From positions 525 to 64,524 of the forward strand of contig CAYRIU010000046.1 in the NCBI GenBank assembly GCA_964424615.1: DNA of 64,000 bases, written 5' to 3'. The position numbers and the translations under genes were made by a program. A model generated the notes under the pieces. That model was not told the origin of the DNA, searched no databases, and was given only the letters and a program-made list of their open reading frames with translations. Below, piece by piece: positions 1 through 64,000 of this stretch (positions are counted from its first letter, which is position 1; each line of letters opens with the position of its first letter). This stretch comes from an uncultured Gammaproteobacteria bacterium (GTDB taxonomy: Bacteria; Patescibacteriota; Patescibacteriia; UBA1558; GWA2-36-10).

Positions 1-1138
1 CCAAAGTAAATATCAATTTGAAGGCTATGATATCGCTAGGTATAAAAAATAAAGCAAAATAAATCAATAAAATTGCCAATAGTTTGCCCAAAACTAAACT
101 CATTTCAAAAAATACTACTTTGGTCATGATGTGCTGATGACTATCACTATGCACTATCTTGGCCCTATCATAAGTGATGGCCGTCAATGGCACGCTGAGA
201 GTATTTTTACCCAAACGTGAAAAAGTATCTAGAAAAAATACACCAGTAGCATTGGCAACAAATATTCTAATAAACCAAGATAGAGAATAAAAAGCACTAC
301 TTAAGGACAAAATATTTTTTTTATTGTGCTGATCGGTCAGCTGACCGACATACATAGTGATCAAAGCCGTCACCAAAGTAGCCAAGGCAATAATAGCACC
401 CATATCAAAAGCATCAGCTATAATAGTAGAGATAAACACTGGCCAAATAACCAAAACTATAAACTCCTCACCAAAACCTAGGTAAGCCAATAATTCTTGT
501 CGGCGTTCTTTTTTGAAAAGTAATTTGAAACTATTGGTATAGCTAAATGATTCTGGTGTAAAAACTTCCTTGGTCAATAGTGGTGGTATATTTGATACAA
601 AAAATATTATAGAAACCACAACAAACAGCACATTGAAACCAAACTGCGAGATGATCAAACCAGCTAAAGCTGGACCGATGATATACATCAAGGAAGTAGC
701 TACATTCATAAAGCTAACTTCTTTGCCCTCCTCTGTCTTGCCAATATACTTAGCAAAGTTGGCATGATAAGCTGGCCAATAAAATAATTTTTGCAAAGTC
801 AAAATGATGGCAGCCACATAAAACAACGATGGCACAAACTGCACAAAATACAAACTAATATAAAATAAAGCATATAGACAACTGCCTACTGCTAGACTGG
901 CCTCATAACCATAACGCTTCGCAAATTTGGCACCAAATGGCACCAAAAAAAGATAGCCCACATAGGTCACCAAATAAAACAACACTATTTTTTGTAAAGA
1001 ATACCCTATATCATATAGATATATAGGCTCCCAAAACATGACCATGGCCAAACCAAAATTGACAATAATAGTAGAAATATATAGTTCACGCACTTCTTGA
1101 CGCACCTTAGATGGAAATAGTGATGTAAAAAAACCCAT
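1..1138 (-). CDS. MFS-type multi-pass membrane transporter. Start ATG at 1136-1138 on the minus strand; the C-terminus runs off the left window edge.
   Basis: My own translation of the minus strand from 1138 gives MGFFTSLFPSKVRQEVRELYISTIIVNFGLAMVMFWEPIYLYD..., continuous to base 1, with about 12 hydrophobic helices. It is not in the ORF track because it is truncated at the edge. Confidence 0.6.
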   Translation of the reverse strand, partial: MGFFTSLFPSKVRQEVRELYISTIIVNFGLAMVMFWEPIYLYDIGYSLQKIVLFYLVTYVGYLFLVPFGAKFAKRYGYEASLAVGSCLYALFYISLYFVQFVPSLFYVAAIILTLQKLFYWPAYHANFAKYIGKTEEGKEVSFMNVATSLMYIIGPALAGLIISQFGFNVLFVVVSIIFFVSNIPPLLTKEVFTPESFSYTNSFKLLFKKERRQELLAYLGFGEEFIVLVIWPVFISTIIADAFDMGAIIALATLVTALITMYVGQLTDQHNKKNILSLSSAFYSLSWFIRIFVANATGVFFLDTFSRLGKNTLSVPLTAITYDRAKIVHSDSHQHIMTKVVFFEMSLVLGKLLAILLIYFALFFIPSDIIAFKLIFTL

Positions 1139-1171
1139 GTGTAGCATATGCTTGCCTATTTAAAAAAAATA

Positions 1172-1777
1172 TTAATTAATAATAATTTTACCCTGACGCA
1201 AAACCTCCACTGCGCCTGCTTCTATTTTGATGATAGTAGAAGGTGGGGTCAATGGTAGATTGCCAGCATTGATCAATAAATCTGGCTGTATATCTAGGTG
1301 AGCAAATTGCTCTTTGATGTGATCCACGCTGTACAATGCCTCTCTACCAGATATATTGGCCGAAGTACTGACCAAGGGCATCTGACTGATACGAGTCAAT
1401 TTTTGACAAAAGGTATTACTAGAAATACGCAAACCCAAAGTCTCAGGAAAATATTTTTTCTGACCATAAAAGCGACAAGGTAAAACCATGGTCAAAGCAC
1501 CTGGCCAATATTTGGCAGCCAACTGCCTAGCCTGATCATCAAAAATTACCAATTTTTCAGCCATGGCTAAATCAGAGACAATAGCTGTCAAAAATTTATT
1601 CTCTGCCCGTTGTTTTATGGCATATACTTTGGCTACTGCCACATCACTAAAATAATCAGCGCCCAAACCATAGGCAGTCTCAGTAGGATAGACAATCACT
1701 CCCCCCGCAGCCAAAACCTTGACCGCCTCAGCAATTATCTCGTCTAAATTATTGTGCTGCAAAAATATTTCCCTCAT
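1172..1777 (-). CDS. tsaC: L-threonylcarbamoyladenylate synthase (TsaC/YrdC/Sua5 family).
   Basis: 201 aa with the VYPTETAYGLG motif typical of YrdC; TAA stop. Start overlaps the leuS stop by one base at 1777. Confidence 0.8.
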   Translation of the reverse strand: MREIFLQHNNLDEIIAEAVKVLAAGGVIVYPTETAYGLGADYFSDVAVAKVYAIKQRAENKFLTAIVSDLAMAEKLVIFDDQARQLAAKYWPGALTMVLPCRFYGQKKYFPETLGLRISSNTFCQKLTRISQMPLVSTSANISGREALYSVDHIKEQFAHLDIQPDLLINAGNLPLTPPSTIIKIEAGAVEVLRQGKIIIN

Positions 1778-2553
1778 TAGACCACTAAACTAATAATTTT
1801 ATTTTTGACGTAAATAAATTTTTTTACACTAGCACCATTCAAAGCTTGTTTGACTTTTTCCCTAGACAAAATTTGCTCCTGCAAATCGGTACTATCCTCT
1901 GTATCCAAAGGCAACTCAATGGTATCGCGTAGCTTGCCATTGATCTGAATACCGACGGTGATCAATTTATTTTGTAATAAAGCTTGATCAAACTTTGGCC
2001 ACTGAGCTTTCACAATACTATCTTGGTGACCAAGTTGTTGCCACAATTCTTCTGTGATATGTGGAGCAAAGGGGCTGAGCAAGATAATAAATTTTTCAAA
2101 AACATCCTGTGATACCTGCTCTAATTTATCAAAAGTATTCAACAAAATCATCAGCTGAGAAACTGCGGTATTAAAACGCATAGCCATGATATCATCGCCT
2201 ATTTTTTTGATACTCTGATGCAACAAGCGTTCTACTTCTTGGTCTAGCTGGACATCAGGAGCTATCCTGTCTTGCCAATCCCAAACTCTGTTCAAAAATC
2301 TGACCAAACCAGACACGCCTTTGTCATCCCAGGCCATCGACTGATCAAAAGGTCCCATGAACATGATATACATACGTAAAGCATCTGCCCCGTACTGCTT
2401 AACATAATCGTCTGGATTGACGACATTGCCACGAGATTTTGACATTTTGACACCACCACTACCCAAAATCATGCCTTGAGCAGTGCGCTTGCGATATGGC
2501 TCTGACCCTACTTCTTTTGGTATCGCGCCAATGTCATACAAAAACTTAAACAC
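1777..2553 (-). CDS. leuS: Leucyl-tRNA synthetase C-terminal portion (KMSKS and anticodon-binding domains). It is a GTG-initiated ORF in the same frame, 9 nt downstream of the TAG.
   Basis: FKFLYDIG...GMILG...KMSKSRGNVVNPDD is the canonical continuation of LeuRS after HLLYSRFW. The intervening 9 nt encode SRF in frame. Confidence 0.8.
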   Translation of the reverse strand: MFKFLYDIGAIPKEVGSEPYRKRTAQGMILGSGGVKMSKSRGNVVNPDDYVKQYGADALRMYIMFMGPFDQSMAWDDKGVSGLVRFLNRVWDWQDRIAPDVQLDQEVERLLHQSIKKIGDDIMAMRFNTAVSQLMILLNTFDKLEQVSQDVFEKFIILLSPFAPHITEELWQQLGHQDSIVKAQWPKFDQALLQNKLITVGIQINGKLRDTIELPLDTEDSTDLQEQILSREKVKQALNGASVKKFIYVKNKIISLVV

Positions 2554-2562
2554 AAAACGAGA

Positions 2563-4236
2563 CTACAAAAGGTGCAAAGTAGTATGATCATTGCCACCGT
2601 TGTACCAATCAACAGGTAGCCAATATTTGATTTTTTTTGGATCAGCTAGCTGCTTATCATTCTTGGCATCAGTATAGCGTATAAAATACCAATTTGAGCC
2701 AGCCCAATTTGGCATGGTGTCGGTTTCTCTCCTGGCTTCACCACCACATTTTGGACAAGTAGTCTTAGCCCAATCCTCTAGCTTGGCTAATGGTGACTGG
2801 CCTTCTGGACCTGGCTTGAAATCTTTGATATCTGGCAAGACTAGTGGCAAATCTTTTTCAGATAATGGCTGCCAATCACATTTACTACAATAAACCATAG
2901 GGATAGGCTCGCCCCAATATCTTTGTCTAGAAAATATCCAATCATGTAGACGATAGTTGACTGTCACTTTGCCAACTTTATTTTTTTGTAATAAATTCAA
3001 AATTTTTATCTTAAAATCATCGACAGTCAAACCAGTAAATTGACCAGAATTTATCATCACTCTACCATTGAGTGCCGGATAAGCCTCAACCGTAAGATCT
3101 CCTCCCTCTATCACTGGCACGATAGGTAGGTCATATTTTTTGGCAAACTCCCAATCCCTCTGATCATGAGCTGGTACAGCCATGATAGCTCCAGTGCCAT
3201 AGCCCATAGTCACATAGTCAGCTACAAAAATAGGTATTTCTTCTTTGCTGACAGGATTGATGGCTTTGAGGCCTTTTAGCTCCACACCAGTTTTATCTTT
3301 GGTGTTATCTGCTCTTTCTAGATCAGATTTTTTGGCAGCTTGATTGATATAGTCCTCTACTTCTGAAAAATTACTAATCTTATCAGCCAGCTGTCTGACT
3401 AGAAGATGCTCAGGAGCTACCACCATAAAAGTCACACCAAATAATGTATCTGGACGAGTAGTAAATACTTTTAATTTTTCGCCCGAATCACTCAGTGCAA
3501 AATCAATCTCTGCACCCTCAGAGCGACCGATCCAATTTCTCTGCTGAACTTTGATCTGCTCCAAAAAATCTACTTTATCCAAATCTTCAATCAAACGATC
3601 GGCATACTTGGTAATTCTCAAGAGCCACTGCTCTTTTTCTTTTTTCTCCACTGCACTACCACAACGCTCACAATTACCACTGATCACTTCTTCGTTGGCG
3701 AGTCCTATCAAACAAGAAGGGCACCAATTTATCTTTTCTTTGGCTTTGTAAGCTAAACCATTTTTCCACATTTGGATAAAAATCCACTGTGTCCAGTGAT
3801 AATAGCTTGGATCAGTAGTCTCCAAAAATCTAGACCAATCAAAACTATAGCCAACCAATCTTAACTGACGAATGTAATTATCAATATTTTTTCTAGTGGT
3901 CTCTTGGGGTGGGATATTTTTTTTGACTGCATAGTTTTCAGCTGGCAAACCAAAAGCATCCATACCCATAGGATAAAGAACATTCTTACCCAAAAAACGC
4001 TGATAACGAGCAATCACATCCATAGCAGTATAGGAGCGCAAATGACCAGCATGCAAGCCCTCGCCAGATGGATAAGGAAATTCTACTAAACCATAAAATT
4101 TCTCAGATCCCTGATCGGCTGATAAAAAAGTATTGTTTTCTTGCCAATATTTTTGCCACTTTGACTCTATTTTACTTGGCTGATATTTTGAAAATTTACC
4201 CATAATAATGCAAAAATTATGAAATAATTCTACCAT
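2563..4236 (-). CDS. leuS: Leucyl-tRNA synthetase, N-terminal 557-aa portion, ending ...HTTLHLL at an in-frame TAG (2563-2565).
   Basis: HIGH-type motif (HAGH), CP1 editing domain, Zn-finger-like CxxC pairs. The ORF stops at TAG exactly where LeuRS normally has Tyr in HLLY. Confidence 0.85.
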   Translation of the reverse strand: MVELFHNFCIIMGKFSKYQPSKIESKWQKYWQENNTFLSADQGSEKFYGLVEFPYPSGEGLHAGHLRSYTAMDVIARYQRFLGKNVLYPMGMDAFGLPAENYAVKKNIPPQETTRKNIDNYIRQLRLVGYSFDWSRFLETTDPSYYHWTQWIFIQMWKNGLAYKAKEKINWCPSCLIGLANEEVISGNCERCGSAVEKKEKEQWLLRITKYADRLIEDLDKVDFLEQIKVQQRNWIGRSEGAEIDFALSDSGEKLKVFTTRPDTLFGVTFMVVAPEHLLVRQLADKISNFSEVEDYINQAAKKSDLERADNTKDKTGVELKGLKAINPVSKEEIPIFVADYVTMGYGTGAIMAVPAHDQRDWEFAKKYDLPIVPVIEGGDLTVEAYPALNGRVMINSGQFTGLTVDDFKIKILNLLQKNKVGKVTVNYRLHDWIFSRQRYWGEPIPMVYCSKCDWQPLSEKDLPLVLPDIKDFKPGPEGQSPLAKLEDWAKTTCPKCGGEARRETDTMPNWAGSNWYFIRYTDAKNDKQLADPKKIKYWLPVDWYNGGNDHTTLHLL

Positions 4237-4258
4237 TTAGCTTAGCAAAAATCAACTT

Positions 4259-5719
4259 ATGACTAATTCCCACTCCTCGACAAAAAGACCTGATTATGAT
4301 ATAGTAGCTATTGCTAATAGTGCCTTATCAATAAGTTATAATATTATTAGTATATTCATCAAAAAGATATTTACCAGATTGGCTATCAAAATAGCTGATT
4401 TTTTGATTTGGTCAAAAAGAAAAATGCCATTTGTTTTTCGACCATTGTTTAAACTTATTTCACTAATACTCAAAATAATTTTTTTACCTTTTGTACTTTT
4501 GATTTATAAAAATATTGTTTTGATAAAAATAAAACTAAAGAATAAAAAAATAAAGGATACTGCCTTAATAATATTTATCCAAAAATATTTAGCTGGCACT
4601 GTCATTGCTCTCATCATCATAGGTACTACTACTAGCAATATCTTTGCCCAAAACTATAGTACTGATGAATACGCCCAAAAGACACTACTCTCTACTTTGG
4701 TAAAAAATGACTCAGCTAGCTGGAGTGAAATCATAGAGGAAAAAGCGCCTGTCGCTAGAGTAGTCACTAGTCCCAACTATATTGCTGGTACTGATGTACT
4801 ACAAGAACCGCTGAGCAACAATACTGGTAATAGCAATAGTGGTGAAATTATCACCCTATCACCAGACGCCACTAGCTTGGTCATGCTCAATTCTGATGAA
4901 GATATACTGGATGTGCCTGTGCCTGGTCGCACTGAAAACATAGACTATATAGTACAAGCTGGTGATACCTTGAGTGGTATTGCTCAAAAATTTGACATCA
5001 CAGTCAACACCATACTCTGGTCAAACAATCTAACATGGAATAGCACCATAAAGCCAGGCGTCAAACTAGTCATACTACCATCCTCTGGCTTGAGCTACAC
5101 CATACAAAAAGGAGACAACTTAGCGGCTGTTGCCAAAAAATATCAAGCTGATGTTGATAAAATATTAGCCTACAACAACCTAGACAGTGTCTCTGCTATC
5201 AAAGCTGGCAATACCATATTCATCCCTGATGGCATCAAGCCAACGCAAGTTGTCTCATCTTACAAGGCACCAAGCTTGGCTAGCCAACCAAAGCCTACTG
5301 CTAATACAGCTACCTATGGCGATGATGAGTTGCCTCCAGCTAGCGATCTATCAGCCAATACAAAATTCTTGTGGCCAACACTTAGCCACAGAATCACTCA
5401 ATACTTTAGTTGGGTACATACTGGTCTAGATATCGGCGACAAAGTCGGCAACCCAATCTACGCGGCGGATGATGGCAAGGTGCAGATATCTGGCTGGAAT
5501 AGTGGCGGTTATGGTAACTATGTAATCATCAACCATGGTAATGGTCTACATACTGTCTATGGACACGCTAGTAAACTTCTAGTAAAAACTGGCGAAGTAG
5601 TCACTCGTGGACAAGTGATAGCTCTCATAGGCTCCACTGGCAGATCAACCGGCCCACACTTGCACTTGGAAGTCAGGCTCAATGGTACTAGGAAAAATCC
5701 TATTAACTACATCAAATAA
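4259..5719 (+). CDS. Membrane-anchored LysM-repeat M23-family metallopeptidase. The annotated N-terminus may be over-extended; alternative start near MPFVF.
   Basis: Two LysM-like repeats (YIVQAGDTLSGIAQKF, YTIQKGDNLAAVAKKY) plus a C-terminal M23 domain (HTGLDI...GPHLHLEV). Confidence 0.8.
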   Translation: MTNSHSSTKRPDYDIVAIANSALSISYNIISIFIKKIFTRLAIKIADFLIWSKRKMPFVFRPLFKLISLILKIIFLPFVLLIYKNIVLIKIKLKNKKIKDTALIIFIQKYLAGTVIALIIIGTTTSNIFAQNYSTDEYAQKTLLSTLVKNDSASWSEIIEEKAPVARVVTSPNYIAGTDVLQEPLSNNTGNSNSGEIITLSPDATSLVMLNSDEDILDVPVPGRTENIDYIVQAGDTLSGIAQKFDITVNTILWSNNLTWNSTIKPGVKLVILPSSGLSYTIQKGDNLAAVAKKYQADVDKILAYNNLDSVSAIKAGNTIFIPDGIKPTQVVSSYKAPSLASQPKPTANTATYGDDELPPASDLSANTKFLWPTLSHRITQYFSWVHTGLDIGDKVGNPIYAADDGKVQISGWNSGGYGNYVIINHGNGLHTVYGHASKLLVKTGEVVTRGQVIALIGSTGRSTGPHLHLEVRLNGTRKNPINYIK

Positions 5720-5782
5720 AAAGCTAAAATAAAAATCACCCAAAGATTTATCAATGGGTGATTTTTTATTAAATTATATTCA

Positions 5783-6175
5783 TTAGCTCTGCAACCACAA
5801 CAACAAAATACCTAACCAAGAAACATTAAACAGTAAAAAGCTAAACCAAGGTTTGACATTGAATCTTTTATTGATCGGAATCACCAAAAAAGACCAAGCA
5901 ATCAACAAAAATAATATACCTAGGCTATTAATCCCGCGATCAATGTATATACCAGAAAAATAATATATCACCAAAACAAATAATATAGTATTAATCAAAG
6001 CAAAAACAGCAGCCACAATATCATATCGTGTCTGCATGTTTCTCTTGAGTAGATCCATACTCATTTCTAAAAATGTAGAAACAAAAAAATAAAAAAATAA
6101 ACTAACAAATATAGCCCAAAAAACAAAACTCAAATAATCACGATAATCTAGATAAAAATTTACTAGCCACAACAT
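5783..6175 (-). CDS. Hypothetical small integral membrane protein.
   Basis: 130 aa, about 4 hydrophobic helices, no recognisable motif. Confidence 0.4.
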   Translation of the reverse strand: MLWLVNFYLDYRDYLSFVFWAIFVSLFFYFFVSTFLEMSMDLLKRNMQTRYDIVAAVFALINTILFVLVIYYFSGIYIDRGINSLGILFLLIAWSFLVIPINKRFNVKPWFSFLLFNVSWLGILLLWLQS

Positions 6176-6270
6176 ATATTTATAAAATAATTATACCATA
6201 AAATCATTGCTTATCAAAAAACCAGATCACACTATAGGAGTTTGATCTGGCGGTAAATATTTATCAAAAA

Positions 6271-6735
6271 TTATGGTTTGACCACGGTCCAAAGATTATT
6301 GACATTCTGACCGTTGGTATCTCCGGGTTTTAAGTCTTTGACATAGAGATATAGAGGCTTACCCATATAGCTCACTTGTAAAGTTTTATCCTCTCTCTCA
6401 AAAGTTCCCAAGGCACCAGGAGCTGATTTATCAGCTAGACCATTGTGCAGGGTCAAAAATGGTGGCCAATTTTTAGCACATTCGCCAGTGCAGCTACTCT
6501 TACCGTTTTTATCAGTTTTGAACTGATAAAGAGTGCGACCTTGTTTATCAACCAAGAAAGATCCCAAGGTAGCATTACCACCGGTTTTTAAGAATACAAT
6601 TTTGGCATTCTTGACTTTATTTTCGTAGCTATTGCGAAGACCTGGTACTAGTGACCAGAGCAAAAAAGCTGCACCAACAAAAGCAAAGAACAAAGCCATT
6701 GTTTTCCAAAAATTAAATTTAACTTTTTTTGCCAT
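6271..6735 (-). CDS. Secreted protein/lipoprotein with Y-x-(F/W/Y)-x-x-D repeat motifs (COG4315-like).
   Basis: Signal peptide, repeated TLY.F..D..G motifs, and the CxxxCAxxWPP segment typical of this family. Confidence 0.55.
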   Translation of the reverse strand: MAKKVKFNFWKTMALFFAFVGAAFLLWSLVPGLRNSYENKVKNAKIVFLKTGGNATLGSFLVDKQGRTLYQFKTDKNGKSSCTGECAKNWPPFLTLHNGLADKSAPGALGTFEREDKTLQVSYMGKPLYLYVKDLKPGDTNGQNVNNLWTVVKP

Positions 6736-6886
6736 AAATATTTGTTTTAATTATTTATTTTTATAAAAGGATCGACCTTTCAACGTCGATAATATTATAA
6801 CATTTTTTTGAAAATAAAAAAATAGCTACCAATAGATAGCTATCTTTAATAACACATTACTAACAAAATTTTTATAATTTACTAAT

Positions 6887-7276
6887 CTATTCAGCCTTAA
6901 AATTTAAAGCTACCGAATTGATACAATATCTCTTGTGAGTAGGTTCTGGACCATCATCAAACACATGTCCCAAATGTGAGTCGCATCTAGCACACAAAAC
7001 TTCGGTGCGTTTCATGCCCAGAGAATCATCTGGACGCTCTATGATATAATTTTGGTCCAATGGTGAAAAATAGCTTGGCCAACCAGTGCCAGAATCAAAT
7101 TTGGCTTCCGAACGAAACAATGGTAAATCGCAAGCTGCACAATGATATGTGCCCAATTCTTGCTTTTCCCAAGCACATGAAAAGGGAGCCTCTGTACCAT
7201 GCTGACGCATGACGCTATACTGCTCCGGAGTCAATATAGCCTGCCATTCTGCTTCCGTTTTATTTATCTTATCCAT
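6887..7276 (-). CDS. msrB: Peptide-methionine (R)-S-oxide reductase MsrB.
   Basis: Two CxxC pairs, GTGWPSYF and RYCINS motifs. The stop codon is TAG, which shows TAG is used as a terminator in this genome. Confidence 0.9.
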   Translation of the reverse strand: MDKINKTEAEWQAILTPEQYSVMRQHGTEAPFSCAWEKQELGTYHCAACDLPLFRSEAKFDSGTGWPSYFSPLDQNYIIERPDDSLGMKRTEVLCARCDSHLGHVFDDGPEPTHKRYCINSVALNFKAE

Positions 7277-7284
7277 AAAATATA

Positions 7285-8601
7285 TTAGTTAAACAAGGTG
7301 TAAAATAAACCTACAACTGCAGCGGTCATAAAAATAAATGTCAACCAAACTAAAAAGCGTGATAAAAAATTACCACTATAATTACCCAATATTTTTTTAC
7401 TGCCATTTATCTTGGCTACTACAAACAACAATGGTACTGCTGCTACACCATTAAATACTGCTGTAAATACCAAAGCTTTAAATGGATTAATGCCAATAAA
7501 ATTAATCAATAAACCAATAAAAGTAGAAGCGACAATCACGGCGTAGAAACCCTTGGCTTGACTAAATCTTCTATACAGGCCTTCTTTCCAGCCCATAGCC
7601 TCTGCCAAAGCATAGGCAGCTGAACCAGCTAAGACTGGAATACCTAGTAGACCCAAACCTATAATACCCACCGCAAAAATATCTTTGGCTATCTGTCCAG
7701 AATTGGGAAATGACTGTACTAATGGCTCTAGAGCCCTAGCAGCATCGGCAGCTGAGTTGATATCCGTGATACCATTTTTGAAAAATACGGAAGCTGCAGT
7801 AATGACTATAAACCACTGACCAATCTGTGACCACAGCATACCAACAGCCGTGTCTACTCTCATGTTGCGTAAAAATTTTTTCAAACCATGGGGCTTACCA
7901 CCTTTTTGTGGTAAATTGTGATGTTCTATCTCCTCTTCCACCTCTTCAGAAGCCTGCCAAAAAAACATGTATGGTGTGATAGTGGTACCAAATACACCAG
8001 TGATAATAAATAAATAATCAAAATTAAACTGTATATTCGGTACAAAAGTAGCTACCCATATTTCTGACCAAGAATGTTCTATGATCAAAGCAGTAAAAAT
8101 ATAAGCTACCAATATCATGGCCAACCATTTCAAAAATTTTACATATTTTTTGTAGCTGACAAAAACTTCTAACCAAACTATCAAAACTGAAAAAATAATA
8201 GCATAAAAAGCAAAAGGTAAATTCCAAACTAATTCTGCGGCCGACGCCATAGCACCTATGTCAGCTCCGATATTTATAGTATTAGCAATGACTACCAAAA
8301 ATACCACCGCTGATAATACTTTTTTGGAAAAATTTTCTTTGACCACTCCAGCTAGACCCTTGCCAGTCACTGCACCGATACGCGCACAAGTCTCTTGGAT
8401 AGCAATCAAAAGCGGTAGCTGATACAAAGAAGCCCACAACTGACCAAAACCAAATTGCGCACCAGTCTGTGAGTAGGTGGCAATACCAGACGGATCATCA
8501 TCAGCTGCACCAGTAATAAGGCCCGGACCCAAAATACGTAAAAAACGACCCATCTTAGTAGATCTTTTTTCATTTAAATTTTTTTCTTTATTTTTAGACA
8601 T
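7285..8601 (-). CDS. mntH: NRAMP-family divalent metal (Mn/Fe) transporter.
   Basis: GPG...DDPSGIATYSQTGAQFG motif region of Nramp; multi-pass membrane protein of 438 aa. Confidence 0.7.
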   Translation of the reverse strand: MSKNKEKNLNEKRSTKMGRFLRILGPGLITGAADDDPSGIATYSQTGAQFGFGQLWASLYQLPLLIAIQETCARIGAVTGKGLAGVVKENFSKKVLSAVVFLVVIANTINIGADIGAMASAAELVWNLPFAFYAIIFSVLIVWLEVFVSYKKYVKFLKWLAMILVAYIFTALIIEHSWSEIWVATFVPNIQFNFDYLFIITGVFGTTITPYMFFWQASEEVEEEIEHHNLPQKGGKPHGLKKFLRNMRVDTAVGMLWSQIGQWFIVITAASVFFKNGITDINSAADAARALEPLVQSFPNSGQIAKDIFAVGIIGLGLLGIPVLAGSAAYALAEAMGWKEGLYRRFSQAKGFYAVIVASTFIGLLINFIGINPFKALVFTAVFNGVAAVPLLFVVAKINGSKKILGNYSGNFLSRFLVWLTFIFMTAAVVGLFYTLFN

Positions 8602-8684
8602 AAATAATGTTTATTCAAGCATCTAAAGTATAACAAAAAACTGCCTTTTTGGGCAGAGTCTATTCATAATAAACAATTTAAAAA

Positions 8685-9584
8685 CTAAATCAAAATAATA
8701 TACACACCTATAAACATAATGGCTGCACCTATGATTTTCTTAATCAATATCAAAGCGGAAATATCTTCTTTGATAATATTGGGTATCAAAAGAGTTAAAA
8801 TCGCACCAATAATAATGGAATAAAATGACTGTACCTGCATCAATACTGTGACCAAACCTACAGACGGGGCAATAACCAAGGCTTTTTTTATACTCATTTG
8901 ACCAAAAAAATCTAAAATATTATTCCAAAAAAACCAAATATATTTTCCGGTTGATGCTGTTGTTATGCCCCTGATAACTTGTCTTCTTATAGATGGAATA
9001 ATAAATAATAACAATCCTGCCAAGGCTGAGCCTAAATTATCAAGCATAAAATAATGCCAAAATGACATTTTGGTTAAACCATAATCAATGAATAAGGTCA
9101 TCACCGACCACATGATGATCGCTATCAGTATCATACCAAAACCTTTAATAAAAATTTTACCAATTCTTTCAAAGGAAATTGCAGTTGCACCAACTAGAAC
9201 AATTATAAATCCAACGAGCTCATTTGATGAGAGTGTTTGTCCTAAAAATATAAAAGCCAAAATTACAGTGATGACTGGTACAAGTTTAAAAAGAATAACC
9301 AAAGATGAAGTGTCACTTTGTTCCAGTGCTTTACCATAAAAACCATAAGAATAAATGAGTATTATGCCAGTCGCGATTGGTATTAGAGAATAAATATTTA
9401 ATACTGGCAGGCCGACAAACATAAAAATCAGAACAAAAAAAATCCAACTGGTAATTGTTGAAAAAAAAATAAAATCAAAAATTCCTTTAGTATACCTACC
9501 CAGTATATACTTATCAACAAAATTAGATAAGGCCCAAAATAATGGCGCAAGTAAGGATAAAAAAACCCAATTCATATTATACAA
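8685..9584 (-). CDS. DMT-superfamily (EamA-like) permease.
   Basis: 299 aa, about 10 TM helices in two EamA-like halves. Confidence 0.5.
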   Translation of the reverse strand: MYNMNWVFLSLLAPLFWALSNFVDKYILGRYTKGIFDFIFFSTITSWIFFVLIFMFVGLPVLNIYSLIPIATGIILIYSYGFYGKALEQSDTSSLVILFKLVPVITVILAFIFLGQTLSSNELVGFIIVLVGATAISFERIGKIFIKGFGMILIAIIMWSVMTLFIDYGLTKMSFWHYFMLDNLGSALAGLLLFIIPSIRRQVIRGITTASTGKYIWFFWNNILDFFGQMSIKKALVIAPSVGLVTVLMQVQSFYSIIIGAILTLLIPNIIKEDISALILIKKIIGAAIMFIGVYIILI

Positions 9585-9699
9585 ATACTATGTCTTAAAA
9601 TTAAAATTTTACTGGTGGAGGCACTTGCCTGCCGGCAGACAGGAAAGCCCACCGACGCCCTACGAACTTTGATGGGTAAATATTCTCACCTATTTTTTA

Positions 9700-9790
9700 T
9701 GGCGGTGGGAGAGGGATTTGAACCCCCGATACCCTTGCGGGTATACCGCATTTCGAGTGCGGCGCCTTCAACCAGCTCAGCCATCCCACC
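9700..9790 (-). tRNA. tRNA-Ser (anticodon CGA), class II with a long variable arm; CCA encoded.
   Basis: Hand-folded: acceptor GGTGGGA/TCCCACC, anticodon loop CTCGAAA, T-arm GGGGGTTCAAATCCCTC. Confidence 0.75.
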
Positions 9791-9946
9791 AATTAATGTG
9801 ATATAAATTATCTTAATAATATTGTTTTTTTAGTGTATTGTAAAGTCAAATACTATACTTTATAATAACAAAGAGGATCAAAGCCCTTAGTTGTCTATAA
9901 ACTACCGAGCAAGTCGTCCATGTTCTACACAACCCAAGGAGAAAAA

Positions 9947-10129
9947 ATGCTACTGCGCATCACCACCCACAGCGATTTGCCTGTGTGCTACTTTCACAAC
10001 AACCGTGTCTATCAATACTATCTCAAGAAGGGCACTTATCTGTGCCGCAAAATCGTCCATCCTTTTGGAGGTGGATTCGATGACTTGATCGTGCTATACA
10101 AGATCCGTCTGCTAGCGACCCTGCACTAG
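9947..10129 (+). CDS. Hypothetical 60-aa protein in the GC-rich island.
   Basis: AAGGAG SD 6 nt upstream of the ATG at 9947; GC-rich codons; no recognisable family. Confidence 0.35.
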   Translation: MLLRITTHSDLPVCYFHNNRVYQYYLKKGTYLCRKIVHPFGGGFDDLIVLYKIRLLATLH

Positions 10130-10499
10130 CACCTGATGCTTTGATTGGCCTCAGCCACTCAGCATTGATGACGCATGCCCATCGCTACAGCCAGTTTCCC
10201 GACCAAACCGTTCACATCGAAGAAGTTGCTGATACTCTGATCGCAGAAGTTCTGCTTGCAGCGAGCTCGACAGCTGCGACCAAGCCAATCGGCAAAGTCA
10301 TCCCTATGCCTCTCAGGTCCACACCCAGATTCGCACAAGCCGGAAAAAGTATTCGCTACCAAATCAAAACCACCCAGGTGTCGACTAGACACCGCGTCCA
10401 GAGATTTCACCCAGCTGCCCGTCGAGCTTGCTGAGAAATATCAGTAGGCAAACTTCTCCTTGACCATGGCCACCGAGACTCACATCGGTGGCCCTTTCT

Positions 10500-10540
10500 T
10501 TTTCAAAAAAAGGAGACCATCCGTAGACGATCTCCTAAAA
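10500..10540 (-). terminator. Rho-independent terminator for the island gene at 10572..10946.
   Basis: Minus-strand reading GGAGATCGTCTACGGATGGTCTCC followed by TTTTTTT. Confidence 0.5.
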
Positions 10541-10571
10541 ACCAAGTTACCAAGCGAACTGATACCCTGTC

Positions 10572-10946
10572 CTAAGCTGTCTTAGCCACCAGCTCGGCAA
10601 TTGCCTGTCTAGCCACACCCTCCTTGGGCTCGATCCAAACTATGTCGCTCAGTGGCAATACCTTGAAGGTATCGTGACAACAGACGGCGATGGAGCCCCG
10701 GAATCCAGCGGCCTGCAAGGCTGCCAAAAATTTCTCACCAGTATTTGGCAAGAACCCAAAGCCACCGCCCAAGACAACCCAGTTGGGATTGATGCTGACA
10801 ATCCCGTCAACCAGAGAATCAAAATGCAGACTAAACTGCATCACCAAAAGGTGACACGGCATGACTGCTGGGTCTCCCACCTGGAGCAAAGACCGCATGT
10901 GCCTAGGATCTTTATCCAAGACAACCACGGTAGAACGAGTAGCCAT
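10572..10946 (-). CDS. Hypothetical 124-aa protein in the GC-rich island (MATRSTVVVLDKDPRH...).
   Basis: Perfect GGAGG SD 5 nt upstream of the ATG at 10946. The track ORF is longer only through a TTG start. A minus-strand terminator hairpin (GGAGA...TCTCC plus T7) follows at 10500-10540. Confidence 0.5.
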   Translation of the reverse strand: MATRSTVVVLDKDPRHMRSLLQVGDPAVMPCHLLVMQFSLHFDSLVDGIVSINPNWVVLGGGFGFLPNTGEKFLAALQAAGFRGSIAVCCHDTFKVLPLSDIVWIEPKEGVARQAIAELVAKTA

Positions 10947-11076
10947 TGGAACCTCCTGTGACAACAACTCAAACAGGTGACTCACACACTTGATAACTTG
11001 CGAAGGGAACAAAACAGACAATTATTCTAATAAAATAAATCCTGAAAGTCAATAGAAAAACAGCTTAAAAGCTGTC

Positions 11077-11142
11077 TTGGTGCCGAAGGGGAGATTTGCC
11101 ACCGCCCGCGGGCGGGGTCCCGCTCGTGGCGGGAAACTCCCC
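11077..11142 (-). repeat. Partial copy of the tRNA-Leu 3-prime end (T-arm plus CTTCGGCACCA) with a GC-rich double-hairpin element inserted in the T-loop.
   Basis: Reads GGGGAG-TT[TCCCGCCACGAGCGGGACCCCGCCCGCGGGCGGTGG]CAAATCTCCCCTTCGGCACCA, compared with the intact GGAGGTTCAAATCCTCTCTTCGGCACCA 15 nt upstream. Confidence 0.7.
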
Positions 11143-11153
11143 AAAATTATTAT

Positions 11154-11240
11154 TGGTGCCGAAGAGAGGATTTGAACCTCCACAGCCTCACGGCTACACG
11201 GCTCTGAACCGTGCGTGTCTACCAATTTCACCACTTCGGC
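11154..11240 (-). tRNA. tRNA-Leu (anticodon CAG), long variable arm; CCA encoded.
   Basis: Hand-folded: acceptor GCCGAAG/CTTCGGC, anticodon loop TTCAGAG, T-arm GGAGGTTCAAATCCTCT. Confidence 0.75.
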
Positions 11241-11357
11241 TAGTCTAAAATCTATATCATATTATTATATTTATGCCTTGCTGTCCATATAGCATCAAAT
11301 AAAAATAGCTCCATTTTTTGGAGCTATTATTTTAAACTAGTTGTACAAAAATTATAA

Positions 11358-12500
11358 TTATTTTTTTGACAAAATATCATGATACAAGTCTACCATCCTA
11401 TCAATCATATTATCGGCTTTGAACATGATGGCTGTCTGACGAGCCTTGAGAGCCATGGCGTTTCGTAAATCTGTATCATGTAGCAATAGATTTATCTTAT
11501 CCTCTGCTTCTGCTAGACTATGGACAATAAAACCATTTTCACCATCACGGATAATCTCAGGCGCCACGCCCACTGGATAGCTGATCGGTACTAGCTGCTG
11601 GGACATGAGCTCAATGAGACTCAGAGAAAAACCTTCATATCTAGACAACAACAAAGCGATGCTGCCAGCTTGCTTTTGCAAAATTGCCGGTATCGTATCT
11701 TTGGCGGCATTGTCTAGGACTACATGCTTATCTATATTATGTTGCAACCATGATACCAATTTTTTATTTCTAGACATCACTATTGATAGCTTGGGGACAT
11801 GAGGAAATTTACGCAAAAGATAAATAAGCCTATCTACACCCTTGAGCTTAAAAGTAAAAGCATCTTCACCCATCCTACCAAGAAAAATAATACTAGGTTC
11901 TTGGACTGGCACTCTATCCAAATCATCAAACCAGTAATCTTCAATGGCGTTGTGTATGATGGTAATTTTTTTAGGATCGACACCAGCACCCACTAGATCA
12001 TCTTTGACTATCTGCGAGGTAGCTATGATGTAGTCAACATGATCAGCAGCATATTTTTCAATAGAAAAAATATCATTCAATGGTCTGCGAGTCTGGATAT
12101 TCACCTCCTTGAGTACGGCGTCTTTTTGTAGCTGATACAATATGTCAGCACAACCCTCTTCTAAAAGAGAAGTCTTGGGCACGGCTCTCAAAAATCCAAT
12201 AGTAGTAGAACCAAAATGAGATACTATGGGTCTAGAAAATCTTAAAAAAGCTAATGGTGTATAGGTGGTGCCCTGAATAATATCACATTTCAAAAATTCG
12301 TCGCGCTTTTCTAATAATGAATAAAAAAATAAAATATTATTTATACCTTTAAAATGCACAGGAGCATCATTGAGCAAAAATTTGGGATAAAAATTGCGTA
12401 CATCGACATGACGACTACGCAATTTAGAAACAATTAAATCATTGATAATATTGGCTCCTGTGCCAATCTTTTTTTCATTATGTATAAAAGCAATTTTCAT
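11358..12500 (-). CDS. Family-1 (GT4-like) glycosyltransferase.
   Basis: 380 aa; C-terminal GT-B fold region with EGFSLSLIE...GENGFIV resembling the E-x7-E motif of GT4 enzymes. Confidence 0.65.
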   Translation of the reverse strand: MKIAFIHNEKKIGTGANIINDLIVSKLRSRHVDVRNFYPKFLLNDAPVHFKGINNILFFYSLLEKRDEFLKCDIIQGTTYTPLAFLRFSRPIVSHFGSTTIGFLRAVPKTSLLEEGCADILYQLQKDAVLKEVNIQTRRPLNDIFSIEKYAADHVDYIIATSQIVKDDLVGAGVDPKKITIIHNAIEDYWFDDLDRVPVQEPSIIFLGRMGEDAFTFKLKGVDRLIYLLRKFPHVPKLSIVMSRNKKLVSWLQHNIDKHVVLDNAAKDTIPAILQKQAGSIALLLSRYEGFSLSLIELMSQQLVPISYPVGVAPEIIRDGENGFIVHSLAEAEDKINLLLHDTDLRNAMALKARQTAIMFKADNMIDRMVDLYHDILSKK

Positions 12501-12530
12501 TTTTTCTACTTAATGATAAAAAATATCCAG

Positions 12531-13121
12531 CTACCTTCTTTTGCTCTCCAACCAATCTGGTACTGGAATAAAAGTAATATTTGGCCAAGCATCTACCTCA
12601 GCCTCACTCACATCATAATATGTTTGATAAGCATTTTCTACACTACCATGAATAGCTTTTGTCCAATCTAAACTAAGTTGCTTCGCTATTTTTTGTAAAA
12701 TTTCTTCGCTTTTTCCTTCTAATTCCACAAAAGTTGGCAGCCAAGGCCAGGTATCTATTGTCACCTCTACTCCCTCTAGATCCCACCTTTCTCTCTTTGT
12801 TTCTTGATAAGATTTATTTTCCAAACCTATAGTGGAAAGTAAACTACAAATTTTATCAAAATCTTCGACTATCAGGGAAAGCTCTTTAGTGCCATCTATA
12901 TTTCTATTTAGTAGTTGTTTATAAGCTAATGTGACTTTGTCACCTTCATCACGTACCCTGATCCAGCCACCAATTTTTTCTAAACGACTATCAGGATAGT
13001 CAAAATTTTTACGGCGCATCAATCTTTCTTCGTGAACCAAAACAGCGCCATTTTTTTTCAAAATATCTCTCAAGCCATCTGGATTAATATCCAAAAATTT
13101 TGCTTCAATTTCTACTTGCAT
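12531..13121 (-). CDS. CYTH-domain protein (triphosphate tunnel metalloenzyme, class IV adenylyl cyclase-like). Start taken at the internal Met (MQVEIEAKF).
   Basis: The hallmark ExExK motif (EIEAKF) is at the N-terminus. The track ORF extends upstream only through a GC-hairpin repeat, so the shorter start is preferred. Confidence 0.65.
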   Translation of the reverse strand: MQVEIEAKFLDINPDGLRDILKKNGAVLVHEERLMRRKNFDYPDSRLEKIGGWIRVRDEGDKVTLAYKQLLNRNIDGTKELSLIVEDFDKICSLLSTIGLENKSYQETKRERWDLEGVEVTIDTWPWLPTFVELEGKSEEILQKIAKQLSLDWTKAIHGSVENAYQTYYDVSEAEVDAWPNITFIPVPDWLESKRR

Positions 13122-13142
13122 AAAATTTACTTGGTCGACCGT

Positions 13143-13159
13143 GTCCCGCAACGCGGGAC
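13143..13159. repeat. GC-rich palindrome GTCCCGCAACGCGGGAC (single-hairpin member of the tRNA-associated GC element family).
   Basis: Perfect 17-nt palindrome in AT-rich context immediately downstream of tRNA-Ala. The same core recurs at 14128-14146. Confidence 0.6.
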
Positions 13160-13199
13160 GACCTCTTACAAAAATGCCAGGCACTCTCCCAATATTGTC

Positions 13200-13276
13200 T
13201 GGTGGACCAAGTGGGATTCGAACCCACTACCTCTGCAATGCGAATGCAGTGCTCTACCAAATTGAGCTATTGGCCC
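13200..13276 (-). tRNA. tRNA-Ala (anticodon CGC) with a G3:U70 identity pair; CCA encoded.
   Basis: Hand-folded: acceptor GGGCCAA/TTGGTCC with G3-T70, anticodon loop TTCGCAT, T-arm GTGGGTTCGAATCCCAC. Confidence 0.75.
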
Positions 13277-13287
13277 CTCAAATAAAA

Positions 13288-13355
13288 TTGGGCGAATGCA
13301 GCGCTCTAGCCTCCGCCTCCGCCAGTTGGCGGATGGCGGATGAGCTAACGGCCCC
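13288..13355 (-). pseudogene. Degenerate 5-prime-half copy of tRNA-Ala (acceptor, D-arm, anticodon stem) with a GC-rich palindrome inserted in the D-loop. The copy is truncated after the anticodon loop.
   Basis: Minus-strand reading GGGGCCGTTAGCTCA[TCCGCCATCCGCCAACTGGCGGAGGCGGAGG]CTAGAGCGCTGCATTCGCCCAA, compared with the intact GGGCCAATAGCTCAATTTGGTAGAGCACTGCATTCGCAT. Confidence 0.65.
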
Positions 13356-13362
13356 TCAAAAG

Positions 13363-13439
13363 TGGTCGGGGTGATCAGACTCGAACTGACGACCTCAGCG
13401 TCCCGAACGCTGCGCGCTAGCCAACTGCGCTACACCCCG
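13363..13439 (-). tRNA. tRNA-Pro (anticodon CGG); CCA encoded.
   Basis: Hand-folded: acceptor CGGGGTG/CACCCCG, anticodon loop TTCGGGA, T-arm GTCAGTTCGAGTCTGAT. Confidence 0.7.
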
Positions 13440-13520
13440 CCTAAGCCAATTGACGATGCATCTTACAACAAAACAACAAATTTGTAAACAAATTTATCAG
13501 CTAAAAAATTTATTTTAATT

Positions 13521-13982
13521 TTATTTGTTTAGAAAAAAATTTGCCAACACTTGAAAAGTCAGTATCTTTGACATGAATAAAGCGCCCAAAACAATCAACA
13601 CTGCTCCAAAGGCAGCGCTCCATGTAAATTTTTCTCCCAAAAAAATAACAGCCAACACAAAAACGAAAACTATACTCAAGCGATCAATAGCCGAAGCCGT
13701 AGAAGCCTGACCTTTTTGAATGGCATAAAAATAAAACAACCAAGACAGTGCTCCTGCCACACCGCTCAAAATAATAAATAATAAAGCCTTACCTTCTATA
13801 GTATGTAGCAGTGAAGTTTTTTTCAAAGATACTGACACCAAGACCAAAAAAATAGCCATAACCACCGAACGAACAGTGGTAGCCAAGGTACTGTCAATAT
13901 TTTTTAAACCAATTTTACCAAAAATAGCAACTAATGCTGCAAAGATAGCTGAAAATAAAGCATAAATAATCCACAGTGGCAT
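13521..13982 (-). CDS. Small EamA-like (DMT family) membrane protein. Start taken at the internal Met (MPLWIIY), because the upstream extension overlaps tRNA-Gly.
   Basis: About 150 aa with 4-5 TM helices. The track ORF N-terminus runs through the tRNA-Gly gene and is therefore implausible. Confidence 0.5.
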   Translation of the reverse strand: MPLWIIYALFSAIFAALVAIFGKIGLKNIDSTLATTVRSVVMAIFLVLVSVSLKKTSLLHTIEGKALLFIILSGVAGALSWLFYFYAIQKGQASTASAIDRLSIVFVFVLAVIFLGEKFTWSAAFGAVLIVLGALFMSKILTFQVLANFFLNK

Positions 13983-14008
13983 AAATTTAATATTAATTTT
14001 TATATTAC

Positions 14009-14084
14009 TGGAGCGGGCAACCGGATTCGAACCGGCGATCTCTTGCTTGGGAAGCAAGCATTCTACCAACTGAACTATACCCGC
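14009..14084 (-). tRNA. tRNA-Gly (anticodon CCC); CCA encoded.
   Basis: Hand-folded: acceptor GCGGGTA/TGCCCGC, anticodon loop TTCCCAA, T-arm GCCGGTTCGAATCCGGT. Confidence 0.75.
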
Positions 14085-14114
14085 CTAAATCTTTTTTTAA
14101 TACACTGAAATTAT

Positions 14115-14231
14115 ACGGGTGGCGGGCAATCCCGCAACGCGGGACGATCTCTTGCTTGGCCCCGCCACGCGGGGTACCAACTGCCACCGCCACGGGCGGG
14201 GTCCCGCCAACGGCGGGAAACTATACCCGCC
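14115..14231 (-). pseudogene. Degenerate tRNA-Gly copy carrying three GC-rich hairpin insertions (one double-hairpin element in the D-loop plus two single hairpins). The anticodon arm and T-arm are lost.
   Basis: Minus-strand reading GGCGGGTATAGTT[TCCCGCCGTTGGCGGGACCCCGCCCGTGGCGGTGG]CAGTTGGTA[CCCCGCGTGGCGGGGC]CAAGCAAGAGATC[GTCCCGCGTTGCGGGAT]TGCCCGCCACC, compared with the intact tRNA-Gly 30 nt away. Confidence 0.7.
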
Positions 14232-14238
14232 TCAAAAA

Positions 14239-16827
14239 TCACGCTGCTTTGACGGTAATTTTTTTATTTGAATGTGCGCTAATATCAAAATCATATTTTT
14301 TGTAAAACAAACGCTTGCCAATCTCGATAAACATAAAATAAACAAAGACAATCAAGAAAATCGCCAAGACCATATATAGAGGTGGACGACCAAATTGGAA
14401 ATACTCACCTATCGCTGTGTATGGTATGATCCAGCCCAAAGCTACGCAAGTAAAAGTACTAAACAACAAATATTTACTAGGCCTACTCTGAATAAATGGT
14501 AATTTTTTGGTCCTGATAAAATGAATCACCAAAGTCTGAGTAGCTATAGACTCCATGAACCAACCCGCCTGAAACACTGACTGACTAGCATGAAAAACAC
14601 TATACAAAATATAAAAGGTTGTAAAGTCAAACAAGGAGCTAATCGGTCCAATCCACAACATAAAACGCTTGATAAACTGCATATTCCAACGCCTGGGTTT
14701 TTGTAGCCAATCCAGGTCAACATTGTCAGTCGGTATAGTCACCTGAGAAAAGTCATAAATAAAATTATTAAGCAAAATCTGTATAGGCAACATCGGCAAA
14801 AACGGTATAAAAAATACTACCAAAGTCATGCTGACCATATTGCCAAAATTTGAACTCAGACCCATCATGACATACTTCATGGTGTTGCCAAAAGATTTTC
14901 TACCTTCTAGCAAGCCCTCTTTCAAAATTTCCAAATTTTTGTGAGTCAAGACGATATCCGCTGACTCTTTGGCTACATCGACAGCATTGTCTACCGAGAT
15001 CCCAACGTCAGCTGCCTTGAGCGAAGGAGCGTCATTGATACCATCACCCAAGTAGCCCACCACATGACCATTGGCTCGCAGAGCATTGATCACTCTATTT
15101 TTTTGCTCCGGTGAAAAACGAGCAAAAATAGTAGTCTTCTCTACCATCACTGCCAAAGCATCATCAGTCAGATGCTCTACTTCGCTACCCATGATAGTAC
15201 CTTGGATCACCAAGCCGACTTCACGACAAATTTTGTTAGCCACTAGCTCATTGTCTCCGGTGATGACCTTCACTCGCACACCGACATTTCTCAAGTCTTC
15301 CAAAACTTGCTTTAAGCCTTTGCGTGGTGGATCAAGAAAAGCCACAAAACCACAAAGCTCTAGATCATTTTCATCCTGCTTGGTGTAGGATCTTTTTTTA
15401 CCAACAATTTTCTTGGTAGCGACAGCCAAAACACGATAGCCATCCCTACTCAAGCTCTCATAATACTCATGTGCTTTTTTGTGCCAAACTTTTCCAAATT
15501 TGGAAATCTTTTTGCCCTGTCTGAAGGTCTGACATTTTTTGAAGATCTCCTCTGGAGCACCCTTGGTGATCAACACTCTACCCTCTGCTCCCTCGACTAC
15601 GATACTCATCAAACGCCTGTTAAAATCAAATGGTATTTCGTCAATTTTTTTGTAGTGAGTGAGGGATATTTTTTTGAAATTAATAATAGCTGCGTCTAAG
15701 GGATTTTTTACACCAGTCTGAAAAAATCCATTGAGATAAGTATATTTGAAAACCTGCTCGTCATTTTCTCCTAGCAAGTTTGTATAGGTGACCAAAACTA
15801 TCTTGTCCTCGGTCAGTGTACCGGTCTTATCCGTACACAAAATATCCATACTACCAAAATTTGGAATGGCGGCTAATTTTTTGACTATCACTCCTTTTTT
15901 GGACATGCGTAGAGAGCCACGAGCCATAGTGATAGACATGATCATGGGTAGCAGCTCTGGCGTCACACCGACAGCCACTGCAATAGCAAACATAAAAGAA
16001 TCCAGAATCTGATGATTGATAAGAGAGTTAAATAAAAATATAAAAAGTACTAAAAAGAAGATTATCTTCATCACAAAATAACCAAAACGTGAAACACCAA
16101 TTTCAAATTCACTTTTTTCTTCTTTTTTGACTAGCTTGTTGGCTATCTGACCAAATTGAGTTTGGTTGCCAATCTTCAAAACTACAGCCGTAGCCGAACC
16201 GCTGACTACACTGGTGCCGGCAAATATAATATTACTCAAATCCACCAAAGGTATATCTTGGCCACGCAAACGCTTGGTATCTTTGGCATTGGGATATGAC
16301 TCACCAGTGAGAGCAGATTGATTGACATAAAAATCTTTGGCTTCGATAATGCGTGCATCAGCTGGCACTAGATTGCCGGCACTGATACTGATGACATCTC
16401 CTACACAAATACGAGAAGCTTTTACTTCTTTTTTCTGACCATCGCGTATGACTGTGGCCATAGTGCGAACTTTTTCTTTGAGGCGCTTGGCCGCTTGGCC
16501 AGCATTACGCTCTTCAAAAAAATCCAAAACCACACTCAAGAGTACCATGATAAATACAATGATAGCATTGCGCATCTCCCCAAAATAAGCAGAAATAGCG
16601 GTCACTATCAATAATATGATCACTAGAGGACTTTTGAAATATGAGAGAAATTCCAATACTACATTGAGCTCCTTTTTTTCTTCTATAGTATTGTAGCCAC
16701 AGATAGCGTGTCTTTTTTGAGCCGAACTATCTGATAAACCTTTGGCACTACTTTCTAATAATGAAAAAATATCGGCTATATCAAGCGTAGCAAAATATTC
16801 TAGCTTTTTATCTAATATATCTTTCAT
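14239..16827 (-). CDS. mgtA: Mg2+-importing P-type ATPase (MgtA-type). Start taken at the internal Met, because the track's 28-aa N-terminal extension overlaps the tRNA-Ile fragment.
   Basis: DKTGTLT phosphorylation motif, TGDN, GDGINDAPSLKAADVGI, 10 TM segments. Confidence 0.85.
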   Translation of the reverse strand: MKDILDKKLEYFATLDIADIFSLLESSAKGLSDSSAQKRHAICGYNTIEEKKELNVVLEFLSYFKSPLVIILLIVTAISAYFGEMRNAIIVFIMVLLSVVLDFFEERNAGQAAKRLKEKVRTMATVIRDGQKKEVKASRICVGDVISISAGNLVPADARIIEAKDFYVNQSALTGESYPNAKDTKRLRGQDIPLVDLSNIIFAGTSVVSGSATAVVLKIGNQTQFGQIANKLVKKEEKSEFEIGVSRFGYFVMKIIFFLVLFIFLFNSLINHQILDSFMFAIAVAVGVTPELLPMIMSITMARGSLRMSKKGVIVKKLAAIPNFGSMDILCTDKTGTLTEDKIVLVTYTNLLGENDEQVFKYTYLNGFFQTGVKNPLDAAIINFKKISLTHYKKIDEIPFDFNRRLMSIVVEGAEGRVLITKGAPEEIFKKCQTFRQGKKISKFGKVWHKKAHEYYESLSRDGYRVLAVATKKIVGKKRSYTKQDENDLELCGFVAFLDPPRKGLKQVLEDLRNVGVRVKVITGDNELVANKICREVGLVIQGTIMGSEVEHLTDDALAVMVEKTTIFARFSPEQKNRVINALRANGHVVGYLGDGINDAPSLKAADVGISVDNAVDVAKESADIVLTHKNLEILKEGLLEGRKSFGNTMKYVMMGLSSNFGNMVSMTLVVFFIPFLPMLPIQILLNNFIYDFSQVTIPTDNVDLDWLQKPRRWNMQFIKRFMLWIGPISSLFDFTTFYILYSVFHASQSVFQAGWFMESIATQTLVIHFIRTKKLPFIQSRPSKYLLFSTFTCVALGWIIPYTAIGEYFQFGRPPLYMVLAIFLIVFVYFMFIEIGKRLFYKKYDFDISAHSNKKITVKAA

Positions 16828-16901
16828 AACTAAAATAATTTTAGCATATTTCAGCAAAACAAAAAAACTGCCGAAGCAGTCTTGTTCTCTACTCAATGAA
16901 A

Positions 16902-16978
16902 TGGTGGGCATAGATTTTTGATACTTGCCACCGCGTAGCGGGGTCCCGCTCTGCGGGAAACCATCGACCCCGACTTTA
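16902..16978 (-). pseudogene. Degenerate 3-prime-half copy of tRNA-Ile (anticodon loop to CCA) with a GC-rich double-hairpin element replacing the T-loop.
   Basis: Minus-strand reading TAAAGTCGGGGTCGATGG-TT[TCCCGCAGAGCGGGACCCCGCTACGCGGTGG]CAAGTATCAAAAATCTATGCCCACCA, compared with the intact ...GTCGGGGTCGATGGTTCAAGTCCATCTATGCCCACCA. Confidence 0.7.
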
Positions 16979-17025
16979 CCTGCCCGCCGAACTAAGCACC
17001 TAAATCATATTATAAGATAAAAGTA

Positions 17026-17102
17026 TGGTGGGCATAGATGGACTTGAACCATCGACCCCGACTTTATAAGAGTCGTGCTCTAACCGACTGAGCTATATGC
17101 CC
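17026..17102 (-). tRNA. tRNA with anticodon UAU, probably tRNA-Ile reading AUA; CCA encoded.
   Basis: Hand-folded: acceptor GGGCATA/TATGCCC, anticodon loop CTTATAA, T-arm GATGGTTCAAGTCCATC. Confidence 0.6.
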
Positions 17103-17147
17103 TCGCAAAAAGTATTATAATTAAAGATTGATGTTTTGTGAAGTAGT

Positions 17148-18302
17148 CTATTCCTTACCCAAAAATTTCATCGCCTCTGCTAGCTTGTTGATCAATAAAT
17201 CTCTGGATTTGTCCAAAGAAAAATCTATCAACAATTTTACCATATTCTTTGACCCTTGGGGATTCAAATCTCGCACTAGATTCCACACATTGATATTATC
17301 TACAGCATAAATCCAGGCTTCAGTTTTTTCTAGCTCTACTTGATAAAAAATAATAGCCAACCTAGTGTCCGGAGTAGAGAGCATCAAATCTTTGACTAGC
17401 TCTTGAAAATCTTGGGGTAGAGTATCTATGTCGGCATGCTCTAGGTGAGAATATATGATCTGCCCCTTTTGCTTCAAACGAGACAAGATGCGACCCCAAT
17501 TTTTCAAAGTCATGATATCCTTCGTGCGATACAAGCCCTCGATGATAGACTGTCTATCTGCTCCTCCCACTATCAGCTGACTAGCTATCTCCAAAAGCTC
17601 TGGTGTCACTAGTGGTGACTGAAAACTATTGGTCGCAGCTATGATACCTGACAATAGGCAAGTAGACAATTCTTTGCTGAGCTGACTTTGAAAAAAATAA
17701 TAGCTAATCTCTGCCAAAGCAGTAGAGCTCAGCTCCACTATATTGAGCTGACCAAAATTTTCATTCAATATTGAACGATCAATATTGATAATATTGGTAT
17801 CATGAAAAAATCTTTTGTGCTCTGCAAATAAATTACCCAAAGAGTCCAAGCTACTCACACCCAAAGTGATGATCAAATTATAGGTCAAATGACCTTTTTC
17901 TATTTTGACATCTTGGCTATCAAAATTACCATCCTCTGGCAAAATATTTATACGCAATTCCTTATCTACTATATCATAGCTCAATTGCTTGACTCCTACT
18001 TTAGCAATATCCAAAACAATCTGAAACTTGTTGGCACTACTCAAGTCATTTTTTATCTCCAAAGTCTTGGGAAAAAAATTCCACACCTGATATTTTCCAG
18101 TCAAATAAATATCAGCCACCTTGCCTTGCTGACGCAAAAAAATCTGCCAAGCTGCAGCGGTGGCCACAATATCTATACTGGGATCTTGCGGTCCAGTGAT
18201 CAAAATACTATTAGCCTGGGAGATTAAGTTATTCAATTCTTTTACCGGAATTTGCATTTTTATCTTGTTTTGAACAAGTAAATCTATCCCAACACAAGAC
18301 AA
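17148..18302 (-). CDS. DHH/DHHA1-family (NrnA-like) protein with a degenerate catalytic motif (DHH replaced by DRS; no GGGH). Probably non-catalytic.
   Basis: INIDRSILN aligns with the INIDHHxxN of NrnA at 23466. LLSGIIAATNSFQSP aligns with LITDTGGF. The DHHA1 GGGH motif is absent. Confidence 0.5.
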   Translation of the reverse strand: MSCVGIDLLVQNKIKMQIPVKELNNLISQANSILITGPQDPSIDIVATAAAWQIFLRQQGKVADIYLTGKYQVWNFFPKTLEIKNDLSSANKFQIVLDIAKVGVKQLSYDIVDKELRINILPEDGNFDSQDVKIEKGHLTYNLIITLGVSSLDSLGNLFAEHKRFFHDTNIINIDRSILNENFGQLNIVELSSTALAEISYYFFQSQLSKELSTCLLSGIIAATNSFQSPLVTPELLEIASQLIVGGADRQSIIEGLYRTKDIMTLKNWGRILSRLKQKGQIIYSHLEHADIDTLPQDFQELVKDLMLSTPDTRLAIIFYQVELEKTEAWIYAVDNINVWNLVRDLNPQGSKNMVKLLIDFSLDKSRDLLINKLAEAMKFLGKE

Positions 18303-18350
18303 ATGTCAATGTCTTGCTTGCCTTTTTGGCAAGCAAACGGCTGTATTTCC

Positions 18351-18379
18351 TTGACTTTTTCTCGAAAATATAGTAAATT
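18351..18379 (+). promoter_or_regulatory. Sigma70-like promoter for infB (TTGACT, 17 nt, TAAATT). Two perfect palindromes lie just upstream (18290-18340).
   Basis: Sequence match. Palindromes CAAGACAAATGTCAATGTCTTG and TTGCTTGCCTTTTTGGCAAGCAA lie between the divergent genes. Confidence 0.4.
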
Positions 18380-18400
18380 ATGGGCTAATATAACAGCCAA

Positions 18401-20371
18401 ATGAATACAAGTGCCTTAGCTAGACAACTTAAAGTAACTACCAACGAGCTTCTGGAAAAATTACCAGAGCTTGGTTTTGATATAGGCGCCAAAGCCATCA
18501 AGGTCAATGATCATTTGGTCCCCAAAATCATCGATGCTTGGAAAAAGGCTGAGAGAAAAAAAGCCTTCAAAGAAAGTCAATCCAGTATCACTGAGATCCG
18601 CACCAAAGATCAGACTACTCCTCTCCAGCAAAAAGAAGTCACTATCGGTGATACTATTGTGGTCAAAGACATGGCTGAGCTGATGAAGATACCAGTCGCT
18701 CGTCTGATGGGTGAGCTGATGAAAAATGGTGTCATGGTCTCTCTCAATGAAAAAGTAGATTTTGATACAGCTACTATCATCGCTGAAGATCTAGGTTTCA
18801 AAGTAGTCAGGAGTAATGCCATTGCTGAAGAAGAGTCAAACAATAAAGAAAAACTCATTCAACTACTATCCACTCGCCAAGCTTCTGATGCCAAAGCTCC
18901 AGTCGTTGTAGTCATGGGCCATGTCGATCATGGTAAGACCAAGCTCCTTGATGCTATCCGCTCGACCAATGTCGTAGCCCAAGAAGCTGGCGGTATCACT
19001 CAGCACATCGGTGCCTACCAAATAGTCGCTCATGATAGACCTATTACTTTTTTGGATACTCCTGGACATGAAGCTTTCAAAGCTATGCGCTCTCGTGGTG
19101 GCCAAGTCGCTGATATCGCTATCCTAGTAGTAGCTGCTGACGATGGCCTCCAGCCACAGACTCTAGAAAGTATTGCTGTCATCCAAAAAGAAAATCTCCC
19201 ATTCATCATCGCTATCAATAAGATAGACAAAGAAGGTGCTGATATCGACCGTCTCAAACAACAACTAGTCGAAATCAATCTGACACCAGAAGACTGGGGT
19301 GGCAAAGTCATCTGTCAGCCAATCTCTGCTTTGAAAAAAGAAGGTATCTCCGAGCTACTAGACATGATACTTTTGATCGCTGATATGGAGAATCTCAAGG
19401 CCGATGCCAAGGGACCAGCTATCGGTACTATCATCGAGTCTCACCTAGATCCAGGCGAGGGACCAGTGGCTACAGTAGTAGTCCAAGCTGGTACTTTGAA
19501 AATTGGTGATATGATCGTCGTCGGCCAAGTACCGGGCAAGATCAAAATGCTCAAAGACTGGAAAGGCCAAAACAAAAACTCAGCTGGACCAGCTACTCCT
19601 ATCAAAATCCTAGGTCTCAGACAACTGCCACAGATCGGTGAAATCCTAGAAGTGATTGTCGACAAAAAAGAATACAACAACAAAATCAAAAATATCGACA
19701 GCAACTTCCGTCCAGCCGGTATCAACAACAGCCAAAACAACAACAAGAACGAAATCGGCGAAGAAGACGCTACTATCTTACGCCTCTTCATCAAGTCGGA
19801 TGTATTAGGATCTGCTGAAGCTATAGAAGAATCTCTAGGCAAAATATCAGTCTCCGGTGCCAAGATACAAGTAGTCAAAAAGGGCTTGGGCCTCTTCAAT
19901 GAAGCTGACATCCTCAATGCTGCTGCTCAAGGTGCTCTACTAGTAGGCTTCCATATCAAAGAAAACAAAAACATCGTCAGTCTCGCCCAAGAAAAAGGCG
20001 TCACTGTCCTCTACTTTGATGTCATCTACAAGCTACTAGAAGATATAGAAAAACGATTGATCACCATCAAAGCCAAAAAGACCGTCCACAAGATCATTGG
20101 CAAGATGGAAGTCTTGGCCATATTCAAGTCACTGAAAAACAGCATGATAGTCGGTGGTAAGATAGTCGAAGGCATGATCACCAAAAAATGTGGGGTCAAA
20201 GTCATGAAAAATGGTGAGATGGAAGCCATCGGTAAAATAATCGAGCTCCAATCAGGAAAACAAGCTATGAATGAAGTGGTGGCTGGCAATGAAGCTGGTA
20301 TCGAGTACCAAGGTGATCCCATCATTGCTGTCGGCGATACTTTAGAATTTTTTGAAGAGACCTATGAGTAA
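18401..20371 (+). CDS. infB: Translation initiation factor IF-2 (short form, 656 aa).
   Basis: G-domain VVVVMGHVDHGKTKLLD, DTPGHEAF, NKIDK; C-terminal beta-barrel domains. Confidence 0.9.
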   Translation: MNTSALARQLKVTTNELLEKLPELGFDIGAKAIKVNDHLVPKIIDAWKKAERKKAFKESQSSITEIRTKDQTTPLQQKEVTIGDTIVVKDMAELMKIPVARLMGELMKNGVMVSLNEKVDFDTATIIAEDLGFKVVRSNAIAEEESNNKEKLIQLLSTRQASDAKAPVVVVMGHVDHGKTKLLDAIRSTNVVAQEAGGITQHIGAYQIVAHDRPITFLDTPGHEAFKAMRSRGGQVADIAILVVAADDGLQPQTLESIAVIQKENLPFIIAINKIDKEGADIDRLKQQLVEINLTPEDWGGKVICQPISALKKEGISELLDMILLIADMENLKADAKGPAIGTIIESHLDPGEGPVATVVVQAGTLKIGDMIVVGQVPGKIKMLKDWKGQNKNSAGPATPIKILGLRQLPQIGEILEVIVDKKEYNNKIKNIDSNFRPAGINNSQNNNKNEIGEEDATILRLFIKSDVLGSAEAIEESLGKISVSGAKIQVVKKGLGLFNEADILNAAAQGALLVGFHIKENKNIVSLAQEKGVTVLYFDVIYKLLEDIEKRLITIKAKKTVHKIIGKMEVLAIFKSLKNSMIVGGKIVEGMITKKCGVKVMKNGEMEAIGKIIELQSGKQAMNEVVAGNEAGIEYQGDPIIAVGDTLEFFEETYE

Positions 20372-20690
20372 GCGTCCCGCCCAAGTAGCTGAATACTTGC
20401 GTCAACAAATCAACAACATCATCCTCCGTGACTTCGAGCCACCTATGGGTACATTGATATCTGTCACTGAGGTCACTATCTCTCCGGATCTCAAAAACGC
20501 TACTGCCTATGTCAGTATCATCCCGACCAATCATCTTGGCTCTGGTCTACAAGCTATCAAAAGATTTGCTGGTCATATCCAAAAAGAAGTTGGTCGCAAT
20601 CTGACTATGCGTGGCACTCCTCATATAGACTTTCTGCTCGATGAGAGAGATATAAAGTATGGGAAGATTGATGAAGCCTTGAAACAATAA
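20352..20690 (+). CDS. rbfA: Ribosome-binding factor A.
   Basis: 112 aa KH-like RbfA (ISVTEVTISPDLKNATAYVS) directly following infB with a 20-nt overlap. Confidence 0.8.
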   Translation: MKRPMSKRPAQVAEYLRQQINNIILRDFEPPMGTLISVTEVTISPDLKNATAYVSIIPTNHLGSGLQAIKRFAGHIQKEVGRNLTMRGTPHIDFLLDERDIKYGKIDEALKQ

Positions 20691-20693
20691 ATA

Positions 20694-20751
20694 TACCCCC
20701 CTCTTTTTCTCCCCCTAAATTAGGGGGAGATGTCCGCTAAGGACAGTGGGG
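20694..20751 (+). repeat. 58-nt palindrome-containing dispersed repeat (copy A): TACCCCCCTCTTTTTCTCCCCCTAAATTAGGGGGAGATGTCCGCTAAGGACAGTGGGG.
   Basis: About 90% identical to the reverse complement of 33812-33868. Internal palindrome CCCCCTAAATTAGGGGG and complementary termini CCCCCTCT/AGAGGGGG. Confidence 0.75.
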
Positions 20752-20758
20752 ATAATAA

Positions 20759-20790
20759 AAAAACACTCCAGGAAATTGTAGTGTTTTTTT
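20759..20790 (+). terminator. Rho-independent terminator after rbfA (AAACACTCCAGG...TAGTGTTTTTTT).
   Basis: Hairpin plus T7. A near-identical terminator is at 21158-21187. Confidence 0.55.
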
Positions 20791-20884
20791 CTTGAAATTA
20801 ATATGCTTGACAATTGATGCTTATTTGTTTAGGATTATTTTGTTTTCCTGGCACTAGATAATCTTGACTCAAGGAGGACACACC

Positions 20885-21073
20885 GTGAACAAAAAAAAGA
20901 GACAACGCCCACGGCGTAAACATCTTGGCCGAGTGTCACCTGGCAAGCGAGCCATCAAGTTGGCGAGACGCTTAGCTAAGCGTCAATTGGCAAATGAGAA
21001 GTTGGCCAACACCATGACCACCAGACGACGCGCGGAAGCCTACCTCAAAACCCGCGATGACGGGTTTGCGTAG
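20885..21073 (+). CDS. Hypothetical small, highly basic (K/R-rich) 62-aa protein in a GC-rich mini-cassette. GTG start 6 nt after an AAGGAGGA SD.
   Basis: Canonical SD at 20871-20878. Bounded by terminators on both sides. The composition is much more GC-rich than its neighbours. Confidence 0.45.
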   Translation: MNKKKRQRPRRKHLGRVSPGKRAIKLARRLAKRQLANEKLANTMTTRRRAEAYLKTRDDGFA

Positions 21074-21098
21074 CCCTATCGGCGTCACATAGACGCTT

Positions 21099-21146
21099 TC
21101 TGCCTCTTCAAGATACCTCCAATGGTACTATAGAGGCAGATTTTTT
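21099..21146 (+). terminator. Rho-independent terminator (CTGCCTCT...AGAGGCAG plus T7).
   Basis: 10-bp stem followed by ATTTTTTT. Confidence 0.5.
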
Positions 21147-21157
21147 TCTAAAAAATT

Positions 21158-21187
21158 ATTAGTCAAAAAACACCCCAGAAAATTGGA
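21158..21187 (+). terminator. Rho-independent terminator, near-duplicate of 20759-20790.
   Basis: AACACCCCAGAAAATTGGAGTGTTTTTTT. Confidence 0.5.
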
Positions 21188-21238
21188 GTGTTTTTTTGAT
21201 TTAAAAAATATGCAGGGATTAATACATAGATAAAATAT

Positions 21239-23077
21239 TTATGATTGTAATTTTATTTCAATTTGTTCCACTAATTTTTTCAACGATGGGAAATTTTCTT
21301 CAAAGGCACTTTTACTTGGAGAAAAATCGTCTGATATTTTATTTTTAAATTTTTCTATAATTATTTCATTAAATTTATTTTCTTTCTTTAGAAAAATTTT
21401 TATTTGCTCAATAAATGGAGCATCTGTTAACATTATCACACAGTCATCTAAAAACTCCTCTTTATAAAATTCTTTGAATTTGCTTTCTACAAAATCTTTT
21501 TCTAATAAATCTTCTATAGTACCTTCGTTCTTAAAGCTAGCTACTAAATCTCTAATGGTAAAAACAGAATTTTTATCATAAACGCCGGCAATTTTTAGAA
21601 TTTTATCCCTATATCCTTTTCCCTCCAAATCATCGTCAGTTACTACTAAAATTTTTATATCATCATAATTAAATTTAGTAGCAATTTGAACAATATTACT
21701 ACCAATTCCATTAGTAATACCGAATTGCAATCCTTTTAAATGCAATGATTTTTGTAATATTATTTTATCAGACTGCCCCTCAACAAGAATCCTGTGTGGT
21801 ATCAACAAATCTTTATAAACATTTATGCCAAATGCCAACTCCAATACTTCGTCATCCCTAAGATCCTCTTCACTTCTTATTTCTTTTTTTTCGGTTATTG
21901 CCGCATTATTTTTTCTAATAATTATATTTCTTTCTTTGGTTTTTTGATCTACTAAAAATGGGGAATGAGTAGAAATAAATACATAATTATCTTTACCTAT
22001 ACTTAATAACTGCTCTTTTAAATCCCTAATACCCGATGGATGTAGATGTGCCTCTGGTTCGTCGATGATAATTAGTTTATCTTTTTTCCTAAACTTTTCA
22101 GTTTCTATAGATAAGGACAAAATTAAAGACATAAACTGTTTGAAACCCTCACTTCTTACATTCATTTTATAAAAATTATGTTCATTTTTTTTACCATCAT
22201 CTACTATTGAGACATTACATTTCTTACTATCCGTTATTTCTATATCGATTTTAATTTTATGTTTCCATTTATTATTGATGTATTTTGTAGCCTCATCTGA
22301 CAGTGTTGTGCTCAGTTTTCTTCTTAAATTAAAATCCGAAGTACTGTCTATTTCTTTTTTTATCTTATCTTCCGTGTCATACCCAGCTAAAGCAAAAATG
22401 TTTTTAAGTGGTTTATTTTTATTTACATCTGCTTTAAATTCTTCTAAATTAACCTCCGTAATTAAATATTCGTCAGATGGCTTCCAAAAAGATGTCTGTG
22501 GTTCATACTTCTGAATTATGTCAATAATTTTATTTTCAAAATATTCTTTAAACACATCTTTTGTAAACTCTACATATGTATTCTGAATATCATTAAATTT
22601 ACTAACCTCATAAGACTTACTATTTATATTTTGACCATCAACATTATTAGTTATTAATTCTTTAATAAATATATTCTCCGTTATTTCCTCTATATTGAAA
22701 GTATATTCTACTTCAAAATGGTTTGCTCCTTCCTGCAAATACACATGCTTAACAATACTATTAATTTTAAAATTAAAAATTTTATCATTTAATATTTCTT
22801 TTTTTATTAAACTAGAATATGTTTCTACTTGTTCAAAACTTAAATAAAACCATAAATCAATGGGTTTTTTCTGTTCATCTTTTTGATTATGCATGTCATT
22901 ATAATCAAATTCTTCGTTAGGAACATTAAAAAAAGACATAGCCTGTAAAATATTACTTTTACCAGACTCATTAATTCCTAAAAACATGGTAGTATAACTA
23001 TTACCGTATTTCTTTACATCAAACTCAATATGTTGAATTGATTTAAAATTCTCAATAATAATTTTTGTAATCTTCAT
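21239..23077 (-). CDS. OLD-family ATP-dependent endonuclease, class 1 (N-terminal ABC-type ATPase fused to a C-terminal TOPRIM domain). Candidate anti-phage defence gene.
   Basis: Walker A GINESGKSN; ABC signature-like SEGFKQF; Walker B/H-loop LIIIDEPEAHLHP. TOPRIM motifs RILVEGQSDKIIL and VVTDDDLEGK. 612 aa. Extremely AT-rich coding sequence. Confidence 0.75.
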   Translation of the reverse strand: MKITKIIIENFKSIQHIEFDVKKYGNSYTTMFLGINESGKSNILQAMSFFNVPNEEFDYNDMHNQKDEQKKPIDLWFYLSFEQVETYSSLIKKEILNDKIFNFKINSIVKHVYLQEGANHFEVEYTFNIEEITENIFIKELITNNVDGQNINSKSYEVSKFNDIQNTYVEFTKDVFKEYFENKIIDIIQKYEPQTSFWKPSDEYLITEVNLEEFKADVNKNKPLKNIFALAGYDTEDKIKKEIDSTSDFNLRRKLSTTLSDEATKYINNKWKHKIKIDIEITDSKKCNVSIVDDGKKNEHNFYKMNVRSEGFKQFMSLILSLSIETEKFRKKDKLIIIDEPEAHLHPSGIRDLKEQLLSIGKDNYVFISTHSPFLVDQKTKERNIIIRKNNAAITEKKEIRSEEDLRDDEVLELAFGINVYKDLLIPHRILVEGQSDKIILQKSLHLKGLQFGITNGIGSNIVQIATKFNYDDIKILVVTDDDLEGKGYRDKILKIAGVYDKNSVFTIRDLVASFKNEGTIEDLLEKDFVESKFKEFYKEEFLDDCVIMLTDAPFIEQIKIFLKKENKFNEIIIEKFKNKISDDFSPSKSAFEENFPSLKKLVEQIEIKLQS

Positions 23078-23270
23078 AATTTTATTAATTTATTACGCGT
23101 GGTGCCCTATGCCCACATCTTAAAAAGACAACATGCTTTGATTTATAAAATAATCGCTATCAAATAAAAAATAAGCAAAGCCGTATTCCCAACTAACAAT
23201 GTATCTTTATACCTACTGCCATCTTACTCCCAATACAAAAAAAGACAATATATGACGTAAATAGTATATA

Positions 23271-23421
23271 GGACGAAAGACGCCGAATGTTTCTATCGTC
23301 ATTGCGAGCGAACGCAGTGAGCGCGGCAATCTACCAACTTATAGATTGCTTCGTCTCCGCCATCCGCCCACTGGCGGAGGCGGATCCTCGCAATGACGGT
23401 AAATAGACTAGGCGTCTTTCC
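23271..23421. repeat. About 150-nt nested inverted-repeat structure. Outer stem GGACGAAAGACGCC/GGCGTCTTTCC, inner stem CGTCATTGCGAG/CTCGCAATGACG, and an embedded GC palindrome CTCCGCCATCCGCCCACTGGCGGAGGCGGAT. Candidate structured RNA or complex MITE.
   Basis: The stems were found by eye. The embedded palindrome is one mismatch different from the element inserted in the tRNA-Ala pseudo-copy (13311-13340). Confidence 0.5.
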
Positions 23422-23428
23422 TTTAATA

Positions 23429-23457
23429 TTGACTCTCCCGCAATCTCAGGCTATAAT
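23429..23457 (+). promoter_or_regulatory. Consensus sigma70 promoter (TTGACT, 17 nt, TATAAT) driving a leaderless or near-leaderless nrnA transcript.
   Basis: The -10 ends 8 nt before the nrnA ATG at 23466. Confidence 0.55.
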
Positions 23458-23465
23458 ACTCGGCT

Positions 23466-24428
23466 ATGTTGAATTACCATAACATCAGTCAATCTATACT
23501 ACAGGAGATAAAAAAAGCTGAAAAAATCTTGATCATCTCCCACCAAAAGCCCGATGGTGACACCCTAGGGGCGAATTTAGCTTTGCGCAAATATCTCTCC
23601 AATATAGGTAAGGATGTTCACTCTTTTTGTGATAGCGATATACCTGACTATTTAAAATTCTTGCCCGGCAGTCATCTAGTCACTAGCGACCATCTACTTT
23701 TTACCAAAAAATTTGATCTAGTCATCACTGTGGACTGCGCTACTATAGAGCTGACTGCTGCTCAGCATCTGCTGGCAGTCATGCCCCAGCATCTACTCAT
23801 CAATATAGATCACCATAGCTCCAATCCTGAGTACGCTGATATCAATCTCGTCCTGACTGAGGCATCATCTACTGCTGAGGTCATCTACAGACTACTCGAT
23901 GATTGGCAGGCGACTTTTGATCAAGAGATAGCGACCAACCTCGCCTGTGGTCTGATCACTGATACTGGTGGTTTCAAAAATCCAGCTACTAGCTACAGCT
24001 CACTAAATATTGCAGCTAGGCTATTTGACCACGGTGCCAATCTACACCAGCTATTAAAGATCACCAATCGCGGACAAAATATCGACCATCTCATCCTCTG
24101 GGGCAGGGCTCTCGAGCGTCTCCAAAAAGTAGACAAGTACAATTTGGTTTTTACCTACCTGACTCAAGACGATCTAGCCGAGACCAACAATGACGAATCA
24201 GCCATCGGTGGCATTTCCAATTTTTTACATATCTTGAAAGAAGGAAAAATCATATTGGTCCTGACTGAGACAAAAAATAATCTGATCAAAGGATCACTAC
24301 GCACAACTTCTGAAATAGATGTTGCCAAAATAGCTCAACTGTTTGGCGGTGGTGGCCACAAAAAAGCTGCTGGCTTTTCCTTGCCAGGCAAGCTGGTATG
24401 TGATAATAATAAATTGAAAGTGGTATAA
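23466..24428 (+). CDS. nrnA: Bifunctional oligoribonuclease/pAp-phosphatase NrnA (DHH-DHHA1).
   Basis: DHH motif (NIDHHSSN), DxD (DGDTLG), DHHA1 GGGH (FGGGGHKKAAG). Confidence 0.8.
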   Translation: MLNYHNISQSILQEIKKAEKILIISHQKPDGDTLGANLALRKYLSNIGKDVHSFCDSDIPDYLKFLPGSHLVTSDHLLFTKKFDLVITVDCATIELTAAQHLLAVMPQHLLINIDHHSSNPEYADINLVLTEASSTAEVIYRLLDDWQATFDQEIATNLACGLITDTGGFKNPATSYSSLNIAARLFDHGANLHQLLKITNRGQNIDHLILWGRALERLQKVDKYNLVFTYLTQDDLAETNNDESAIGGISNFLHILKEGKIILVLTETKNNLIKGSLRTTSEIDVAKIAQLFGGGGHKKAAGFSLPGKLVCDNNKLKVV

Positions 24429-24494
24429 ACCACTGTCATCCCGAACTTGTTTCGGGATCCCAATTAAATACCTGATAATAAAAATAATACTCAT

Positions 24495-25067
24495 ATGTTA
24501 ATACCTACAGTAATAGAAAAAGTCCAAGGTGGCGAAAGAGCTTATGATATCTACTCTCGCCTCTTGAAAGATCGCATCATATTTTTGGGTGATGCTATCG
24601 ATGATCATATTGCCAACCTAGTAATTGCTCAGCTACTTTTCCTCGATGCTCAGGACAATACTCGCCCAATCAAGATGTATATCAATTCACCTGGTGGCTC
24701 AGTCACTGATGGCCTGGCTATCTATGACACTATGCAGCATATCAAGAGTCCAGTCTCTACTATCGCTGTGGGGCTAGCTGCTTCTATGGGCGCCTTGCTG
24801 CTATCTGGTGGCGCCAAGGGTCAGAGATTTGCTTTGCCCAACTCCGAGATACTCCTACACCAAGTCATGGGCGGCGCCCAAGGCCAAGCATCGGATATCA
24901 AAATCAAAGCAGAACAAATTTTGAAGCTCAAAGATAGACTCAACCAAATCTTACACAAACACACTGGACAGCCATTGAAAAAAATAGAAGTCGATACTGA
25001 TCGCGACTACTACATGACTCCCGATGAAGCCAAAAATTATGGCGTCATTGATAAGATCATAAAATGA
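24495..25067 (+). CDS. clpP: ATP-dependent Clp protease proteolytic subunit.
   Basis: 190 aa; [19 protein letters not shown], catalytic Ser in the GLAASMGA context, His/Asp present. Confidence 0.9.
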
Positions 25068-25091
25068 GGTTCAAATAAAACTTAAAAAATT

Positions 25092-25116
25092 CATCCGCCT
25101 TTGGCGGATATTTTAT
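25092..25116 (+). terminator. Rho-independent terminator after clpP (CATCCGCCTTTGGCGGATATTTTAT).
   Basis: CCGCC-N3-GGCGG palindrome plus T-run. Confidence 0.55.
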
Positions 25117-25379
25117 CCACAACAAAGAGATTATTCACTTTTGAAATTATTTGTGCTATTATTTTTCACAAGGTGAGTTTTGAGGATCAAAACATCCTCA
25201 TTTCTAAATTCTCATCCCTAAGACCATCGGTGTATAGCACCATTCATAGCCGAAAGACTTTGGACAATGCTATGCTTAAGCCGATGGTCTTTGTTTTGAA
25301 ATAAAAAAAGAGCGGCGCCTCCTACACCGAAGTGTAATGGATGGCGCCGCTTCTGGTCAGCCAGTAGCAGTGTGTGCTA

Positions 25380-25940
25380 CTAGCTGATCAACTTGCGCTT
25401 GGCGATGATGTTGTGTTCACCGCGAAACTCGAAGACCACTGCCTCCAGAATGTCCAGGGTATGGACATCGCGAAGACCGCAGAGATACGCGGCCAGAATG
25501 ATGAAGGAGCTGTGAAAGACACCAACTCCCATCTCGCCGTCCTCCATGCAGGAGAACATCTGGTGAATGGCCCCCATGGCCTCGACTTCGAAGACGTGCT
25601 GTGCATCGCAGTCGTGAGAAGCCGTGAAAGCCTCCATGACCGAAACGCCGCCAGCGATCAGATCTTCGAACTTCTCGTTGTGCAAGTGCATCAGGGCAGC
25701 ATCGCTACCCAAGCCATCGATCACGGGATGACGACAGCTCTGCGAGAAGGCCGGATTCTCGACCACCATGACCGCAGCTGTCTCGATAGTCGCCACCAGA
25801 GGCGACGTGAAAATGTGCTGCACCATCTGGTTGCGATGATGGAAGGCTCCAAAGCCATGAGCCATATCCAGGCCCATGGTGGAAATGTGCCGACCGTCCT
25901 CAGCCAGCTCGGAGTGAACGTGCAGAGTCAAGATTTTCAC
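25380..25940 (-). CDS. Hypothetical His-rich (putative metal-binding) 186-aa protein in a GC-rich cassette. GTG start with a GGAGGA SD.
   Basis: SD 5 nt upstream of the GTG start. A minus-strand terminator (AGCGGCGCC...GGCGCCGCT plus T-run) lies at 25306-25360. The overlapping plus-strand ORF 25374..25985 is judged an artefact of the high GC content. Confidence 0.45.
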   Translation of the reverse strand: MKILTLHVHSELAEDGRHISTMGLDMAHGFGAFHHRNQMVQHIFTSPLVATIETAAVMVVENPAFSQSCRHPVIDGLGSDAALMHLHNEKFEDLIAGGVSVMEAFTASHDCDAQHVFEVEAMGAIHQMFSCMEDGEMGVGVFHSSFIILAAYLCGLRDVHTLDILEAVVFEFRGEHNIIAKRKLIS

Positions 25941-26069
25941 AGAAATCCTCCGTGTTTACTGTCCATGCCCACCCTAGATTACTAGGGATCCAAGTCGTCA
26001 ATGACTCAGAATTGAGTATTATATGACATTTATGCTATTTTGTCAATACTAGAATTCAAACTCCCTTGA

Positions 26070-26098
26070 TTGACTTTTTACCCAATATTAGGTATAAT
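26070..26098 (+). promoter_or_regulatory. Sigma70-like promoter (TTGACT, 17 nt, TATAAT) upstream of rny.
   Basis: Consensus hexamers with 17-nt spacing. Confidence 0.5.
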
Positions 26099-26104
26099 GC
26101 TAGA

Positions 26105-26279
26105 TGAGAGTAGAAATATTCTCACTTATTTAAATACCATTTTAATAATAATTTACTGTTTTCAAGTTCAATCAAGATTATATTGAACCAACAAGTGCCT
26201 AATCTTCCAATGGAATTAAAATTATCTGATAAAAATTTAATAACATTCAGCAAGCTCAATCACTTGCTCAGGTTTTTTA
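26105..26279 (+). ncRNA. Candidate about 175-nt small RNA or attenuating leader, running from the promoter at 26070-26098 to an intrinsic terminator (AGCAAGCTCAATCACTTGCT plus T6 at 26249-26278) 38 nt before rny.
   Basis: A promoter and a terminator bracket a region with no ORF. No family was recognised. Confidence 0.3.
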
Positions 26280-26316
26280 TCGCCTCTACAAAACAGTAAA
26301 CTGGAAAGTTTAATTT

Positions 26317-27831
26317 ATGGACATTATTTTGTCAGTCGTCGCCCTAATTATAGGCGTAGTTTTTGGCTATATTATAAAAAAATTACTCAGTAGCCAAAAC
26401 ATCAATTCAGCCGAAAAAAAAGCTGAGAGCATCATCGCTGATGCCAAGCAAAAGCAAAAAGATTTGCTCCTAGAGGCCAACAACAAGGCTCTAGCCCTCA
26501 TCGAAGAGTCAAAGACCGAAGAGCGTGATCGTCGCCGTCAAATGCAAGATTTGGAAAATCGCTTGACCAAACGCGAAAGTATGTTTGACCGCAAAATCAT
26601 GGAATTTGAGGATAGCAAACAAAAACTAGAACATAGCCAAAAACAAGTCGAGGCTAGTCGTGAAGAAATCAAAAAAATCAAAGCTGATCAAATAGAGAAA
26701 TTAGAAAAAATTGCTCAATTGACCAAAGATGAAGCTCGTGATGTCCTGCTCAACAATACTGAGCTGCGTATGAAAGACGAGCTACTTCATCGTATCCGCA
26801 AATTAGAAAATGAAGCTCAAGAAGAGCTAGAAGAGCGTGCCAAAAAATTACTCACCTCTGTCATTGAGCGTGTGGCTGCTCCTCATACTGTCGAGACTAC
26901 TACCACTTCTGTTACTTTACCAAACGAAGAAATGAAAGGCCGCATCATCGGTCGTGAAGGTAGAAATATCAAAACCATAGAGCAACTCACTGGTGTCGAA
27001 ATCATCATCGATGACACACCAGAAACTATATTGGTCTCCGCTTTCAATCCTATCCGTAGACAGCTAGCCAAGCGCTCTCTGGAGAAGCTGATGGCTGATG
27101 GTCGTATTCATCCGGGTCGTATCGAAGAAGCTATCGCCCAAGCCAAAAAAGACTTGGCTCTAGATATCAAAAAAGCTGGTGAAGATGCTGCCTATCAGGC
27201 TGGCATCATAGGTCTGGATAGCAAATTATTACAAATCCTTGGTCGCTTGAAATATAGAACTAGCTATGGCCAAAACCAATTACAACATGCCTTAGAAGTA
27301 TCTACCTTGGCAGGACTACTCGCTGCTGAGCTAGGTGCTGATGTCAATATTTGTAAAAAGGGTGGCTTGCTCCATGATATTGGCAAGGCTCTAGATCATG
27401 AAATCCAAGGCTCTCATCCAGAGATTGGCTATGACCTTTTGAAAAAATTTGGTCTACCAGAAGAGGTAGCCTATATGTCAACAGCCCATCACGAAGACCA
27501 ACCAAAAACTCTAGAAGGCATCATAGTCAAAATTGCTGACGCCATCTCAGGTTCCAGACCTGGCGCTCGTCGCGATTCATTCGAAAACTATATCCAACGT
27601 TTGACTGAGCTTGAAGACACTGCCAAAACTTTTCCTGGCGTGGAAAAGGTCTATGCCATCCAAGCTGGCCGTGAGATCAGAGTCTTTGTCTCACCAGATG
27701 AGATTGATGACTACAAAGCTACAATTTTGGCTCGCGATATTGCTAACAAAATAGAAACTGAGCTAAAATACCCAGGTGAGATCAGGGTGACAGTCATCCG
27801 TGAAAAAAGAGTAACCGAATATGCCAGATAA
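26317..27831 (+). CDS. rny: Ribonuclease Y.
   Basis: N-terminal TM, coiled coil, KH domain, HD domain (LLHDIGKALDHE). Confidence 0.9.
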   Translation: MDIILSVVALIIGVVFGYIIKKLLSSQNINSAEKKAESIIADAKQKQKDLLLEANNKALALIEESKTEERDRRRQMQDLENRLTKRESMFDRKIMEFEDSKQKLEHSQKQVEASREEIKKIKADQIEKLEKIAQLTKDEARDVLLNNTELRMKDELLHRIRKLENEAQEELEERAKKLLTSVIERVAAPHTVETTTTSVTLPNEEMKGRIIGREGRNIKTIEQLTGVEIIIDDTPETILVSAFNPIRRQLAKRSLEKLMADGRIHPGRIEEAIAQAKKDLALDIKKAGEDAAYQAGIIGLDSKLLQILGRLKYRTSYGQNQLQHALEVSTLAGLLAAELGADVNICKKGGLLHDIGKALDHEIQGSHPEIGYDLLKKFGLPEEVAYMSTAHHEDQPKTLEGIIVKIADAISGSRPGARRDSFENYIQRLTELEDTAKTFPGVEKVYAIQAGREIRVFVSPDEIDDYKATILARDIANKIETELKYPGEIRVTVIREKRVTEYAR

Positions 27832-28615
27832 TAAAATAAAAATATTATTTTTTGGTGATGTGGTGGGCTCTATTGGTCGCCAAGGCATCAAAAATATATT
27901 ACCCATTTGGCGTAAAAAATATCAGCCTGATTTAGTCATAGCCAATATCGAAAATCTAGCTCATGGCTCAGGTCTGACTCAAAAAACAGTAGAAGATATA
28001 CAAGACCTAGGTATCCAAATATACACTGGTGGCAATCATATCTGGCGCAAAGAAGATTTGTCTAATTTTCTCAATCTCAAGATCGCCACTCCTATCAATG
28101 ATATCCGCACTCTACCAGAGCATCGCTACCAAAAGATAGAGACCAAAGGTGCTGGTATCACTGTCGTCAATCTCATGGCTGATAGCCTAAACAAAGACGA
28201 GACCGTGAGCAACCCTTTTACTCTGATGCAAGATTTGCTACCAGAGCTAGCCGACCAAATCATCATAGTCGACATCCACGCTGAGTTTACTAGTGAAAAA
28301 AGAGGCATGGGCTTTTTGCTAGATGGCAAAGCTAGCGCTGTCATTGGGACGCATACTCATGTACCAACTGCCGATGCTCAGATATTGCCCGGTGGTACTG
28401 GCTACATCACTGATGTCGGTATGGTAGGTGCTTTCCAATCCAGCCTAGGCATCGACAAAGACTTGATGCTACAAAAATTCTTGACTGGTGAAAAAATAAC
28501 TCATGAACTACCAGAACCTAGTCAAATCGAGATAAATGCTTTATTATTAGAAGTAGATAAAAGCAGTAAAAAAACTACCCAGATAGAGCATTTGCGAGAA
28601 ATAATTTCTGCCTAA
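27821..28615 (+). CDS. ymdB: YmdB-like metallophosphoesterase (2',3'-cyclic-nucleotide 2'-phosphodiesterase, TIGR00282 family).
   Basis: ILFFGDVVG...ANIENLAHGSG...GNHIW motifs; conserved position immediately downstream of rny. Confidence 0.75.
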   Translation: MPDNKIKILFFGDVVGSIGRQGIKNILPIWRKKYQPDLVIANIENLAHGSGLTQKTVEDIQDLGIQIYTGGNHIWRKEDLSNFLNLKIATPINDIRTLPEHRYQKIETKGAGITVVNLMADSLNKDETVSNPFTLMQDLLPELADQIIIVDIHAEFTSEKRGMGFLLDGKASAVIGTHTHVPTADAQILPGGTGYITDVGMVGAFQSSLGIDKDLMLQKFLTGEKITHELPEPSQIEINALLLEVDKSSKKTTQIEHLREIISA

Positions 28616-28638
28616 AATCTAGCTTAATAAATAAACAT

Positions 28639-28917
28639 ATGAACAAAGCACAACTAATCGAAAGCCTAAGCATCAAAGCTGGCGTCAGCAAAAAAGAAAC
28701 TGAAGATGTCTTGAAAGCTTTTGAAAACCTAGTCATCGAAAATCTAAAAGCCGGCCAAGAAATCACTCTCACTGGCTTTGGCACATTTTCTGCCAAAAAA
28801 AGATCTGCTCGTAATGGAGTCAATCCCCAAAAACCCAGCGAGATCATCACTATACCAGAGGTCATAGTGCCAAAATTCAAAGCCGGCAAAACTCTCAAAG
28901 ACTCTCTTAAAAAATAA
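28639..28917 (+). CDS. hup: HU-family DNA-binding protein.
   Basis: 92 aa; MNKAQLIE...GFGTF...RNGVNPQ signature of HU/IHF. Confidence 0.85.
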   Translation: MNKAQLIESLSIKAGVSKKETEDVLKAFENLVIENLKAGQEITLTGFGTFSAKKRSARNGVNPQKPSEIITIPEVIVPKFKAGKTLKDSLKK

Positions 28918-28971
28918 ATCTAAATTATCCAGTTCTTCTCAAAATGCTGGATAATTTTTTATCAAAAAAAT

Positions 28972-29637
28972 ATGTCACTAACTTTAAAAGAAATAAAAAA
29001 AGATAATCGCATCAATGCTTTCATAGATCAGACTGAAGTCTATCTTAAAAGTCTGGGCTACACCGACCATGGACCTAGGCATCTCAATATAGTCAGCGAA
29101 AGGGCACAAAAAATAGCTAGGCATTTACATCTTTCTGCTCACGACCAAGAGCTAGCTGCCATTGCTGGCTGGTGTCATGATATGGGTAATTTTTTGGGAC
29201 GCACTCAGCATCACTACTGGGCAGCTATGCTATTTTCCCAATGCTATATAAACCAAGCTAATCCGGTGGATGTCTCCAAAATCATCCAAGCTATCACTTC
29301 TCATGACAAAGACGAATTAAAGATAGTAGATAAAATCACCGCTTGTCTGATCATCGCTGACAAGTCCGATGTCCATCGTACTAGAGTCATAAGTAAAGAC
29401 AAGAAAAAAATCAAAGAAGACATCCATGACCGTGTCAATTATGCCGTCACTGATAACAAGCTTTTTATAGACGACAAAAAAAAGACCATTACTTTGGCCT
29501 TAAAACTAGACACTAGTTTTACCGATATTTTAGATTATTTTGCTATCTTTGTAGAACGTATGACTTATTGCCAAAAAGCTGCTGATTTTCTCCAGTACGA
29601 ATTCAAGCTCAAAATAAATAATACTACCTTAGCGTAA
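28972..29637 (+). CDS. HD-domain phosphohydrolase.
   Basis: HD motif (WCHDMG) and His-rich metal site; 221 aa. Confidence 0.5.
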   Translation: MSLTLKEIKKDNRINAFIDQTEVYLKSLGYTDHGPRHLNIVSERAQKIARHLHLSAHDQELAAIAGWCHDMGNFLGRTQHHYWAAMLFSQCYINQANPVDVSKIIQAITSHDKDELKIVDKITACLIIADKSDVHRTRVISKDKKKIKEDIHDRVNYAVTDNKLFIDDKKKTITLALKLDTSFTDILDYFAIFVERMTYCQKAADFLQYEFKLKINNTTLA

Positions 29638-30433
29638 ATACCAAACCTACCTTGCCGCCAGTGGCGGCATTTTTGTTGACATCCCAATCAGCTAGAGAAT
29701 ACATCAGATTGTCTTGAGTATAGATAAAGTCTGCTCCTAGTCTAGTACCGGGATCATTGGTGATAAATTTATCGCCAGTAAAACCCTTGATCACTAGCAT
29801 ATGATAGACTGGACCACCATTACGAAAATTTGGATTATCAAGCTTCTTACCATCAGCTGGTACTATCACCGGTCTCCCCTGCCTCAAAAAATCTTTTATT
29901 TTTTCTACTGTCAAATTATTCACTATCTCCGTCTTTTGATTATACATAGCTAGAGCCAGATCAGCCTCCTGACTGACTGGCAATTCTCCGTGCACTCCCC
30001 AATTTTGCACTTGCCAATCTACCATATCTAATATCATTTGTTCTACTGCCAACTTATCTGGCATTTTTTTATTTTCATAATAATATTCCACCATGATCAG
30101 ACTAGCTTCTTCGCAAGCATCCTGAAATGGCTGAGCCCAATTGGCTGTCGGAGCCTGAGAAGTAAACGGCACAGCTAGATTAATAGCTTCGACATTATCT
30201 ACTGGCTTAACTACTCGCTCCTCAGTTGGCGTAGCTTCATTTTTGATAGGAGTAGTAGTGTCCGCTGGATCATCTACTTGTTCTGCTGTATCTACTTGCG
30301 CTTTTATTTCTTCATATGTCTGAGCGGCGGGCAATTGTATATTGCGTTGATTAGATTTTGTCCAAAAAAAATAAACAAAAACCAGAACTCCCAAAAACAA
30401 TATGGCTAAAAAAATATATCTCTTGTATTTCAT
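29624..30433 (-). CDS. Secreted/membrane-anchored peptidase C39-like (papain-fold) domain protein.
   Basis: N-terminal TM; Q-DACEEASLIM cysteine motif resembling Peptidase_C39_2. Confidence 0.45.
   Translation of the reverse strand: MKYKRYIFLAILFLGVLVFVYFFWTKSNQRNIQLPAAQTYEEIKAQVDTAEQVDDPADTTTPIKNEATPTEERVVKPVDNVEAINLAVPFTSQAPTANWAQPFQDACEEASLIMVEYYYENKKMPDKLAVEQMILDMVDWQVQNWGVHGELPVSQEADLALAMYNQKTEIVNNLTVEKIKDFLRQGRPVIVPADGKKLDNPNFRNGGPVYHMLVIKGFTGDKFITNDPGTRLGADFIYTQDNLMYSLADWDVNKNAATGGKVGLVFTLR
29652..29676. terminator. Bidirectional GC palindrome terminator (TGCCGCCAGTGGCGGCA plus T5). It overlaps the 3-prime end of the minus-strand gene 29624..30433.
   Basis: Perfect palindrome followed by TTTTT. 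Confidence 0.45.
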
Positions 30434-30564
30434 AAAATTATAATAACAGCTTTATTTATTATTTACAACAAAATTGATGACTCAAAAAAAGAAAAGAACC
30501 AAAGTGTTGAAACTTCGGTCCTTCGCGTGTTGCTCTAGCGACCATCCATATTTTGGATAGTGGG

Positions 30565-30750
30565 CTAGAAGGTAGGTGTTGAACTGCCGTAGTTCGACAA
30601 GCCATTGTTGACAATGGTCAGAATAGTGGTGATCAAATTGATCAGCAGTTCATAAATCCCGGGTGCGAATATCTTGAATAAGATAAGCAAGAAGACGAGT
30701 TGGAAAAAAGCTCCCATGGCTCTAAACATATGTTTGCTTATTAGCTTCAA
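30565..30750 (-). CDS. Hypothetical 61-aa hydrophobic peptide inside a 500-bp structured intergenic region.
   Basis: Single long hydrophobic stretch. A minus-strand terminator lies at about 30490-30520. Confidence 0.3.
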   Translation of the reverse strand: MKLISKHMFRAMGAFFQLVFLLILFKIFAPGIYELLINLITTILTIVNNGLSNYGSSTPTF

Positions 30751-30933
30751 GGCCTGAAAGAAGAACTCTCAAGGACTACGACTATTGTCCTTCTTTGGCC
30801 CATAGGCCTTATTCAAGTTCTCTCCAGGCAGCTTTACTCAAAGACCCTTTAAATAAGGCTGGCTGGAGAGAAATTCGCTTGTTTTAAGGTACTTACCCCT
30901 CTTATATATAAAGACGGCTAAAAATAGCCAAAA

Positions 30934-32445
30934 TTACAGCTCTGACCATATTTTATTGCGATACTGGAGGGCTTCTAAAATGTGCTCTTCCTCGATATTT
31001 TCACAATTGGCTAGGTCAGCTATGGTCCTAGCTACTTTCAAAATTTTAAAATATGCTCTGGCTGATAGCTGCATATTTTCGCTAGCCGCCAGCAAAATTT
31101 TTTCTACTTTTTTGGATGCCAGACAATATTGCCGAACCTCCTTTGAGGATAAATTACTATTTAACAAATTTTGCTGGCGGACTTTTTGATTAGTCCTAGC
31201 TTTTAGCACTCTGGTCAAAATACTTTGAGAACTTTCCGCTGCACGACTACTATGTATGAGATCGTTGCTTTTGACTTTTGTGACTGATAGGTGCAAATCT
31301 ATGCGATCAAGCAATGGTCCTGATAATTTTTTTCTATATTTCAAAATTTCCTGTGGTGTACAATGACATTCGTGAGTCGGATCAGTCAGATAGCCACAAG
31401 GACAGGGATTGGCAGTCGCCAAAAATATAAAATCAGCTGGATAATCTACCGAGCCCTTGATTCTAGAGACCGTAATTATTTTATCTTCTAGGGGCTGACG
31501 CAAGGCCTCAAGGACCGCGAGCGGAAACTCCAAAATCTCATCAAAAAATAAAACATTTTTGTGAGCCAAAGATATTTCTCCGGACTTGGGGCTACTACCA
31601 CCACCGACAATCGCTGAGACCGAAGCCGAGTGATGAGGGCTACGCAAAAAACGACTGCGCACTAAATAATTTTCTTCATTGAGCAAGCCAGCTAGGCTAT
31701 GTATCTTGCTGACAGCCAATGCATCTGACAAAGATAGTGGCGGTAAGATAGACAAAAAGCTTTTGGCCAGCATAGTCTTGCCAGAGCCTGGTGGTCCGAC
31801 CATTAAGATATTGTGTCCGCCAGCTGCCGCAATCTCCAAAGCTCGCTTAGCCTGAGTTTGACCCTGGACTTCTTGAAAATCAAAACTAGCCTGACTAGGT
31901 AAATCAAAAAAATCTACTGGCTTTTGTGCTAAAATTTTCTGTTGATCATTGAGGTGTCTGACTAGCTGAGCTAAATCAGTCACTGGATAGATATTTACAC
32001 CATCTATCACGCTAGCTTCTTTGGCATTTTTTTGTGGCACAAAAATATCCTCAAAGCCAAGGTCTTTGAGGGCCGCGACCATGACCATAATACCTGGCAC
32101 CGCCTTGACCAGACCAGTCAACGACAGCTCGCCAATAAAAGCTGAGTGTTCACTAATACTTTTTAGCTCGCTACTAGCTTGCAAGACACTGATAGCCATA
32201 GACAGATCATAAGCTCCCCCACTTTTTTGGACTTGAGCTGGTGCTAGATTGATGACAACTTTTTGCCGAGGAAAAACAAAACCACTATTTTCAATAGCGG
32301 CCCAAACTCTTTCCCTGGCTTCTTGTACAGCTGTATCTGGCAAGCCAACAATAATAACCTTAGGCAAATGCCTAGACAAATTAGTCTCCACTTCTACCAA
32401 GTTGCCTTTCAAACCCTGAATGGCAACTGTATAAATATTAGCCAT
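30934..32445 (-). CDS. comM: ComM/YifB family Mg-chelatase-like AAA+ protein.
   Basis: Walker A GPPGSGKT, ChlI-like domain, C-terminal Mg-chelatase subunit ChlI C-terminal domain. Confidence 0.8.
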   Translation of the reverse strand: MANIYTVAIQGLKGNLVEVETNLSRHLPKVIIVGLPDTAVQEARERVWAAIENSGFVFPRQKVVINLAPAQVQKSGGAYDLSMAISVLQASSELKSISEHSAFIGELSLTGLVKAVPGIMVMVAALKDLGFEDIFVPQKNAKEASVIDGVNIYPVTDLAQLVRHLNDQQKILAQKPVDFFDLPSQASFDFQEVQGQTQAKRALEIAAAGGHNILMVGPPGSGKTMLAKSFLSILPPLSLSDALAVSKIHSLAGLLNEENYLVRSRFLRSPHHSASVSAIVGGGSSPKSGEISLAHKNVLFFDEILEFPLAVLEALRQPLEDKIITVSRIKGSVDYPADFIFLATANPCPCGYLTDPTHECHCTPQEILKYRKKLSGPLLDRIDLHLSVTKVKSNDLIHSSRAAESSQSILTRVLKARTNQKVRQQNLLNSNLSSKEVRQYCLASKKVEKILLAASENMQLSARAYFKILKVARTIADLANCENIEEEHILEALQYRNKIWSEL

Positions 32446-32595
32446 AATAAAAATCGCTTTTCTTTTCTTATGGCTATCTTACTACTAGCTATAAATAGAA
32501 GTCAAGAGCACTAAAAAACCACTCTAGTCTGAGTGGTCTTTTCATAATTTTATTTTAAATATTTTAATTCAACTACCAAATTTAAACAAAAATAA

Positions 32596-32886
32596 TTATT
32601 GAATATACCCAGTATAAACATACAAATAAAGTCCCACTGCTTGTATTGTTATCATTATTGTTGATAATATATAGAACTTCCTTTTACTTGGTAATTTATA
32701 AACTTTACTTAAAGCCGAATTAAAAAATGACCAAGCTATTACAAATGGGACAATATAAACAATAAAAAAGTATGGTACCAATGCCCCGATCTCACTATCA
32801 GCCTCTGACAACATTATATATATGAAGTAAAGTACAAATGGTATGGCTATAAAATTAGCTAAGAAAAAAAATAATTTAATTTTCAT
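32596..32886 (-). CDS. Hypothetical small membrane protein.
   Basis: 96 aa, 3 TM. Confidence 0.35.
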   Translation of the reverse strand: MKIKLFFFLANFIAIPFVLYFIYIMLSEADSEIGALVPYFFIVYIVPFVIAWSFFNSALSKVYKLPSKRKFYILSTIMITIQAVGLYLYVYTGYIQ

Positions 32887-32900
32887 AATTTTATTTAAAT

Positions 32901-33380
32901 TTATTTATTCAGCTGCCAAATAGTATAGTTCAAATAACCAGCAAAACTCACCCAGAGTAAATATGGAATCAATAAAGCGCCGGCCTTTTTATCCAGGCGG
33001 AAAAACCACAAAATCAGAGTCAAAATCATAAGCCACAAAACAATAATTTCTATAAAAGCATAAAAAGGATTGTGCAAGCCAAAAAATAACACTGACCAAA
33101 AAATATTAAACACTAAATGTACCAGAAAAAATACTACTGCGCGATGAGCACTCTTGGAGTGACTAGCCTTTTGCCAGATGAGAAACAAGGCAATGCCCAT
33201 CAAGATAAAAAGCGTGGTCCAGACTGGACCAAAAAGCCAAGATGGTGGATTCCAAGTTGGTTTGTTTATCGTCTGATACCAGGTAGCTATCTCAGGAGTA
33301 GTAAAAAAAGAGCCTACAAAACCAGCTCCCAAACAAATCAACACGGCCGAAAATAATTTTACAATACTTTTTGTTTTCAT
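32901..33380 (-). CDS. tspO: TspO/MBR family tryptophan-rich sensory protein.
   Basis: WNPPSWLFGPVWTTLFILMGIA motif; 5 TM; 159 aa. Confidence 0.75.
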   Translation of the reverse strand: MKTKSIVKLFSAVLICLGAGFVGSFFTTPEIATWYQTINKPTWNPPSWLFGPVWTTLFILMGIALFLIWQKASHSKSAHRAVVFFLVHLVFNIFWSVLFFGLHNPFYAFIEIIVLWLMILTLILWFFRLDKKAGALLIPYLLWVSFAGYLNYTIWQLNK

Positions 33381-33401
33381 CCGGTTTAGAAATTAAATTT
33401 A

Positions 33402-33800
33402 TTAATTTACTTTTTCATTATTATATAAAATATCTTTTTCTCTAGACCCTATCTTATTAAGTATATCATCATAAACGCCTTCGATACTACTCAAAACTTC
33501 ATTGTTCCAATATCTTATAACTAATATATTCATTGACTTAAAATATTCTGTTCTAGAATTATCATATTCTATATTTTCTAATTGATTGTGCTGACCACCG
33601 TCAATTTCTATGACTAATTTTAACTTTGGACAGTAAAAATCTACTATAAATGGGCCTATGCCATATTGCCTACGAAATTTATAATTAATAAGCTTCTTAT
33701 TTTTTATCTTTGACCATAGCAATGATTCTGCTTCGGTCATTTGCTTCCTTAAATCCCTACGAATAAATTTAAATTTTGGATTATTAAAAATAAAACGCAT
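33402..33800 (-). CDS. DUF559/Vsr-like endonuclease-fold protein. Start taken at the internal Met (MRFIF).
   Basis: FIVDFYCP...VIEIDGGQH core of the DUF559 restriction-endonuclease-like fold. Confidence 0.55.
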   Translation of the reverse strand: MRFIFNNPKFKFIRRDLRKQMTEAESLLWSKIKNKKLINYKFRRQYGIGPFIVDFYCPKLKLVIEIDGGQHNQLENIEYDNSRTEYFKSMNILVIRYWNNEVLSSIEGVYDDILNKIGSREKDILYNNEKVN

Positions 33801-33811
33801 ATTGTTTTGTA

Positions 33812-33868
33812 CCCCCTCTGTCCTAGCGGACATCTCCCCCTAATTTAGGGGGAGAAGAAGAGGGGGTA
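33812..33868 (-). repeat. 58-nt palindrome-containing dispersed repeat (copy B), in inverted orientation relative to copy A at 20694-20751.
   Basis: The reverse complement reads AATACCCCCTCTTCTTCTCCCCCTAAATTAGGGGGAGATGTCCGCTAGGACAGAGGGGG. Confidence 0.75.
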
Positions 33869-34269
33869 TTTCTCAATTGTCTAATTAAAAAATAGCATAC
33901 TCCGAGGAAAATATAAATATCACTAAGGTTAAAAACCGTAAAAAATGGCACATTAAAATAATCTATCACTCCACCATAAAACAAGCGATCCCAGATATTG
34001 CTAGCCGCACCGATAATGATCAAAGCATAGGGCCAAATATATTTTTTCTCATGGCCAAAATCTCTATACCACAAAAAAATTAAAATAAAAAATACCAAAA
34101 ATAAAATAGGATATAGTAGTAGCGGTGATACAGGCAGAGAAAAAGCTATGTTCTTATTGATATACAAAGCAAAAACACCATCCTCTAAGGACAATGTTTT
34201 TACAAAAAATATTTTCAAGAATCTATCTAGGATTATGAGTGATATCAATCCCAAATAGTATTTTGTCAT
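33823..34269 (-). CDS. lspA: Lipoprotein signal peptidase (signal peptidase II). The C-terminal 15 aa are read through the repeat.
   Basis: GAASNIWDRLFYGGVIDYF and FNLSD motifs; 4 TM. Confidence 0.75.
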   Translation of the reverse strand: MTKYYLGLISLIILDRFLKIFFVKTLSLEDGVFALYINKNIAFSLPVSPLLLYPILFLVFFILIFLWYRDFGHEKKYIWPYALIIIGAASNIWDRLFYGGVIDYFNVPFFTVFNLSDIYIFLGVCYFLIRQLRNTPSSSPPKLGGDVR

Positions 34270-34275
34270 AATGAT

Positions 34276-34638
34276 TTAAAGAGATTTTCTCTTGCAATCC
34301 ATACAAGCAGTAGCTGATGGAAAGGCTTCCAAACGCTTTGGGTCTATTGGTTTACCACAAGTTTCACAAAGACCATAGTTACCTTCGTCTATTTTTCTCA
34401 AAGCTTTATCAACATTGAATAAAGATATTTCTAAAGTCTTTTCTAAAGATAAATTTTTCTCAAAATCAACAACCTCAGCAGCATTCTCATCTTCTTTGTC
34501 ACCATAATCTTCGAATTTTGCACTAAAATCATTACCCTCTACTGGCACTGTATCTACGTTTAGCTCGCGCAATATTTCTTCTCGCCTTTTTTCTAATTCA
34601 CTCTTACGAGTGGCCAAAAATTTTGCATCAAATGTCAT
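34276..34638 (-). CDS. DksA/TraR-family C4 zinc-finger protein.
   Basis: CETCGKPI...ACMDCK four-Cys finger and preceding acidic coiled-coil region. Confidence 0.7.
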   Translation of the reverse strand: MTFDAKFLATRKSELEKRREEILRELNVDTVPVEGNDFSAKFEDYGDKEDENAAEVVDFEKNLSLEKTLEISLFNVDKALRKIDEGNYGLCETCGKPIDPKRLEAFPSATACMDCKRKSL

Positions 34639-35312
34639 GTTTTATGGTTTAATTACCCCAAAATAATAGCAAATATTGACTACTTTGGCAAGATATATGG
34701 GGCATTTTTCAATTTTTTGCCAAAAAAAACAGGACACATCCGAGCACCCCTAATAGCATGTAGCTTTGTGGGCCGTAAGTGCGTCCCGTAGCGTCTTCAC
34801 ACGTAGCTTTTGACGTATTTGTTACGCCTGTAAGTTTTATTGGCTCCAAAGCATATGTGCTTGTGAAAACGTCATGTGATTCATTCCGACTCAGAATCAA
34901 TTGTAGAACTCCACCATTTAGTGGAAAGATCTCGTTACCTATCCGGCAACTAGGATTTTCCTTTTTTTATTTTGTTTTTGTTTTGCTTGTTTTCAAGCGT
35001 CGGTGGCTTGATGATCAAAACAGTGAAGCTCTTAGAGCTATACACTACTTTACTAGTAATGTGCAGTTCCAAGGAATGTATGAAGGTACTTATTTATCTA
35101 CAATATAAGTATATCACATTTTAGCCTTTGTGTCAAAGCTACTTATTGGCTAAAATTAGCATAAATAAAAATATATTTTTCTATATGTTGACAATTTTGT
35201 CAATAATAATCCACAATCATCAACAACTTATCCACAGATATTAAAAAATGCCCGTAATTTGGGCATAAAAATAAGTTCTACTATAGTGTAGAAGATAAAT
35301 AAAACTTAAAAA

Positions 35313-36674
35313 TTACTTTACACAAGCTTTTAATCCTATTTGGGCATTACTTTCATAGGACAAAACTGTCAAATAATTGATATTTTTTTTCTGCAAAGCT
35401 TCTTTGATGGTGTCATTTTGTATTTTAGCAGTATTGACCTGAGCCAAATCGATGATTTGGTAATCCCCAGCTATCTGGCATCCTCCCAAATAGCTTTGGA
35501 TATTGTATTTACTCAGCAAAGTCGACTGTATCAGGGTCTCACTATTGGATAAATAGTAATATGCTCCGATCTGTGTGCCATAAAACTGGCCAAAATGCCA
35601 ATAGTCATACTGCTGATAATGCAAAGACTCTACCTCTGCACCCTCATCACTGACAAATTCGGTATATACAGTGCCATCTGGCAATCTATTTTTAGATTCT
35701 TTGACTTTGAGGTTTGGGACCCAATCATTGATACGAGATTGCCAGTCCACTGGACTGACCATTAGCCAATTATTGTGGGACAAATATATAAAATTATTCT
35801 TCAAAATCTGCTCCTCTATCTTTTGATCAGACAATCTATAATATGGCAATTCTGTAAATAGTGTTTGAATGATGTTTTGACTGACTACGCCCTGCCATTT
35901 ATCAGATTTGTGCTCACCAAAACCAAAAACCAGGTCAGCATTCAGGGGAAATTTAGCTTGATTGGGCCAAGCTACAGTGCTACTAGCATTGATCACCTGT
36001 CTTAGCTTGTCCTGCCAAATATGAACAGCTACTTGTCCATCCCTCTGCTTATATATATTGGCATAAATACTTGGCAGGCCATTGTCTAGTTGTAATAATT
36101 TTGTAAGATCAGCTAGAAAAATAGGGGCTTCATTTTTTGACCAAAAAATATTGACACCTACACCCAAATTATTAGTATCAAAATCTATTTTATCTTGTGT
36201 GGCATAGTGATTTGGCAGCCAATCATCAACGCTAAGCAACAAAACACCGTCATCAACCAATAAATAGCTGTATTCTGGTCTATTCGCTACTAGCCATTTG
36301 ACTGTTTCTTTACCTTTATCCAAGCGCAACAAAAAATTGTCATCACTAGAACCCCCCGTCTTAAACCAAATGACTTCTTGTGTGTTCAAAAAACCGTTTT
36401 GCAAGATTTTTTTCAATTCTGCAATCTTGGCAGTGGGCTCTTGGGTGTTTATAATCGATATTTGATCAATACCTAAATTTTCATAATAGCTAGGATCAGT
36501 CCAATTATAAAAAAACGTAGTATTGGCTGGCAAATACACTGCCAAAGGCTGACTAGATTTTCTAGTCCAGCTGATCATCACCACCACTCCCAGCAACAAA
36601 ACACCAAAAAAAAGCCACCAAGCTTTACTTGGTAAAAAAGTAAATTTAATTGGCAGCTTTTTTATTGTAACCAC
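35313..36674 (-). CDS. Hypothetical membrane-anchored secreted protein (453 aa).
   Basis: N-terminal TM anchor; W/Y-rich; no recognised domain. Confidence 0.35.
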   Translation of the reverse strand: MVTIKKLPIKFTFLPSKAWWLFFGVLLLGVVVMISWTRKSSQPLAVYLPANTTFFYNWTDPSYYENLGIDQISIINTQEPTAKIAELKKILQNGFLNTQEVIWFKTGGSSDDNFLLRLDKGKETVKWLVANRPEYSYLLVDDGVLLLSVDDWLPNHYATQDKIDFDTNNLGVGVNIFWSKNEAPIFLADLTKLLQLDNGLPSIYANIYKQRDGQVAVHIWQDKLRQVINASSTVAWPNQAKFPLNADLVFGFGEHKSDKWQGVVSQNIIQTLFTELPYYRLSDQKIEEQILKNNFIYLSHNNWLMVSPVDWQSRINDWVPNLKVKESKNRLPDGTVYTEFVSDEGAEVESLHYQQYDYWHFGQFYGTQIGAYYYLSNSETLIQSTLLSKYNIQSYLGGCQIAGDYQIIDLAQVNTAKIQNDTIKEALQKKNINYLTVLSYESNAQIGLKACVK

Positions 36675-36676
36675 TC

Positions 36677-38902
36677 TTATTTCTTGAAAAATGGTTTTTT
36701 ATTATATGGTTTTTTGAAAGGAGGACGCTCAACGTAACCCTCTGGCTTTGGCAACAGGTCTTTGATAGACAAACTGATCTTATTATTAGCTGTATCAACG
36801 TCTACAACTTTGACTTTGGCAGTATCACCAATATTCAAAACATCACTGACCTTCTCTACACGATTGTAGGCTAGCTGAGAAATATGCACCATGCCATCTT
36901 TACCAGGGACTAGCTCGACGATAGCGCCAATCTCATTGCCAGTGTTTCTATCTTTTATAATCTGAGTCACCTTACCATCATATATTTCACCGATCATGAT
37001 ATCTTTTACAATATTTTCAATCCATTGTTTGGCACGTTGGGCACCATCACTGTCAGTGGAAGTGATCAAAACCAAACCAGTTTGTTCAATATCGATTTGG
37101 ACATTACACTTGGCGATAATTTCATTGATGATCTTACCACCAGTGCCGATGACGTCTCTTATTTTATCTGGATTGATAGTCAAAGTAATGATGCGAGGAG
37201 CATATTGAGACAACTCCACTCTAGGAGTAGCAATAGCTTTTTTCATGACTTCCAAAATCTGCAATCTAGCCACTCGAGCTTTCTCTAAAGTCTCTCTGAC
37301 GATACCATAGCTGATACCGCCAAGTTTGATATCAAGCTGTATAGCAGTGATACCAGCTTCTGTGCCAGCCACTTTGAAATCCATGTGTCCAGCATGATCT
37401 TCTATGCCCTGGATATCAGTAAGTAATTGATAGCGGTTCTTATCTTCTTCATCCAAAACCAAACCCATAGCAATACCAGCAACTGGTGCTGTGATAGGCA
37501 CGCCAGCATCCATCAATGATAATGTGGAACCACAGATTGAGGCCTGTGAGGATGATCCGTTGGATTCTAATACTTCTGATACTACACGAATAGTATAGGG
37601 GAAATTTTCATCCTTTGGTAACACTGGCACCAAAGCTTTTTCAGCTAAAGCACCATGGCCAATCTCACGTCTACCTGGGCCACGCAAAGGCTTCACCTCA
37701 CCCACAGAAAATCCTGGGAAGTTGTAGTGATGCATATATTTTTTGGCGCCAGATTCTTCCATCGAGTCTAGAGTCTGTTCGTCACCAGGTGCTCCCAGTG
37801 TCACGACTGACAAAACTTGGGTCTCACCACGAGTAAACAAGCCACTACCATGAGTACGAGGCAAAAGTGCTACTTCAGCAGCCAGTGGTCTGATCTCATC
37901 CATCTGACGACCATCTGGTCTTTTCTTCTTATCCAAGACTAGAGACTTAAAAGCTTTTTCCAAGGCCATATCAAACATAGAAACACCCATGGCTCTACCA
38001 TCTTTACTAACTTCATTGTCACTTTTAAGTAATTGGTCTAGCTCAACTTTGACTTCTTCTATAGCCTTCTTTGTTTTTGATTTGTCAGCATGAAAACAAG
38101 CGCTCAAATCTCTGCTCTGCAAAAAATTTACAACTTTTTCTTCAATCATTTTTTGCATAGCCTGCTTATCAGCGTCTACTATCACTTCACGTTTTGGCAC
38201 GCCAGCTTGCTTGATCACATCCTCAATAAAAGATATTAATTTTTTGATATGTTTACCAGCAAAATCAATAGCTCCTGCCATGTCTTCTTCTTTGACTTGG
38301 TGAGCTCCAGCTTCAATCATCACTACTTCTTCGGCAGAGCTGACCACAAACAAATCCAAATCACTCTTTTGTCTAGCTTCGACAGTAGGGTTGATCACTA
38401 GCTCATTATTGATACGACCAATTTTGACAGCTCCTACTGGACCATTCCATGGTATGGGTGATATACCCAAAGCTATAGAAGCAGCTATCAAGCTAGGAAA
38501 TTCTGGATCATTGATACCGTCATAACACAAGACTGTCAAAACCACCTGCACATCAGCACGATCTGTTTCTTTGAATAGCGGTCTGATAGAGCGATCAATC
38601 AAGCGTGAAGTCAAAACAGCTTCGTCAGTTGCCCGACCTTCTCTTTTGATAAAGCGTGAGCCTTTGATTTTACCAGCAGCATAAAGACGCTCTTCATAAT
38701 CCACTAGTAGTGGAAAATAATCCACTCCTTCTCTAGCCTGTGAGGCCATGACGCTCGTAGCCAAAACTACTGTATCCCCATAGGAAACAGTACAAGAACC
38801 ATGAGCTTGTTTTGCTAGCTTACCGATCTCTACTTTGAGCTCTCGGCCAGCCACTTCGGTAGTAAATTGTTTACTAGCCATATTATTTTCTTTCTCTGGC
38901 AA
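36677..38902 (-). CDS. pnp: Polyribonucleotide nucleotidyltransferase (PNPase).
   Basis: Two RNase PH domains, KH and S1 domains; 741 aa. Confidence 0.95.
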   Translation of the reverse strand: MPEKENNMASKQFTTEVAGRELKVEIGKLAKQAHGSCTVSYGDTVVLATSVMASQAREGVDYFPLLVDYEERLYAAGKIKGSRFIKREGRATDEAVLTSRLIDRSIRPLFKETDRADVQVVLTVLCYDGINDPEFPSLIAASIALGISPIPWNGPVGAVKIGRINNELVINPTVEARQKSDLDLFVVSSAEEVVMIEAGAHQVKEEDMAGAIDFAGKHIKKLISFIEDVIKQAGVPKREVIVDADKQAMQKMIEEKVVNFLQSRDLSACFHADKSKTKKAIEEVKVELDQLLKSDNEVSKDGRAMGVSMFDMALEKAFKSLVLDKKKRPDGRQMDEIRPLAAEVALLPRTHGSGLFTRGETQVLSVVTLGAPGDEQTLDSMEESGAKKYMHHYNFPGFSVGEVKPLRGPGRREIGHGALAEKALVPVLPKDENFPYTIRVVSEVLESNGSSSQASICGSTLSLMDAGVPITAPVAGIAMGLVLDEEDKNRYQLLTDIQGIEDHAGHMDFKVAGTEAGITAIQLDIKLGGISYGIVRETLEKARVARLQILEVMKKAIATPRVELSQYAPRIITLTINPDKIRDVIGTGGKIINEIIAKCNVQIDIEQTGLVLITSTDSDGAQRAKQWIENIVKDIMIGEIYDGKVTQIIKDRNTGNEIGAIVELVPGKDGMVHISQLAYNRVEKVSDVLNIGDTAKVKVVDVDTANNKISLSIKDLLPKPEGYVERPPFKKPYNKKPFFKK

Positions 38903-39044
38903 GGGCTAGATATAGTTGATGTGACAAATTACAGACAACTTGATTAAGCTATCTACAATCTGCCAACCAACCCCACACTAGCTGCATCTTGCCTTAATTA
39001 ATTTTTATACAAGAGCCCTGTAAAAATACAGGGCCTTTGTTTAT

Positions 39045-39401
39045 TTACTCTTTATCTTTTTCTTCTTCCTCACCACTCTCTTCTGGAGCACCGAGCACAA
39101 TCTCATCTCGTAAAGCGTCATTCTTTTCTTTCTTGCTAAACTTCAAACCCAAGGTGTTTAACAATTTAGTAAAGCGTTTTTCATCCTCACGCTCCAAATA
39201 ACGCAATAATTTGTGACGAAGAGACACTTTGGCGATCAAACCACGGCGAGAAGAAAAATCTTTTTTATTCTCTTTCAAATGTCTGGTCAATTCTTTGATC
39301 TCCTCGGTAAGGATAGCAATCTGCACCTCTGGAGAACCAGTGTCGTTTTTGTGAGTCTTAAACTTTTCAATGAGTTTAAGCTTCTTTTTCTTGTCCAACA
39401 T
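39045..39401 (-). CDS. rpsO: Ribosomal protein S15 with an approximately 36-aa acidic C-terminal extension. Start taken at MLDKKKK.
   Basis: KTHKNDTGSPEVQIAILTEEI...HKKDFSSRRGL...LGLKF matches S15. The tail ...APEESGEEEEKDKE is extra. Confidence 0.8.
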   Translation of the reverse strand: MLDKKKKLKLIEKFKTHKNDTGSPEVQIAILTEEIKELTRHLKENKKDFSSRRGLIAKVSLRHKLLRYLEREDEKRFTKLLNTLGLKFSKKEKNDALRDEIVLGAPEESGEEEEKDKE

Positions 39402-39552
39402 GTTTTTTCCCTTTATTACCATGTAGCCGAGCAAACCTCTATAGTCAGACTATTGTCAGGTCAAACCAAGCTATAGGTATCAATAATTAAGTGAATGGAT
39501 ATTACCACTTTTAAGCATAAAAGTCAATTTAATAGAGATTTAAGTTCTACTA

Positions 39553-39581
39553 TTGACAAAATAGCTAAAATATGCTATTAT
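39553..39581 (+). promoter_or_regulatory. Sigma70-like promoter (TTGACA, 17 nt, TATTAT) upstream of the small-peptide array.
   Basis: Hexamer match. Confidence 0.35.
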
Positions 39582-39697
39582 TATATATTAATTGCAGTAC
39601 CTTAAAAGTAGCAAATATACAGTTATAGCGCCTAGATTAGCTAATATTCTAGCTAATTTAAGTGCTGTAACTGTAAACAAGACTCAATTCTCTATCC

Positions 39698-39710
39698 TTA
39701 CATGGTGTAA
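39698..39710 (+). promoter_or_regulatory. Palindromic operator-like site TTACATGGTGTAA upstream of peptide a. A paralogous site TTACACAATGTAA lies at 39957-39969 upstream of peptide b.
   Basis: TTACA-N3-TGTAA inverted repeats. Each is followed about 15 nt later by a conserved 20-nt leader GAGTCAGACCAAGT(A/G)CGAGG. Confidence 0.45.
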
Positions 39711-39747
39711 GAGCAAAGAAGCGAGTCAGACCAAGTACGAGGAAGAA

Positions 39748-39915
39748 ATGAAGAACATTCTCAAGGCTTCATTCCTGACCATTGGATATGTCGTGATGAG
39801 CGTCCTGACCGGAATCAAGAACGACAGCCCCATCGTCCTTGTTTTCATAGGGTCGCTAATTTTCTTTGAGGTGCGGGCGCTTCACGACAAACTCGAGCGC
39901 TTGCCCAAGAACTAG
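39748..39915 (+). CDS. Small membrane peptide a (55 aa; MKNILKASFLTIGYVVMSVLTGIKNDSPIVLVFIGSLIFFEVRALHDKLERLPKN).
   Basis: First of three tandem GC-rich cassettes with a shared leader; hydrophobic core and charged tail. Confidence 0.5.
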   Translation: MKNILKASFLTIGYVVMSVLTGIKNDSPIVLVFIGSLIFFEVRALHDKLERLPKN

Positions 39916-40007
39916 CCAGATCCTTCGCCGAGCCTAACAACTCAACTCCAATTTTCTTACACAATGTAAGGATAAAGGAGTGAGTCAGACCAAGTGCGAG
40001 GGTAAAA

Positions 40008-40094
40008 ATGTCGTGGTCAGACGTCGCCTGTCTCATCGTCGGCATCATGCTGGGGATCATCACGAGAATCATTCGGACGCGCCCCAGGGACTAA
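40008..40094 (+). CDS. Small membrane peptide b (28 aa; MSWSDVACLIVGIMLGIITRIIRTRPRD).
   Basis: Single TM helix plus Arg-rich C-terminus. Preceded by an operator-like IR and the conserved leader. Type I toxin-like architecture. Confidence 0.5.
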   Translation: MSWSDVACLIVGIMLGIITRIIRTRPRD

Positions 40095-40161
40095 CCCTTT
40101 CCTTCGCCGCTATTCGCGAGTAACCAGCCAGCTCACCGACCAACAAAAGTGCGAGAGAGCA

Positions 40162-40260
40162 ATGTCGCTGACAGATTTCATCTGTCTCCTCTGCGGGACA
40201 GTTCTGGGGTTCGTCATTGGCCACACACTCAAGAACCGCCGCAAGAACCGCCGGAGGTAA
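40162..40260 (+). CDS. Small membrane peptide c (32 aa; MSLTDFICLLCGTVLGFVIGHTLKNRRKNRRR).
   Basis: Single TM helix plus poly-basic tail. Leader AAGTGCGAGAGAG is related to the a and b leaders. Confidence 0.5.
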   Translation: MSLTDFICLLCGTVLGFVIGHTLKNRRKNRRR

Positions 40261-40297
40261 CAACCTCGCTCGTCCATTGCGCACACCTGGCGCATCA

Positions 40298-40345
40298 GAC
40301 CTCGGTAGCATCACACATATGTGAGTGCCGAGGTCTTTTTCTTTT
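40298..40345 (+). terminator. Rho-independent terminator closing the peptide array (GACCTCGG...CCGAGGTC plus TTTTTCTTTTT).
   Basis: 8-bp GC stem plus T-run. Confidence 0.6.
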
Positions 40346-40396
40346 TGTCAAAAACTCTAGCTACATTTTTGTGTCGTTTTATGATAATATGTATGT

Positions 40397-41215
40397 ATGG
40401 AAAAAAATTCTTTAGCTAAATACAAATTATATTTAAAAAGTAAAGACTTGAAGCCCAGCACCATCAAAAATTATAGCTGGCATGTGGGGCAATTTTTGCT
40501 ATGGTCTGAAAATAAGTCCGCCAGAGGCGGGTCCGCCTCTGGCGGAAAAATAACCGCTCCCCTTTTAAAAAAATATAAAGAATTTTTACTAGCCAAACAA
40601 AAAAATATTGGTAGTATCAATCTACGCCTTATCATCATAAATAACTACCTACACTTTATTGGTATCAGATACTCTTTTGAGCTCCTGACTGAGCACAAAG
40701 ATAGACTAGCTGCTCTCACACCTTTGCAATTACAAAATTTTTTGGACCAACCCTTGAAAAAAAATAACCCTGTTGGTCACAGAGACAAAGCTTTATTAGA
40801 AATTTTATATGCTAGCGGTCTCAAGGTCAGCGACCTAGTCAATCTCCAAAAAAACCAAGTTGATTTTTTGAGTCGCGAAATAATACTAGACAAAAAACAC
40901 ATTACTCTACCACCCTATGCTCTGCACTATCTAGAAAAATATATTAATTTCAGAAAAGATAAAAGTCCTTGGCTATTTATAAACTTTGATCGCAGTAAAA
41001 AAGCTGGCGAAAAACCACTTTCTGTCCGCTCAGTCGAAAGAATGGTAGAAAAATATGCCTTGGCACTACGACCAAGACTAAAAATCACTCCCCAAATACT
41101 GCGCAACACCCTAGCCTACAATCTCAAAAGCCAAGGCGTGACTGGCTCTGGACTCAAAGAAGCTCTACACTTCAAAACAAAAGTAGGCGCCGGTAATTAT
41201 CTAAACAGATTATAA
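40397..41215 (+). CDS. Tyrosine site-specific recombinase (XerC/XerD/integrase family), with a GC-palindrome-encoded insertion SARGGSASGG in the N-terminal domain.
   Basis: Core-binding-like N-terminus; GLKVSDLVNLQ patch; C-terminal R...LRNT...H...Y arrangement. 272 aa. Confidence 0.65.
   Translation: MEKNSLAKYKLYLKSKDLKPSTIKNYSWHVGQFLLWSENKSARGGSASGGKITAPLLKKYKEFLLAKQKNIGSINLRLIIINNYLHFIGIRYSFELLTEHKDRLAALTPLQLQNFLDQPLKKNNPVGHRDKALLEILYASGLKVSDLVNLQKNQVDFLSREIILDKKHITLPPYALHYLEKYINFRKDKSPWLFINFDRSKKAGEKPLSVRSVERMVEKYALALRPRLKITPQILRNTLAYNLKSQGVTGSGLKEALHFKTKVGAGNYLNRL
40517..40546 (+). repeat. Perfect 14-bp-stem GC palindrome (TCCGCCAGAGGCGG-GT-CCGCCTCTGGCGGA) inserted in frame within the recombinase ORF.
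   Basis: Self-complementary 30-mer of the CCGCCA-N-TGGCGG family. It encodes SARGGSASGG without breaking the frame. Confidence 0.65.
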
Positions 41216-41252
41216 AAAAAGCCCCACTTGCTGGGGGCTATTTTTGATAAAA

Positions 41253-41615
41253 TTATTTCAGATCTCCTATGTAAAAGGCTGGCAATTGCTCTTTAGACTG
41301 TCTGGCATGCATAGTGTTAAAAAATTCTGTCATATCCTTGCCGCAACCTTGTAAAATCTTATCGCCACCTGGATGATTGGGGATAAAACTAGTTACATCA
41401 TAAACCTTGCCATTTGATGCTAGCCAACAATCCTCTCCGGAGGCGTGTTGAGCAACCTCATCCAAGGTGTAGCTAGCAGCCGATGGAGCTTGATTAGTGT
41501 TTTCCATATTTTCTTTATTTTGATTATCCTCTGGTATGGAAATATTATTATTTGCTTTGATTCCACACCCTGTAAGTACCACAGCCATTGCTATGATTAA
41601 TATATATTTTTTCAT
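41253..41615 (-). CDS. Lipoprotein with a cytochrome b5-like heme/steroid-binding domain.
   Basis: Lipobox LTGC; HPGG motif (FIPNHPGGDKIL) in a b5-like domain. Confidence 0.65.
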   Translation of the reverse strand: MKKYILIIAMAVVLTGCGIKANNNISIPEDNQNKENMENTNQAPSAASYTLDEVAQHASGEDCWLASNGKVYDVTSFIPNHPGGDKILQGCGKDMTEFFNTMHARQSKEQLPAFYIGDLK

Positions 41616-41686
41616 ACGATATATTTAACTAATAATTAATAATTTTTGTATTATAGCACAGTTTTTTACTCTACAAAATATGCTTT

Positions 41687-42976
41687 TTAGCTATCCCTCA
41701 AATAACCCCAAGTGTTGAGCTTGTCACTATCTTCATACCAACGATCACCAATATCAGTGCGATAATACATATTGGGTATCATCAGATTGCCGACACGATT
41801 GTAGACGTGCTTTTGGGCTTGCTTCATAGTCAAACCACTACCCGTGATAGTCAATACTACACCTGCCTCACCAGCCACCAACCACTCGCCCTTTTCCATT
41901 TTAGCATCTTCAAAATGCACACCGTCATAATGTGGCTTGCGAAAAAGGATCACGGCGTTTTTGGAAAAAGAATCAAAAGTTGCTGGATCAACAAATGGAT
42001 ATTGAGGCACTATGATCATGACGCCAATCTGAAAACCTTTTTTGGTCTTGATGACAAAATCTTCTCCCGCCGCCATCTTATAAAAAAATTCTCCCATAGG
42101 CATAGCCACACCTTCTTGTTGGATAAAAATAGTAGGGTAGCCAAAACGAGAAGTAAATTCCAAAGGATAGATGCCATTACCATTGACTATACAATTGATA
42201 TCTATATAGCCGACAAAATGCTCCTCGGCTAGTTTGGTTTCCAATTTCTTTAAAGTAGCGTTAAATATTTTGTTGGGCTGACTCCAAAACATACTAGTAC
42301 CCATCTCACCAGTAGATGGTCCCAAATTACCAGGGAATAATTTTTTGTGTTCAAAATTGACATTGATGGGATTCAAAAATTTCTGCCCATTAAAAAAAGC
42401 CCCAATAGCCACCTCTACACCAACTACTCTTTTTTGCAATTGTAACTCAGCTACCTGCTCTGAAAAAACCTTTTTATAGGCCTCAAGCATATGCAAGACA
42501 TCTTGACCATCCTCCTCTTCTCCGATGAATAAAAAAGATTTTGAAACATGAGACTCACCGCTAGATTTGATCACATAGCGACCTGGATTTTTTTTCACAA
42601 AATCAATAGCTTGATCAAAAGAGGTAAATATCTGATAAGGGATGATAGCTATACCAACTTTTTTCATCTCTTCTTGACCAAAGCTACGATCATCTTCTAG
42701 CTTGTCTGTATAGCTAGTACCGCCTATGACTAATTTACCTTTTTTCCTCAGACCCTCAGCTATAGCACCCTGTCCCAAGGTATCATCAAAAACAATCACA
42801 TCGGCCCAGTCTACCCAGTCCTCCCACTTATCGATACGATCTACAAAACCAGTGCCAATGTCGGCAGAGTTTTTATCGCTGATATAGACTTTGACTTGAT
42901 TACCCTCCTTGGCTATGAGCCAAGCGATATCGCACAATAGACCTTCGATACTGATAAATAAAAACTTTTTACCCAT
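41687..42976 (-). CDS. ATP-grasp enzyme of the PurD (phosphoribosylamine-glycine ligase) family, divergent N-terminus.
   Basis: EFTSRFGYPT aligns with EFNCRFGDPE. The C-terminal KQAQKHVYNRV...YRTDIG aligns with the PurD C-domain. 429 aa. Confidence 0.5.
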   Translation of the reverse strand: MGKKFLFISIEGLLCDIAWLIAKEGNQVKVYISDKNSADIGTGFVDRIDKWEDWVDWADVIVFDDTLGQGAIAEGLRKKGKLVIGGTSYTDKLEDDRSFGQEEMKKVGIAIIPYQIFTSFDQAIDFVKKNPGRYVIKSSGESHVSKSFLFIGEEEDGQDVLHMLEAYKKVFSEQVAELQLQKRVVGVEVAIGAFFNGQKFLNPINVNFEHKKLFPGNLGPSTGEMGTSMFWSQPNKIFNATLKKLETKLAEEHFVGYIDINCIVNGNGIYPLEFTSRFGYPTIFIQQEGVAMPMGEFFYKMAAGEDFVIKTKKGFQIGVMIIVPQYPFVDPATFDSFSKNAVILFRKPHYDGVHFEDAKMEKGEWLVAGEAGVVLTITGSGLTMKQAQKHVYNRVGNLMIPNMYYRTDIGDRWYEDSDKLNTWGYLRDS

Positions 42977-43085
42977 AAAATCGACTAATATTTAGACCCT
43001 TAAATTATATCACTTTGGTCAAAAAAAAGAATAGAGTAAAACAAAAAACCACCTAAAAAATAGCTGGTTCTTTGTCTCAAATAAT

Positions 43086-44855
43086 CTATGAAATAAATCC
43101 ACCAACCTGCTTGGACCACAAGCGCTTATAAAAACCATTGCGAGCCAATAATTCTTGATGTGTGCCCTGCTCTACTATCTGGCCACCCTCTATGACCACT
43201 ATCCTATCCATTTTCATTATAGTAGATAGACGATGAGCAATGACAATCACTGTCTTATTCTTCATGAGATTGGCTAGGGCTTTTTGAATCAACTCTTCAG
43301 ACTCAGAGTCTAGGCTGCTTGTTGCTTCATCCAACACCAAAATTGGTGCATTTTTGATGATAGCTCTTGCTATAGCTATACGCTGTCTTTCACCACCAGA
43401 AAGACGGACTCCTCGTTCACCCACAAAAGTATCATAGCCCTCAGTGAAGCCTTTGATAAACTCATGGCAATGGGCCATCTTGGCTGCTTTGACCACTTGA
43501 TCCTGACTAGAGCCCCAAAGACCATAGGCAATATTTTCACTCAAAGTCCTATGAAACAAAATCGGGTCTTGATTGACCAAGGCAATGTTGGACCAGAGAC
43601 TTTCCTGAGTAACGCGACTTATATTTTGTCCATCGATAGCGATCTGCCCATCACTCAAATCGTGCTGTCTCAGTAAAATACTAGCAATAGTAGATTTACC
43701 ACCACCAGATGGACCGACTATGGCTACTTTTTCTTTTGGCTGAATAGCCAGATTCAAGTCTTTGATGATTTGCCTAGTTTGATTGTAGCTAAAGCTGACT
43801 GCAGAAAATTCTATCTGACCAGCTGTCACTTTTAGTTGCTTAGCTTTTGGCATATCGACAATATCATGAGGAGTTTCCAAAACCTCGGTCATCTCTTGAG
43901 CATCGGCCATAGCTTCATAGTAGTATCTGATGATACGACCGAAATCCCACAAACGATCAAACATATTAATCAAATAAGTTTGGATCAAGACAAAGTCACC
44001 AATGGTCACCAAACCTAATCGCCATAGATGCAGAGCATAAAACATCAGGCCGATTTCCAAGCCAATCATCATCAATGTCTGAACAGATTCAAAATAATTG
44101 GTCAGGTTCCAAGAAAAATTACGTGCTGCTTGAAGCTGGCTAGTTATTTTACGAAAGGCATTATTTTCTCTATTATAGCCGTTGAACAATTTTATATTGA
44201 GCTGATTAGTAATCGTATCAGCCAAAGCACCACTCACTTTAGAATCAAGCTCACTACGCCTAATGTCATATTTTAATTTATAACGACTAAAAACAAAATT
44301 AATAACACAAAATATTATTACCCACAATAACACAGCCATACCTACTAAGATATTACGTCTTGATAAAACGTAAACTATCAGGGAAACATTTATCACTATA
44401 GGTATTAGGTTCCAAGCAAAGACATCCATGATGGAGCCAAAAGAATAAACAAAACGATTTACTTTTTTGACTAGTGAGCCGGCAAAATTATTATTAAAAA
44501 AAGAAACCGAATGTTTATGCAGATAGGCAAAGCAATGATTAAATAAATCCGCCATCACGTGTGTCTGGGCATGACTAGCTGTAAAACTCAAAACCCGCCA
44601 ACATACCCAAGAAAGTAGCTCAAGAACCAAAATCACTAATAATACTTCTGTAAATTGTCCGGAGCTAGCTGCCTCTCCACTCTTGGTCAACAAATCAAAG
44701 AATTTTTTGTAATAAATGGGCACTGCCACCCGCGCCGCTGAAGCCAAAATAATAAAAATCAAGATAACTAAAAAAGAAATACGGTATTTCTTTGCGTATT
44801 GAAAATAATAAGAAAAAGTCTGTTTAGTAAAAGTTTTATTTTTTGTGTCTGCCAT
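43086..44855 (-). CDS. ABC exporter, fused permease-ATPase (MsbA-like).
   Basis: 6 TM plus NBD with Walker A GPSGGGKST, signature LSGGERQRIAIARA, Walker B ILVLDEATS. Confidence 0.85.
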   Translation of the reverse strand: MADTKNKTFTKQTFSYYFQYAKKYRISFLVILIFIILASAARVAVPIYYKKFFDLLTKSGEAASSGQFTEVLLVILVLELLSWVCWRVLSFTASHAQTHVMADLFNHCFAYLHKHSVSFFNNNFAGSLVKKVNRFVYSFGSIMDVFAWNLIPIVINVSLIVYVLSRRNILVGMAVLLWVIIFCVINFVFSRYKLKYDIRRSELDSKVSGALADTITNQLNIKLFNGYNRENNAFRKITSQLQAARNFSWNLTNYFESVQTLMMIGLEIGLMFYALHLWRLGLVTIGDFVLIQTYLINMFDRLWDFGRIIRYYYEAMADAQEMTEVLETPHDIVDMPKAKQLKVTAGQIEFSAVSFSYNQTRQIIKDLNLAIQPKEKVAIVGPSGGGKSTIASILLRQHDLSDGQIAIDGQNISRVTQESLWSNIALVNQDPILFHRTLSENIAYGLWGSSQDQVVKAAKMAHCHEFIKGFTEGYDTFVGERGVRLSGGERQRIAIARAIIKNAPILVLDEATSSLDSESEELIQKALANLMKNKTVIVIAHRLSTIMKMDRIVVIEGGQIVEQGTHQELLARNGFYKRLWSKQVGGFIS

Positions 44856-44900
44856 ATTTATATAGACGGCTATAAAGTCTACTAATTACAGCGCCCCAAT

Positions 44901-45521
44901 CTACTTTATAATATTAACGGTGCTAGATAGCTTCCCTCGGATAACACCCAAGTCTACTTCCGAATAGTGATTACCTGAGATATCTAAAGTTTTTAAATTT
45001 TTAAGATTGCCTATTTCATAGGGCAAGCCAGTCAATTTATTATTAGACAAATTTAATATTTGTAAATTTTGAAGCTGACCAACTTCGGCTGGTACACCAG
45101 TCATGTTATTGTTGTGAGCGTCCAATATTTTTAATTTACTCATCTTACGAATTTCAGCTGGCAAAGCACCTTCTAGTAAATTATTGTCCAAATATAATTC
45201 TTCCAAACTAGTCAACTGACCAATCTCGGCTGGCAAATTTTTTAAATTATTATTAGATAAAATCAATTTACGGATTTTAGTTTTGGACAACAAACTTACA
45301 GGCAGACTATTCAAGCTCTGAGCACGTAAATCTACGGTATCTGATGAGCTGTCCTGTAAACCAGAATTCGCATTATTATTTGGCTGATTAGTATTAGCAT
45401 TATTATTGGTATTAGTATCAGTCTCTACTCTTGAACTACCAGAGCCCCATAGGCTACAAGCACTGAGTAAAAATAAACTAGAAAATAAAGTAACTATTAT
45501 TAAATATCTTTTGATCATCAT
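44901..45521 (-). CDS. Leucine-rich-repeat lipoprotein.
   Basis: Signal/lipobox LSAC; at least 6 LRRs of LxxLxxLxLxxNxL type. Confidence 0.7.
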   Translation of the reverse strand: MMIKRYLIIVTLFSSLFLLSACSLWGSGSSRVETDTNTNNNANTNQPNNNANSGLQDSSSDTVDLRAQSLNSLPVSLLSKTKIRKLILSNNNLKNLPAEIGQLTSLEELYLDNNLLEGALPAEIRKMSKLKILDAHNNNMTGVPAEVGQLQNLQILNLSNNKLTGLPYEIGNLKNLKTLDISGNHYSEVDLGVIRGKLSSTVNIIK

Positions 45522-45582
45522 AGACTTATCTTAATATTCATAGCTTCAATATAGCACGAGCTACAAAATATGAGTAGCTCAA

Positions 45583-46236
45583 TCATTTTTGTAAAAGAGT
45601 CATGGGGTCTAGCCAGGCAGACAAATCCGCTTGCTTCTGTACATAGCCCAATAAAACTATCTGCTGACCATAGTGGATGCTCAAATGCAAATGTTTTCTT
45701 TCACCATCAGTCTCTGAGCTATACCCCTGACCCAAGACAGCCAACTGTTGTCCAGCTGACAACTCTTGACTCACTGCGCTTGTGATACTAGATAATTTAA
45801 GATGTCCATAAAGTACCGTCACTGATTGTTTATTGATTTCACAAGCCTGGACTGCTACTCCGCCATAGCCCGTAGCTTGTTTTTTAAGTAATAATTTACC
45901 AGAACAAATGGCATAAATAGGTACTTCAATATTTTGTTCTGCCTGACTAGTTTCAAAATCAACTCCCGTATGGTAGCCAGAAAATCTCTCTGGACTGACC
46001 GGTGAATCAGTAGGTGATACTTTGAGACCAAAAGGCTTTTTAGTCACCCTAGCTAGAGCGCCAGCTATGGGCTCTGCTATATCATTGATGGATACTAGTG
46101 TCGAGCTGGCTACTTGAATATTTTGGTCATTATTCTGCACAAGAGCTGTGTCTGGAGCTAGAGCTTTTTTATTGACTACCAAAAATACCAAAGCAAGCAA
46201 CAAAACAAAAATAATAACAAAAAATATTCTGCGCAT
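45583..46236 (-). CDS. M23-family (LytM-like) peptidase.
   Basis: HTGVDF...YGHL motifs; N-terminal TM. Confidence 0.65.
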   Translation of the reverse strand: MRRIFFVIIFVLLLALVFLVVNKKALAPDTALVQNNDQNIQVASSTLVSINDIAEPIAGALARVTKKPFGLKVSPTDSPVSPERFSGYHTGVDFETSQAEQNIEVPIYAICSGKLLLKKQATGYGGVAVQACEINKQSVTVLYGHLKLSSITSAVSQELSAGQQLAVLGQGYSSETDGERKHLHLSIHYGQQIVLLGYVQKQADLSAWLDPMTLLQK

Positions 46237-46241
46237 AAATA

Positions 46242-46556
46242 TTATCTACTAATAGCCAGGCCAAACATAGCTAAAAATGTAAAGATAAACAAATAAGCTA
46301 ATTTATAGAACAAGAGCTTTACGGCTTCTTTTTTTTGACCATCCAAATACCACATGATCGAGCGACCAAAAATAGTCATGCCCATCACAGCTACTGAAAA
46401 AACTAAAAGTAACAAAAAGACTACTGGACTAAACATGTTGTCATCCGGTCCAAAAATCTGATTGGCATTTCTCAAAAATAAGGCAATCAAGAAAATATAA
46501 AATACTGCTGCCAAAACCTCGCCTAAAGCATAACGCAAAATCATTTTTTTGTTCAT
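46242..46556 (-). CDS. Hypothetical small membrane protein.
   Basis: 104 aa, 3 TM. Confidence 0.35.
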   Translation of the reverse strand: MNKKMILRYALGEVLAAVFYIFLIALFLRNANQIFGPDDNMFSPVVFLLLLVFSVAVMGMTIFGRSIMWYLDGQKKEAVKLLFYKLAYLFIFTFLAMFGLAISR

Positions 46557-46635
46557 AATATATACGGTTAATAATAAATCACAACCCTATATTGATAATA
46601 ACAAAAAATCGCCTAAAAGGCGATTTTTTAAACTG

Positions 46636-47061
46636 CTATTGAGATACAGCGGGATTGTTGGGTAAATTTGGGCTTAATTGGATGCCTTTAGCACTCACAC
46701 TACCGTCAGAATTAGTAGTGCCAATCACCATAATATTATTACCAGCTGCCAAATCTTCTAATGAAGCGTCCGCCATCTTACTCACTGTGGTGGAGCTAGA
46801 TAATAAAATTATTTTTGAACCACCATCACGTAATTTCATAGTAATACTCTGAGCATCTTTACTCAATATTTCACCGTTTATAAAACCACCTGCCCCCTGT
46901 CTACTCCCAGGAGTTTGGCCACTGTTGAAATTAGCACGATTAAAATTACCAGCTTGTCGCACATTACTATTTTTCTTCATTCCATAAAGCATACCACCAT
47001 AAAATGATACGCCCCCAACCACTATACATAAAATAATGGTAATAATTAAATTTTTTTTCAT
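46636..47061 (-). CDS. Hypothetical secreted protein.
   Basis: Signal anchor; G/S/N-rich; 141 aa. Confidence 0.35.
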   Translation of the reverse strand: MKKNLIITIILCIVVGGVSFYGGMLYGMKKNSNVRQAGNFNRANFNSGQTPGSRQGAGGFINGEILSKDAQSITMKLRDGGSKIILLSSSTTVSKMADASLEDLAAGNNIMVIGTTNSDGSVSAKGIQLSPNLPNNPAVSQ

Positions 47062-47085
47062 ATTATTTAAATTAATTTTTAAATA

Positions 47086-48309
47086 TTATTCAAAACGTAA
47101 AGCATCAATAGGATTGAAACGGGCGGCTCTCTTGGCTGGATAATACCCAAAGGCAATGCCAATAAAAGCTGAAACGCCAAAAGCCAAAATAATAGATAAG
47201 CCAGAAACTTTGGTTGCTATACCACCCAGTTGTGAGGCTAACAATGCTGCCAACCAACCCAATATGACTCCCAATATACCACCAACAAATGTTAGAGTTA
47301 TAGCTTCTACCAAAAATTGATTGCTAATATCTCTACGTTTAGCACCTATAGCCTTGCGCAGACCTATTTCTCTAGTACGCTCAGTCACATTGGTAAGCAT
47401 CATATTCATAATACCGATACCACCCACCAGCAAAGAAATAGCAGCCACCGAACCCAATAAAATAGTAAAGGTGTTGGCTACAGACGAAGCAGTAGCTACA
47501 ATATCTGCTTGATTCAAAGTGCTAAAATCAGCAGCACTCGGATCACTAATATTGTGCCTCTCCAAAAGCAAAGCTGTAATTTCTTCCTGCAAATTTGTCA
47601 TAGATTTTTGGTCTTTAGCTTGCACGCTTATGGTACTAACTTTATCACTGCCTGACAAAAATTGCTGAGCTGTTGATATTGGCACAAAAAGCATATCATC
47701 TTGATTACTAAAACCAGTGCCACCCTTGGCTTTGGTTACACCAATAACTTTGAACTCTATTTGTTTGATCCTGATAGTCTGTCCAACTGGATTGACACCT
47801 TCACCAAAAATATCGTCTCGCACCGTTGGGCCCAAAACTACTACCTTAGATTTATTTTTAACATTCTGATCACTAATAAATGATCCTAAATCTATTTCTA
47901 CATTTCTGATGCTAGTATAGTCAGCATTAGTACCAACTACTGAGGTATTGGTGTTTGTGCCCTTGGCTGTCACCTGATAGCGACCAGATAATTCTGGAGC
48001 TACGGCAGCCGCCAAACTTATTTCTGCAGCAATAGCCTCTGCATCACCCTGAGTCAGAGTCTGTGCTGATCCTCTTCCTTGGCTGACTTGCATACCCACA
48101 CCTCTTTGAGCTCCTGGCATCACCAAAACTAGATTAGACCCCAACGACTGAATACTAGACTGGATATTACTTTGTGAACCCTGTCCTATAGCTATCATAG
48201 CAATCACTGAAGCAATACCAATTACTATACCCAAAATAGTCAAACTAGACCTTGCTTTGTTGGCCAGTAATGCCAAATATGTTTCATCAAATAAATCTTG
48301 TGCATGCAT
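47086..48309 (-). CDS. ABC transporter permease, FtsX/MacB family.
   Basis: N-terminal TM, large periplasmic domain, C-terminal FtsX 3-TM bundle. Confidence 0.8.
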   Translation of the reverse strand: MHAQDLFDETYLALLANKARSSLTILGIVIGIASVIAMIAIGQGSQSNIQSSIQSLGSNLVLVMPGAQRGVGMQVSQGRGSAQTLTQGDAEAIAAEISLAAAVAPELSGRYQVTAKGTNTNTSVVGTNADYTSIRNVEIDLGSFISDQNVKNKSKVVVLGPTVRDDIFGEGVNPVGQTIRIKQIEFKVIGVTKAKGGTGFSNQDDMLFVPISTAQQFLSGSDKVSTISVQAKDQKSMTNLQEEITALLLERHNISDPSAADFSTLNQADIVATASSVANTFTILLGSVAAISLLVGGIGIMNMMLTNVTERTREIGLRKAIGAKRRDISNQFLVEAITLTFVGGILGVILGWLAALLASQLGGIATKVSGLSIILAFGVSAFIGIAFGYYPAKRAARFNPIDALRFE

Positions 48310-48312
48310 AAA

Positions 48313-49011
48313 TTAAAATTTATGGGGATTCAAATTTTTTTTATCTTCCACTATCAAACCATCGCGAATTTGTATAATTCTGTCGGCACAATTAGCCACA
48401 TCATGCTCATGAGTAATCAAAATAATAGTTCTCTTTTGGGTTCTATTCAAGGATTGAAAAGTGCTCAAAACTACTTCTCCTGTTTTGGTATCAAGGTTGC
48501 CAGTAGGTTCGTCAGCTAAAATCAAATTTGGGTTATTGACTAGAGCTCTAGCAATAGCTACTCTCTGCATTTGTCCGCCTGATAGTTGATTGGAGTGATG
48601 ATAAAAATGCGACTCATCCAGGCCAGCATTTTTTAATGCTTCTCTGGCTTGAATCTCTCTTTTTTCTCTAGGTATATCAGCATACACTAGTGGTAATACC
48701 ACATTACGCAAAACCGTTGCCCTCGGCAACAAATTAAAACTTTGAAATACAAAACCTATTTTATGTTTACGAATATCGGCTAACTCATCTTCAGACAAAT
48801 CTGAAACTTTTTGTCCAGCCAAAAAATAATCGCCCGAACTTGCAGTATCCAAAGCACCCAAAATATGCATCAAAGTAGATTTACCAGAACCGGATGGTCC
48901 TATAATGGCAACAAACTCCCCGTCAGCAATATCAAAAGATACTCCTTTCAATACGGTGGTGACATTGTTACCACTTTGATAAACTTTGGTAATATTTTTA
49001 CACTCTATCAT
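48313..49011 (-). CDS. ABC transporter ATP-binding protein (MacB/LolD-like).
   Basis: Walker [37 protein letters not shown]. Confidence 0.9.
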
Positions 49012-49016
49012 AAAGA

Positions 49017-50822
49017 TTATCTAGGTATAAAACCACCGCCCGTAGCTCGAGTACCGCCTGTACTACCAGTGCTTTGCAAAATACTTTTGCCATTGGTACT
49101 GCTACTAGTAGTCTTTGAGTTGGCAGTAGTTTTGATAATCACCACATCGCCTTCCTGCAAACCACTGACAAGCTCAGTCATACTATCGTCACTTAAACCA
49201 ATTGTAATTGTTTTTTGAGTGGGCTGATTTTTCAAGGTAATAGCCTGACCAGCACTAATCACATCATCAGTGATAGTATCTGCTGGCATCTCTACATAAT
49301 AGCTATCACCAAGAGATTTGACGGCAGCATTATCAATCAATAAAACATCAGATCGCAGATCAGTAATAATAGCTGCCGAAGCTGTCATGCCTGGTTTTAC
49401 TCTATCATCTTGAGTATCTAGAGCAATCTTGGCAGTATAGGTGACGACCCCCTGACTGACAGTACCCATGGCATCCATTTCAACTACGGAGCCACTGATA
49501 CTCAAACTATCTACAGCATCAAAGGTCAGAGTAGCTTTTTGACCAATCTTTATTTGGGAAGCATCTACTTCATTAAAGGGTATCTCTACTATACTTTGTT
49601 TAGTAATCAAAGTAGCTACCGCTGTAGCAGTTGAAGCTGTGTCTCCTTTGGTGGCTGACACGGCAGCAATCACACCATCAAATGGCGCTCTCAATGTATA
49701 GTCAGCTAATTTTTCTCGTACATCACTTAAGGCATTTTGCTTTTGTTGCACTGCTAATTCCTGCGCCTGCAAATCTAAAGCATCCGTACCTGCTTGTAGA
49801 TTGGCTAGGGTCGTCTGCTTTTCCTCTATACTACGCGTAGCAGTGACTATCGTATCTTTGGCTGATTGTATGCTAGTACTAGTATTTAGTAAACTCAATA
49901 GATATGTATTACTAGTGCCAGTATAGCCATTCAAACTACTCAAATGAGTATAAGAGATAGGAGATATGGCTATATTGCGTGCATTAGATTTGTCTTGATA
50001 AAATTGAATTAAATTATTAGCATTTTTAATAGCCTCGGCTATATACTTAGTGGTGTTATAAGTTTGCAAAATCAAAGCTTCAATAGTAGCCTCATCAGAA
50101 AAACGACTAGCTGATTTATAGGCAGCAAAATTTTGATCATAAAGATTGCGAGCATTTTGATAAGACTCAGCTGCGTCATCACGATACTGCTTTACCGACT
50201 CATCGTAGTATTTGGTATTATCATTGTACCAATCTATATTATATTGATTGACGGTAATTTCATTTTTATACAAGACGTCGTGTAATCCTGTGATGACGTC
50301 TGGCAATGCCAAAAAAGCATTAGCTACATTATTAAAGCCATCCTCATAAGCTTTTTGTAGATTTTCTTCTGCTTGTTTTTTATTTTCCTGCGCACTAGTC
50401 AAGGCATTTTCTGCCTGCAATAAAGACAGGGCTTCGGCTGGTTGTTGTAATTTTTGTAAAGACAACTTTGCACTAGCCAAGTTCACTTCTGCATCACGCA
50501 AACTTTTATAAATATCAGTGGCATCAATTTGTGCTATGATATCACCACTTTTCACCTCCTGACCCTGCACTACTGCAATCTTCACCACTTCACCGCTAGC
50601 CTTGGGTGTCAAATCTATTTGATTAGAAGCCGAGACTTGACCACTACCAGAAACTGTCTTTATCAACGAACCTTTGGTGATTTTGCCCAAGGTGTAGGTG
50701 GTTTGTACATTTTTACTACTAATACTCTGCCAAATAAAATAAGCGATGCCTGCTAAAATAAGCAAAACAATCGCTCCCCAAATTTTTTTCTTTTTAGACA
50801 TAAATAATATATAAACATGCAT
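49017..50822 (-). CDS. HlyD/MacA-like periplasmic adaptor (membrane fusion protein) with a long coiled-coil.
   Basis: N-terminal TM, biotinyl-lipoyl-like hairpin, extended coiled-coil, C-terminal beta-barrel. In an operon with the ABC ATPase and permease. Confidence 0.75.
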   Translation of the reverse strand: MHVYILFMSKKKKIWGAIVLLILAGIAYFIWQSISSKNVQTTYTLGKITKGSLIKTVSGSGQVSASNQIDLTPKASGEVVKIAVVQGQEVKSGDIIAQIDATDIYKSLRDAEVNLASAKLSLQKLQQPAEALSLLQAENALTSAQENKKQAEENLQKAYEDGFNNVANAFLALPDVITGLHDVLYKNEITVNQYNIDWYNDNTKYYDESVKQYRDDAAESYQNARNLYDQNFAAYKSASRFSDEATIEALILQTYNTTKYIAEAIKNANNLIQFYQDKSNARNIAISPISYTHLSSLNGYTGTSNTYLLSLLNTSTSIQSAKDTIVTATRSIEEKQTTLANLQAGTDALDLQAQELAVQQKQNALSDVREKLADYTLRAPFDGVIAAVSATKGDTASTATAVATLITKQSIVEIPFNEVDASQIKIGQKATLTFDAVDSLSISGSVVEMDAMGTVSQGVVTYTAKIALDTQDDRVKPGMTASAAIITDLRSDVLLIDNAAVKSLGDSYYVEMPADTITDDVISAGQAITLKNQPTQKTITIGLSDDSMTELVSGLQEGDVVIIKTTANSKTTSSSTNGKSILQSTGSTGGTRATGGGFIPR

Positions 50823-50892
50823 TTAAAAACTAGTATCAAAGTCTATACACTCTATATATTACGCTAAAAAATCAAGATTTATTTCAAAAATA

Positions 50893-50920
50893 AAAACACC
50901 CCGTATTTTGGGGTGTTTTT
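50893..50920. terminator. Bidirectional intrinsic terminator (AAACACCCCGTATTTTGGGGTGTTTTT).
   Basis: Hairpin plus T-runs on both strands. Confidence 0.5.
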
Positions 50921-50941
50921 ATAAGGTGAATCATGAAAAAA

Positions 50942-51382
50942 TTATTTTGCTTGATTTTGAGTATTAGCTGTTCCTAAACCCTGTCCTCTCATACCCATAC
51001 CTCTACCTTCCATATGACCATTACCCATACCTGGTCCAAACATGCCTAGCTCATCAAAAATTGCTTTAGCCTCATCGTACTTACCATCTTGCATCAATTG
51101 ATGTGCTTGAGTTAATTTATTGAAAGTATCTTGGTTGATCTTAGCCTCTAGATCAGTGGCTTGCTGACGCATCTCGGAGACTCTAGTGGTCATGGCTGAT
51201 GACCAAGTAGTATAATCGTTGTTGGTGATAGCTTGTTGTACTTGAGCACGATTGTCGTTGTCAACTGTGCCATTACCAGTACTGTTACTCTTGCCACCAA
51301 AAGCTAAAGTGGTAGATGATACAGCTAATGTAGTGACTAACAAGCCTAGAAAAGCTGCTAATAAATATTGTTTTTTGTTCAT
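50942..51382 (-). CDS. Secreted CpxP/Spy-like periplasmic protein (LTxxQ motif).
   Basis: Signal peptide; FNKLTQAHQLMQ LTxxQ motif; G/M-rich C-terminus. Confidence 0.4.
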   Translation of the reverse strand: MNKKQYLLAAFLGLLVTTLAVSSTTLAFGGKSNSTGNGTVDNDNRAQVQQAITNNDYTTWSSAMTTRVSEMRQQATDLEAKINQDTFNKLTQAHQLMQDGKYDEAKAIFDELGMFGPGMGNGHMEGRGMGMRGQGLGTANTQNQAK

Positions 51383-51471
51383 AAATTATCTATTTAATAA
51401 TTAATTGAAGTTGGCCTAACCTCTTGCACTAGACTATACGCCAAGCATCAAAAAAATATTTCACTGTCATA

Positions 51472-52173
51472 TTATGGACGGAAAAACATAGGTGGTGGAC
51501 CAGGATTTTTGAGCCAAGGCTTGATGCTTTCACAAATAAAATTATCATCGTCGGCCATATGCCCTATCAACATCACTCTCTGCCCTACTTGGAAACTATC
51601 GGTGCTAGTACTGATGCTCCAGGATCTACCGCCAAAATCTTCTACCGTGATAAAATCTGGTGATATGACAGTGACTACACCAGCTAAATGCCCCTTGTCT
51701 GGCTCTACTAACATTCTACCACCATGTCTAAACATTTGTTTATAAAATGGGACTTGTCTGAAAAATGTTTCTTCCAGTTTTTGACCAAAACCCACAAAAT
51801 ATATAATGTACCCCAAGAGACCACTCAAAATTACACTAAACAATACTATCACTATAGGACGATATTTATAACCTCTTTTAGTGTTTTTGAAGTCGTACCA
51901 AGCTACCAAGGAAAATAAAGATAAGCTCAATAGCCAAAATAATGGTAAATTTATCCATAACCTTTCTAGCGGACTAAAACCAGGGGCCATATCTAGCCAA
52001 GCTACATGTTTAAAGACAAAAATAGTCACAGAAGATGCTAGTCCACCCAATATGATAGCCACAATAAAAATCAGCCACAACAAATAGTCTTTAAATAAAA
52101 ACTCCCAACGTTTTTTTGGCTGGATATTTTGCTCTTTTATTTTATCTAATATTTCTTTGGCGTAATTTTCCAT
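51472..52173 (-). CDS. Membrane protein, putative anti-sigma factor cognate to the ECF sigma immediately upstream.
   Basis: Located 5 nt downstream of the ECF sigma gene. Short cytoplasmic N-terminus, TM segments, C-terminal domain. Confidence 0.4.
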   Translation of the reverse strand: MENYAKEILDKIKEQNIQPKKRWEFLFKDYLLWLIFIVAIILGGLASSVTIFVFKHVAWLDMAPGFSPLERLWINLPLFWLLSLSLFSLVAWYDFKNTKRGYKYRPIVIVLFSVILSGLLGYIIYFVGFGQKLEETFFRQVPFYKQMFRHGGRMLVEPDKGHLAGVVTVISPDFITVEDFGGRSWSISTSTDSFQVGQRVMLIGHMADDDNFICESIKPWLKNPGPPPMFFRP

Positions 52174-52177
52174 ATAT

Positions 52178-52747
52178 TTATTGTTTAAATTCTTTTTGTA
52201 AGGCTATCTTGCTACGACGCAACAGGGTACCTACGGTACTTGGTGGTTTTTTGATAATATCAGAAATTTCCTCATAAGATCTATCTTCTAAATATTTCAA
52301 AATCACCACTTCTCTATATTTACTATCTAGATTGGCCAAAACTCTAGCCACTTTTTCTTTCAACAAGCTCTGATCGATGTCTTGATTGATGTCAAAATCA
52401 CTGACAAAATGCTCACAAGCTTCTAGATCTAAATCAAACAAAGAAACTTGGGGGCGACTTTTATTTTTACGATAATTACTAATAGCTTGATTACGAGCTA
52501 TACGATAAACCCAAGAAGAAAATTTCAAACTCTGATCAAAGTCATTTAAATTTTGATAAACTTTGATAAATACTTCCTGCAATAAATCTTGTGCATCGTC
52601 ATAATTCAAACCTGAGATCCTCTGAATAAAACGCAACAATTTTTTTTCGTAGCGATTGACCAAATGCAAAAAATTCTCCTGATCCAACAAGGTTAGTTTT
52701 ACTAGCTCTATGTCGCTTTTTTCAAGCAAATCATCATTCACCGCCAT
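52178..52747 (-). CDS. ECF-type sigma-70 family RNA polymerase sigma factor.
   Basis: Region 2 (LLQEVFIKVYQNL...FSSWVYRIARNQAISNYR) and region 4 HTH. Confidence 0.8.
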   Translation of the reverse strand: MAVNDDLLEKSDIELVKLTLLDQENFLHLVNRYEKKLLRFIQRISGLNYDDAQDLLQEVFIKVYQNLNDFDQSLKFSSWVYRIARNQAISNYRKNKSRPQVSLFDLDLEACEHFVSDFDINQDIDQSLLKEKVARVLANLDSKYREVVILKYLEDRSYEEISDIIKKPPSTVGTLLRRSKIALQKEFKQ

Positions 52748-52863
52748 ATATTTTAATACGCAAATAATATACTATTTATTTCAAAGATATTTATTGGCTC
52801 AAAACCTCTCACCTTGACTACAGCATAACAAAAATAGACAATAATTCAAAGTGGTTTCATTGA

Positions 52864-52892
52864 TTGACAAAAAGCAAAAATTGGCGTTATAT
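52864..52892 (+). promoter_or_regulatory. Sigma70-like promoter (TTGACA, 17 nt, TTATAT) for the PRPP-synthetase-like gene. A GGACGCCCGTCC palindrome (52926-52937) lies between it and an AGGAGG SD.
   Basis: Hexamer match; palindrome; strong SD at 52951-52956. Confidence 0.45.
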
Positions 52893-52961
52893 ATTGACAA
52901 AGTCCGCAAAGAATCACACCACACAGGACGCCCGTCCTTCACAACTGTCTAGGAGGCAAAC

Positions 52962-54026
52962 ATGGCTAACTCCGAAGAAATCATGCTGCTCTGCGGCGGT
53001 GGTGATACTAATCACCTGGCTCAAAAAATCATCGAAGTAGTCAACAACCGACGCATCGGCCAAAGAGAACTCAAGCTCTCACACACTGACTTCGGCTGGT
53101 TTGCCGACGAAGAACCAGATCATGCCTTTGACGAATGGGACAAAATTCGTAACAAGCATATCGTTTTGTTCTTGAGCACACACAGCCCAGAACTAGCCAT
53201 GGAGCTCTTGATCCTCATCCGAGCGATCAAAAAAAGATACGGTGCCAAGAGCCTGACCGTGGTCCAGCCCTTCATGGCTTTCCGACGCCAAGACCACCCA
53301 GAGATCAAAGAAGAGTTTGACATGAACCTCTGGTTCATTGAGAACTTGAAAGCCAATGGCGCTGACCGTGTCATACTCTGCGACATTCACTCCGAGCAGA
53401 CGCTAAAAAACTGCGTTGAAGTCGGCCTAGAAGCTCACCACGTCAAACCTACTCCACTCTACGCTGCTGCCCTGAAAGAACCAATTGCTCAGGCCAAGGA
53501 GCTCGGTAAGCATACCAAGATCCTGTCGCCAGACAAGGGTTCTCTACTTCGTGCTATTGCTCTAGCCAAGATCCTCAGTGTGCCGGTGTTGCTATCTCTC
53601 AAAAAAAGAAGCGAGACCGGCAACATTGTCACCAATGTCCCACCGACACCGTCCGATCTCGAGCTGATCGCAGCTATGGAGCAAAAGCACGGTATCAAGA
53701 TCGAGCTCATGAGTGAAGAAATGGTCCGAGATGCCCACATCATCATCCGTGAGGATGAGCTCGACACTGGCGGCACCGCAGCTGACACCTGTCGTGATCT
53801 GCTCCGTGCTGGAGCCTACCAAGGCATCTTGGTCGTGACACACATGAAGTGCTCTCCAGGCTGGAAACGCAAGGTCGGTCGTCGCCGGACCAGTCCTTTC
53901 ACTAGAGTAATTGCCGGTGATACCATCAATCGCTCTTACGAAGACCAGACCGGTGGTCTGGTGGTCAATGTCAGTGTGGCACCAGTCATTGCCGAGAAGT
54001 TGACCGAAATCCTAGACGCCCTGTGA
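52962..54026 (+). CDS. Divergent ribose-phosphate pyrophosphokinase (PRPP synthetase, Prs) family protein in a GC-rich cassette.
   Basis: DIHSEQ matches Prs DLHAEQ. REDELDTGGT matches VDDMIDTGGT. LAQKI is the N-terminal motif. About 50% GC, strong SD, own terminator. Confidence 0.55.
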   Translation: MANSEEIMLLCGGGDTNHLAQKIIEVVNNRRIGQRELKLSHTDFGWFADEEPDHAFDEWDKIRNKHIVLFLSTHSPELAMELLILIRAIKKRYGAKSLTVVQPFMAFRRQDHPEIKEEFDMNLWFIENLKANGADRVILCDIHSEQTLKNCVEVGLEAHHVKPTPLYAAALKEPIAQAKELGKHTKILSPDKGSLLRAIALAKILSVPVLLSLKKRSETGNIVTNVPPTPSDLELIAAMEQKHGIKIELMSEEMVRDAHIIIREDELDTGGTAADTCRDLLRAGAYQGILVVTHMKCSPGWKRKVGRRRTSPFTRVIAGDTINRSYEDQTGGLVVNVSVAPVIAEKLTEILDAL

Positions 54027-54037
54027 TCCACTAGGAC

Positions 54038-54070
54038 CACAAAACAAAACCCCCAGCGAGTCTGCTCGCT
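54038..54070 (+). terminator. Intrinsic terminator (CCCCCAGCGAGTCTGCTCGCTGGGGG plus TTTTA).
   Basis: 11-bp GC stem. Confidence 0.6.
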
Positions 54071-54099
54071 GGGGGTTTTAAATATATAAAACTAAAAAA

Positions 54100-55029
54100 C
54101 TACAACCACTTCTTTTTATAAAAAATAAACAAAAATAGTATGACAGCAATAAAAGATATAACCAACACATAAACAAAAGCTAGCGGATGTGTAGCCAGTG
54201 GCAATGTGACATTCATACCAAACAAACTAGCCACAATAGTAGGTATAGTCATAATAATAGTAAAGGCTGTCAAAAATTGGATGGTCCTATTTAGTTTATT
54301 GGTAAACAAAATCTGATATGAATCACGCAAGCTTTTGATGCTCTTTAAATTTACTTGGCAAATTTCTGTTGATTGCCTGATACTGATGATCATGTCGTTT
54401 AATAGATCGTTGTCATCTTCTTCTAGCTTGAAATAGTTGCCAGTCACCATACCCTCAAAAACATTGCGTACTGGTATCAGGGCCGACATATATTGATTGA
54501 GTAAATCCTCATATCTAATCAGTTCATTGATATCATCATCCGTGACCGATTCTATCTTTTTCTTTTGGGAGGCAACTAGGTTATTCACTTCACGCACCCT
54601 AGAGCTAAATCTCTGAGAAATCTTCAAAAAAATGTGAATCAACAATTTGGCTTTTTGGCTAGTAGCAATAGCTAGACTATTTTTCAAAATATCTTTGATC
54701 ACCTTGTCCTCAAAAAGAGCCAAACTAATAAAATATTTTTCTGTGACGATAAAAGTCAATGGTGTAGTATGAATCAAATCTTTGGCATTGATCTGCTCAC
54801 GAGGAATACGTATAAAAAATAACAGCGTTTTTTCTTGTCTCTCTATACGTGGCAACTCGTGCAAGTCCAAAACATCTTGTAAATCTAACAAATCTAGATC
54901 TGACATCTTGGCTAGTTTCTCCAAATCATCATGCTCTAGATGACTAGCATTGATCCAAACATTATCTTGAATCTGATCAAAATTTTCTATGCGATTACTT
55001 TCCTGATCTTTGAAATAGATATTTAACAT
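54100..55029 (-). CDS. corA: CorA-family Mg2+/Co2+ transporter.
   Basis: C-terminal two TM with the GMN motif (LFGMNVTLP). Confidence 0.85.
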   Translation of the reverse strand: MLNIYFKDQESNRIENFDQIQDNVWINASHLEHDDLEKLAKMSDLDLLDLQDVLDLHELPRIERQEKTLLFFIRIPREQINAKDLIHTTPLTFIVTEKYFISLALFEDKVIKDILKNSLAIATSQKAKLLIHIFLKISQRFSSRVREVNNLVASQKKKIESVTDDDINELIRYEDLLNQYMSALIPVRNVFEGMVTGNYFKLEEDDNDLLNDMIISIRQSTEICQVNLKSIKSLRDSYQILFTNKLNRTIQFLTAFTIIMTIPTIVASLFGMNVTLPLATHPLAFVYVLVISFIAVILFLFIFYKKKWL

Positions 55030-55066
55030 AGCTATATTATAACAAAAATTATACTATAATGATATC

Positions 55067-56578
55067 TCAAAATTTAAAAATAGTTTGCTCTCTATCTGGC
55101 CCCACAGAAATGACCTGTATCTGCCCACCAGTATACTGCTCTATAAATTCTACTATAGTCTTGATAGGCTGTGGCAAATTTTCATAATCTGCAATCTCAG
55201 AGATAGCTGATTGCCAACCAGCAAATTCTTTGTATATCGGCTCACAATGATAAAGTATTTCTGAAAAGCGTGGGAAAAAATCTATACTCTGACCAGTTTT
55301 GAGCTCTTGTCCAGCATAAAAGATATCTGGACCATTATACTTATATGCCACTGCTAATTTTATTGTGGAAAATTTATCTAATACATCTACCTTGGTCAAA
55401 GTAATACTAGGCCCATTATACTGCATAGCATACTTGAGGGCGACCAAGTCTAACCAACCATTCCTTCTGGTGCGACCAGTGGTAGCACCATACTCATCGC
55501 CCAACAAACGTACAGCTATACCTAGTTTGAACTGATCGTCGCCAACTAAATATTCCTCCACTCTACTGCCGTGTTCGACTTTTTCTTGCTCTTTGGTAAT
55601 GCCTCGAGAGCAATACTCCTCACTTATACTGCCACCAAATTCTGTAGGAAATGGTCCATTGCCAACTCTGGTCATATAAAAAGCTTTGGCAATACCAAAA
55701 ACATGATCCACATCACCCTCCCTCAAGCCAGCACCGCGAGCTAAGCCATCAATAGTACAATCTGAAGAAGTCTGAAACTTGGTAGTACCAAAGTCAATGC
55801 TAAGTAAGGTGCCTTGCGCTCCCTCTAATAAAATATTTTTGCCACTTGAAAGAGAGTCTCTTACAAAACTCTCAAGATCTATCACGTGTGGCTTGAGCCT
55901 ATTGGCAAAATCACCAGTGTACTTCTCCACTATAGCTTCCACATCCAAAACATTTTCCGGATGAAAATATATTCCTGAGCCCAAATGTGGATGCGCCAAA
56001 ACCTCCTTGGCCATATCTTTGTCCAAAGTAGCTAAAATATTTTTTTTGCTCTCTAGATACTTGGTTAATTTTTCTCTGAATATTTCTGGATTAAAAATAT
56101 CATTGAGAAATAAGGAGTGACGAGCAGTGTAGTCAGTATAGAGAGGTCCGATGCCACGACCAGTTGTGCCGATCTTTTGAACTTTGTCTCCCATGCGGTC
56201 AATCAAAATATGATATGGCAAGACCAACGGTGCTTGGTGACTTATTTTCAAATATTTGATTGATAGGCCAGCATTTTCTAAAACACCCATCTCATCTATC
56301 ACTGCCTGAGGATCAAAAGCTACGCCCCGACCAATAATATTTATCTTGCTACCACTATCATGTAAAATGCCAGATGGTAAAAGATGAAAAATATGTTTCT
56401 GACCATTGACCACTATGGTATGACCAGCATTGGCCCCACCAGTACCACGGATGATAATATCTGCCCAGGTCGATAAGAGGTCGACCAATTTACCCTTGCC
56501 CGTATCACCCCACTGATTACAGACTACTGCTACACAATGCTTATCGCTCAAAAATTTGTTCAATAAATCTTGCCGCAT
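55067..56578 (-). CDS. purA: Adenylosuccinate synthetase (long form with insertions).
   Basis: GDTGKGK P-loop, GTTGRGIGP, TKVDVLD motifs. Confidence 0.85.
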   Translation of the reverse strand: MRQDLLNKFLSDKHCVAVVCNQWGDTGKGKLVDLLSTWADIIIRGTGGANAGHTIVVNGQKHIFHLLPSGILHDSGSKINIIGRGVAFDPQAVIDEMGVLENAGLSIKYLKISHQAPLVLPYHILIDRMGDKVQKIGTTGRGIGPLYTDYTARHSLFLNDIFNPEIFREKLTKYLESKKNILATLDKDMAKEVLAHPHLGSGIYFHPENVLDVEAIVEKYTGDFANRLKPHVIDLESFVRDSLSSGKNILLEGAQGTLLSIDFGTTKFQTSSDCTIDGLARGAGLREGDVDHVFGIAKAFYMTRVGNGPFPTEFGGSISEEYCSRGITKEQEKVEHGSRVEEYLVGDDQFKLGIAVRLLGDEYGATTGRTRRNGWLDLVALKYAMQYNGPSITLTKVDVLDKFSTIKLAVAYKYNGPDIFYAGQELKTGQSIDFFPRFSEILYHCEPIYKEFAGWQSAISEIADYENLPQPIKTIVEFIEQYTGGQIQVISVGPDREQTIFKF

Positions 56579-56781
56579 AATTTTTTAGATAATAATCAAC
56601 TTAAGTAGTATAACAAAATATAAAATAAAAAACAGCTACCCAAACTAGCAATTTTATATCTCTTGGTTATTTTTATGATTTAGGCTATAATACTAAAGAT
56701 GTACAAAAAATTGCACAAAAGACATTTGTACCCTAGTCTGAATATCAGACTTTTATTTTTTCAAAAAATACTTAGTTTACC

Positions 56782-56810
56782 AATATCCCGTCATTGACGG
56801 GATATTTTTT
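56782..56810 (+). terminator. Intrinsic terminator-like hairpin (ATATCCCGTCATTGACGGGATAT plus T7) in the purA upstream region.
   Basis: Palindrome plus T-run; no obvious upstream plus-strand gene. Confidence 0.3.
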
Positions 56811-56869
56811 TAGTCTTTTTTATGAAACTCCTAAACTAGCTCACCCCCCCTACCACTGGAGGCTTAGTC

Positions 56870-57085
56870 ATGAAGCAGGTCGTTCTTTTCAAGCGTCAGG
56901 TCACCATCAAAGGATTCACTTTCCAGGCTCAGGAGGACTATAGTTTTCAAATCGTCACTCTGCAAGACACCAAGTGGCTCTATTACCAGCGTCAAAAAAT
57001 CATGACTCTCAGTCTGTTTGCGGTGCTGTTTGTAGACCAAGGACACGCTCAATGGATTGACGATGAAAAATATCGGGTAGCCTGA
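56870..57085 (+). CDS. Hypothetical 71-aa protein in a GC-rich mini-cassette (GGAGG SD, own terminator).
   Basis: SD CTGGAGGC 8 nt upstream. A terminator CCGCCCAACCCTTGGTCAAGGGTTGGGCGG follows at 57086-57125. Richer in GC than the flanks. Confidence 0.4.
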   Translation: MKQVVLFKRQVTIKGFTFQAQEDYSFQIVTLQDTKWLYYQRQKIMTLSLFAVLFVDQGHAQWIDDEKYRVA

Positions 57086-57143
57086 CAAAAACCGCCCAAC
57101 CCTTGGTCAAGGGTTGGGCGGTACCAAATGTAAAACTATTTCT

Positions 57144-57551
57144 CTAAAAAATTCCGTGCTGATTAAAATACTCAGAGTATTCCATATCAGTTTTGATAAT
57201 GTGATTGGTCCACCAATTTTTCAAAAAATTGAAAATATCTTCTATCATTTGAACATCTAATCTCTCTGAGGCTGCTGTTTTTAATTCTACTAATTTATCT
57301 TTATATGCATTATGCTGCTTGATATGAAAATCTTTATCTGGATATGCTGTAGACTCAAAAAAATCTTCCTCCGTCTTAAAATGATAGATTGAATAATCCT
57401 CAATCTCCCCTAAAATCATAGCCACCTGTTCTTTGTAGTCTTGGGATTTTTCAAAAGACTGTAGTCTATTCATCAAATCAAAAATATTTTGATGTTGTGA
57501 ATCTATTTTTTTAATATTAACAGAGTAAATTTCCTTCCATTCTAATGACAT
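57144..57551 (-). CDS. Bacteriohemerythrin (HHE cation-binding domain).
   Basis: WKEIYSVNIKKIDSQHQNIF...H...EE...H...H...WWTNHI pattern of hemerythrin. Confidence 0.7.
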   Translation of the reverse strand: MSLEWKEIYSVNIKKIDSQHQNIFDLMNRLQSFEKSQDYKEQVAMILGEIEDYSIYHFKTEEDFFESTAYPDKDFHIKQHNAYKDKLVELKTAASERLDVQMIEDIFNFLKNWWTNHIIKTDMEYSEYFNQHGIF

Positions 57552-57820
57552 AATGGTATGGTTAATTATTCTATATAAAAAAATACCCTACAAAAATAAG
57601 GTATTCTAAAATGTTAATCAATTTTATTTCTTGTGTCTTTTAGCGGCTTTGGCCTCTAGCATCAATCTCTTGATTTCCAATCTTTTCTTAGTTTTTTTGG
57701 AACGAGACTTTTGTCTAGGACCACCGACTGCGATTCTTTGCATATAGATTCTTTTACTTATACTTAATAGCCATACTATACATGATTATCAGAATAAAAT
57801 CAAGATGCTAGCCAGCCATT

Positions 57821-58648
57821 TTAATCATCGTCGCTCCTGTCTGTCCTACTATTTTGCTCTGATGGTGTATTGTCGGTATTGAAATTATTGTTGAGATTGT
57901 TGGGCAAATATTTTCTTTGCTCACTACGATCATTGTTTTGGTTTAGCTCATTATCTTTGGGAGCCACTCGAATATGCACATCACGATCTCTATCAAGCAC
58001 CTGATCATATTTATTTATAGCCTTTTTAGCTTCATCAACTTTTTTGACCATATCTTCGTTGTCCTTGATGACATTGCTGATATCATCCAAATATTTGACC
58101 ATGACTTCTTGCTTCTTTTTCAAGGCATCCTTGGTCTTTTGAGAATTTTTGGTATTATCTATTTTTTGTGAAGTCTCCACAGCTGAGTCAAAATTATTTA
58201 CTGCTTCATTGATACTTTGTTCAATATTATTATTTAATTGGTGTTGCTGATCACTTTCTGATGTGTCATTGTGCTCGGCCAAATTCAAAGCTTCTTTCAA
58301 GCGACGCTCTGAGAGCTTGTTCAAAGTATCTACCTTGGCAGCATTACTCAAAGATAGTTGCTGTTCTACATTCTCAATGGTTTTTTTCAAGGGATAAAAG
58401 GTGTGTCCAGGTGCTATATGATCATTGTTGACCGCATACACAGCTGTACTACCCAAAACGACAAAAACAGCCAAGGCATTCAAGGATATCTTACTCAATA
58501 AAGAATGGGGGTGAAAAAAATATTGACCAATTTTTTGTAAATTTTGTGTAAAAATAAAACTATAGATTTTGAACTTAATTTTAAAATCAGCTTTTTTGCT
58601 CAGTTCAAATCTTGGTAATTGTGATAATTTTTTTTCTAAATCTTCCAT
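57821..58648 (-). CDS. Membrane-anchored coiled-coil protein, putative anti-sigma factor for the adjacent ECF sigma.
   Basis: Directly downstream of a sigma gene (2-nt gap). One TM; long charged coiled-coil. Confidence 0.35.
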   Translation of the reverse strand: MEDLEKKLSQLPRFELSKKADFKIKFKIYSFIFTQNLQKIGQYFFHPHSLLSKISLNALAVFVVLGSTAVYAVNNDHIAPGHTFYPLKKTIENVEQQLSLSNAAKVDTLNKLSERRLKEALNLAEHNDTSESDQQHQLNNNIEQSINEAVNNFDSAVETSQKIDNTKNSQKTKDALKKKQEVMVKYLDDISNVIKDNEDMVKKVDEAKKAINKYDQVLDRDRDVHIRVAPKDNELNQNNDRSEQRKYLPNNLNNNFNTDNTPSEQNSRTDRSDDD

Positions 58649-58649
58649 A

Positions 58650-59162
58650 TTATCTATCTAATATTTCTCTTAACTTACTCAAGGCTCGACTCATCTTGGT
58701 GCGTATAGCTCCTTCATCTTTTTCTAGCAAGTAGGCAATTTCTGAATTTGAGAAATCATTCACAAAGCGTAATAATAATATTTCTCTATCGCTATCGGAC
58801 ATGGTGTTGATGATGCTCATCACTCGGTCCAGCTCTTGTTTTTGGTCTACTTGATCAATCTCTTGCTTGGTTACAAATTGATCCTCCAGGAGCTCTGTCT
58901 CTCTATGGGCTACTCTATAGTGATTGACCAGATGGTTGTGAGCAATGGTAAAAATCCATGATTGAAATGACCTGGTGTCATCAAAGCCATCAAAATGCTT
59001 CAAAGCCTTCAAAAAAACCTCAGAAGTCAAATCTTCAGCTACAGTATGGTTAAAATTGACTCTATATAAAAAATAGACAAAAACCTTGTTTTTATACTGT
59101 TCATAATAGCCTGTAAAGCTACTTTTTGACTCTGTCATAAATACTATACAAATATAGGGCAA
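58650..59162 (-). CDS. ECF-type sigma-70 family sigma factor.
   Basis: Region 2 (LTSEVFLKALKHF...FQSWIFTIAHNHLVNHYR) and region 4 (ILLLRFVNDFSNSEIAYLL). Confidence 0.75.
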   Translation of the reverse strand: MPYICIVFMTESKSSFTGYYEQYKNKVFVYFLYRVNFNHTVAEDLTSEVFLKALKHFDGFDDTRSFQSWIFTIAHNHLVNHYRVAHRETELLEDQFVTKQEIDQVDQKQELDRVMSIINTMSDSDREILLLRFVNDFSNSEIAYLLEKDEGAIRTKMSRALSKLREILDR

Positions 59163-59285
59163 TAATGTTTCACCCCCACTAAAAGGCTATTATAGCAAAA
59201 TTTATACCTTTGTCTAAGGATGTAACAAAATGGTAATAGCTTTGTATTAATTTATATCAAGCTAATTATTAAAACAAAAAAGCTT

Positions 59286-60533
59286 ATGAAAAAAATACTC
59301 GGTATATTGGCGATGATGATAATCGTCGTCTCCACGATTGCCTTGGCTCGTACAGCTGAAGCTACTAGCTATACCCTAGCCCAAGTGCAAACTCATAATA
59401 CTAGTACTGATTGCTGGACAATCATCAACAACAAAGTCTACAACCTCACTAGCTATATTAGCTCACACCCTGGCGGATCAAGCGCCATAATCTCTCTCTG
59501 TGGCACTAATGGCACGAGTGCTTTTACAGCTCAACACTCTGGCAATACCAACGCCAACAATACTGTAGCTAGTTACTATATCGGTGACCTGAGCATTCCA
59601 GATACTAGCGCTCCTAGCATACCAACGAATCTAGCTGCTACTCCAATATCACCAAGTCAAATTAATTTAAACTGGACAGCAGCTACTGATAATGTCGCTG
59701 TCACTGGCTACGCTATTTTCAGAGATGGCAATGAGCTAGCCACAACTACTCTGACAAATTTTCAGAACACTGGTCTGACTGCCTCTACTACCTACAGCTA
59801 TCTAGTCAAAGCCTACGATGCCGCTGGTAATAGATCAGCCAGCTCAACACCAATCACTGCTACTACATTAGCCACCTCTACTGATGCCACAGCTCCATCG
59901 ACGCCAATGAATTTATCAGCTAGCGTCATTTCTGCCTCCCAGATTAATCTCAACTGGTCAAGCTCCACTGATAATATCGCTGTCACTGGCTACGCTATTT
60001 TCAAAGATGGTGTAGAAATAGCTAATGTCACCACTAACAGCTATAGCAATGTGGGTCTTACTGCTTCTACTACTTATGCCTATACTGTCAAAGCCTACGA
60101 TGCCGCTGGCAATAGATCATCCAGCTCTAACACTGTCTCGGCTACTACCCTAGCTAGCTCTACAGACACAACTAGTCCAACTGCACCACAAAAATTGAAA
60201 GCTCACCTAATATCTTATAAACATGTCAATCTGGAATGGAAAAAATCTAAAGATAATAAAAAAGTAGTGGCTTATAAAATTTTTCGAGATGGTGTAGAAA
60301 TCGCTACTGTCAAAAAAAATCACTACAATGACATCGGTCTCACTGCTGCTACTACCTACACCTACACTGTCAAAGCAGTAGACCAAGCTGGTAATCTATC
60401 TGCTGCTTCCAATACCTTGACTGTGACTACTAGAGCCAAAAAGGTCAAAGAAAACAAACCTCAGCATGAAAATGAGCATGAGGACAAAGATAAAAATAAT
60501 AACGAATCAAAAAATAAATCTAAAAAAGATTAA
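59286..60533 (+). CDS. Secreted protein: N-terminal cytochrome b5-like domain followed by three fibronectin type-III repeats and a basic tail.
   Basis: Signal peptide; HPGG b5 motif; three about 85-aa repeats of P...NL.A...S...I.L.W....DN.AVTGY.IF.DG......T.......GL.ASTTY.Y.VKAYDAAGN.S. Confidence 0.6.
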   Translation: MKKILGILAMMIIVVSTIALARTAEATSYTLAQVQTHNTSTDCWTIINNKVYNLTSYISSHPGGSSAIISLCGTNGTSAFTAQHSGNTNANNTVASYYIGDLSIPDTSAPSIPTNLAATPISPSQINLNWTAATDNVAVTGYAIFRDGNELATTTLTNFQNTGLTASTTYSYLVKAYDAAGNRSASSTPITATTLATSTDATAPSTPMNLSASVISASQINLNWSSSTDNIAVTGYAIFKDGVEIANVTTNSYSNVGLTASTTYAYTVKAYDAAGNRSSSSNTVSATTLASSTDTTSPTAPQKLKAHLISYKHVNLEWKKSKDNKKVVAYKIFRDGVEIATVKKNHYNDIGLTAATTYTYTVKAVDQAGNLSAASNTLTVTTRAKKVKENKPQHENEHEDKDKNNNESKNKSKKD

Positions 60534-60693
60534 AATATAGACAAACAGAGTCAAAATTTACTTACATAAAAACAGCTTCCTCAGTGGAGCTGTTTTTATC
60601 ACCTAGGCAAAACTGGATCAGCTGCTAGGCTACCCAAAGTCGATATAATAGTGTAGAATACAGGATACTTAATTTACATAAACTAATTTATAT

Positions 60694-62040
60694 ATGGAAG
60701 AAAATATACTCACCACCAAACCCATACCAGCTTTGATCAGACAAATAGCCATCCCTGCTAGTATCGGTTTCTTTTTTAATACTATGTACAATGTAGTAGA
60801 TACCTACTATGGCAGTATGATATCTACTCAAGCTGTCGCTGCTATGTCTTTGTCTTTTCCTGTCTTTTTTGTAATCATAGCTATGGGCTCTGGCATATCC
60901 ACGGGAACTAGCGCTCTCATATCACATGCTCTAGGTGAAGGAAAAAAAGATGAGGCTAAAAAATACCTTAGCCAAGCCATAGTATTTACTGTCTTGATAT
61001 CTATAATACTAACTATCCTTGGCTGGCTCAGTGGCACATTCTTAGCAACACTACTGGGCGCTACTGGAGAATACTTGACTATGACATTAAGCTACATCAA
61101 TGTCATATTTGGTGGCGTAGTACTTTTTGCTCTGTCTTTTGTCCTCAATGCTAGTTTGACTTCGCAAGGTGATACTAAAACTTTTAGAAATTTTTTGATC
61201 TTTGGTTTTTTCTTGAACCTAATATTAGATCCTTGGTTTATGTCCGGTGGCTTTGGCTTGCCGGCACTAGGCTTGCCAGGCTTGGCCTATGCCACTTTAG
61301 TCGTACAGCTATTCAGTGTCATGTATATGGGCTACAAGTCTATCAAAAGCGGTATCTTGTGTAAAAATTGCTGGTCTATGTTTAAACCAGAGAAAAAATA
61401 TTTTACTCAAATCAGCCAACAAGCTTTCCCAGCTTCACTCAATATGATGACCATGGCTATTGGTATTTTTATCATCACTTATTTTATATCCTCCTACGGC
61501 AAAGAGGCCGTGGCCGCCTATGGTATTGCTACACGCGTTGATCAAATATTTTTACTACCGACTATAGGACTCAATATTGCTAGTCTGACTCTCATCGGTC
61601 AAAACAATGGCGCCAAAAAATATGACCGCGTCAGAGAGGCCTACCACAAAAATCTAAAATATGGATTTGGGACAATAGTAATAGGCATGACTTTGGTCCT
61701 ACTATTTGCCAAATACTTGATGCAATTTTTTTCCCACGATCCTATGGTCATAAATACTGGCGTTCATTATCTCAAAATTTCTGCTTTTACTTATTTTACC
61801 TACATGATATTGTCCATATCAATTTCGGCTTTGCAGGGCTTGAAAAAACCAACCTTTGCAATCTGGGTGGGATTGTATAGACAACTCCTGGCACCAGCTG
61901 TGATATTTTGGCTACTAGCCAAAGTACTGGGTTGGGGCTTATCTGGTATCTGGTGGGGAATTTTTCTCATCAATTGGTCGGCAGCAATTTTCACATTACT
62001 TTATACCAGACGATATCTGAAACATAAACTAGCTAACTAA
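60694..62040 (+). CDS. MATE-family multidrug/oligosaccharidyl-lipid exporter.
   Basis: 12 TM, 448 aa, MATE-like N-terminus (PIPALIRQIAIPASIGFFFNTMYNVVDTYYG). Confidence 0.75.
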   Translation: MEENILTTKPIPALIRQIAIPASIGFFFNTMYNVVDTYYGSMISTQAVAAMSLSFPVFFVIIAMGSGISTGTSALISHALGEGKKDEAKKYLSQAIVFTVLISIILTILGWLSGTFLATLLGATGEYLTMTLSYINVIFGGVVLFALSFVLNASLTSQGDTKTFRNFLIFGFFLNLILDPWFMSGGFGLPALGLPGLAYATLVVQLFSVMYMGYKSIKSGILCKNCWSMFKPEKKYFTQISQQAFPASLNMMTMAIGIFIITYFISSYGKEAVAAYGIATRVDQIFLLPTIGLNIASLTLIGQNNGAKKYDRVREAYHKNLKYGFGTIVIGMTLVLLFAKYLMQFFSHDPMVINTGVHYLKISAFTYFTYMILSISISALQGLKKPTFAIWVGLYRQLLAPAVIFWLLAKVLGWGLSGIWWGIFLINWSAAIFTLLYTRRYLKHKLAN

Positions 62041-62078
62041 AAAAACAACCCCGAAAAATTATCGGGGTTGTTTTTTGT
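62041..62078. terminator. Bidirectional intrinsic terminator (AAAAACAACCCCGAAAAATTATCGGGGTTGTTTTTTG).
   Basis: Hairpin flanked by A/T runs. Confidence 0.55.
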
Positions 62079-62304
62079 CTCAACAATAATAAATCTACAT
62101 CTGTAAAAATCCCATCAACTTGTAAATCAAAAAAGCTGGCCAAAATAAAGCCTTGAAAAAACCAACTACGCCCAACCAAAAAGTAGTAGCATGTTGAATG
62201 TTGTAAACTAAGGCACCTATAAAAGCCAAACCATAAACTCCACTTGATACTCCTCCTTTTTTATTCATAATATAAAAGGTTAATTATAATAAAAAAATTA
62301 TTTA

Positions 62305-62709
62305 TTATTGAGCAAGACAATCTTTAGCTTTCAAAAAATCTACCACACTAGGAGTAGAACCATTAATTATTTCTTTGGTCCTATTTTCCCCTAATTTTTT
62401 GACAAAACAATCTTGCATGGCTGGGGTCAATTCTTGGGGTAAGGACTCTACATTTACACCTATATTTTCCAAAGCTCTTTCCTGATCTGCGCTCAATAAA
62501 GGATTCTTATCAACAGCGACGCCAGTATTGCTTGGCACAATATCGAGTGATGTAGGCACATAACCATTGATATTATTACTCAAATAACTATTAATAATAT
62601 TGGCTACTATACGATTTCTTAAATTCATTGGATTGGTCAAAAATATAATAACCAAACAAACAATCGCTACTAAAATTGCTAGCCATAAAATCCTAATAAT
62701 TTTTTTCAT
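62305..62709 (-). CDS. Hypothetical secreted protein.
   Basis: Signal anchor; 134 aa; two Cys. Confidence 0.3.
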   Translation of the reverse strand: MKKIIRILWLAILVAIVCLVIIFLTNPMNLRNRIVANIINSYLSNNINGYVPTSLDIVPSNTGVAVDKNPLLSADQERALENIGVNVESLPQELTPAMQDCFVKKLGENRTKEIINGSTPSVVDFLKAKDCLAQ

Positions 62710-62738
62710 AATATAAAAAATTAATTATAATAAAGATC

Positions 62739-63374
62739 TTATCTGCTACGTTTAGTTTTGATAATCTCTGACAATATAGGCACTACAGACAATATAATAA
62801 TAGCTATAACGACCAAAGAAAAATTTGCTTTGACTAATGGTATGTTACCAAAAAAATAACCTAGTAATGTAAAGCTAAACACCCACACCAAAGCTCCACT
62901 GATATTGTAAGACAAAAATTTTCTATAATCCATCTTGCCCAAGCCGGCTACAAAAGGAGCAAAAGTCCTGACCACAGGAACAAAACGAGCCAAAAAGATA
63001 GTCTTGCCACCATGCTGTTCATAAAATTGGTGGGTTTTTTGGAGATGCTTTTGGTTGATAGGAAACTTGGGGTGATCAATCAACTTTTGACCAAAATAAT
63101 GCCCAATCCAATAATTGACCGTGTCGCCCACAAAGGCAGCAACCCATAATACAAATAATAAAATCCAAATATTGAAAGAACCAATGGCTGAAAAAGTACC
63201 AGCGGCAAACAATAAAGAATCACCAGGTAAAAATGGTGTCAACACAAAACCAGTTTCCGCAAAAATAATAGCAAACAAGATAATATAGGATGCTATACCA
63301 TAATGACTAATCACCTCACCGAGATGTACGTCAATATGTAAAATAAAACTGACCAAATTAATCAATATATTCAT
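62739..63374 (-). CDS. DedA/TVP38-family membrane protein.
   Basis: F..G.S....G motif region (LPGDSLLFAAGTF), 211 aa, DedA topology. Confidence 0.7.
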   Translation of the reverse strand: MNILINLVSFILHIDVHLGEVISHYGIASYIILFAIIFAETGFVLTPFLPGDSLLFAAGTFSAIGSFNIWILLFVLWVAAFVGDTVNYWIGHYFGQKLIDHPKFPINQKHLQKTHQFYEQHGGKTIFLARFVPVVRTFAPFVAGLGKMDYRKFLSYNISGALVWVFSFTLLGYFFGNIPLVKANFSLVVIAIIILSVVPILSEIIKTKRSR

Positions 63375-63452
63375 AAAAAAATATTGTAAGAATACTTCTA
63401 TTATACCAAAAAATCACTTCTTAGCGAAGTGATTTTTATACCACATTATAAA

Positions 63453-63968
63453 CTAATTACCTTGCCTACGACGCCCACCTTGCATATCTGTGCCCTGCTC
63501 ATTGGCAGAATTAATAATTTGACTATATGTATCATTTGTCAAATATTGTGGTTGATAATCATGGCCCTGATTTTGCATATTACGTACAAAAGCGCGTAAA
63601 TGATTACGGGAACCACGCATTAAATTATCATAAATAAGCTGAATGTCTGCTTTATCTGTTTGTTTGAGTCTCTTTTCTAAATCTAAAATATCAATCTCTT
63701 CAACGGCAGCGCCCACCTTCAAGGCATCCACCAAAGAATTAGCCCCTTGCTGAGTTAAATTATTATAAAGCTTCTGTAAATCAGTGTTTACAAAAATACC
63801 ACTATTAGATAAAGTAGTTGGCAAATTAATATCGTATTTCTCTAATAAAGACTTGACAGCACTAACATGAGTGGATTCTCTTTGTCCAATATTACCAAAA
63901 ACCTGCTGATTCCACTTTTGATATAAGAATCCATATACATCTTGAGCCAATTTTTCCTCTTCTACCAT
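63453..63968 (-). CDS. Ferritin-like/DUF2202-type four-helix-bundle protein.
   Basis: Paired E..H-like helical repeats; 171 aa; Gln/Gly-rich tail. Confidence 0.35.
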   Translation of the reverse strand: MVEEEKLAQDVYGFLYQKWNQQVFGNIGQRESTHVSAVKSLLEKYDINLPTTLSNSGIFVNTDLQKLYNNLTQQGANSLVDALKVGAAVEEIDILDLEKRLKQTDKADIQLIYDNLMRGSRNHLRAFVRNMQNQGHDYQPQYLTNDTYSQIINSANEQGTDMQGGRRRQGN

Positions 63969-64000
63969 AAATAATAAACCATCCTCTTCTTCTTTACTTA

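What the first reader, a model, noticed from the sequence alone, without database searches (positions are those of the whole stretch)
1777..4236. leuS interrupted by a single in-frame TAG at the conserved Tyr of HLLY, just upstream of KMSKS
The two adjacent minus-strand ORFs are one LeuRS reading frame. The sequence reads ...HTTLHLL-TAG-SRF-V(GTG)FKFLYDIG..., where canonical LeuRS has HLLYSRFW.KFLYDLG.

A one-base change (TAY to TAG) replaces the Tyr codon and splits the enzyme about 25 residues before KMSKS. This is essentially the position where Aquifex aeolicus LeuRS is naturally split into alpha and beta subunits that reassemble.

TAG is a genuine stop elsewhere in the window (msrB ends with TAG), so whole-genome TAG reassignment is unlikely. 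Several explanations remain. One is a functional split LeuRS, with the C-piece re-initiating at GTG 9 nt downstream. A second is programmed readthrough or a suppressor tRNA. A third is a recent nonsense mutation. A fourth is a sequencing error. leuS is essential, so a dead pseudogene is improbable unless a second copy exists.
Basis: partly seen in the sequence, partly recalled or inferred. Interest (0 to 1): 0.6.

Follow-up and report, generated by a model that had tools for sequence, protein, structure and literature searches.

The report
Assembly artefact stop codon in leuS

Summary
The minus-strand leuS (4203..1777) carries one in-frame TAG at 2565-2563, at the Tyr of HLLY, and it is the only TAG-broken gene in the window.

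The interpretation as a split enzyme does not hold:
- **Intact sister copy.** Another assembly of the same population (L001, 99.86% identical over 5.7 kb) reads TAT and encodes an intact 808-aa LeuRS. All 119 other top homologues have Tyr there.
- **Contig breaks at the site.** In the sample that matches the window best (SRR6837549 / ERZ27282891), both upstream contigs stop at 2585 with wild-type GAA at 2587. The MEGAHIT downstream contig starts at 2554.
- **One aberrant source.** The only other sequence with TAG is the first 78 nt of a Logan contig. That tip has five mismatches in 67 nt.
- **Mosaic.** The window is wild type down to 2588 and matches that tip from 2587 on.
- **Noise-like variation.** Differences among assemblies of this population are 26/32 nonsynonymous and 19/32 transversions, and most are private to one assembly.

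TAG ends about 14 other genes, and the window has no tRNA(CUA). The Aquifex split lies in the leucine-specific domain, which this LeuRS lacks.

Verdict: assembly artefact, low interest. Read pile-ups could not be checked.

The parts
1777..4203 (-). leuS, bacterial-type leucyl-tRNA synthetase. It would be 808 aa if codon 547 were Tyr. Its TAA stop overlaps the ATG of the downstream Sua5/TsaC-like gene (TAATG at 1777-1779).
   Evidence: The homologues P0001-P0003 are 808 aa and start MGKF.
2563..2565 (-). In-frame TAG at codon 547, the Tyr of HLLYSRF. The sister assembly L001 has TAT.
   Evidence: Tyr is present in 119/119 homologues.
2587..2589 (-). Codon 539 is GAT (Asp) in place of GAA (Glu) of the invariant GGxEH motif. 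It is linked to the TAG on the aberrant haplotype. It is contradicted by L001 and by both upstream contigs of the best-matching sample (L096, L097).
   Evidence: Glu is present in 119/119 homologues.
2555..2584 (.). A 30-nt stretch with no wild-type contig support in sample SRR6837549/ERZ27282891. The upstream contigs L096 and L097 end at 2585, and the MEGAHIT downstream contig L006 starts at 2554. The TAG lies inside this stretch.
2554..2640 (.). Mosaic segment. The window equals the wild-type contigs from 2640 down to 2588, and equals the tip of Logan contig L005 from 2587 downwards. That tip also differs from the window at 2629, 2619 and 2613. The two haplotypes share only 25 identical nt (2612-2588), which is shorter than Logan's k of 31.
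2335..2337 (-). Codon 623 is ATG (Met), where five other assemblies have ATT (Ile). This change is private to the window.
   Evidence: The position is I, A or V and never M in 117 homologues.
2551..2553 (-). GTG (Val551 of the intact protein), the first possible restart codon after the TAG. No evolved start signal can be inferred.
   Evidence: Shine-Dalgarno motifs are almost absent window-wide (1/51), so the lack of one here is uninformative.
2434..2448 (-). KMSKS motif, 39 residues after codon 547. It is preceded by QGMIL-GSGG-V, so there is no leucine-specific domain.

Best explanation
The TAG is not the sequence of this organism's working leuS. The population's gene is intact, with TAT (Tyr) at codon 547.

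The organism is a low-coverage Patescibacteria (CPR) population. In the source sample, normal reads left a hole of about 30 nt (2555-2584). The only molecule(s) spanning the hole came from an aberrant, mismatch-laden fragment with five transversions in 67 nt, including GAA>GAT and TAT>TAG. The assembler joined the wild-type path to this fragment through a 25-nt identical stretch. That produced a mosaic contig with a premature stop.

Shown here:
- the intact allele in a sister assembly;
- contig breaks on both sides of the site in two assemblers;
- the aberrant tip;
- the mosaic structure;
- the noise-like spectrum of all inter-assembly differences.

Inferred:
- the window's MAG was built from that sample's reads;
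- the aberrant haplotype is one library fragment read by both mates or by duplicates. It is either a technical lesion or a rare non-viable variant.
For: 1. L001 (ENA ERZ27282907) is collinear with window 7223..1510. It shows 8 mismatches in 5714 nt and reads GAA...TAT, giving an intact 808-aa LeuRS.
2. E539 and Y547 are invariant in 119/119 homologues, and I623 is never M. The window is the derived state at 6 of 7 sites that can be polarised against the outgroup L002.
3. Logan contigs of SRR6837549 are 100% identical to the window over 3.8 and 5.3 kb (L089, L092), so this is the best-matching sample. In it, L096 (Logan) and L097 (MEGAHIT) both end at 2585 with wild-type GAA. L006 starts at 2554. 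L005 starts at 2640, and its tip differs from the wild-type sequence at 2629, 2619, 2613, 2587 and 2563.
4. The window's other private mismatch cluster (41990-42018) also falls in a gap between SRR6837549 Logan contigs (L092 ends at 42171, L098 starts at 41771). Four other assemblies contradict it.
5. Across about 24 kb covered by other assemblies there are 32 variable sites. Of these, 26 are nonsynonymous (random expectation about 77%), 19 are transversions, one is nonsense (random expectation 4.4%), and most are private to one assembly. This means no selection has acted on them.
6. SPAdes contigs of this population report coverage of about 7.5x.
7. TAG is a normal terminator here, and there is no other TAG-broken gene and no tRNA(CUA) in the window.
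Against: - No reads could be inspected.
- Logan discards 31-mers seen only once per run (PMC12424806). The TAG haplotype was therefore seen at least twice in SRR6837549 and is not a lone base-calling error.
- Only one assembly (L001) actually reads through the site with TAT. At 2563 itself the wild type is unobserved in the best-matching sample.
- The link between the window's MAG and SRR6837549 is inferred from identity. The window also has private alleles (2335, 5551) absent from that run's contigs.
Confidence: 0.85

Rival explanations
1. A real, recent nonsense mutation that is dominant in the strain of this sample. Under this reading leuS is newly inactivated, and the cell survives through a second leuS elsewhere or is a dying lineage.
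For: The TAG haplotype is supported by at least two observations of each 31-mer in SRR6837549. Wild-type sequence at 2563 is not seen in that sample. The window's leuS also carries E539D and I623M at conserved positions, as a decaying gene might.
Against: - The TAG is linked to GAT at 2587, and the main contigs of the same sample from two assemblers have GAA there. The TAG haplotype is therefore a minority one.
- That haplotype carries three more mismatches that even the window lacks.
- I623M is absent from the TAG-bearing contig L005, so the three lesions are not on one haplotype.
- There is no second leuS in the window.
- CPR genomes normally have one leuS (general knowledge).
Confidence: 0.08
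2. A functional two-piece LeuRS. The N piece (546 aa) would end at TAG, the C piece would restart at GTG 2553 by termination-reinitiation, and the pieces would assemble as in Aquifex aeolicus alpha-beta LeuRS.
For: A GTG lies 9 nt after the stop. This organism starts genes without Shine-Dalgarno motifs, so a restart cannot be excluded on sequence grounds. A split LeuRS exists in nature (PMC3643597).
Against: - No relative is split: 0 of 119 homologues, and the closest relatives' loci (L009, L010; 85% and 76% identity) match across residues 1-808.
- The same population has the intact gene.
- The break is in the invariant core helix HLLYSRF and would drop Y-S-R-F.
- It is not in the leucine-specific domain where Aquifex is split, and this enzyme lacks that domain.
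- The flanking sequence is identical to the intact allele, so nothing has adapted to a split.
Confidence: 0.03
3. Programmed decoding of this TAG, for example by an amber-suppressor tRNA-Tyr(CUA) that would restore the exact wild-type protein, or by TAG reassignment.
For: TAT>TAG at a Tyr codon is exactly what a supF-like suppressor would rescue (general knowledge). The rest of the genome was not available to search.
Against: - TAG terminates about 14 well-defined ORFs in the window.
- No other gene has an in-frame TAG.
- None of the six tRNAs in the window has a CUA anticodon.
- The sister assembly has TAT.
Confidence: 0.02

Closest known systems
Consensus or mosaic errors in low-coverage metagenome-assembled genomes (spurious nonsense 'pseudogenes')
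   Same: A single-base stop in an essential, otherwise perfectly conserved gene. It is not reproduced in a sister assembly. It lies at a contig break of other assemblers. It is accompanied by other private, unselected-looking substitutions.
   Different: The aberrant haplotype was seen at least twice in one run (Logan's k-mer filter). It therefore reflects an aberrant library molecule or a rare variant rather than a lone base-call error.
Aquifex aeolicus heterodimeric alpha-beta LeuRS
   Same: The enzyme would be cut between the HLLY helix region and KMSKS in linear sequence, giving a large N piece and a smaller C piece that carries KMSKS and the anticodon-binding domain.
   Different: Aquifex is split inside its very large leucine-specific domain, a peripheral insertion (PMC3643597). 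This LeuRS has no such domain (GSGG linker). The stop is about 33 residues upstream, in an invariant core helix. The split is not conserved in any relative.
Mycoplasma mobile LeuRS (PDB 3ZIU), which lacks the leucine-specific domain
   Same: The region before KMSKS is QGMIL-GSGG-VKMSKS here and QGMIL-GKDG-QKMSKS in M. mobile. In both, the leucine-specific domain is replaced by a tetrapeptide-like linker.
   Different: This enzyme keeps a full CP1 editing domain (PF13603), which M. mobile lacks (PMC3643597).

Membership tests
Bacterial-type leucyl-tRNA synthetase (class Ia, leuS) | Class I catalytic core with a HIGH-type motif and KMSKS | tested here: met
   PF00133 matches both pieces. The HAGH variant (…GEGLHAGH…) and KMSKS are read directly.
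Bacterial-type leucyl-tRNA synthetase (class Ia, leuS) | LeuRS CP1 editing domain and C-terminal anticodon-binding domain | tested here: met
   PF13603 (E = 1.9e-65) in the N piece and PF08264 in the C piece. The protein is 83% identical to intact 808-aa homologues.
Naturally split alpha-beta LeuRS (Aquifex type) | Split located within the leucine-specific domain | tested here: not met
   The leucine-specific domain is absent, as shown by alignment to T. thermophilus 1H3N and M. mobile 3ZIU. The stop is in the HLLYSRF helix. The position of the Aquifex split is taken from PMC3643597.
Naturally split alpha-beta LeuRS (Aquifex type) | Split conserved in related genomes, as two genes | tested here: not met
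   119/119 homologues have Tyr at this position and are single proteins. The same population has an intact allele.
Naturally split alpha-beta LeuRS (Aquifex type) | Both pieces are made and assemble into an active enzyme | not testable with these tools
   This needs proteomics or biochemistry.
TAG reassignment or amber suppression | In-frame TAG at sense positions in many genes, with TAG depleted as a terminator | tested here: not met
   There is one TAG-broken ORF pair only. TAG ends 17 of the 60 ORFs of 120 aa or more listed; about 14 of those are well-defined genes.
TAG reassignment or amber suppression | A tRNA with a CUA anticodon | tested here: inconclusive
   None is found among the six tRNAs of the window. 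The rest of the genome was not available.
Assembly or consensus artefact | Allele not reproduced by independent assemblies of the same population | tested here: met
   L001 has TAT and GAA. L096 and L097 have GAA. Five assemblies have ATT at 2335.
Assembly or consensus artefact | Site coincides with a coverage or graph break and with linked mismatches | tested here: met
   Contig ends fall at 2585 (two assemblers), 2554 and 2640. The tip has five mismatches in 67 nt. The window has a mosaic structure.
Assembly or consensus artefact | Minority or low-quality read support at the base | not testable with these tools
   No read access is available.

The most novel reading that the evidence does not exclude
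A real subpopulation of this CPR bacterium carries an amber allele of its only leuS. It survives by making LeuRS in two pieces (termination at TAG, restart at the GTG 9 nt downstream) or through a tRNA-Tyr amber suppressor.
Probability: 0.03. Interest if true: 0.6.

Novelty: not a real feature. Interest (0 to 1): 0.06.

Why it matters
As biology it does not matter: the organism has an ordinary, intact LeuRS.

It matters as a caution. Low-coverage MAG contigs can carry mosaic stretches from aberrant fragments, and these create fake pseudogenes or "split" essential genes. This contig shows roughly 0.5 such private substitutions per kb where it could be checked. Other oddities in it should therefore be checked against sister assemblies before being believed.

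Tried and rejected
- **JGI metagenome scans.** Two exact-pattern scans around the site found nothing.
- **Genome collection.** A scan of the GTDB-representative genome collection with the LeuRS did not contain the window's own genome. I could not look there for a second leuS or name the assembly.
- **Junction fragment search.** A protein search with a 219-aa fragment centred on the junction returned no further fragments from this population.
- **N-piece look-up.** An exact look-up of the window's N piece found no record.
- **Sample identity.** A literature search for the run and sample identifiers found nothing.
- **Diversity-generating retroelement.** Rejected as the cause of the mismatch cluster, because the ancestral bases at the five sites are C, C, G, A and T rather than all A.
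- **Illumina phasing error.** Rejected by reading the sequence: at 2563 the + strand has A miscalled as C, flanked by A and T, so the miscalled base matches neither neighbour.
- **Shine-Dalgarno test.** Uninformative as a test of the GTG restart, because only 1 of 51 genes has such a motif.
- **C-terminal LeuRS ORFs elsewhere.** I checked whether short C-terminal LeuRS ORFs in other genomes are natural splits. The one examined (P0200) is a lone remnant; an ISL3 transposase lies about 1 kb away.
Full report
**Observation.** The minus strand between 4236 and 1777 holds two adjacent ORFs in one frame, separated by a single TAG at 2565-2563. The sequence reads CAT ACT ACT TTG CAC CTT TTG TAG TCT CGT TTT GTG, which translates to HTTLHLL*SRFV.
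- Pfam places the class I catalytic domain and the LeuRS editing domain in the upstream piece. It places the end of the catalytic domain plus the anticodon-binding domain in the downstream piece.
- An intact homologue aligns to 4203..1780 in one tblastn segment.
- A scan of all six frames finds no other pair of long in-frame ORFs separated by a TAG.
- TAG ends about 14 other well-defined ORFs, including msrB.
- The window's six tRNAs include none with a CUA anticodon.

Two details need correcting. The start is probably the ATG at 4203 (all close homologues begin MGKF). KMSKS (2448-2434) begins 39 residues after the Tyr, not about 25.

**Relatives.** A protein search with the joined sequence gave more than 100 Patescibacteria LeuRS proteins of about 800-970 aa, all uninterrupted.
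- The top hit, P0001, is 808 aa and differs from the joined window protein at only two residues besides the Tyr.
- The window's own N piece appears as a lone 546-aa entry from a 64,828-nt NCBI contig (P0019).
- In 119 of 119 homologues the residues equivalent to E539 (GGxEH) and Y547 (HLLY) are Glu and Tyr. Position 623 is I, A or V and never M.
- A scan of species-representative genomes found relatives of 85% identity or less. The closest ones match across the full protein. The window's own genome was not in that collection.

**The sister allele.** P0001 is encoded on an ENA contig (L001, ERZ27282907) that is collinear with window 7223..1510. It has 8 mismatches in 5714 nt and no gaps.
- All 8 mismatches are nonsynonymous and 6 are transversions.
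- Against the outgroup L002 (83% identical LeuRS, syntenic), the window carries the derived state at 6 of 7 polarisable sites.
- Three of the mismatches are in leuS: GAA>GAT (E539D, 2587), TAT>TAG (Y547*, 2563) and ATT>ATG (I623M, 2335).

**Other assemblies of the same population.** Exact look-ups of neighbouring window proteins brought in contigs from Logan (SRR6837549, SRR6837552, SRR6837554, SRR6837555), ENA (ERZ27282891, ERZ27282906, ERZ27282907, ERZ27282915, ERZ17987007) and JGI (3300015606).
- Logan contigs of SRR6837549 are 100% identical to the window over 3.8 kb and 5.3 kb (L089, L092). This sample is the window's closest match.
- SPAdes contig names give a coverage of about 7.5x for this population.
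- Contigs in most samples are only 1-6 kb long, as expected for low coverage.

**What happens at the TAG in that sample**.
- The upstream contigs of both assemblers, L096 (Logan, k = 31) and L097 (MEGAHIT, k141), end at exactly the same base, 2585. Both carry wild-type GAA at 2587.
- The downstream MEGAHIT contig L006 begins at 2554.
- The downstream Logan contig L005 begins at 2640. Its first 78 nt differ from the wild-type sequence at 2629, 2619, 2613, 2587 (GAT) and 2563 (TAG). That is five transversions in 67 nt, denser towards the contig end.
- The TAG therefore lies in a 30-nt stretch (2555-2584) with no wild-type contig support in this sample. The only sequence crossing that stretch is a mismatch-laden tip.
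- The window equals the wild-type contigs down to 2588 and equals the L005 tip from 2587 on. The two haplotypes share just 25 identical nt between 2613 and 2587. That is too short for Logan's k of 31 but long enough for an assembler using a smaller k.
- No other assembly shows the window's exact sequence over 2554-2640, so it is a mosaic.
- The TAG is physically linked to GAT at 2587, and the main contigs of the same sample contradict GAT. The TAG-bearing molecule is therefore a minority haplotype there.
- The third leuS change (2335) is absent from L005 itself and from four other assemblies. The three lesions are not on one haplotype.

**A second example.** The window's other private cluster comprises four changes in 29 nt at 41990-42018. 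It falls in the 400-nt gap between two SRR6837549 Logan contigs (L092 ends at 42171, L098 starts at 41771). All four other assemblies that cover it contradict the window.

**Spectrum of all differences.** Over about 24 kb of the window covered by at least one other assembly, there are 32 variable sites.
- 26 are nonsynonymous, 19 are transversions and one is nonsense. Most are private to a single assembly, and they cluster in short patches.
- For random substitutions in these genes I computed 78% nonsynonymous and 4.4% nonsense overall (85% nonsynonymous for transversions, 66% for transitions).
- For the first 21 sites, the probability of seeing at least 19 nonsynonymous is 0.16 under randomness. 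It is below 1e-4 if only half of surviving changes were nonsynonymous.
- The variation therefore shows no trace of purifying selection and has a roughly random transition-to-transversion ratio. That is the signature of technical noise or of mutations never exposed to selection, not of evolved strain differences.
- One patch (35389-35604) is made only of transitions and includes synonymous changes. It may be real strain variation.

**A caveat on "sequencing error".** Logan discards 31-mers seen only once in a run and ignores base qualities (PMC12424806).
- The aberrant tip was therefore seen at least twice in SRR6837549.
- The simplest reading is inference: one library fragment read by both overlapping mates or by duplicates. 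This would also explain why contigs of two assemblers end at identical bases, at fragment ends.
- Whether that fragment was damaged or mis-copied in the library, or came from a rare and probably non-viable cell, cannot be decided without reads.
- Either way it is not the population's leuS.

**Comparison with split LeuRS.** The Aquifex aeolicus alpha-beta enzyme is split inside its unusually large leucine-specific domain (PMC3643597).
- Alignment to T. thermophilus LeuRS (1H3N) and M. mobile LeuRS (3ZIU) shows that the present enzyme has no leucine-specific domain.
- QGMIL is followed by GSGG-V-KMSKS here, like the GKDG linker of M. mobile. T. thermophilus has about 55 extra residues at that point.
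- The TAG lies about 33 residues upstream of that point, inside the invariant HLLYSRF helix of the Rossmann fold.
- A restart at the GTG would also lose Y-S-R-F.
- Shine-Dalgarno motifs are almost absent in this window (1 of 51 starts). The lack of one before the GTG says nothing either way.
- Nothing around the stop differs from the intact allele, so there is no sign of adaptation to a split.

**Verdict.** The stop codon is really in the deposited sequence. It is best explained as an assembly mosaic that imported an aberrant minority fragment across a coverage hole (confidence about 0.85). The residual possibilities are:
- a truly dominant recent nonsense allele in that sample (about 0.08);
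- a functional two-piece enzyme (about 0.03);
- suppression of the TAG (about 0.02).

The decisive test is a read pile-up at 2563-2629 in SRR6837549 and its sibling runs.

Noticed in passing
window 6371-6453, 5551-5580, 41990-42018: There are short patches of clustered, mostly nonsynonymous transversions that differ between assemblies of the same population. In 5551-5580, three different assemblies each have a different private change within 30 nt. The cause is unknown: recurrent error hot spots, aberrant fragments or real local hypermutation.
   Followed up: partly
window 35389-35604: Five transitions (two synonymous) separate the window from the SRR6837549 Logan contig L098. Unlike the other patches, this one looks like genuine strain variation.
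   Followed up: partly
window 17026-17102: A tRNA-Ile with anticodon UAU. This is an uncommon way to read AUA in bacteria, in place of a lysidine-modified CAU tRNA. I did not check whether tilS is absent.
   Followed up: no
window, all gene starts: Only 1 of 51 long ORFs has a Shine-Dalgarno core of 4 nt or more upstream. Leaders are A/T-rich, and ATG strongly dominates as the start codon. This suggests translation initiation that does not depend on Shine-Dalgarno pairing in this Patescibacteria lineage.
   Followed up: partly
window 2434-2470 (leuS residues 576-590): This LeuRS lacks the leucine-specific domain (QGMIL-GSGG-VKMSKS), like M. mobile LeuRS, but it keeps a full CP1 editing domain.
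   Followed up: partly
homologues P0007, P0014-P0016, P0042, P0055-P0058, P0071: Many related Patescibacteria (Komeilibacteria-like) LeuRS proteins are 950-1150 aa. They carry an extra NUDIX domain (PF00293), alpha/beta-hydrolase domains, or both, apparently fused to the synthetase.
   Followed up: no
L101 3001-4086 (GCA_900198705.1, FZPS01000018.1): A lone 361-aa C-terminal LeuRS fragment sits directly after an aldolase gene, with an ISL3 transposase about 1 kb upstream, in a 4.4-Mb contig. It looks like a gene remnant, not a split enzyme.
   Followed up: partly
window 1775-1779: The leuS stop and the start of the downstream Sua5/TsaC-like gene overlap (TAATG). This implies translational coupling of the two genes, and the arrangement is conserved in the relative L002.
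   Followed up: no
window 21239-23077 and 40397-41215: An AAA_15/AbiEii-like ATPase (612 aa) and a phage-type integrase next to a cytochrome b5-like gene. These may be defence or mobile-element islands. They were not examined.
   Followed up: no

Follow-up and report, generated by a model that had tools for sequence, protein, structure and literature searches.

GC-rich, SD-led transcription units scattered in an AT-rich Patescibacteria chromosome

Results

Base composition of the six segments

Six segments of the window (the whole 64,000-nt stretch of DNA analysed) are separate transcription units, most of them autonomous, scattered across 47 kb of a Patescibacteria (CPR, Parcubacteria-like) chromosome. 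We give about an even chance to the reading that the units are GC-rich, SD-dependent transcripts of a class intrinsic to the clade, which expression selection maintains in recombination-prone slots. They carry lineage-specific genes of an accessory or housekeeping-like kind, namely those for a divergent Prs and a degenerate histidine phosphatase, those for small membrane peptides and a basic peptide, and orphans.

The GC content recomputed for the six segments is 0.48–0.52, for a window mean of 0.383, in agreement with the elevation initially noted: 9921–11300 (0.49, tRNA-Leu included), 20841–21180 (0.48), 25221–26040 (0.52), 39681–40400 (0.50), 52881–54100 (0.51) and 56841–57120 (0.49). The GC step tracks the predicted transcript boundaries, with a rise at the predicted transcription start and a fall at the terminator. 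Promoters are at 0.17–0.28, 5'UTRs at 0.36–0.62 and ORFs at 0.45–0.56, while the non-coding stretches within the units are at 0.43–0.60 vs 0.05–0.40 in the DNA just outside. The initial annotation, which described discrete, self-contained and compositionally deviant expression units, is thus confirmed for the six segments. Either tRNAs or ordinary genes, e.g. infB, account for the remaining GC-rich patches of the window.

Architecture of the units

Unit c1a (9838–10503, + strand) is made of a promoter-like site (9838–9866, TTGTAA-17-TATAAT), a leader of about 75 nt, the SD motif AAGGAG, a 60-aa ORF (9947–10129), a GC-rich stretch and a terminator (10468–10503). The GC-rich stretch, i.e. the 335 nt between ORF and terminator, holds no convincing ORF. 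The exact c1a protein is called in another assembly; it forms a singleton cluster and matches no protein family. Convergent with c1a, unit c1b (10503–11052, - strand) has a promoter-like site (11052–11024, TTGACT-17-TAGAAT), a leader, an AGGAGG-led ORF of 124 aa (10946–10572) and a terminator (10536–10511). It is an orphan, only its own cluster being matched among 5.8 billion proteins.

A tRNA 3'-end duplication had been described as abutting a cassette. This element (11078–11142, - strand; repeat families D4 and D20) lies outside cassette 1 and belongs to a set of three recurrent tRNA "shadows": it consists of a repeat of the 3' acceptor/T-arm string of tRNA-Leu(CAG) (11154–11240) and a GC-rich double-hairpin insert, and analogous shadows of tRNA-Gly and tRNA-Ile are present at 14118–14233 and 16907–17000 respectively. 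The Gly copy is kept in the related locus L001, and the tRNA-Leu fragment is not an att scar of cassette 1.

Unit c2 (20753–21213, + strand) has a 54-nt hairpin terminator in direct repeat at its two ends (repeat D15; 20753–20806 and 21160–21213), and between the two copies stand a promoter-like site (20807–20835), an AAGGAGG-led ORF for a highly basic 62-aa protein (20885–21073) and the unit's own terminator (21100–21147). Its only relatives found are near-identical copies. Unit c6 (56836–57125, + strand) comprises a GGAGG motif, a 71-aa ORF (56870–57085), whose product is a singleton cluster, and a hairpin (57091–57122) that also terminates the convergent hemerythrin gene. Unit c2 is missing after rbfA in L001 and L002, and c6 is missing in L006. 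Units c1, c2 and c6 have no known relatives, and any of them could be a real recent import.

Unit c3 (25303–26046, - strand) has a perfect promoter (26046–26018, TTGACA-17-TATAAT), a leader palindrome (25972–25987, CCCTAG-N4-CTAGGG), a GGAGG-led ORF of 186 aa (25940–25380) and a terminator (about 25351–25303). Its protein is a divergent, degenerate member of the histidine-phosphatase family. Unit c5 (52864–54080, + strand) carries a promoter (about 52864–52895), a leader of about 60 nt with an AGGAC/GTCCT hairpin, an AGGAGG-led ORF of 354 aa belonging to the PRPP-synthetase family (52962–54026) and a bidirectional hairpin shared with the convergent corA (54045–54080).

Unit c4 (39553–40348, + strand) starts with a promoter (39553–39581, TTGACA-17-TATTAT with TG) and a leader of about 160 nt, followed by three small hydrophobic peptides with a basic tail, of 55 aa (39748–39915), 28 aa (40008–40094) and 32 aa (40162–40260), and by a terminator (40298–40348). 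A repeated 46-nt leader (D16; 39697–39742 and 39956–40001) precedes the first two. In the case of c4 only, such small hydrophobic peptides in tandem (28–55 aa), each ending in a basic tail, recall type I toxin-antitoxin systems, as do the long, highly folded transcript and the structured leader that is duplicated ahead of two of the three, but neither an antisense or divergent sRNA promoter nor homology to known toxins was detected. The tyrosine recombinase noted beside this unit is present; it scores nevertheless as Xer family and not IntI, is co-oriented and keeps the same place in relatives, and so is not an integron integrase.

Signals and codons

A GGAGG motif placed 5–7 nt before a start that opens an ORF occurs five times in the window, always inside the units. 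With the AAGGAG of c1a and the weaker motifs of the three c4 peptides (GAGG, GAGGG and GAGAG), every unit bears an SD-type motif. Native genes were said to lack this motif, and none of the approximately 58 native ORFs of the window indeed has a convincing one. The start regions (-30 to +30) of native genes have a mean GC of 0.24 and a mean MFE of -5.2 kcal/mol, vs 0.49 and -9.2 in the cassettes (p=0.0013). Over 311 ORFs from 16 related loci, SD-led ORFs are 0.072 above the GC of their own locus and the others 0.001 above (p=3e-7).

Codon usage in the cassettes is shifted toward C- and G-ending codons: third-position C reaches 0.37 vs 0.18 in native genes and third-position G 0.25 vs 0.17. Among two-fold codons ending in C or T, C accounts for 0.47–0.69 in the units, 0.67 in HU and 0.57 in IF-2, vs 0.19–0.27 in ordinary genes. 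The units however use G-ending Lys, Glu and Gln codons, which are avoided in the highly expressed HU gene; native-style codon optimisation alone is therefore inadequate.

A promoter had been reported in every cassette. This stands for c1a, c1b, c2, c3 and c4, which are preceded by promoter-like sites scoring 10–12 of 12, but the promoter of c5 is only moderate and the scan found no convincing one for c6. The native genes rny and nrnA likewise have 11/12 promoters, so that promoters are not the distinguishing trait of the cassettes. The intrinsic terminators also hold in part: a hairpin-T structure lies 3' of c1a, c1b, c3 and c5 (found by the scan) and of c2 and c4 (by eye), while the 3' hairpin of c6 has no T-run on the + strand. 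Transcript folding gives z-scores of -3.3 to -7.4 for five of the six units, -1.75 for c6 and +0.2 to -3.4 for native controls, values that are inflated for the units by their terminator hairpins and that are negative for some native transcripts too.

Units in related Patescibacteria

The -35 and -10 boxes and a GGAG-type SD of c3 are retained in the window, L001, L017, L020, L022 and L024, and the exact leader palindrome in all of these except L024, where it is shortened to CCCTA/TAGGG. The whole design (promoter, leader palindrome, SD and terminator) recurs in distant AT-rich relatives. The GC3 of c3 is 0.65–0.90 against backgrounds of 0.33–0.41 GC, and identity at its four-fold sites is near random in most cross-lineage pairs; synonymous sites are saturated. 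A distant homologue in a 0.50-GC Patescibacterium has ordinary composition and no SD. The c3 protein is only 27% identical in L001 and 59% in L017, while the flanks are 94–95% identical and the flank distance measured by rny dS is equal (0.75 and 0.72 respectively); its dN/dS is 0.26 vs 0.04–0.06 in the flanks. An additional unit lies next to c3 in L017.

Unit c5 is collinear in L006 and L011 with about 75% nucleotide identity, equal to that of its flanks. Its GC exceeds the background by 0.08 to 0.16 in all eight GTDB species loci, even where the amino-acid identity is as low as 42%, and a GGAG motif stands 5–9 nt before the start in seven of them. Its four-fold sites are 46% identical, vs 30% expected at random, with a GC of 0.55–0.68 vs about 0.3–0.45 in the flanks, and its dS (1.37) is below that of the flanks (1.7–3.5).

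In L003 the c4 slot keeps the same promoter and terminator and encloses a 151-aa membrane ORF; like c3, c4 is fast-evolving. In general, slot contents are replaced, hyper-divergent or strain-specific among relatives, against about 90% identity in the flanks formed by promoter, leader and terminator. Some units thus show gain, loss or replacement from one relative to another, as in the absences of c2 and c6, the swapped c4 slot, the divergent c3 and the additional unit of L017.

Discussion

Origin of the units

The initial annotation favoured an integron-like process, in which a higher-GC donor would have supplied expression-ready cassettes recently and repeatedly. This reading, which we now consider highly improbable, draws on the atypical composition, the SD motifs, the orphan or strain-specific character of c1, c2 and c6 and the direct repeats around c2; integron cassettes are also small, mostly single-gene modules whose contents vary at fixed positions, and one unit has a tyrosine recombinase beside it. 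But our searches gave no donor: relatives of c3 and c5 were found only in Patescibacteria or unassigned metagenome contigs, those of c1b and c2 were only near-identical copies, and no homologue with native composition was found in a higher-GC genome, save the distant c3 homologue. Relatives share both synteny and composition for unit c5 and for the slots of c3 and c4, which contradicts the proposal for c3, c4 and c5: relatives that carry the units with their odd composition kept argue against recent import from a GC-rich donor. The GC excess of c3 and c5 persists despite saturated synonymous sites. In this the units differ from acquired genomic islets, whose sharp break in composition and codon usage and orphan or lineage-restricted genes they share: the anomaly does not decay in distant orthologues, and neither donor, mobility genes nor att sites were found. 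Neither an IntI-type integrase nor an attC-like or other boundary motif shared across units was found, and the units are dispersed, most with their own promoter, rather than arrayed behind Pc/attI; the tRNA fragment is a recurrent shadow. The other explanation initially offered, a chimeric metagenome assembly joining reads of a GC-richer organism, would account for the composition shift alone. Its probability appears negligible, since contigs of related Patescibacteria that were assembled independently (NCBI, JGI, ENA and Logan) show identical junctions, in which promoter, leader and terminator run on into the native flanks, and exact proteins occur on several contigs.

Phage morons (PMC3594210) are genes of deviant GC with a promoter and a terminator of their own, which have been inserted between conserved neighbours. 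The anatomy of the units fits this definition, with an own promoter in most, a 3' terminator hairpin in all and a location between conserved genes. The units could come from a pool of such modules carried by a phage, plasmid or other replicon that has so far escaped sampling in these Patescibacteria; the pool's own composition would be GC-rich, and the chromosome would draw on it repeatedly at a few intergenic hot spots. Several observations agree with such a pool, to which we grant a small but real chance: the presence, absence and replacement of units between close relatives, their tandem stacking in L017, L020 and L024, the different neighbourhoods of c3 in L020, L022 and L024 with the same promoter and leader, and the hairpin bracketing c2, which also separates genes in a variable region of L001. 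However, the units lie on a cellular chromosome, all flanked by housekeeping genes (e.g. clpP/rny, rpsO/xerD, rbfA and sigma/corA), no viral relative of c3 or c5 was found in IMG/VR scans, and there is neither a shared boundary motif nor a mobility gene. At least two unit families are conserved clade-wide with their composition maintained, which indicates long residence and not recent transfer, and c5 diverges in step with its syntenic flanks. Moreover, the promoters are AT-rich and native-like and the units GC-rich only where transcribed; a pool replicon would need the same dichotomy, so that the composition would still be unexplained. GC-biased gene conversion, in which the slots would be recombination hot spots and biased heteroduplex repair would raise both GC3 and protein change, seems to us improbable. 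The high GC3 of c3 does accompany fast amino-acid change, allelic replacement is evident at its slot given the unequal identities at equal flank distance, and the conserved flanks could anchor recombination. But the GC step is sharp and falls at the transcript start and the terminator, GC is 0.17–0.28 in the conserved flanks that would have to resolve the crossovers, c5 shows neither accelerated divergence nor replacement in spite of its high GC, and a link to the SD motif is not predicted.

Two styles of translation initiation

The genome uses two initiation styles. The approximately 58 ordinary genes start in extremely AT-rich, weakly folded, SD-less leaders, while the few units combine a sigma-70-type promoter, a 45–160-nt leader, a strong SD, a body of C/G-ending codons and a stable 3' hairpin. 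Selection on the transcript and its translation would maintain this composition: GC-rich structured mRNAs would be barred from the AT-rich, SD-independent route and would therefore need an SD. The C-ending codons of the units match those of HU and IF-2, and the hairpins at the 5' and 3' ends, together with the SD and the GC-rich body, may provide high output and/or long mRNA life. Homologous recombination in the conserved flanks would let relatives exchange the contents.

Some observations count against expression selection. For selection on codons or mRNA, a GC3 as high as 0.9 is extreme, and the fast evolution of c3 and c4 is unusual for very highly expressed genes. The c5 homologue of L016 has no SD upstream of its called start, and about half of the 16S genes of Parcubacteria are reported to lack the anti-SD motif (PMC9297842).

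In Bacteroidia translation is SD-blind and a few special genes are SD-led, e.g. rpsU in Flavobacterium johnsoniae (PMC7797042, PMC9976891, PMC13000453). The situation described here is similar in that ordinary genes are SD-less with A/U-rich leaders and a very small set of genes has a strong, evolutionarily conserved SD. It differs in that the SD-led genes of these Patescibacteria are accessory or metabolic, not rpsU, and are GC-rich over the whole transcript.

Two classes of start region in the window

The six segments for which the initial annotation reported an elevated GC content do have one, with 0.48-0.52 against a window mean of 0.383. Read base by base, they resolve into seven transcription units, cassette 1 being composed of two convergent ones: c1a (9838-10503, + strand) and c1b (10503-11052, - strand). 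The others are c2 (20753-21213, +), c3 (25303-26046, -), c4 (39553-40348, +), c5 (52864-54080, +) and c6 (56836-57125, +). Promoter-like sites with 10-12 of 12 matches lie upstream of c1a, c1b, c2, c3 and c4; that of c5 is moderate. A promoter was searched for and not found for c6, which is the weakest case among the units. Good promoters are present in the native genes too, i.e. the ordinary genes outside the units.

An ORF opened by GGAGG-N5-7-start occurs five times in the window, each time within a unit; the Shine-Dalgarno motif (SD) of c1a is AAGGAG and the c4 peptides have GAGG-type motifs. The native genes had been described as lacking SDs and this is borne out in the window, where a convincing SD precedes none of the ~58 native ORFs. 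The common design initially attributed to all segments, i.e. promoter, strong SD and terminator, applies to most units; it does not extend to c6, for which no promoter was found, nor to the SDs of c4, which are of the GAGG type.

The window contains two classes of start region, and the GC excess of the units is confined to the transcript and linked to the SD. From -30 to +30 around the start, native genes have a GC of 0.24 and an MFE of -5.2 kcal/mol; the corresponding unit values are 0.49 and -9.2 (p=0.0013). At third positions the units use C at 0.37 vs 0.18 in native genes, G at 0.25 vs 0.17 and A at 0.15 vs 0.27. The GC step is sharp and tracks the predicted transcript: promoters are at 0.17-0.28, 5'UTRs at 0.36-0.62 and ORFs at 0.45-0.56, while the non-coding parts within units are at 0.43-0.60 and the DNA outside them at 0.05-0.40. 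Over 311 non-overlapping ORFs from 16 loci, strong-SD ORFs stand 0.072 above the GC of their locus and the others 0.001 above (Mann-Whitney p=3e-7). When ORFs overlapping tRNAs and antisense ORFs are discounted, nearly every truly GC-rich gene of these 16 loci is SD-led. Among two-fold codons ending in C or T, the share of C is 0.47-0.69 in the units, 0.67 in HU and 0.57 in IF-2, the two most codon-biased native genes, and 0.19-0.27 in ordinary genes. Compared with dinucleotide shuffles, five of six unit transcripts fold with z of -3.3 to -7.4 and the sixth, c6, with -1.75; native controls range from +0.2 to -3.4.

The native genes of the window have ordinary bacterial housekeeping and transport functions: split LeuRS, Nramp, a P-type ATPase, IF-2, RbfA, an NrnA-like protein, ClpP, RNase Y, YmdB, HU, PNPase, S15, a Xer recombinase, GARS, ABC and MacB transporters, sigma factors, CorA and PurA. 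Six tRNAs are also present. Stop codons of native genes are TAA (41), TAG (13) and TGA (4), i.e. the standard genetic code. An alternative code for the odd ORFs is ruled out since TGA serves as stop in four native genes.

With Rfam (gathering thresholds and E<=1) we obtained only the six tRNAs and chance-level matches, and no riboswitch or leader in any unit. NCBIfam and Pfam gave no match for c1a, c1b, c2, c6 and the first c4 peptide, and PADLOC matched no cassette protein. The sole PADLOC match is a 612-aa AAA_15/AAA_21 ATPase of GC 0.26 (21239-23077, -), which matches the OLD, AriA and GajA defence models. Its gene neighbours a cassette in a hypervariable locus downstream of rbfA, occupied by different low-GC genes in the related contigs L001 and L002.

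Units in related contigs

Related contigs were fetched from independent assemblies and compared with the window by a blastn map; no relative contig spans the c1 locus. L001 (12.5-28.4 kb of the window), L003 (37.7-44.3 kb) and L006 (44.9-56.6 kb) are collinear with it at ~75-87% nucleotide identity, and the units found in relatives are joined to the same native neighbours. Because units adjoin the same native genes in independent assemblies, an assembly artefact, put forward earlier as the alternative to acquisition, is ruled out; we consider the probability of a chimeric metagenome assembly to be negligible. At the same locus in relatives, c2 (L001, L002) and c6 (L006) are absent; c5 (L006/L011) and the c3 and c4 slots, i.e. 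the intergenic places holding these units, are present. Across these loci GC excess and SD are both kept at synonymous saturation, and slot contents are replaced between conserved flanks.

Unit c5

The c5 protein carries Pribosyltran_N and Pribosyltran, both Pfam domains being above threshold, and scores 107.8 bits with TIGR01251, slightly below the cut-off of 113. Profile search reaches solved Prs structures at E=3e-21, with the RQD, D-H and DTGGT stretches aligned. We regard it as a ribose-phosphate diphosphokinase (Prs)-like protein, of predicted activity. Its relatives (42-79% identity) all come from Patescibacteria or metagenome contigs, and the family comprises about 20 representative clusters.

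The order sigma / c5 / corA-purA is retained in L006/L011, where c5 and its flanks have diverged alike. In each of the eight GTDB species loci, c5 exceeds its surroundings in GC by 0.08 to 0.16. Seven of these loci have a GGAG 5-9 nt upstream of the start, and the eighth, L016, has none at its called start. Between the window and L006, four-fold sites of conserved c5 codons are 46% identical (random expectation 30%), the same as in flanking genes, and their GC is 0.55-0.68 against ~0.3-0.45 in the flanks. The NG86 dS of c5 is 1.37 vs 1.7-3.5 for the flanks, a lower value that hints at a constraint on synonymous sites. Found in synteny and with the same composition in relatives, c5 contradicts the acquisition initially proposed. 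In the c5 leader RNAalifold gave only a 5-bp hairpin with no covariation, and a conserved structure was rejected. No viral relatives of c3 or c5 were found among 2.9 million viral contigs (IMG/VR, searched with single proteins and profiles).

Unit c3

A word-indexed search gave six clusters of c3 relatives and an exhaustive profile search 160 representative clusters. One cluster, from a Patescibacterium, bears the annotation "histidine phosphatase family protein" and passes Pfam His_Phos_1; the relative P0071 scores 24.3 bits (threshold 21.7) and has the RHA motif. The 186-aa window protein matches no Pfam model itself and is joined to P0071 by profile (E=5.6e-44). The family consensus retains the RHA and R-x-x-ETA motifs. 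In the window protein LHVHSE replaces RHA and both arginines of the family motifs are lost, which suggests a possibly degenerate enzyme. Codon positions 1/2/3 are identical at 0.69/0.81/0.59, a coding substitution pattern on which we rejected c3 as a GC-rich RNA.

Unit c3 is divergent from and beside rny in the window, L001 and L017-L019; in L022 and L024 it occupies other contexts, next to genes of PEP-utilising enzymes. The -35 box, the -10 box and the GGAG-type SD are kept in 6/6 aligned c3 leaders. A leader palindrome, CCCTAG-N4-CTAGGG, is exact in the c3 leaders of the window, L001 and L017-L022 and is absent from the rest of the window and of the fetched loci; the leader of L024 has a shorter version, CCCTA/TAGGG.

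Under these leaders the c3 proteins are 27-59% identical, whereas RNase Y and ClpP are 94-95% identical, and dN/dS is 0.26 for c3 vs 0.04-0.06 for the flanks. The rny distance to the window is equal for L001 and L017 (dS 0.75 and 0.72), yet identity to the c3 protein of the window is 27% for the former and 59% for the latter; therefore at least one lineage swapped its allele. GC3 is 0.65-0.90 in backgrounds of GC 0.33-0.41, kept while four-fold-site identity is near random for most cross-lineage pairs (window-L020, 0.29 vs 0.28 expected), which argues against a recent transfer whose anomaly is decaying. Judging by these alignments, the combination of a GC-rich body with a conserved, AT-rich promoter and leader is an enduring trait of the unit, and the c3 pattern cannot be reconciled with a decaying signature of transfer. 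The homologue in a 0.50-GC Patescibacterium (L023) has an ordinary composition and no SD. In L017 an extra GGAG-led membrane-protein unit directly follows c3, and in L020 and L024 c3 is followed by a further promoter or unit.

In L022 (3870-6064), L023 (1-7261) and L024 (1995-7871), from Patescibacteria at a greater distance, the c3-family histidine phosphatase lies amid multiple PEP-utilising/PPDK_N fragment genes, which hints at a functional link of the family to phosphohistidine enzymes. Between clpP and c3 (25134-25300, +) we noted a conserved intergenic element, 91% identical to L001 (18663-18850) and with a counterpart on the opposite strand in L017 (about 4010-4140). It comprises a promoter-like TTCACT-17-TATTAT with TG, followed by ~125 nt that contain two hairpins and close with a T-run. 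It has no Rfam match and looks like a candidate small RNA gene.

Units c4, c2 and c1

The c4 slot has the order rpsO / unit / xer. In L003 the promoter, the beginning of the leader and the terminator are kept, and a GC-rich, GGAGG-led ORF of a 151-aa membrane protein replaces the three small peptides of the window. The peptides (28-55 aa) have a hydrophobic core and a basic tail, and two of them lie behind a duplicated leader. Type I toxin-antitoxin systems combine a small hydrophobic toxin with a cis or divergent antisense sRNA; in c4, a tentative candidate for this type, no opposite-strand promoter was found.

A 54-nt hairpin terminator flanks the basic 62-aa ORF of c2 on either side. In L001 it occurs once after rbfA and in more copies between the genes of its variable region; at the same locus after rbfA the content of L002 is different again. 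No relatives of the c2 protein were found, JGI metagenome contigs included, and it has no match to S21 models. We rejected its flanking hairpin as an attC-like mobile boundary, there being no exact match in JGI metagenome contigs, from which c2 relatives are also absent. The c1b protein is an orphan, with no relatives among 5.8 billion proteins. In c1a, between the 60-aa ORF and the terminator, a GC-rich (0.53) stretch of 335 nt (10130-10465, +) contains no SD-led ORF, the only candidates being a 97-aa TTG ORF (+) and an 83-aa ORF (-). This stretch might represent another, unconventional ORF or else a structured 3' UTR.

Origin of the GC excess

The initial annotation proposed an integron-like process fed by a higher-GC donor. 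Every tested defining feature of integron cassettes failed. These are promoterless and form one array under a common promoter, whereas five units have their own promoter-like sites; the units are scattered over 47 kb on both strands. A window-wide repeat search found no attC-like boundary motif common to the units, whose 3' ends are unrelated terminator hairpins, c2 alone being flanked by a repeated one. A tyrosine recombinase does adjoin a cassette, as had been stated: it is a 272-aa gene (40397-41215) co-oriented with c4. However it is not of the integron type, which is an IntI oriented divergently with an attI, since the models that it matches are those of XerA, XerD and XerC, with none for IntI; relatives with a different slot content have it in the same position. 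As for the donor, c3 and c5 have relatives only in Patescibacteria or metagenome contigs, nearly all of those examined in AT-rich contexts, the distant c3 homologue of L023 being the one in a 0.50-GC background. We consider this origin, which would concern mainly c1, c2 and c6, very improbable. [quoted passage not shown] Pure translational codon optimisation was rejected: it would suit the C-ending preference, which matches HU and IF-2, but neither the G-ending enrichment nor the GC-rich non-coding parts. Biased gene conversion, the other process weighed for this excess, is improbable.

Initiation without an SD depends on A/U-rich leaders free of structure, and SD pairing offsets structure. 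In the explanation that we prefer, and to which we give about an even chance, selection on the RNA and its translation would keep the units GC-rich, and the SD would be what allows their GC-rich structured mRNAs to initiate. The resemblance of their C-ending preference to that of HU and IF-2 and the stable folding of five of six transcripts speak for this selection. Against it, the G-ending Lys, Glu and Gln codons of the units are not native-optimal, a GC3 of 0.9 is extreme, and c3 and c4 are fast-evolving.

The SD-blind system of Bacteroidia combines a genome-wide lack of SDs with A/U-rich unstructured starts, both also seen here within the window, and its few SD-led genes are a specially regulated set (PMC7797042, PMC9976891, PMC13000453). 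There the SD-led gene is the autoregulated rpsU; here the products are Prs-like, His-phosphatase-like, small peptides and orphans. The anti-SD of Bacteroidia is present but sequestered by bS21, bS18 and bS6; the units would share this translation logic by analogy. In Parcubacteria the anti-SD motif is reported to be lacking from about half of the 16S genes, a further point against the preferred explanation, and bS21 to be often absent (PMC9297842). No rRNA or bS21/bS18/bS6-type ribosomal-protein genes were found in the window or the fetched loci, and anti-SD pairing is putative here.

We also propose, tentatively, that AT-rich SD-less Parcubacteria-like genomes might have a selected second expression channel: clade-wide GC-rich structured SD-led transcripts, unusually resistant to AU-directed RNases, whose translation would need an SD-anti-SD pairing unused by ordinary genes and which would be read out only in certain states of the ribosome or under certain conditions. 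Its upper contrast is a GC3 of up to 0.9 in a 0.34-GC genome. By analogy, such a channel would in effect be the rpsU principle of Bacteroidia widened into a fast-turnover accessory regulon.

Atypical GC is routinely read as horizontal transfer, which is demonstrably wrong for at least two units. Composition-based calls of transfer in CPR genomes would mislabel these genes, because the anomaly is sharp, confined to the transcript, tied to the only SDs of the window and kept in orthologues randomised at synonymous sites. We found no earlier account of this gene class for Patescibacteria in the literature. If transcript selection is the cause, uncultured genome-reduced bacteria would run two translation-initiation regimes side by side, and the units are predicted to be a few lineage-specific genes whose expression is probably high or conditional. 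They would then offer a natural test case for the role of SD pairing where most genes manage without it.

tRNA shadows, repeats and other features

Partial copies of tRNAs, or shadows, adjoin tRNA-Leu(CAG) (11078-11142), tRNA-Gly(CCC) (14118-14233) and tRNA-Ile(UAU) (16907-17000). They keep acceptor, T-arm and anticodon-stem strings, but GC-rich double hairpins that belong to a single repeat family, CCRCGGGCGGGGTCCCGC...GGCGGGAAACT, interrupt the arms or stand in their place; neither ARAGORN nor Rfam calls them. The duplicated tRNA 3' end reported beside cassette 1 is real (Leu fragment, 11078-11098). It is however no att scar of this cassette because it is found 55 nt away from the tRNA instead of at the far end of the cassette, and belongs to a recurrent class of shadows. 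The Gly shadow is conserved in L001 (8296-8410), where it lies ~90 bp from tRNA-Ile. In the window a P-type cation ATPase of ordinary composition separates the Gly and Ile shadows (14245-17040); its absence from L001 probably reflects an insertion or a deletion.

Two adjacent ORFs (557 aa and 258 aa), with a TAG stop and 9 nt between them, together encode leucyl-tRNA synthetase (1777-4236, -). Possible readings are a genuinely split enzyme, a pseudogene and an error of sequencing. GC-rich palindromic repeats occur in intergenic DNA at 23270-23420 (GTCATTGCGAGCGAACGCAGTGAGCGCGGCAATC...CTCGCAATGACG) and at 20695-20755 and about 33810-33870 (CCCCCTAAATTAGGGGGAG), the latter shared with L002 and similar to one in L003 (2540-2610). 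Finally, a 415-aa ORF (59286-60533) contains three tandem 282-nt repeats (59658-60400, +) of 68-85% identity, and its orthologue in L006 has fn3 domains.

Follow-up and report, generated by a model that had tools for sequence, protein, structure and literature searches.

tRNA genes of the window and their partial copies

The window, i.e. the whole 64 kb stretch of DNA analysed here, contains six tRNA genes, all of which are located on the minus strand according to ARAGORN. Local alignment of each tRNA with its flanks revealed a partial copy beside four of the six, namely tRNA-Leu(CAG), tRNA-Ala(CGC), tRNA-Gly(CCC) and tRNA-Ile(UAU). All four copies are situated within 100 nt of the intact gene and carry GC-rich hairpins in a loop (Table 1). 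These pairs had been proposed in a first-pass annotation of the sequence and the alignments hold on recomputation. ORFs neighbouring the tRNA loci encode a glycosyltransferase, a CYTH protein, an EamA protein and a P-type ATPase. L-numbered labels denote relatives' DNA that was compared with the window.

Table 1. Coordinates of tRNA genes, tRNA copies and GC-rich hairpins in the window.
Feature	Position	Strand	Basis
Terminator-like hairpin and T-run ACAGCTTTTAAGCTGTTTTT after Leu fragment	11057..11079	-	direct sequence reading
Displaced 3' fragment of tRNA-Leu, T-arm allele GGGAG/CTCCC	11078..11142	-	alignment
Double hairpin E, T-CCCGCCACGAGCGGG-A-CCCCGCCCGCGGGCGG-TGG, at TT^CAAAT of Leu fragment T loop	11099..11134	-	sequence pattern
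Intact tRNA-Leu(CAG), T-arm allele GGAGG/CCTCT	11154..11240	-	ARAGORN; Rfam tRNA, 53.8 bits
Single hairpin GTCCCGCGTTGCGGGAC downstream of tRNA-Ala	13143..13159	-	sequence
Intact tRNA-Ala(CGC)	13200..13276	-	ARAGORN, Rfam
Displaced 5' fragment of tRNA-Ala	13290..13355	-	alignment; L208 comparison
Class-2 hairpin TCCGCCATCCGCCAACTGGCGGAGGCGGA in Ala fragment D loop	13312..13340	-	sequence, fold
Intact tRNA-Gly(CCC)	14009..14084	-	ARAGORN, Rfam
Full-length degenerate tRNA-Gly copy, upstream of gene	14118..14231	-	alignment, fold
Single hairpin TCCCGCGTTGCGGGA, replaces Gly copy T arm	14130..14144	-	sequence, alignment
Single hairpin CCCCGCGTGGCGGGG, replaces Gly copy D-stem 3' strand and anticodon-arm 5' part	14160..14174	-	sequence, alignment
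Double hairpin E at GTT^CAGTTGG, D loop of Gly copy	14184..14218	-	sequence pattern
Displaced 3' fragment of tRNA-Ile, downstream of gene	16902..16978	-	alignment
Double hairpin E, T-CCCGCAGAGCGGG-A-CCCCGCTACGCGG-TGG, at TT^CAAGT of Ile fragment	16928..16958	-	sequence pattern
GC junction motif CCTGCCCGCC (CCTGCCCGCCG on the plus strand)	16979..16989	+	abuts anticodon-loop breakpoint of Ile fragment
Intact tRNA-Ile(UAU), allele 1, acceptor GGGCATA	17026..17102	-	ARAGORN, Rfam
Second class-2 hairpin copy, inserted in GTCATTGCGAG..CTCGCAATGAC repeat	23356..23384	+	sequence
Related GC palindrome TCCGCCAGAGGCGGGTCCGCCTCTGGCGGA, in frame within tyrosine-recombinase ORF	40517..40546	+	sequence

The Leu fragment starts 11 nt downstream of the tRNA-Leu gene and comprises the T arm, the 3' strand of the acceptor stem and CCA, with a double hairpin within the T loop. 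The terminator-like hairpin that follows suggests that tRNA-Leu and its fragment probably form one transcript. The intact gene is 96.6% identical to the tRNA-Leu gene of L003, which stands without an adjacent fragment. The Ala fragment is located upstream of its gene and contains the acceptor 5' strand, the D arm, the anticodon stem 5' strand and the loop through CGC. It represents an allele different from the adjoining intact tRNA-Ala; its two tRNA segments are found in the intact tRNA-Ala of L208 with 14/14 and 20/20 matches, and the hairpin takes the place of the D-loop GTT.

The Gly copy harbours a double hairpin in the D loop, and GC hairpins substitute the 5' part of the anticodon arm and the T arm. 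The latter two had been annotated as additional single hairpins; they are present, but replace parts of the tRNA instead of being simple insertions. The hairpin that substitutes the T arm is identical to the single hairpin downstream of tRNA-Ala. The fold of the Gly copy is an acceptor-closed multi-hairpin (z = -4.8), whereas the folds of the Leu and Ile fragments are unexceptional (z about -1.7). The Ile fragment extends from the anticodon loop to CCA and includes a 20-nt exact match to tRNA-Ile; its T loop holds a double hairpin, and the 3' strand of the T stem has decayed. The bases 5' of this fragment, which might be read as further tRNA sequence, belong to a separate GC junction motif, also abutting anticodon-loop breakpoints of tRNA fragments in L070, L074, L208 and L209. 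The intact tRNA-Ile is identical to that of L002, where a fragment is missing.

Apart from the standard tRNAs, the fragments and hairpins match no Rfam family even at E ≤ 1. By Rfam and ARAGORN the fragments are neither group I folds nor parts of split or permuted tRNAs, and an intact gene with the same anticodon is found beside every fragment.

GC-rich hairpins in the window and in other genomes

In the window, which has a GC content of 38%, only seven GC-rich segments are present, four of them at the tRNA-copy loci. The hairpin elements exceed 79% GC, and CCCGC-N3-8-GCGGG occurs six times in 64 kb compared with 0.04 expected occurrences, in all six cases at the four tRNA-copy loci. Three elements are double hairpins of the pattern T-CCCGC..GCGGG-A-CCCCGC..GCGG-TGG (double hairpin E), each located at TT^CA as first annotated. 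All three share the same orientation relative to the tRNA copy; the reported reversal of the Gly element was not found. The class-2 hairpin of the Ala fragment recurs, as noted earlier, at about 23356-23384, and this is its sole other copy among all fetched DNA. The repeat that accommodates it is found in L005 and L053 without the 29 nt of the hairpin. Palindromes of the same type as the one in the recombinase ORF are also seen in the T loop of the L070 Ile fragment and at a D-loop-like site in L049.

Double hairpin E was detected at no fewer than 119 loci in species genomes, mostly of Patescibacteria and in many lineages, and in no viral contig. The stems are invariant apart from the seventh pair, which covaries (56 of 68 Watson-Crick compared with 30.3 ± 3.3), while 107 distinct loop combinations occur. 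The flanks follow the consensus TT(W)T-E-C(N)A, position -1 being T in 97% and position -3 in 82%, position +1 C in 75% and position +3 A in 61%. The archetypal TT^C(N)A target is the TTCRA of the tRNA T loop. Preference for hairpin loops is evident from flanking stems of at least 4 bp in 49 of 120 copies, in comparison to 19.1 in re-paired controls. Once the element is removed and the flanks are healed, they match a tRNA in 41/120 copies versus 32/595 control positions, so that the random distribution named as refuting in the first-pass annotation does not hold. An otherwise intact tRNA was found at none of 129 healed sites. Affected tRNAs in other genomes include Ser-GGA, Ser-UGA, Ser-GCU, Tyr-GUA, Pro-UGG, Thr, Glu and Asp; together with U34 in the tRNA-Ile of the window, this contradicts the view that all hosts carry C34.

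About two thirds of the copies reside in AT-rich repeats, other hairpins or coding-like sequence and are neither tRNA-derived nor near a GIY-YIG gene, so double hairpin E may spread independently of tRNA fragments and GIY-YIG genes. Copies are mostly single. One is nested inside the loop of another in L208, and the rare doublets are direct, either in tandem (L055, L122) or as cassette-flanking repeats (L051, L033). Double hairpin E belongs to a dispersed family of short GC palindromes that act like mobile DNA. The earlier idea of a loop-targeting mobile mini-element is borne out as far as dispersal and hairpin-loop bias are concerned; the supposed specificity for tRNA is not.

Allele exchange and GIY-YIG genes in relatives

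At the Leu locus, the window and L070, a syntenic relative with about 80% nucleotide identity, carry the two T-arm alleles in opposite arrangement. The intact L070 gene carries GGGAG/CTCCC, and the L070 fragment has the window's intact allele GGAGG/CCTCT together with the downstream ATAA. The Ile locus displays five states among six relatives, with two tRNA-Ile alleles in alternation. L002 contains only the intact N1 without a fragment. Intact N1 is combined with a 3' piece of allele 1 in the window, and intact N2 with a 3' piece of allele 1 in L070. L001 shows a 5' piece of allele 2, GIY and N2; in L208 and L210, a 5' piece of allele 2 is followed by GIY and N1, and L208 has in addition a 3' piece of allele 2. 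The TT^CAAGT site of the Ile fragment is occupied by other hairpins in L070 and L208. Empty sites, for which the annotation had suggested comparing sister genomes, are indeed found in L002 (Ile and Gly fragments missing) and L003 (Leu fragment missing). Hence presence/absence polymorphism occurs at one and the same locus, as in the Ile states, and flanking markers are co-converted, as in the Leu swap with its downstream bases.

An ortholog of the Gly copy with a decayed 3' part is present in L001, and in L070 the copy is cut to 12 nt, double hairpin E and 7 nt. In three genomes, the Gly 5' piece and the intact Gly gene have lineage-specific acceptor changes in common. In L208, resident genes can be seen in split form: the Gly 5' and 3' pieces, when joined, are recognized by ARAGORN as tRNA-Gly(CCC), and the healed Ile pieces give tRNA-Ile(UAU). 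The Gly pieces are separated by an insert of about 170 nt that bears another tRNA-Gly(CCC) allele and has ends of the CCTGCCCGCC type. This insert contains neither a nuclease gene nor double hairpin E, showing that neither feature is obligatory. On sequence comparison, the fragments are other alleles of the same tRNA rather than products of local decay.

Inserts in relatives often encode an 80-aa GIY-YIG nuclease of the UPF0213/SLX1 type immediately upstream of the new tRNA. Such genes are present in L001, L070 and L208-L210; none was detected in the window by tblastn, and involvement of the nuclease at its four loci therefore rests on the relatives. The predicted proteins match Pfam GIY-YIG (5e-14 and 1.7e-17). 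Their closest solved relatives are the UPF0213 proteins BH0048 (1e-15) and EF2693, followed by SLX1 (1e-5), with I-TevI reaching just 5e-3. With 79-88 residues, of which residues 1-68 form the catalytic domain, the proteins resemble the single-domain UPF0213 proteins and SLX1 and have no attached DNA-binding domain as found in I-TevI and Seg proteins. Viral contigs contain almost no members of the family.

The frequency of the arrangement was determined at 80 metagenome loci picked by the GIY-YIG protein alone; since these are the best matches to a Ser-GGA-type query and no random sample of the whole GIY-YIG family, the following counts describe this subset. A same-strand tRNA starts between -38 and +69 nt from the end of the GIY-YIG ORF at 64 loci. 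At 51 loci, the first 14 nt of the tRNA are repeated within 230 nt upstream of the ATG (up to three mismatches, mostly none), and 48 of these 51 repeats are accompanied by a perfect GC hairpin. The upstream 5' copies are short, often with just 20-45 nt of tRNA. Insertions of at least 12 nt are found in 39 of 45 non-redundant upstream copies, 31 in the D arm and 15 in the anticodon loop; in at least five of the other six, an arm is replaced by a GC hairpin, as in the Gly copy of the window. Homology to the tRNA ends a median of 9 nt past the last insertion (38/39 within 4-21 nt), which is approximately the close of the hairpin-bearing arm.

Probable origin of the degenerate tRNA copies

The degenerate copies are probably displaced pieces of earlier resident tRNA genes, which were replaced by incoming copies of the same isoacceptor on tiny cassettes. 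The window contains four such scars (Leu, Ala, Gly and Ile) without a nuclease gene, and for this reason the first-pass annotation missed the cassette and the nuclease. The incoming tRNA copy would land in or beside the resident gene on a very small cassette that, according to the relatives, would usually also encode the 80-aa GIY-YIG nuclease directly upstream of the new tRNA. What remains of the old gene would be a 5' piece upstream, a 3' piece downstream or both, and every piece would retain one complete tRNA arm with a GC-rich hairpin in its loop. Replacement may spread in a homing-like manner through homology-dependent repair. Cleavage by the nuclease at the base of the arm with the hairpin would explain why homology ends at this arm, and would make the hairpin a component of the mechanism and not a squatter that arrived later. 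Hairpin, nuclease and replacement may thus be coupled. However, differing hairpins at one Ile T-loop site agree equally well with repeated independent insertion into a dead fragment. Moreover, the incoming intact tRNA keeps the loop sequences of the tagged fragment, yet would have to escape cutting, which speaks against homing, and the acceptor changes that the Gly 5' piece shares with its intact gene in three genomes speak against simple scar decay.

The main idea of the first-pass annotation, autonomous GC mini-elements that are mobilised in trans and use TT^C(N)A within hairpin loops as their insertion sites, appears unlikely as a full account. In that case the tRNA fragments would form separately and collect hairpins in their T, D and anticodon loops as perfect harmless targets, insertion into a live tRNA being lethal. 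The absence of copies from otherwise intact tRNAs (0/129) agrees with this, as do the unchanged flank logo of the many copies outside tRNA sequence, the nested copies, the class-2 hairpin in an unrelated repeat and the palindrome within an ORF. Also in line are the one replacement without a hairpin and the TT^CAAGT site, where the window, L070 and L208 carry different hairpin types. What it does not predict is that insertions are present in 39 of 45 short 5' copies and replaced arms in no fewer than five of the other six, or that homology ends a median of 9 nt past the last insertion, whichever loop is affected. With just seven GC-rich segments in the 64 kb window, it is very unlikely that four small fragments were occupied by chance, barring an extreme insertion rate or a coupled process.

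It is still less probable that the tRNA-like pieces are no scars at all but structured RNAs kept by selection, for instance as processing signals, as decoys for factors that bind or cleave tRNA, or as leaders; in the last case, they would stabilise or regulate the co-transcribed tRNA or nuclease mRNA. The pieces are located within tRNA transcription units, the Leu fragment before a terminator-like hairpin, and most GIY-YIG genes of the sampled subfamily carry such a leader. The strong fold of the Gly copy, whose acceptor 5' strand tracks the intact gene in three genomes, would also be in line with a function; the covarying stems would be no less expected if an enzyme recognises the hairpin as DNA. 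Against selection stand the lack of any Rfam match, the ordinary folds of the Leu and Ile fragments, the decayed T stem of the latter, the shrunken or decayed Gly copies in L070 and L001, and the pieces missing at orthologous sites in L002 and L003. Integration and subsequent excision of an island or prophage, with the copies as attL/attR-type duplications and the hairpins as unrelated decoration, is highly improbable. In its favour, integrative elements most often use tRNA 3' ends as att sites, an island of about 1.2 kb with 51% GC is situated just past the Leu fragment, and a tyrosine recombinase gene is present in the window (40397-41215). This gene, however, is 23 kb away, no integrase is adjacent to the fragments, and no kilobase-scale island separates them from the intact genes, which are only 11-35 nt distant. 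Two of the four copies are 5' or full-length and lie upstream, an outcome that att duplications do not yield, and fragment and gene are separated in relatives by an 80-aa GIY-YIG ORF or simply by a further tRNA. The view of the copies as footprints, also raised in the first-pass annotation, would thus be right in kind, with the footprint left by tRNA replacement through a tiny cassette instead of an integrase-borne island.

Replacement by a tiny cassette has parallels in free-standing GIY-YIG homing endonucleases such as SegB in the tRNA gene cluster of phage T4 (PMC2330249) and fungal mitochondrial GIY-YIG ORFs with partial duplications of neighbouring genes (PMC5626475, PMC7902536). In these systems as in ours, the nuclease gene is located directly beside the associated gene, its presence varies among close relatives, and the resident gene, part-duplicated and displaced, is made good by an intact and often foreign allele; with SegB the tRNA gene region is shared as well. 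The mobile ORF at Allomyces atp6 is a further GIY-YIG-type example that brings along part of its target gene. Differences are the bare UPF0213/SLX1-clade catalytic domain of about 80 aa without a DNA-binding domain, for which cleavage is putative, a bacterial chromosome as host instead of a phage or organelle with near absence from viral contigs, and one architecture on many tRNA species, the displaced piece being tagged with a GC hairpin in a tRNA loop. GC-rich double-hairpin elements (DHEs) were reportedly described in Allomyces mitochondrial DNA by Paquin, Laforest and Lang in 2000. GC clusters are known from yeast mitochondria (PMC4478555). Both resemble the present family in being GC-rich elements of about 30-80 nt in an AT-rich genome, with two stem-loops, conserved stems and variable loops, in nested 'twins', in presence/absence among relatives, and in being tolerated between genes and within the variable portions of structured RNA genes. 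The resemblance lies in the architecture alone. The bacterial family has a defined flank consensus and a third of its copies in tRNA-derived sequence at replacement breakpoints.

REP/REPIN elements and their RAYT transposase (PMC3116915) are likewise short, dispersed intergenic palindromes with covarying stems, and the small nuclease gene flanked by hairpins may be a similar pairing. Here, however, the associated gene is GIY-YIG, and an IS200/IS605-type RAYT gene was not noticed beside any of the mapped hairpins; the elements are single double hairpins of 31-37 nt without inverted REP doublets, and association with tRNA fragments is no REP feature. Rickettsia palindromic elements (RPEs) are also palindromic repeats of a reduced genome found inside genes, comparable to the in-frame palindrome and the copies in RNA genes; they measure about 100-150 bp, are not GC-rich double hairpins, and we know of no nuclease or tRNA-replacement context for them. 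Integrase islands and the models of archaeal tRNA gene disruption by mobile elements (PMC3293823) share the targeting of tRNA genes, the restoration of an intact tRNA and the displaced partial copy. In contrast to integrase islands, no integrase is involved here, inserts measure 0.1-0.4 kb rather than kilobases, and both 5' and 3' pieces occur, with breakpoints in any of three loops and hairpin tags. A prior description of this tRNA-replacement process was not found in the literature, and a widespread process has apparently gone undescribed so far.

More tentatively, and with clear doubts on our part, the GC double hairpins and the 80-aa SLX1/UPF0213-type GIY-YIG protein could together constitute one unrecognised bacterial mobile system, a gene drive with built-in addiction. 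A hairpin lodged in the loop of a tRNA gene would convert the arm to a stable DNA branch, at whose base the structure-specific nuclease would cut, and repair would install the tRNA copy of the cassette. The resident essential gene would be disabled while the element supplies the sole working replacement, and tRNA genes would be serially overwritten across Patescibacteria.

tRNA genes are usually held to be among the most stable, vertically inherited genes of a cell. In these ultra-small bacteria they appear to be repeatedly overwritten by incoming copies, with the hairpin-tagged fragments as a readable trail that could provide lineage markers for past gene flow. In Patescibacteria, such fragments and hairpins can mislead the annotation of tRNAs, the use of tRNAs as phylogenetic markers and the assembly of MAGs. 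The hairpins are a possible bacterial counterpart of the fungal mitochondrial DHEs, and the mobility of both could become tractable jointly. If the proposed process is real, replacement of an essential gene combined with destruction of the old copy would be a distinct persistence strategy for selfish DNA in minimal genomes, and would offer a testable first biological role for the widespread UPF0213/YhbQ family of small UPF0213/SLX1-like GIY-YIG proteins.

Partial tRNA copies and GC hairpins in the window

The window has a GC content of 38%, and each of its six tRNA genes is encoded on the minus strand. Its IF-2 is nearest to proteins named Patescibacteria, Nomurabacteria and Parcubacteria (67–72% identity), and the window therefore belongs to a Patescibacteria genome. 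Contigs titled 'uncultured Gammaproteobacteria' or 'Bdellovibrionales' also bear the double hairpin described below, namely L070, a contig of a relative, and about 15 other loci among the matches listed. Given the synteny of L070 with the Patescibacteria window (~80% identity), at least some of these taxon titles seem to be placeholders, as do the 'uncultured Gammaproteobacteria' titles on closely related MAG contigs.

Aligning each tRNA with its flank recovered the four partial copies that the first-pass annotation had placed beside the intact genes for tRNA-Leu(CAG), tRNA-Ala(CGC), tRNA-Gly(CCC) and tRNA-Ile(UAU) (see table). The motif CCCGC-N3-8-GCGGG occurs six times in the window against 0.04 expected, in all six cases at these four loci, and the entire window holds only seven GC-rich segments. 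As previously proposed, three elements have one form, T-CCCGC..GCGGG-A-CCCCGC..GCGG-TGG (the double hairpin), and are situated at TT^CA in the T loop of the Leu and Ile copies and in the D loop of the Gly copy. The reversed orientation ascribed to the Gly element was wrong, all three being oriented alike relative to the tRNA. In the Gly copy, two additional hairpins have taken the place of the T arm and of some of the anticodon arm. A distinct hairpin of 29 nt (class 2) occupies the D loop of the Ala piece and has only one other copy in all DNA analysed. Neither fragments nor hairpins corresponded to an Rfam family at gathering and E ≤ 1 thresholds.

Further repeats and GC-rich stretches were observed. 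A single hairpin, GTCCCGCGTTGCGGGAC, located 3′ of tRNA-Ala and ahead of the CYTH gene, is identical to the T-arm-replacing hairpin of the Gly copy, 1 kb away. A very stable 130-nt structure (z = −7.7) is a member of a repeat family with the ends GTCATTGCGAG..CTCGCAATGAC, also found in the contigs L005 and L053 of other genomes; the class-2 hairpin is inserted in the window copy alone. The 30-nt perfect GC palindrome TCCGCCAGAGGCGGGTCCGCCTCTGGCGGA lies in frame in a tyrosine-recombinase (Phage_integrase) ORF and contributes 'SARGGSASGG' inside the N-terminal SAM-like domain; palindromes of this type also occur in the T loop of the L070 Ile fragment and at a D-loop-like site in L049. Between the terminator-like hairpin of the Leu fragment and tRNA-Ser, an island reaches 51% GC compared to 38% overall, and its ORFs have no Pfam match. 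The stretch past the Leu fragment of L070 seems similar to this island by eye, with no blastn match there at E<1e-20, and the contig L003 has a different GC-rich island next to its tRNA-Leu. Directly after the CCA of several tRNAs, a structured GC-rich element of the form TTCGAYTC - hairpin - CTCACTCATGGTC ... GACCAT ... GAATCGAA looks like a separate tRNA-linked repeat family.

Coordinates of the features described, in the window and in loci of other genomes (L handles)
Feature	Sequence	Coordinates	Remarks
tRNA-Leu 3′ piece	window	11078–11142	downstream of gene; tRNA-vs-flank alignment
tRNA-Ala 5′ piece	window	13290–13355	upstream of gene; tRNA-vs-flank alignment
tRNA-Gly full-length degenerate copy	window	14118–14231	upstream of gene; tRNA-vs-flank alignment
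tRNA-Ile 3′ piece	window	16902–16978	downstream of gene; tRNA-vs-flank alignment
Class-2 hairpin, other copy	window	~23356–23384	
Hairpin GTCCCGCGTTGCGGGAC	window	13143–13159	
130-nt structure	window	23283–23412	
Palindrome TCCGCCAGAGGCGGGTCCGCCTCTGGCGGA	window	40517–40546	
Tyrosine-recombinase ORF	window	40397–41215 (+)	
GC-rich island	window	~9830–11020	
Relatively GC-rich stretches	window	25001–26000, 53001–54000	49–52% GC per kb
Relatively GC-rich short segment	window	44717–44741	
CCA-adjacent element	L003	2014–2110, 2242–2340	
CCA-adjacent element	L070	2548–2600	
CCA-adjacent element	L008		after tRNA-Met
CCTGCCCGCC at breakpoint	window	16979–16989	Ile
CCTGCCCGCC at breakpoint	L070	6508	
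CCTGCCCGCC at breakpoint	L074	7098	
CCTGCCCGCC at breakpoint	L208	5246	
Tandem tRNA-Ala units	L208	1620–1835 (minus)	
'Twin' double hairpin	L208	~8015–8053 (minus)	
ORF end = tRNA start + 14	L127–L135, L039, L118, many others		

Probable serial replacement of tRNA genes, from syntenic relatives

Syntenic relatives were found via the neighbouring ATPase and IF-2 (L001, L002, L070, L208/L209 and L210), with a nucleotide identity to the window of 73–81% for L001, L002 and L070. Empty sites, for which a comparison with sister genomes had been suggested, are present at orthologous tRNA loci in L002 and L003. In L002, the window's tRNA-Ile is directly followed by a terminator and nothing lies upstream of tRNA-Gly, while L003 carries the window's tRNA-Leu allele without the fragment.

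Between the window and L070, the Leu alleles are swapped reciprocally. The T arm reads GGAGG/CCTCT in the intact gene of the window and GGGAG/CTCCC in its fragment; in L070, the intact gene has GGGAG/CTCCC and the fragment, ..CAAATCCTCTCTTCGGCACCA-ATAA, equals the 3′ end of the window's intact gene plus its downstream bases. The Ala fragment of the window matches the intact L208 allele (14/14 and 20/20), with the hairpin in place of the D-loop GTT. At the Ile locus two alleles leapfrog, the acceptor being GGGCATA in N1 and CGTCCCG in N2. L002 has N1 only, and a 3′ piece of allele 1 follows N1 in the window and N2 in L070. In the three other relatives, a 5′ piece of allele 2 is followed by a gene for a GIY-YIG nuclease and then by N2 (L001), by N1 (L210), or by N1 and a 3′ piece of allele 2 (L208). 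The 5′ and 3′ Gly pieces of L208 join to a perfect tRNA-Gly(CCC) and enclose ~170 nt bearing another tRNA-Gly(CCC) allele; after computational removal of the hairpin, the L208 Ile pieces likewise yield a tRNA.

As judged from these alignments, the partial copies reflect a second copy of the same isoacceptor inserted into or beside the resident gene and not local duplication followed by decay. The comparisons show that tRNA genes have been serially replaced in this lineage, that the incoming DNA is tiny and brings a functional tRNA, in some cases together with the nuclease gene, and that the resident gene survives as pieces, each of which keeps one whole arm with a GC hairpin tag. In three genomes, the Gly 5′ copy and the intact gene have common lineage-specific acceptor changes (GCGGGTA, GCGGGCA, GCGAGTG), which suggests continuing conversion or repeated re-creation.

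The Gly insert of L208 is bounded by CCTGCCCGCC-type ends, and an imperfect inverse of the motif was observed at its opposite end. In the window and three other loci (see table), CCTGCCCGCC is also situated immediately next to the point where a tRNA fragment breaks off in the anticodon loop. Together, the motif and its inverse resemble the terminal inverted repeats of a tRNA-carrying mini-cassette lacking nuclease and double hairpin. Also in L208, two tandem units are located 5′ of the intact tRNA-Ala, each combining a 12-nt piece from the 5′ end of tRNA-Ala with a hairpin and a spacer of ~75 nt; fragments can therefore amplify in tandem.

The GIY-YIG gene and the double-hairpin family

In relatives, the 5′ piece is separated from the intact tRNA by the nuclease gene, whose product of ~80 aa comprises a GIY-YIG domain (Pfam 5e-14, 1.7e-17). 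The nearest solved structures are the single-domain UPF0213 proteins BH0048 (1e-15) and EF2693, followed by the structure-specific endonuclease SLX1 (1e-5); the match to I-TevI is much weaker (5e-3). A tblastn search with the L001 protein found no copy in the window. Among the matches listed, 21 hairpin-found loci have the gene, nearly always in the order hairpin-bearing 5′ piece, GIY-YIG gene, intact tRNA and, sometimes, hairpin-bearing 3′ piece.

Against ascertainment bias, 80 metagenome loci were picked by the GIY-YIG protein alone, using a six-sequence alignment; being the best matches to a Ser-GGA-type query, they describe that subfamily. In 64 of these 80 best-matching loci, the start of a same-strand tRNA falls between −38 and +69 nt relative to the end of the ORF, and in 51 of the 80 the first 14 nt of this tRNA are repeated 5′ of the ATG, mostly without mismatch. 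The repeated 5′ end bears a perfect GC hairpin in 48/51. Insertions of at least 12 nt are found in 39 of 45 non-redundant upstream copies, the D arm accounting for 31 (typically after nucleotide 14) and the anticodon loop for 15 (35/36), and in at least five of the remaining six an arm is visibly swapped for a GC hairpin, as in the Gly copy of the window. The tRNA homology stops a median of 9 nt past the last insertion (4–21 nt in 38/39), approximately the closing point of the hairpin-holding arm. Host tRNAs include Ser (four anticodons), Tyr, Pro, Thr, Glu, Gly, Cys and Asp; with many non-C34 hosts among them, the suggested rule of C34 anticodons was rejected. Many of the ORFs extend into the tRNA that follows, where the TAG of GCATAGTGG in the D arm serves as their stop codon. 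Since this stop codon is located inside the tRNA, tRNA 5′ processing would strip it from the mRNA.

An exact-pattern scan for the double hairpin, with one genome per species, gave at least 119 loci, nearly all of which, among the matches listed, belong to many classes of Patescibacteria; two Streptomyces matches, at 75% GC, are most simply attributed to chance. Occurrence of the same architecture in NCBI, ENA, JGI and Logan assemblies rules out an assembly artefact. The hairpins were analysed by regular expressions, GC scans and direct pair counts; in a MAFFT alignment the gaps fell at the 5′ end and not in the loops. In 120 non-redundant copies among the matches listed, the flanks have T at −1 (97%), −3 (82%) and −4 (62%), and, on the 3′ side, C at +1 (75%) and A at +3 (61%). 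Copies in heptad repeats such as (TTTCAAA)n leave an extra T, indicating that T is the first base of the inserted unit and that the insertion point falls between T and C. A flanking stem of at least 4 bp is present in 49 of these 120 copies, compared to a mean of 19.1 and a maximum of 30 in re-paired controls, and the double hairpin therefore tends to occupy loops of pre-existing hairpins. The seventh pair of its first hairpin covaries among the matches listed (C-G 38, T-A 12, A-T 6), with 56 of 68 pairs Watson-Crick versus 30.3 ± 3.3 after shuffling. Lengths of 31–37 nt show no surplus of multiples of three, and an in-frame length bias was discarded. At the T-loop site of the L208 Ile fragment, one double hairpin is nested in the first-hairpin loop of another, forming a 'twin'.

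Upon removal of the double hairpin, the flank matches tRNA in 41 of 120 copies among the matches listed, 31 of them across the junction, compared to 32 of 595 random positions in the same loci. The idea of enrichment at tRNA sequence thus survives. The proposed tRNA targeting holds as far as tRNA-derived flanks are enriched, but the family is not tRNA-specific; most copies among the matches listed reside in AT-rich repeats, other hairpins or coding-like sequence. ARAGORN found an intact tRNA restored at none of 129 healed sites among the matches listed, ruling out introns or insertions in otherwise live tRNA genes. The pattern had no match in 2.9 million viral contigs, and only four remote GIY-YIG relatives were found in viral contigs, leaving a phage vector unsupported.

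Interpretation and relation to known systems

The fragments are probably scars of tRNA gene replacement. A role of the hairpin as mechanistic partner of the nuclease is a tentative and rather doubtful extension of this reading. Its main rival regards the hairpins as independent squatters on dead fragments, in line with the many double hairpins outside tRNA sequence, the different hairpins that three relatives carry at one and the same T-loop site of Ile, and the L208 Gly insert, a replacement without hairpin; however, near-universal tagging and the tight breakpoint spacing speak against it. Integrase footprints and a functional RNA both fit poorly.

Among described systems, the most similar are free-standing GIY-YIG homing endonuclease genes with partial target duplication, and the GC-rich double-hairpin elements and GC clusters of fungal mitochondria. 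The mitochondrial elements, those of Allomyces among them, also occur nested, as the double hairpins described here do. In contrast to both systems, the present case involves a bacterial chromosome as host and a nuclease that is nothing more than a UPF0213/SLX1-type domain; the targets span many tRNA species, hairpin tagging is systematic and a flank consensus is defined. Duplication of part of the target has been described for T4 SegB in a tRNA cluster (PMC2330249) and likewise for fungal mitochondrial GIY-YIG ORFs (e.g. PMC5626475), and GC clusters for yeast mitochondria (PMC4478555). In the literature searched, neither hairpin-tagged tRNA fragments nor units of a GIY-YIG gene and a tRNA were found described for Patescibacteria, and a paper on group I introns in Patescibacteria tRNAs (PMC13011429) mentions neither.

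Replacement probably spreads between genomes by homology-dependent repair, since an allele is accompanied by its flanking bases and homology is available from the 5′ and 3′ pieces. The bare SLX1-like catalytic domain suggests that structure, not sequence, is recognised. With a GC double hairpin at its tip, a tRNA arm could extrude as a stable branched structure, and cutting at the base of this structure by the nuclease would account for every piece ending just past the arm with the tag. A cassette that puts the resident copy out of action and itself provides the sole live copy would not easily be lost.
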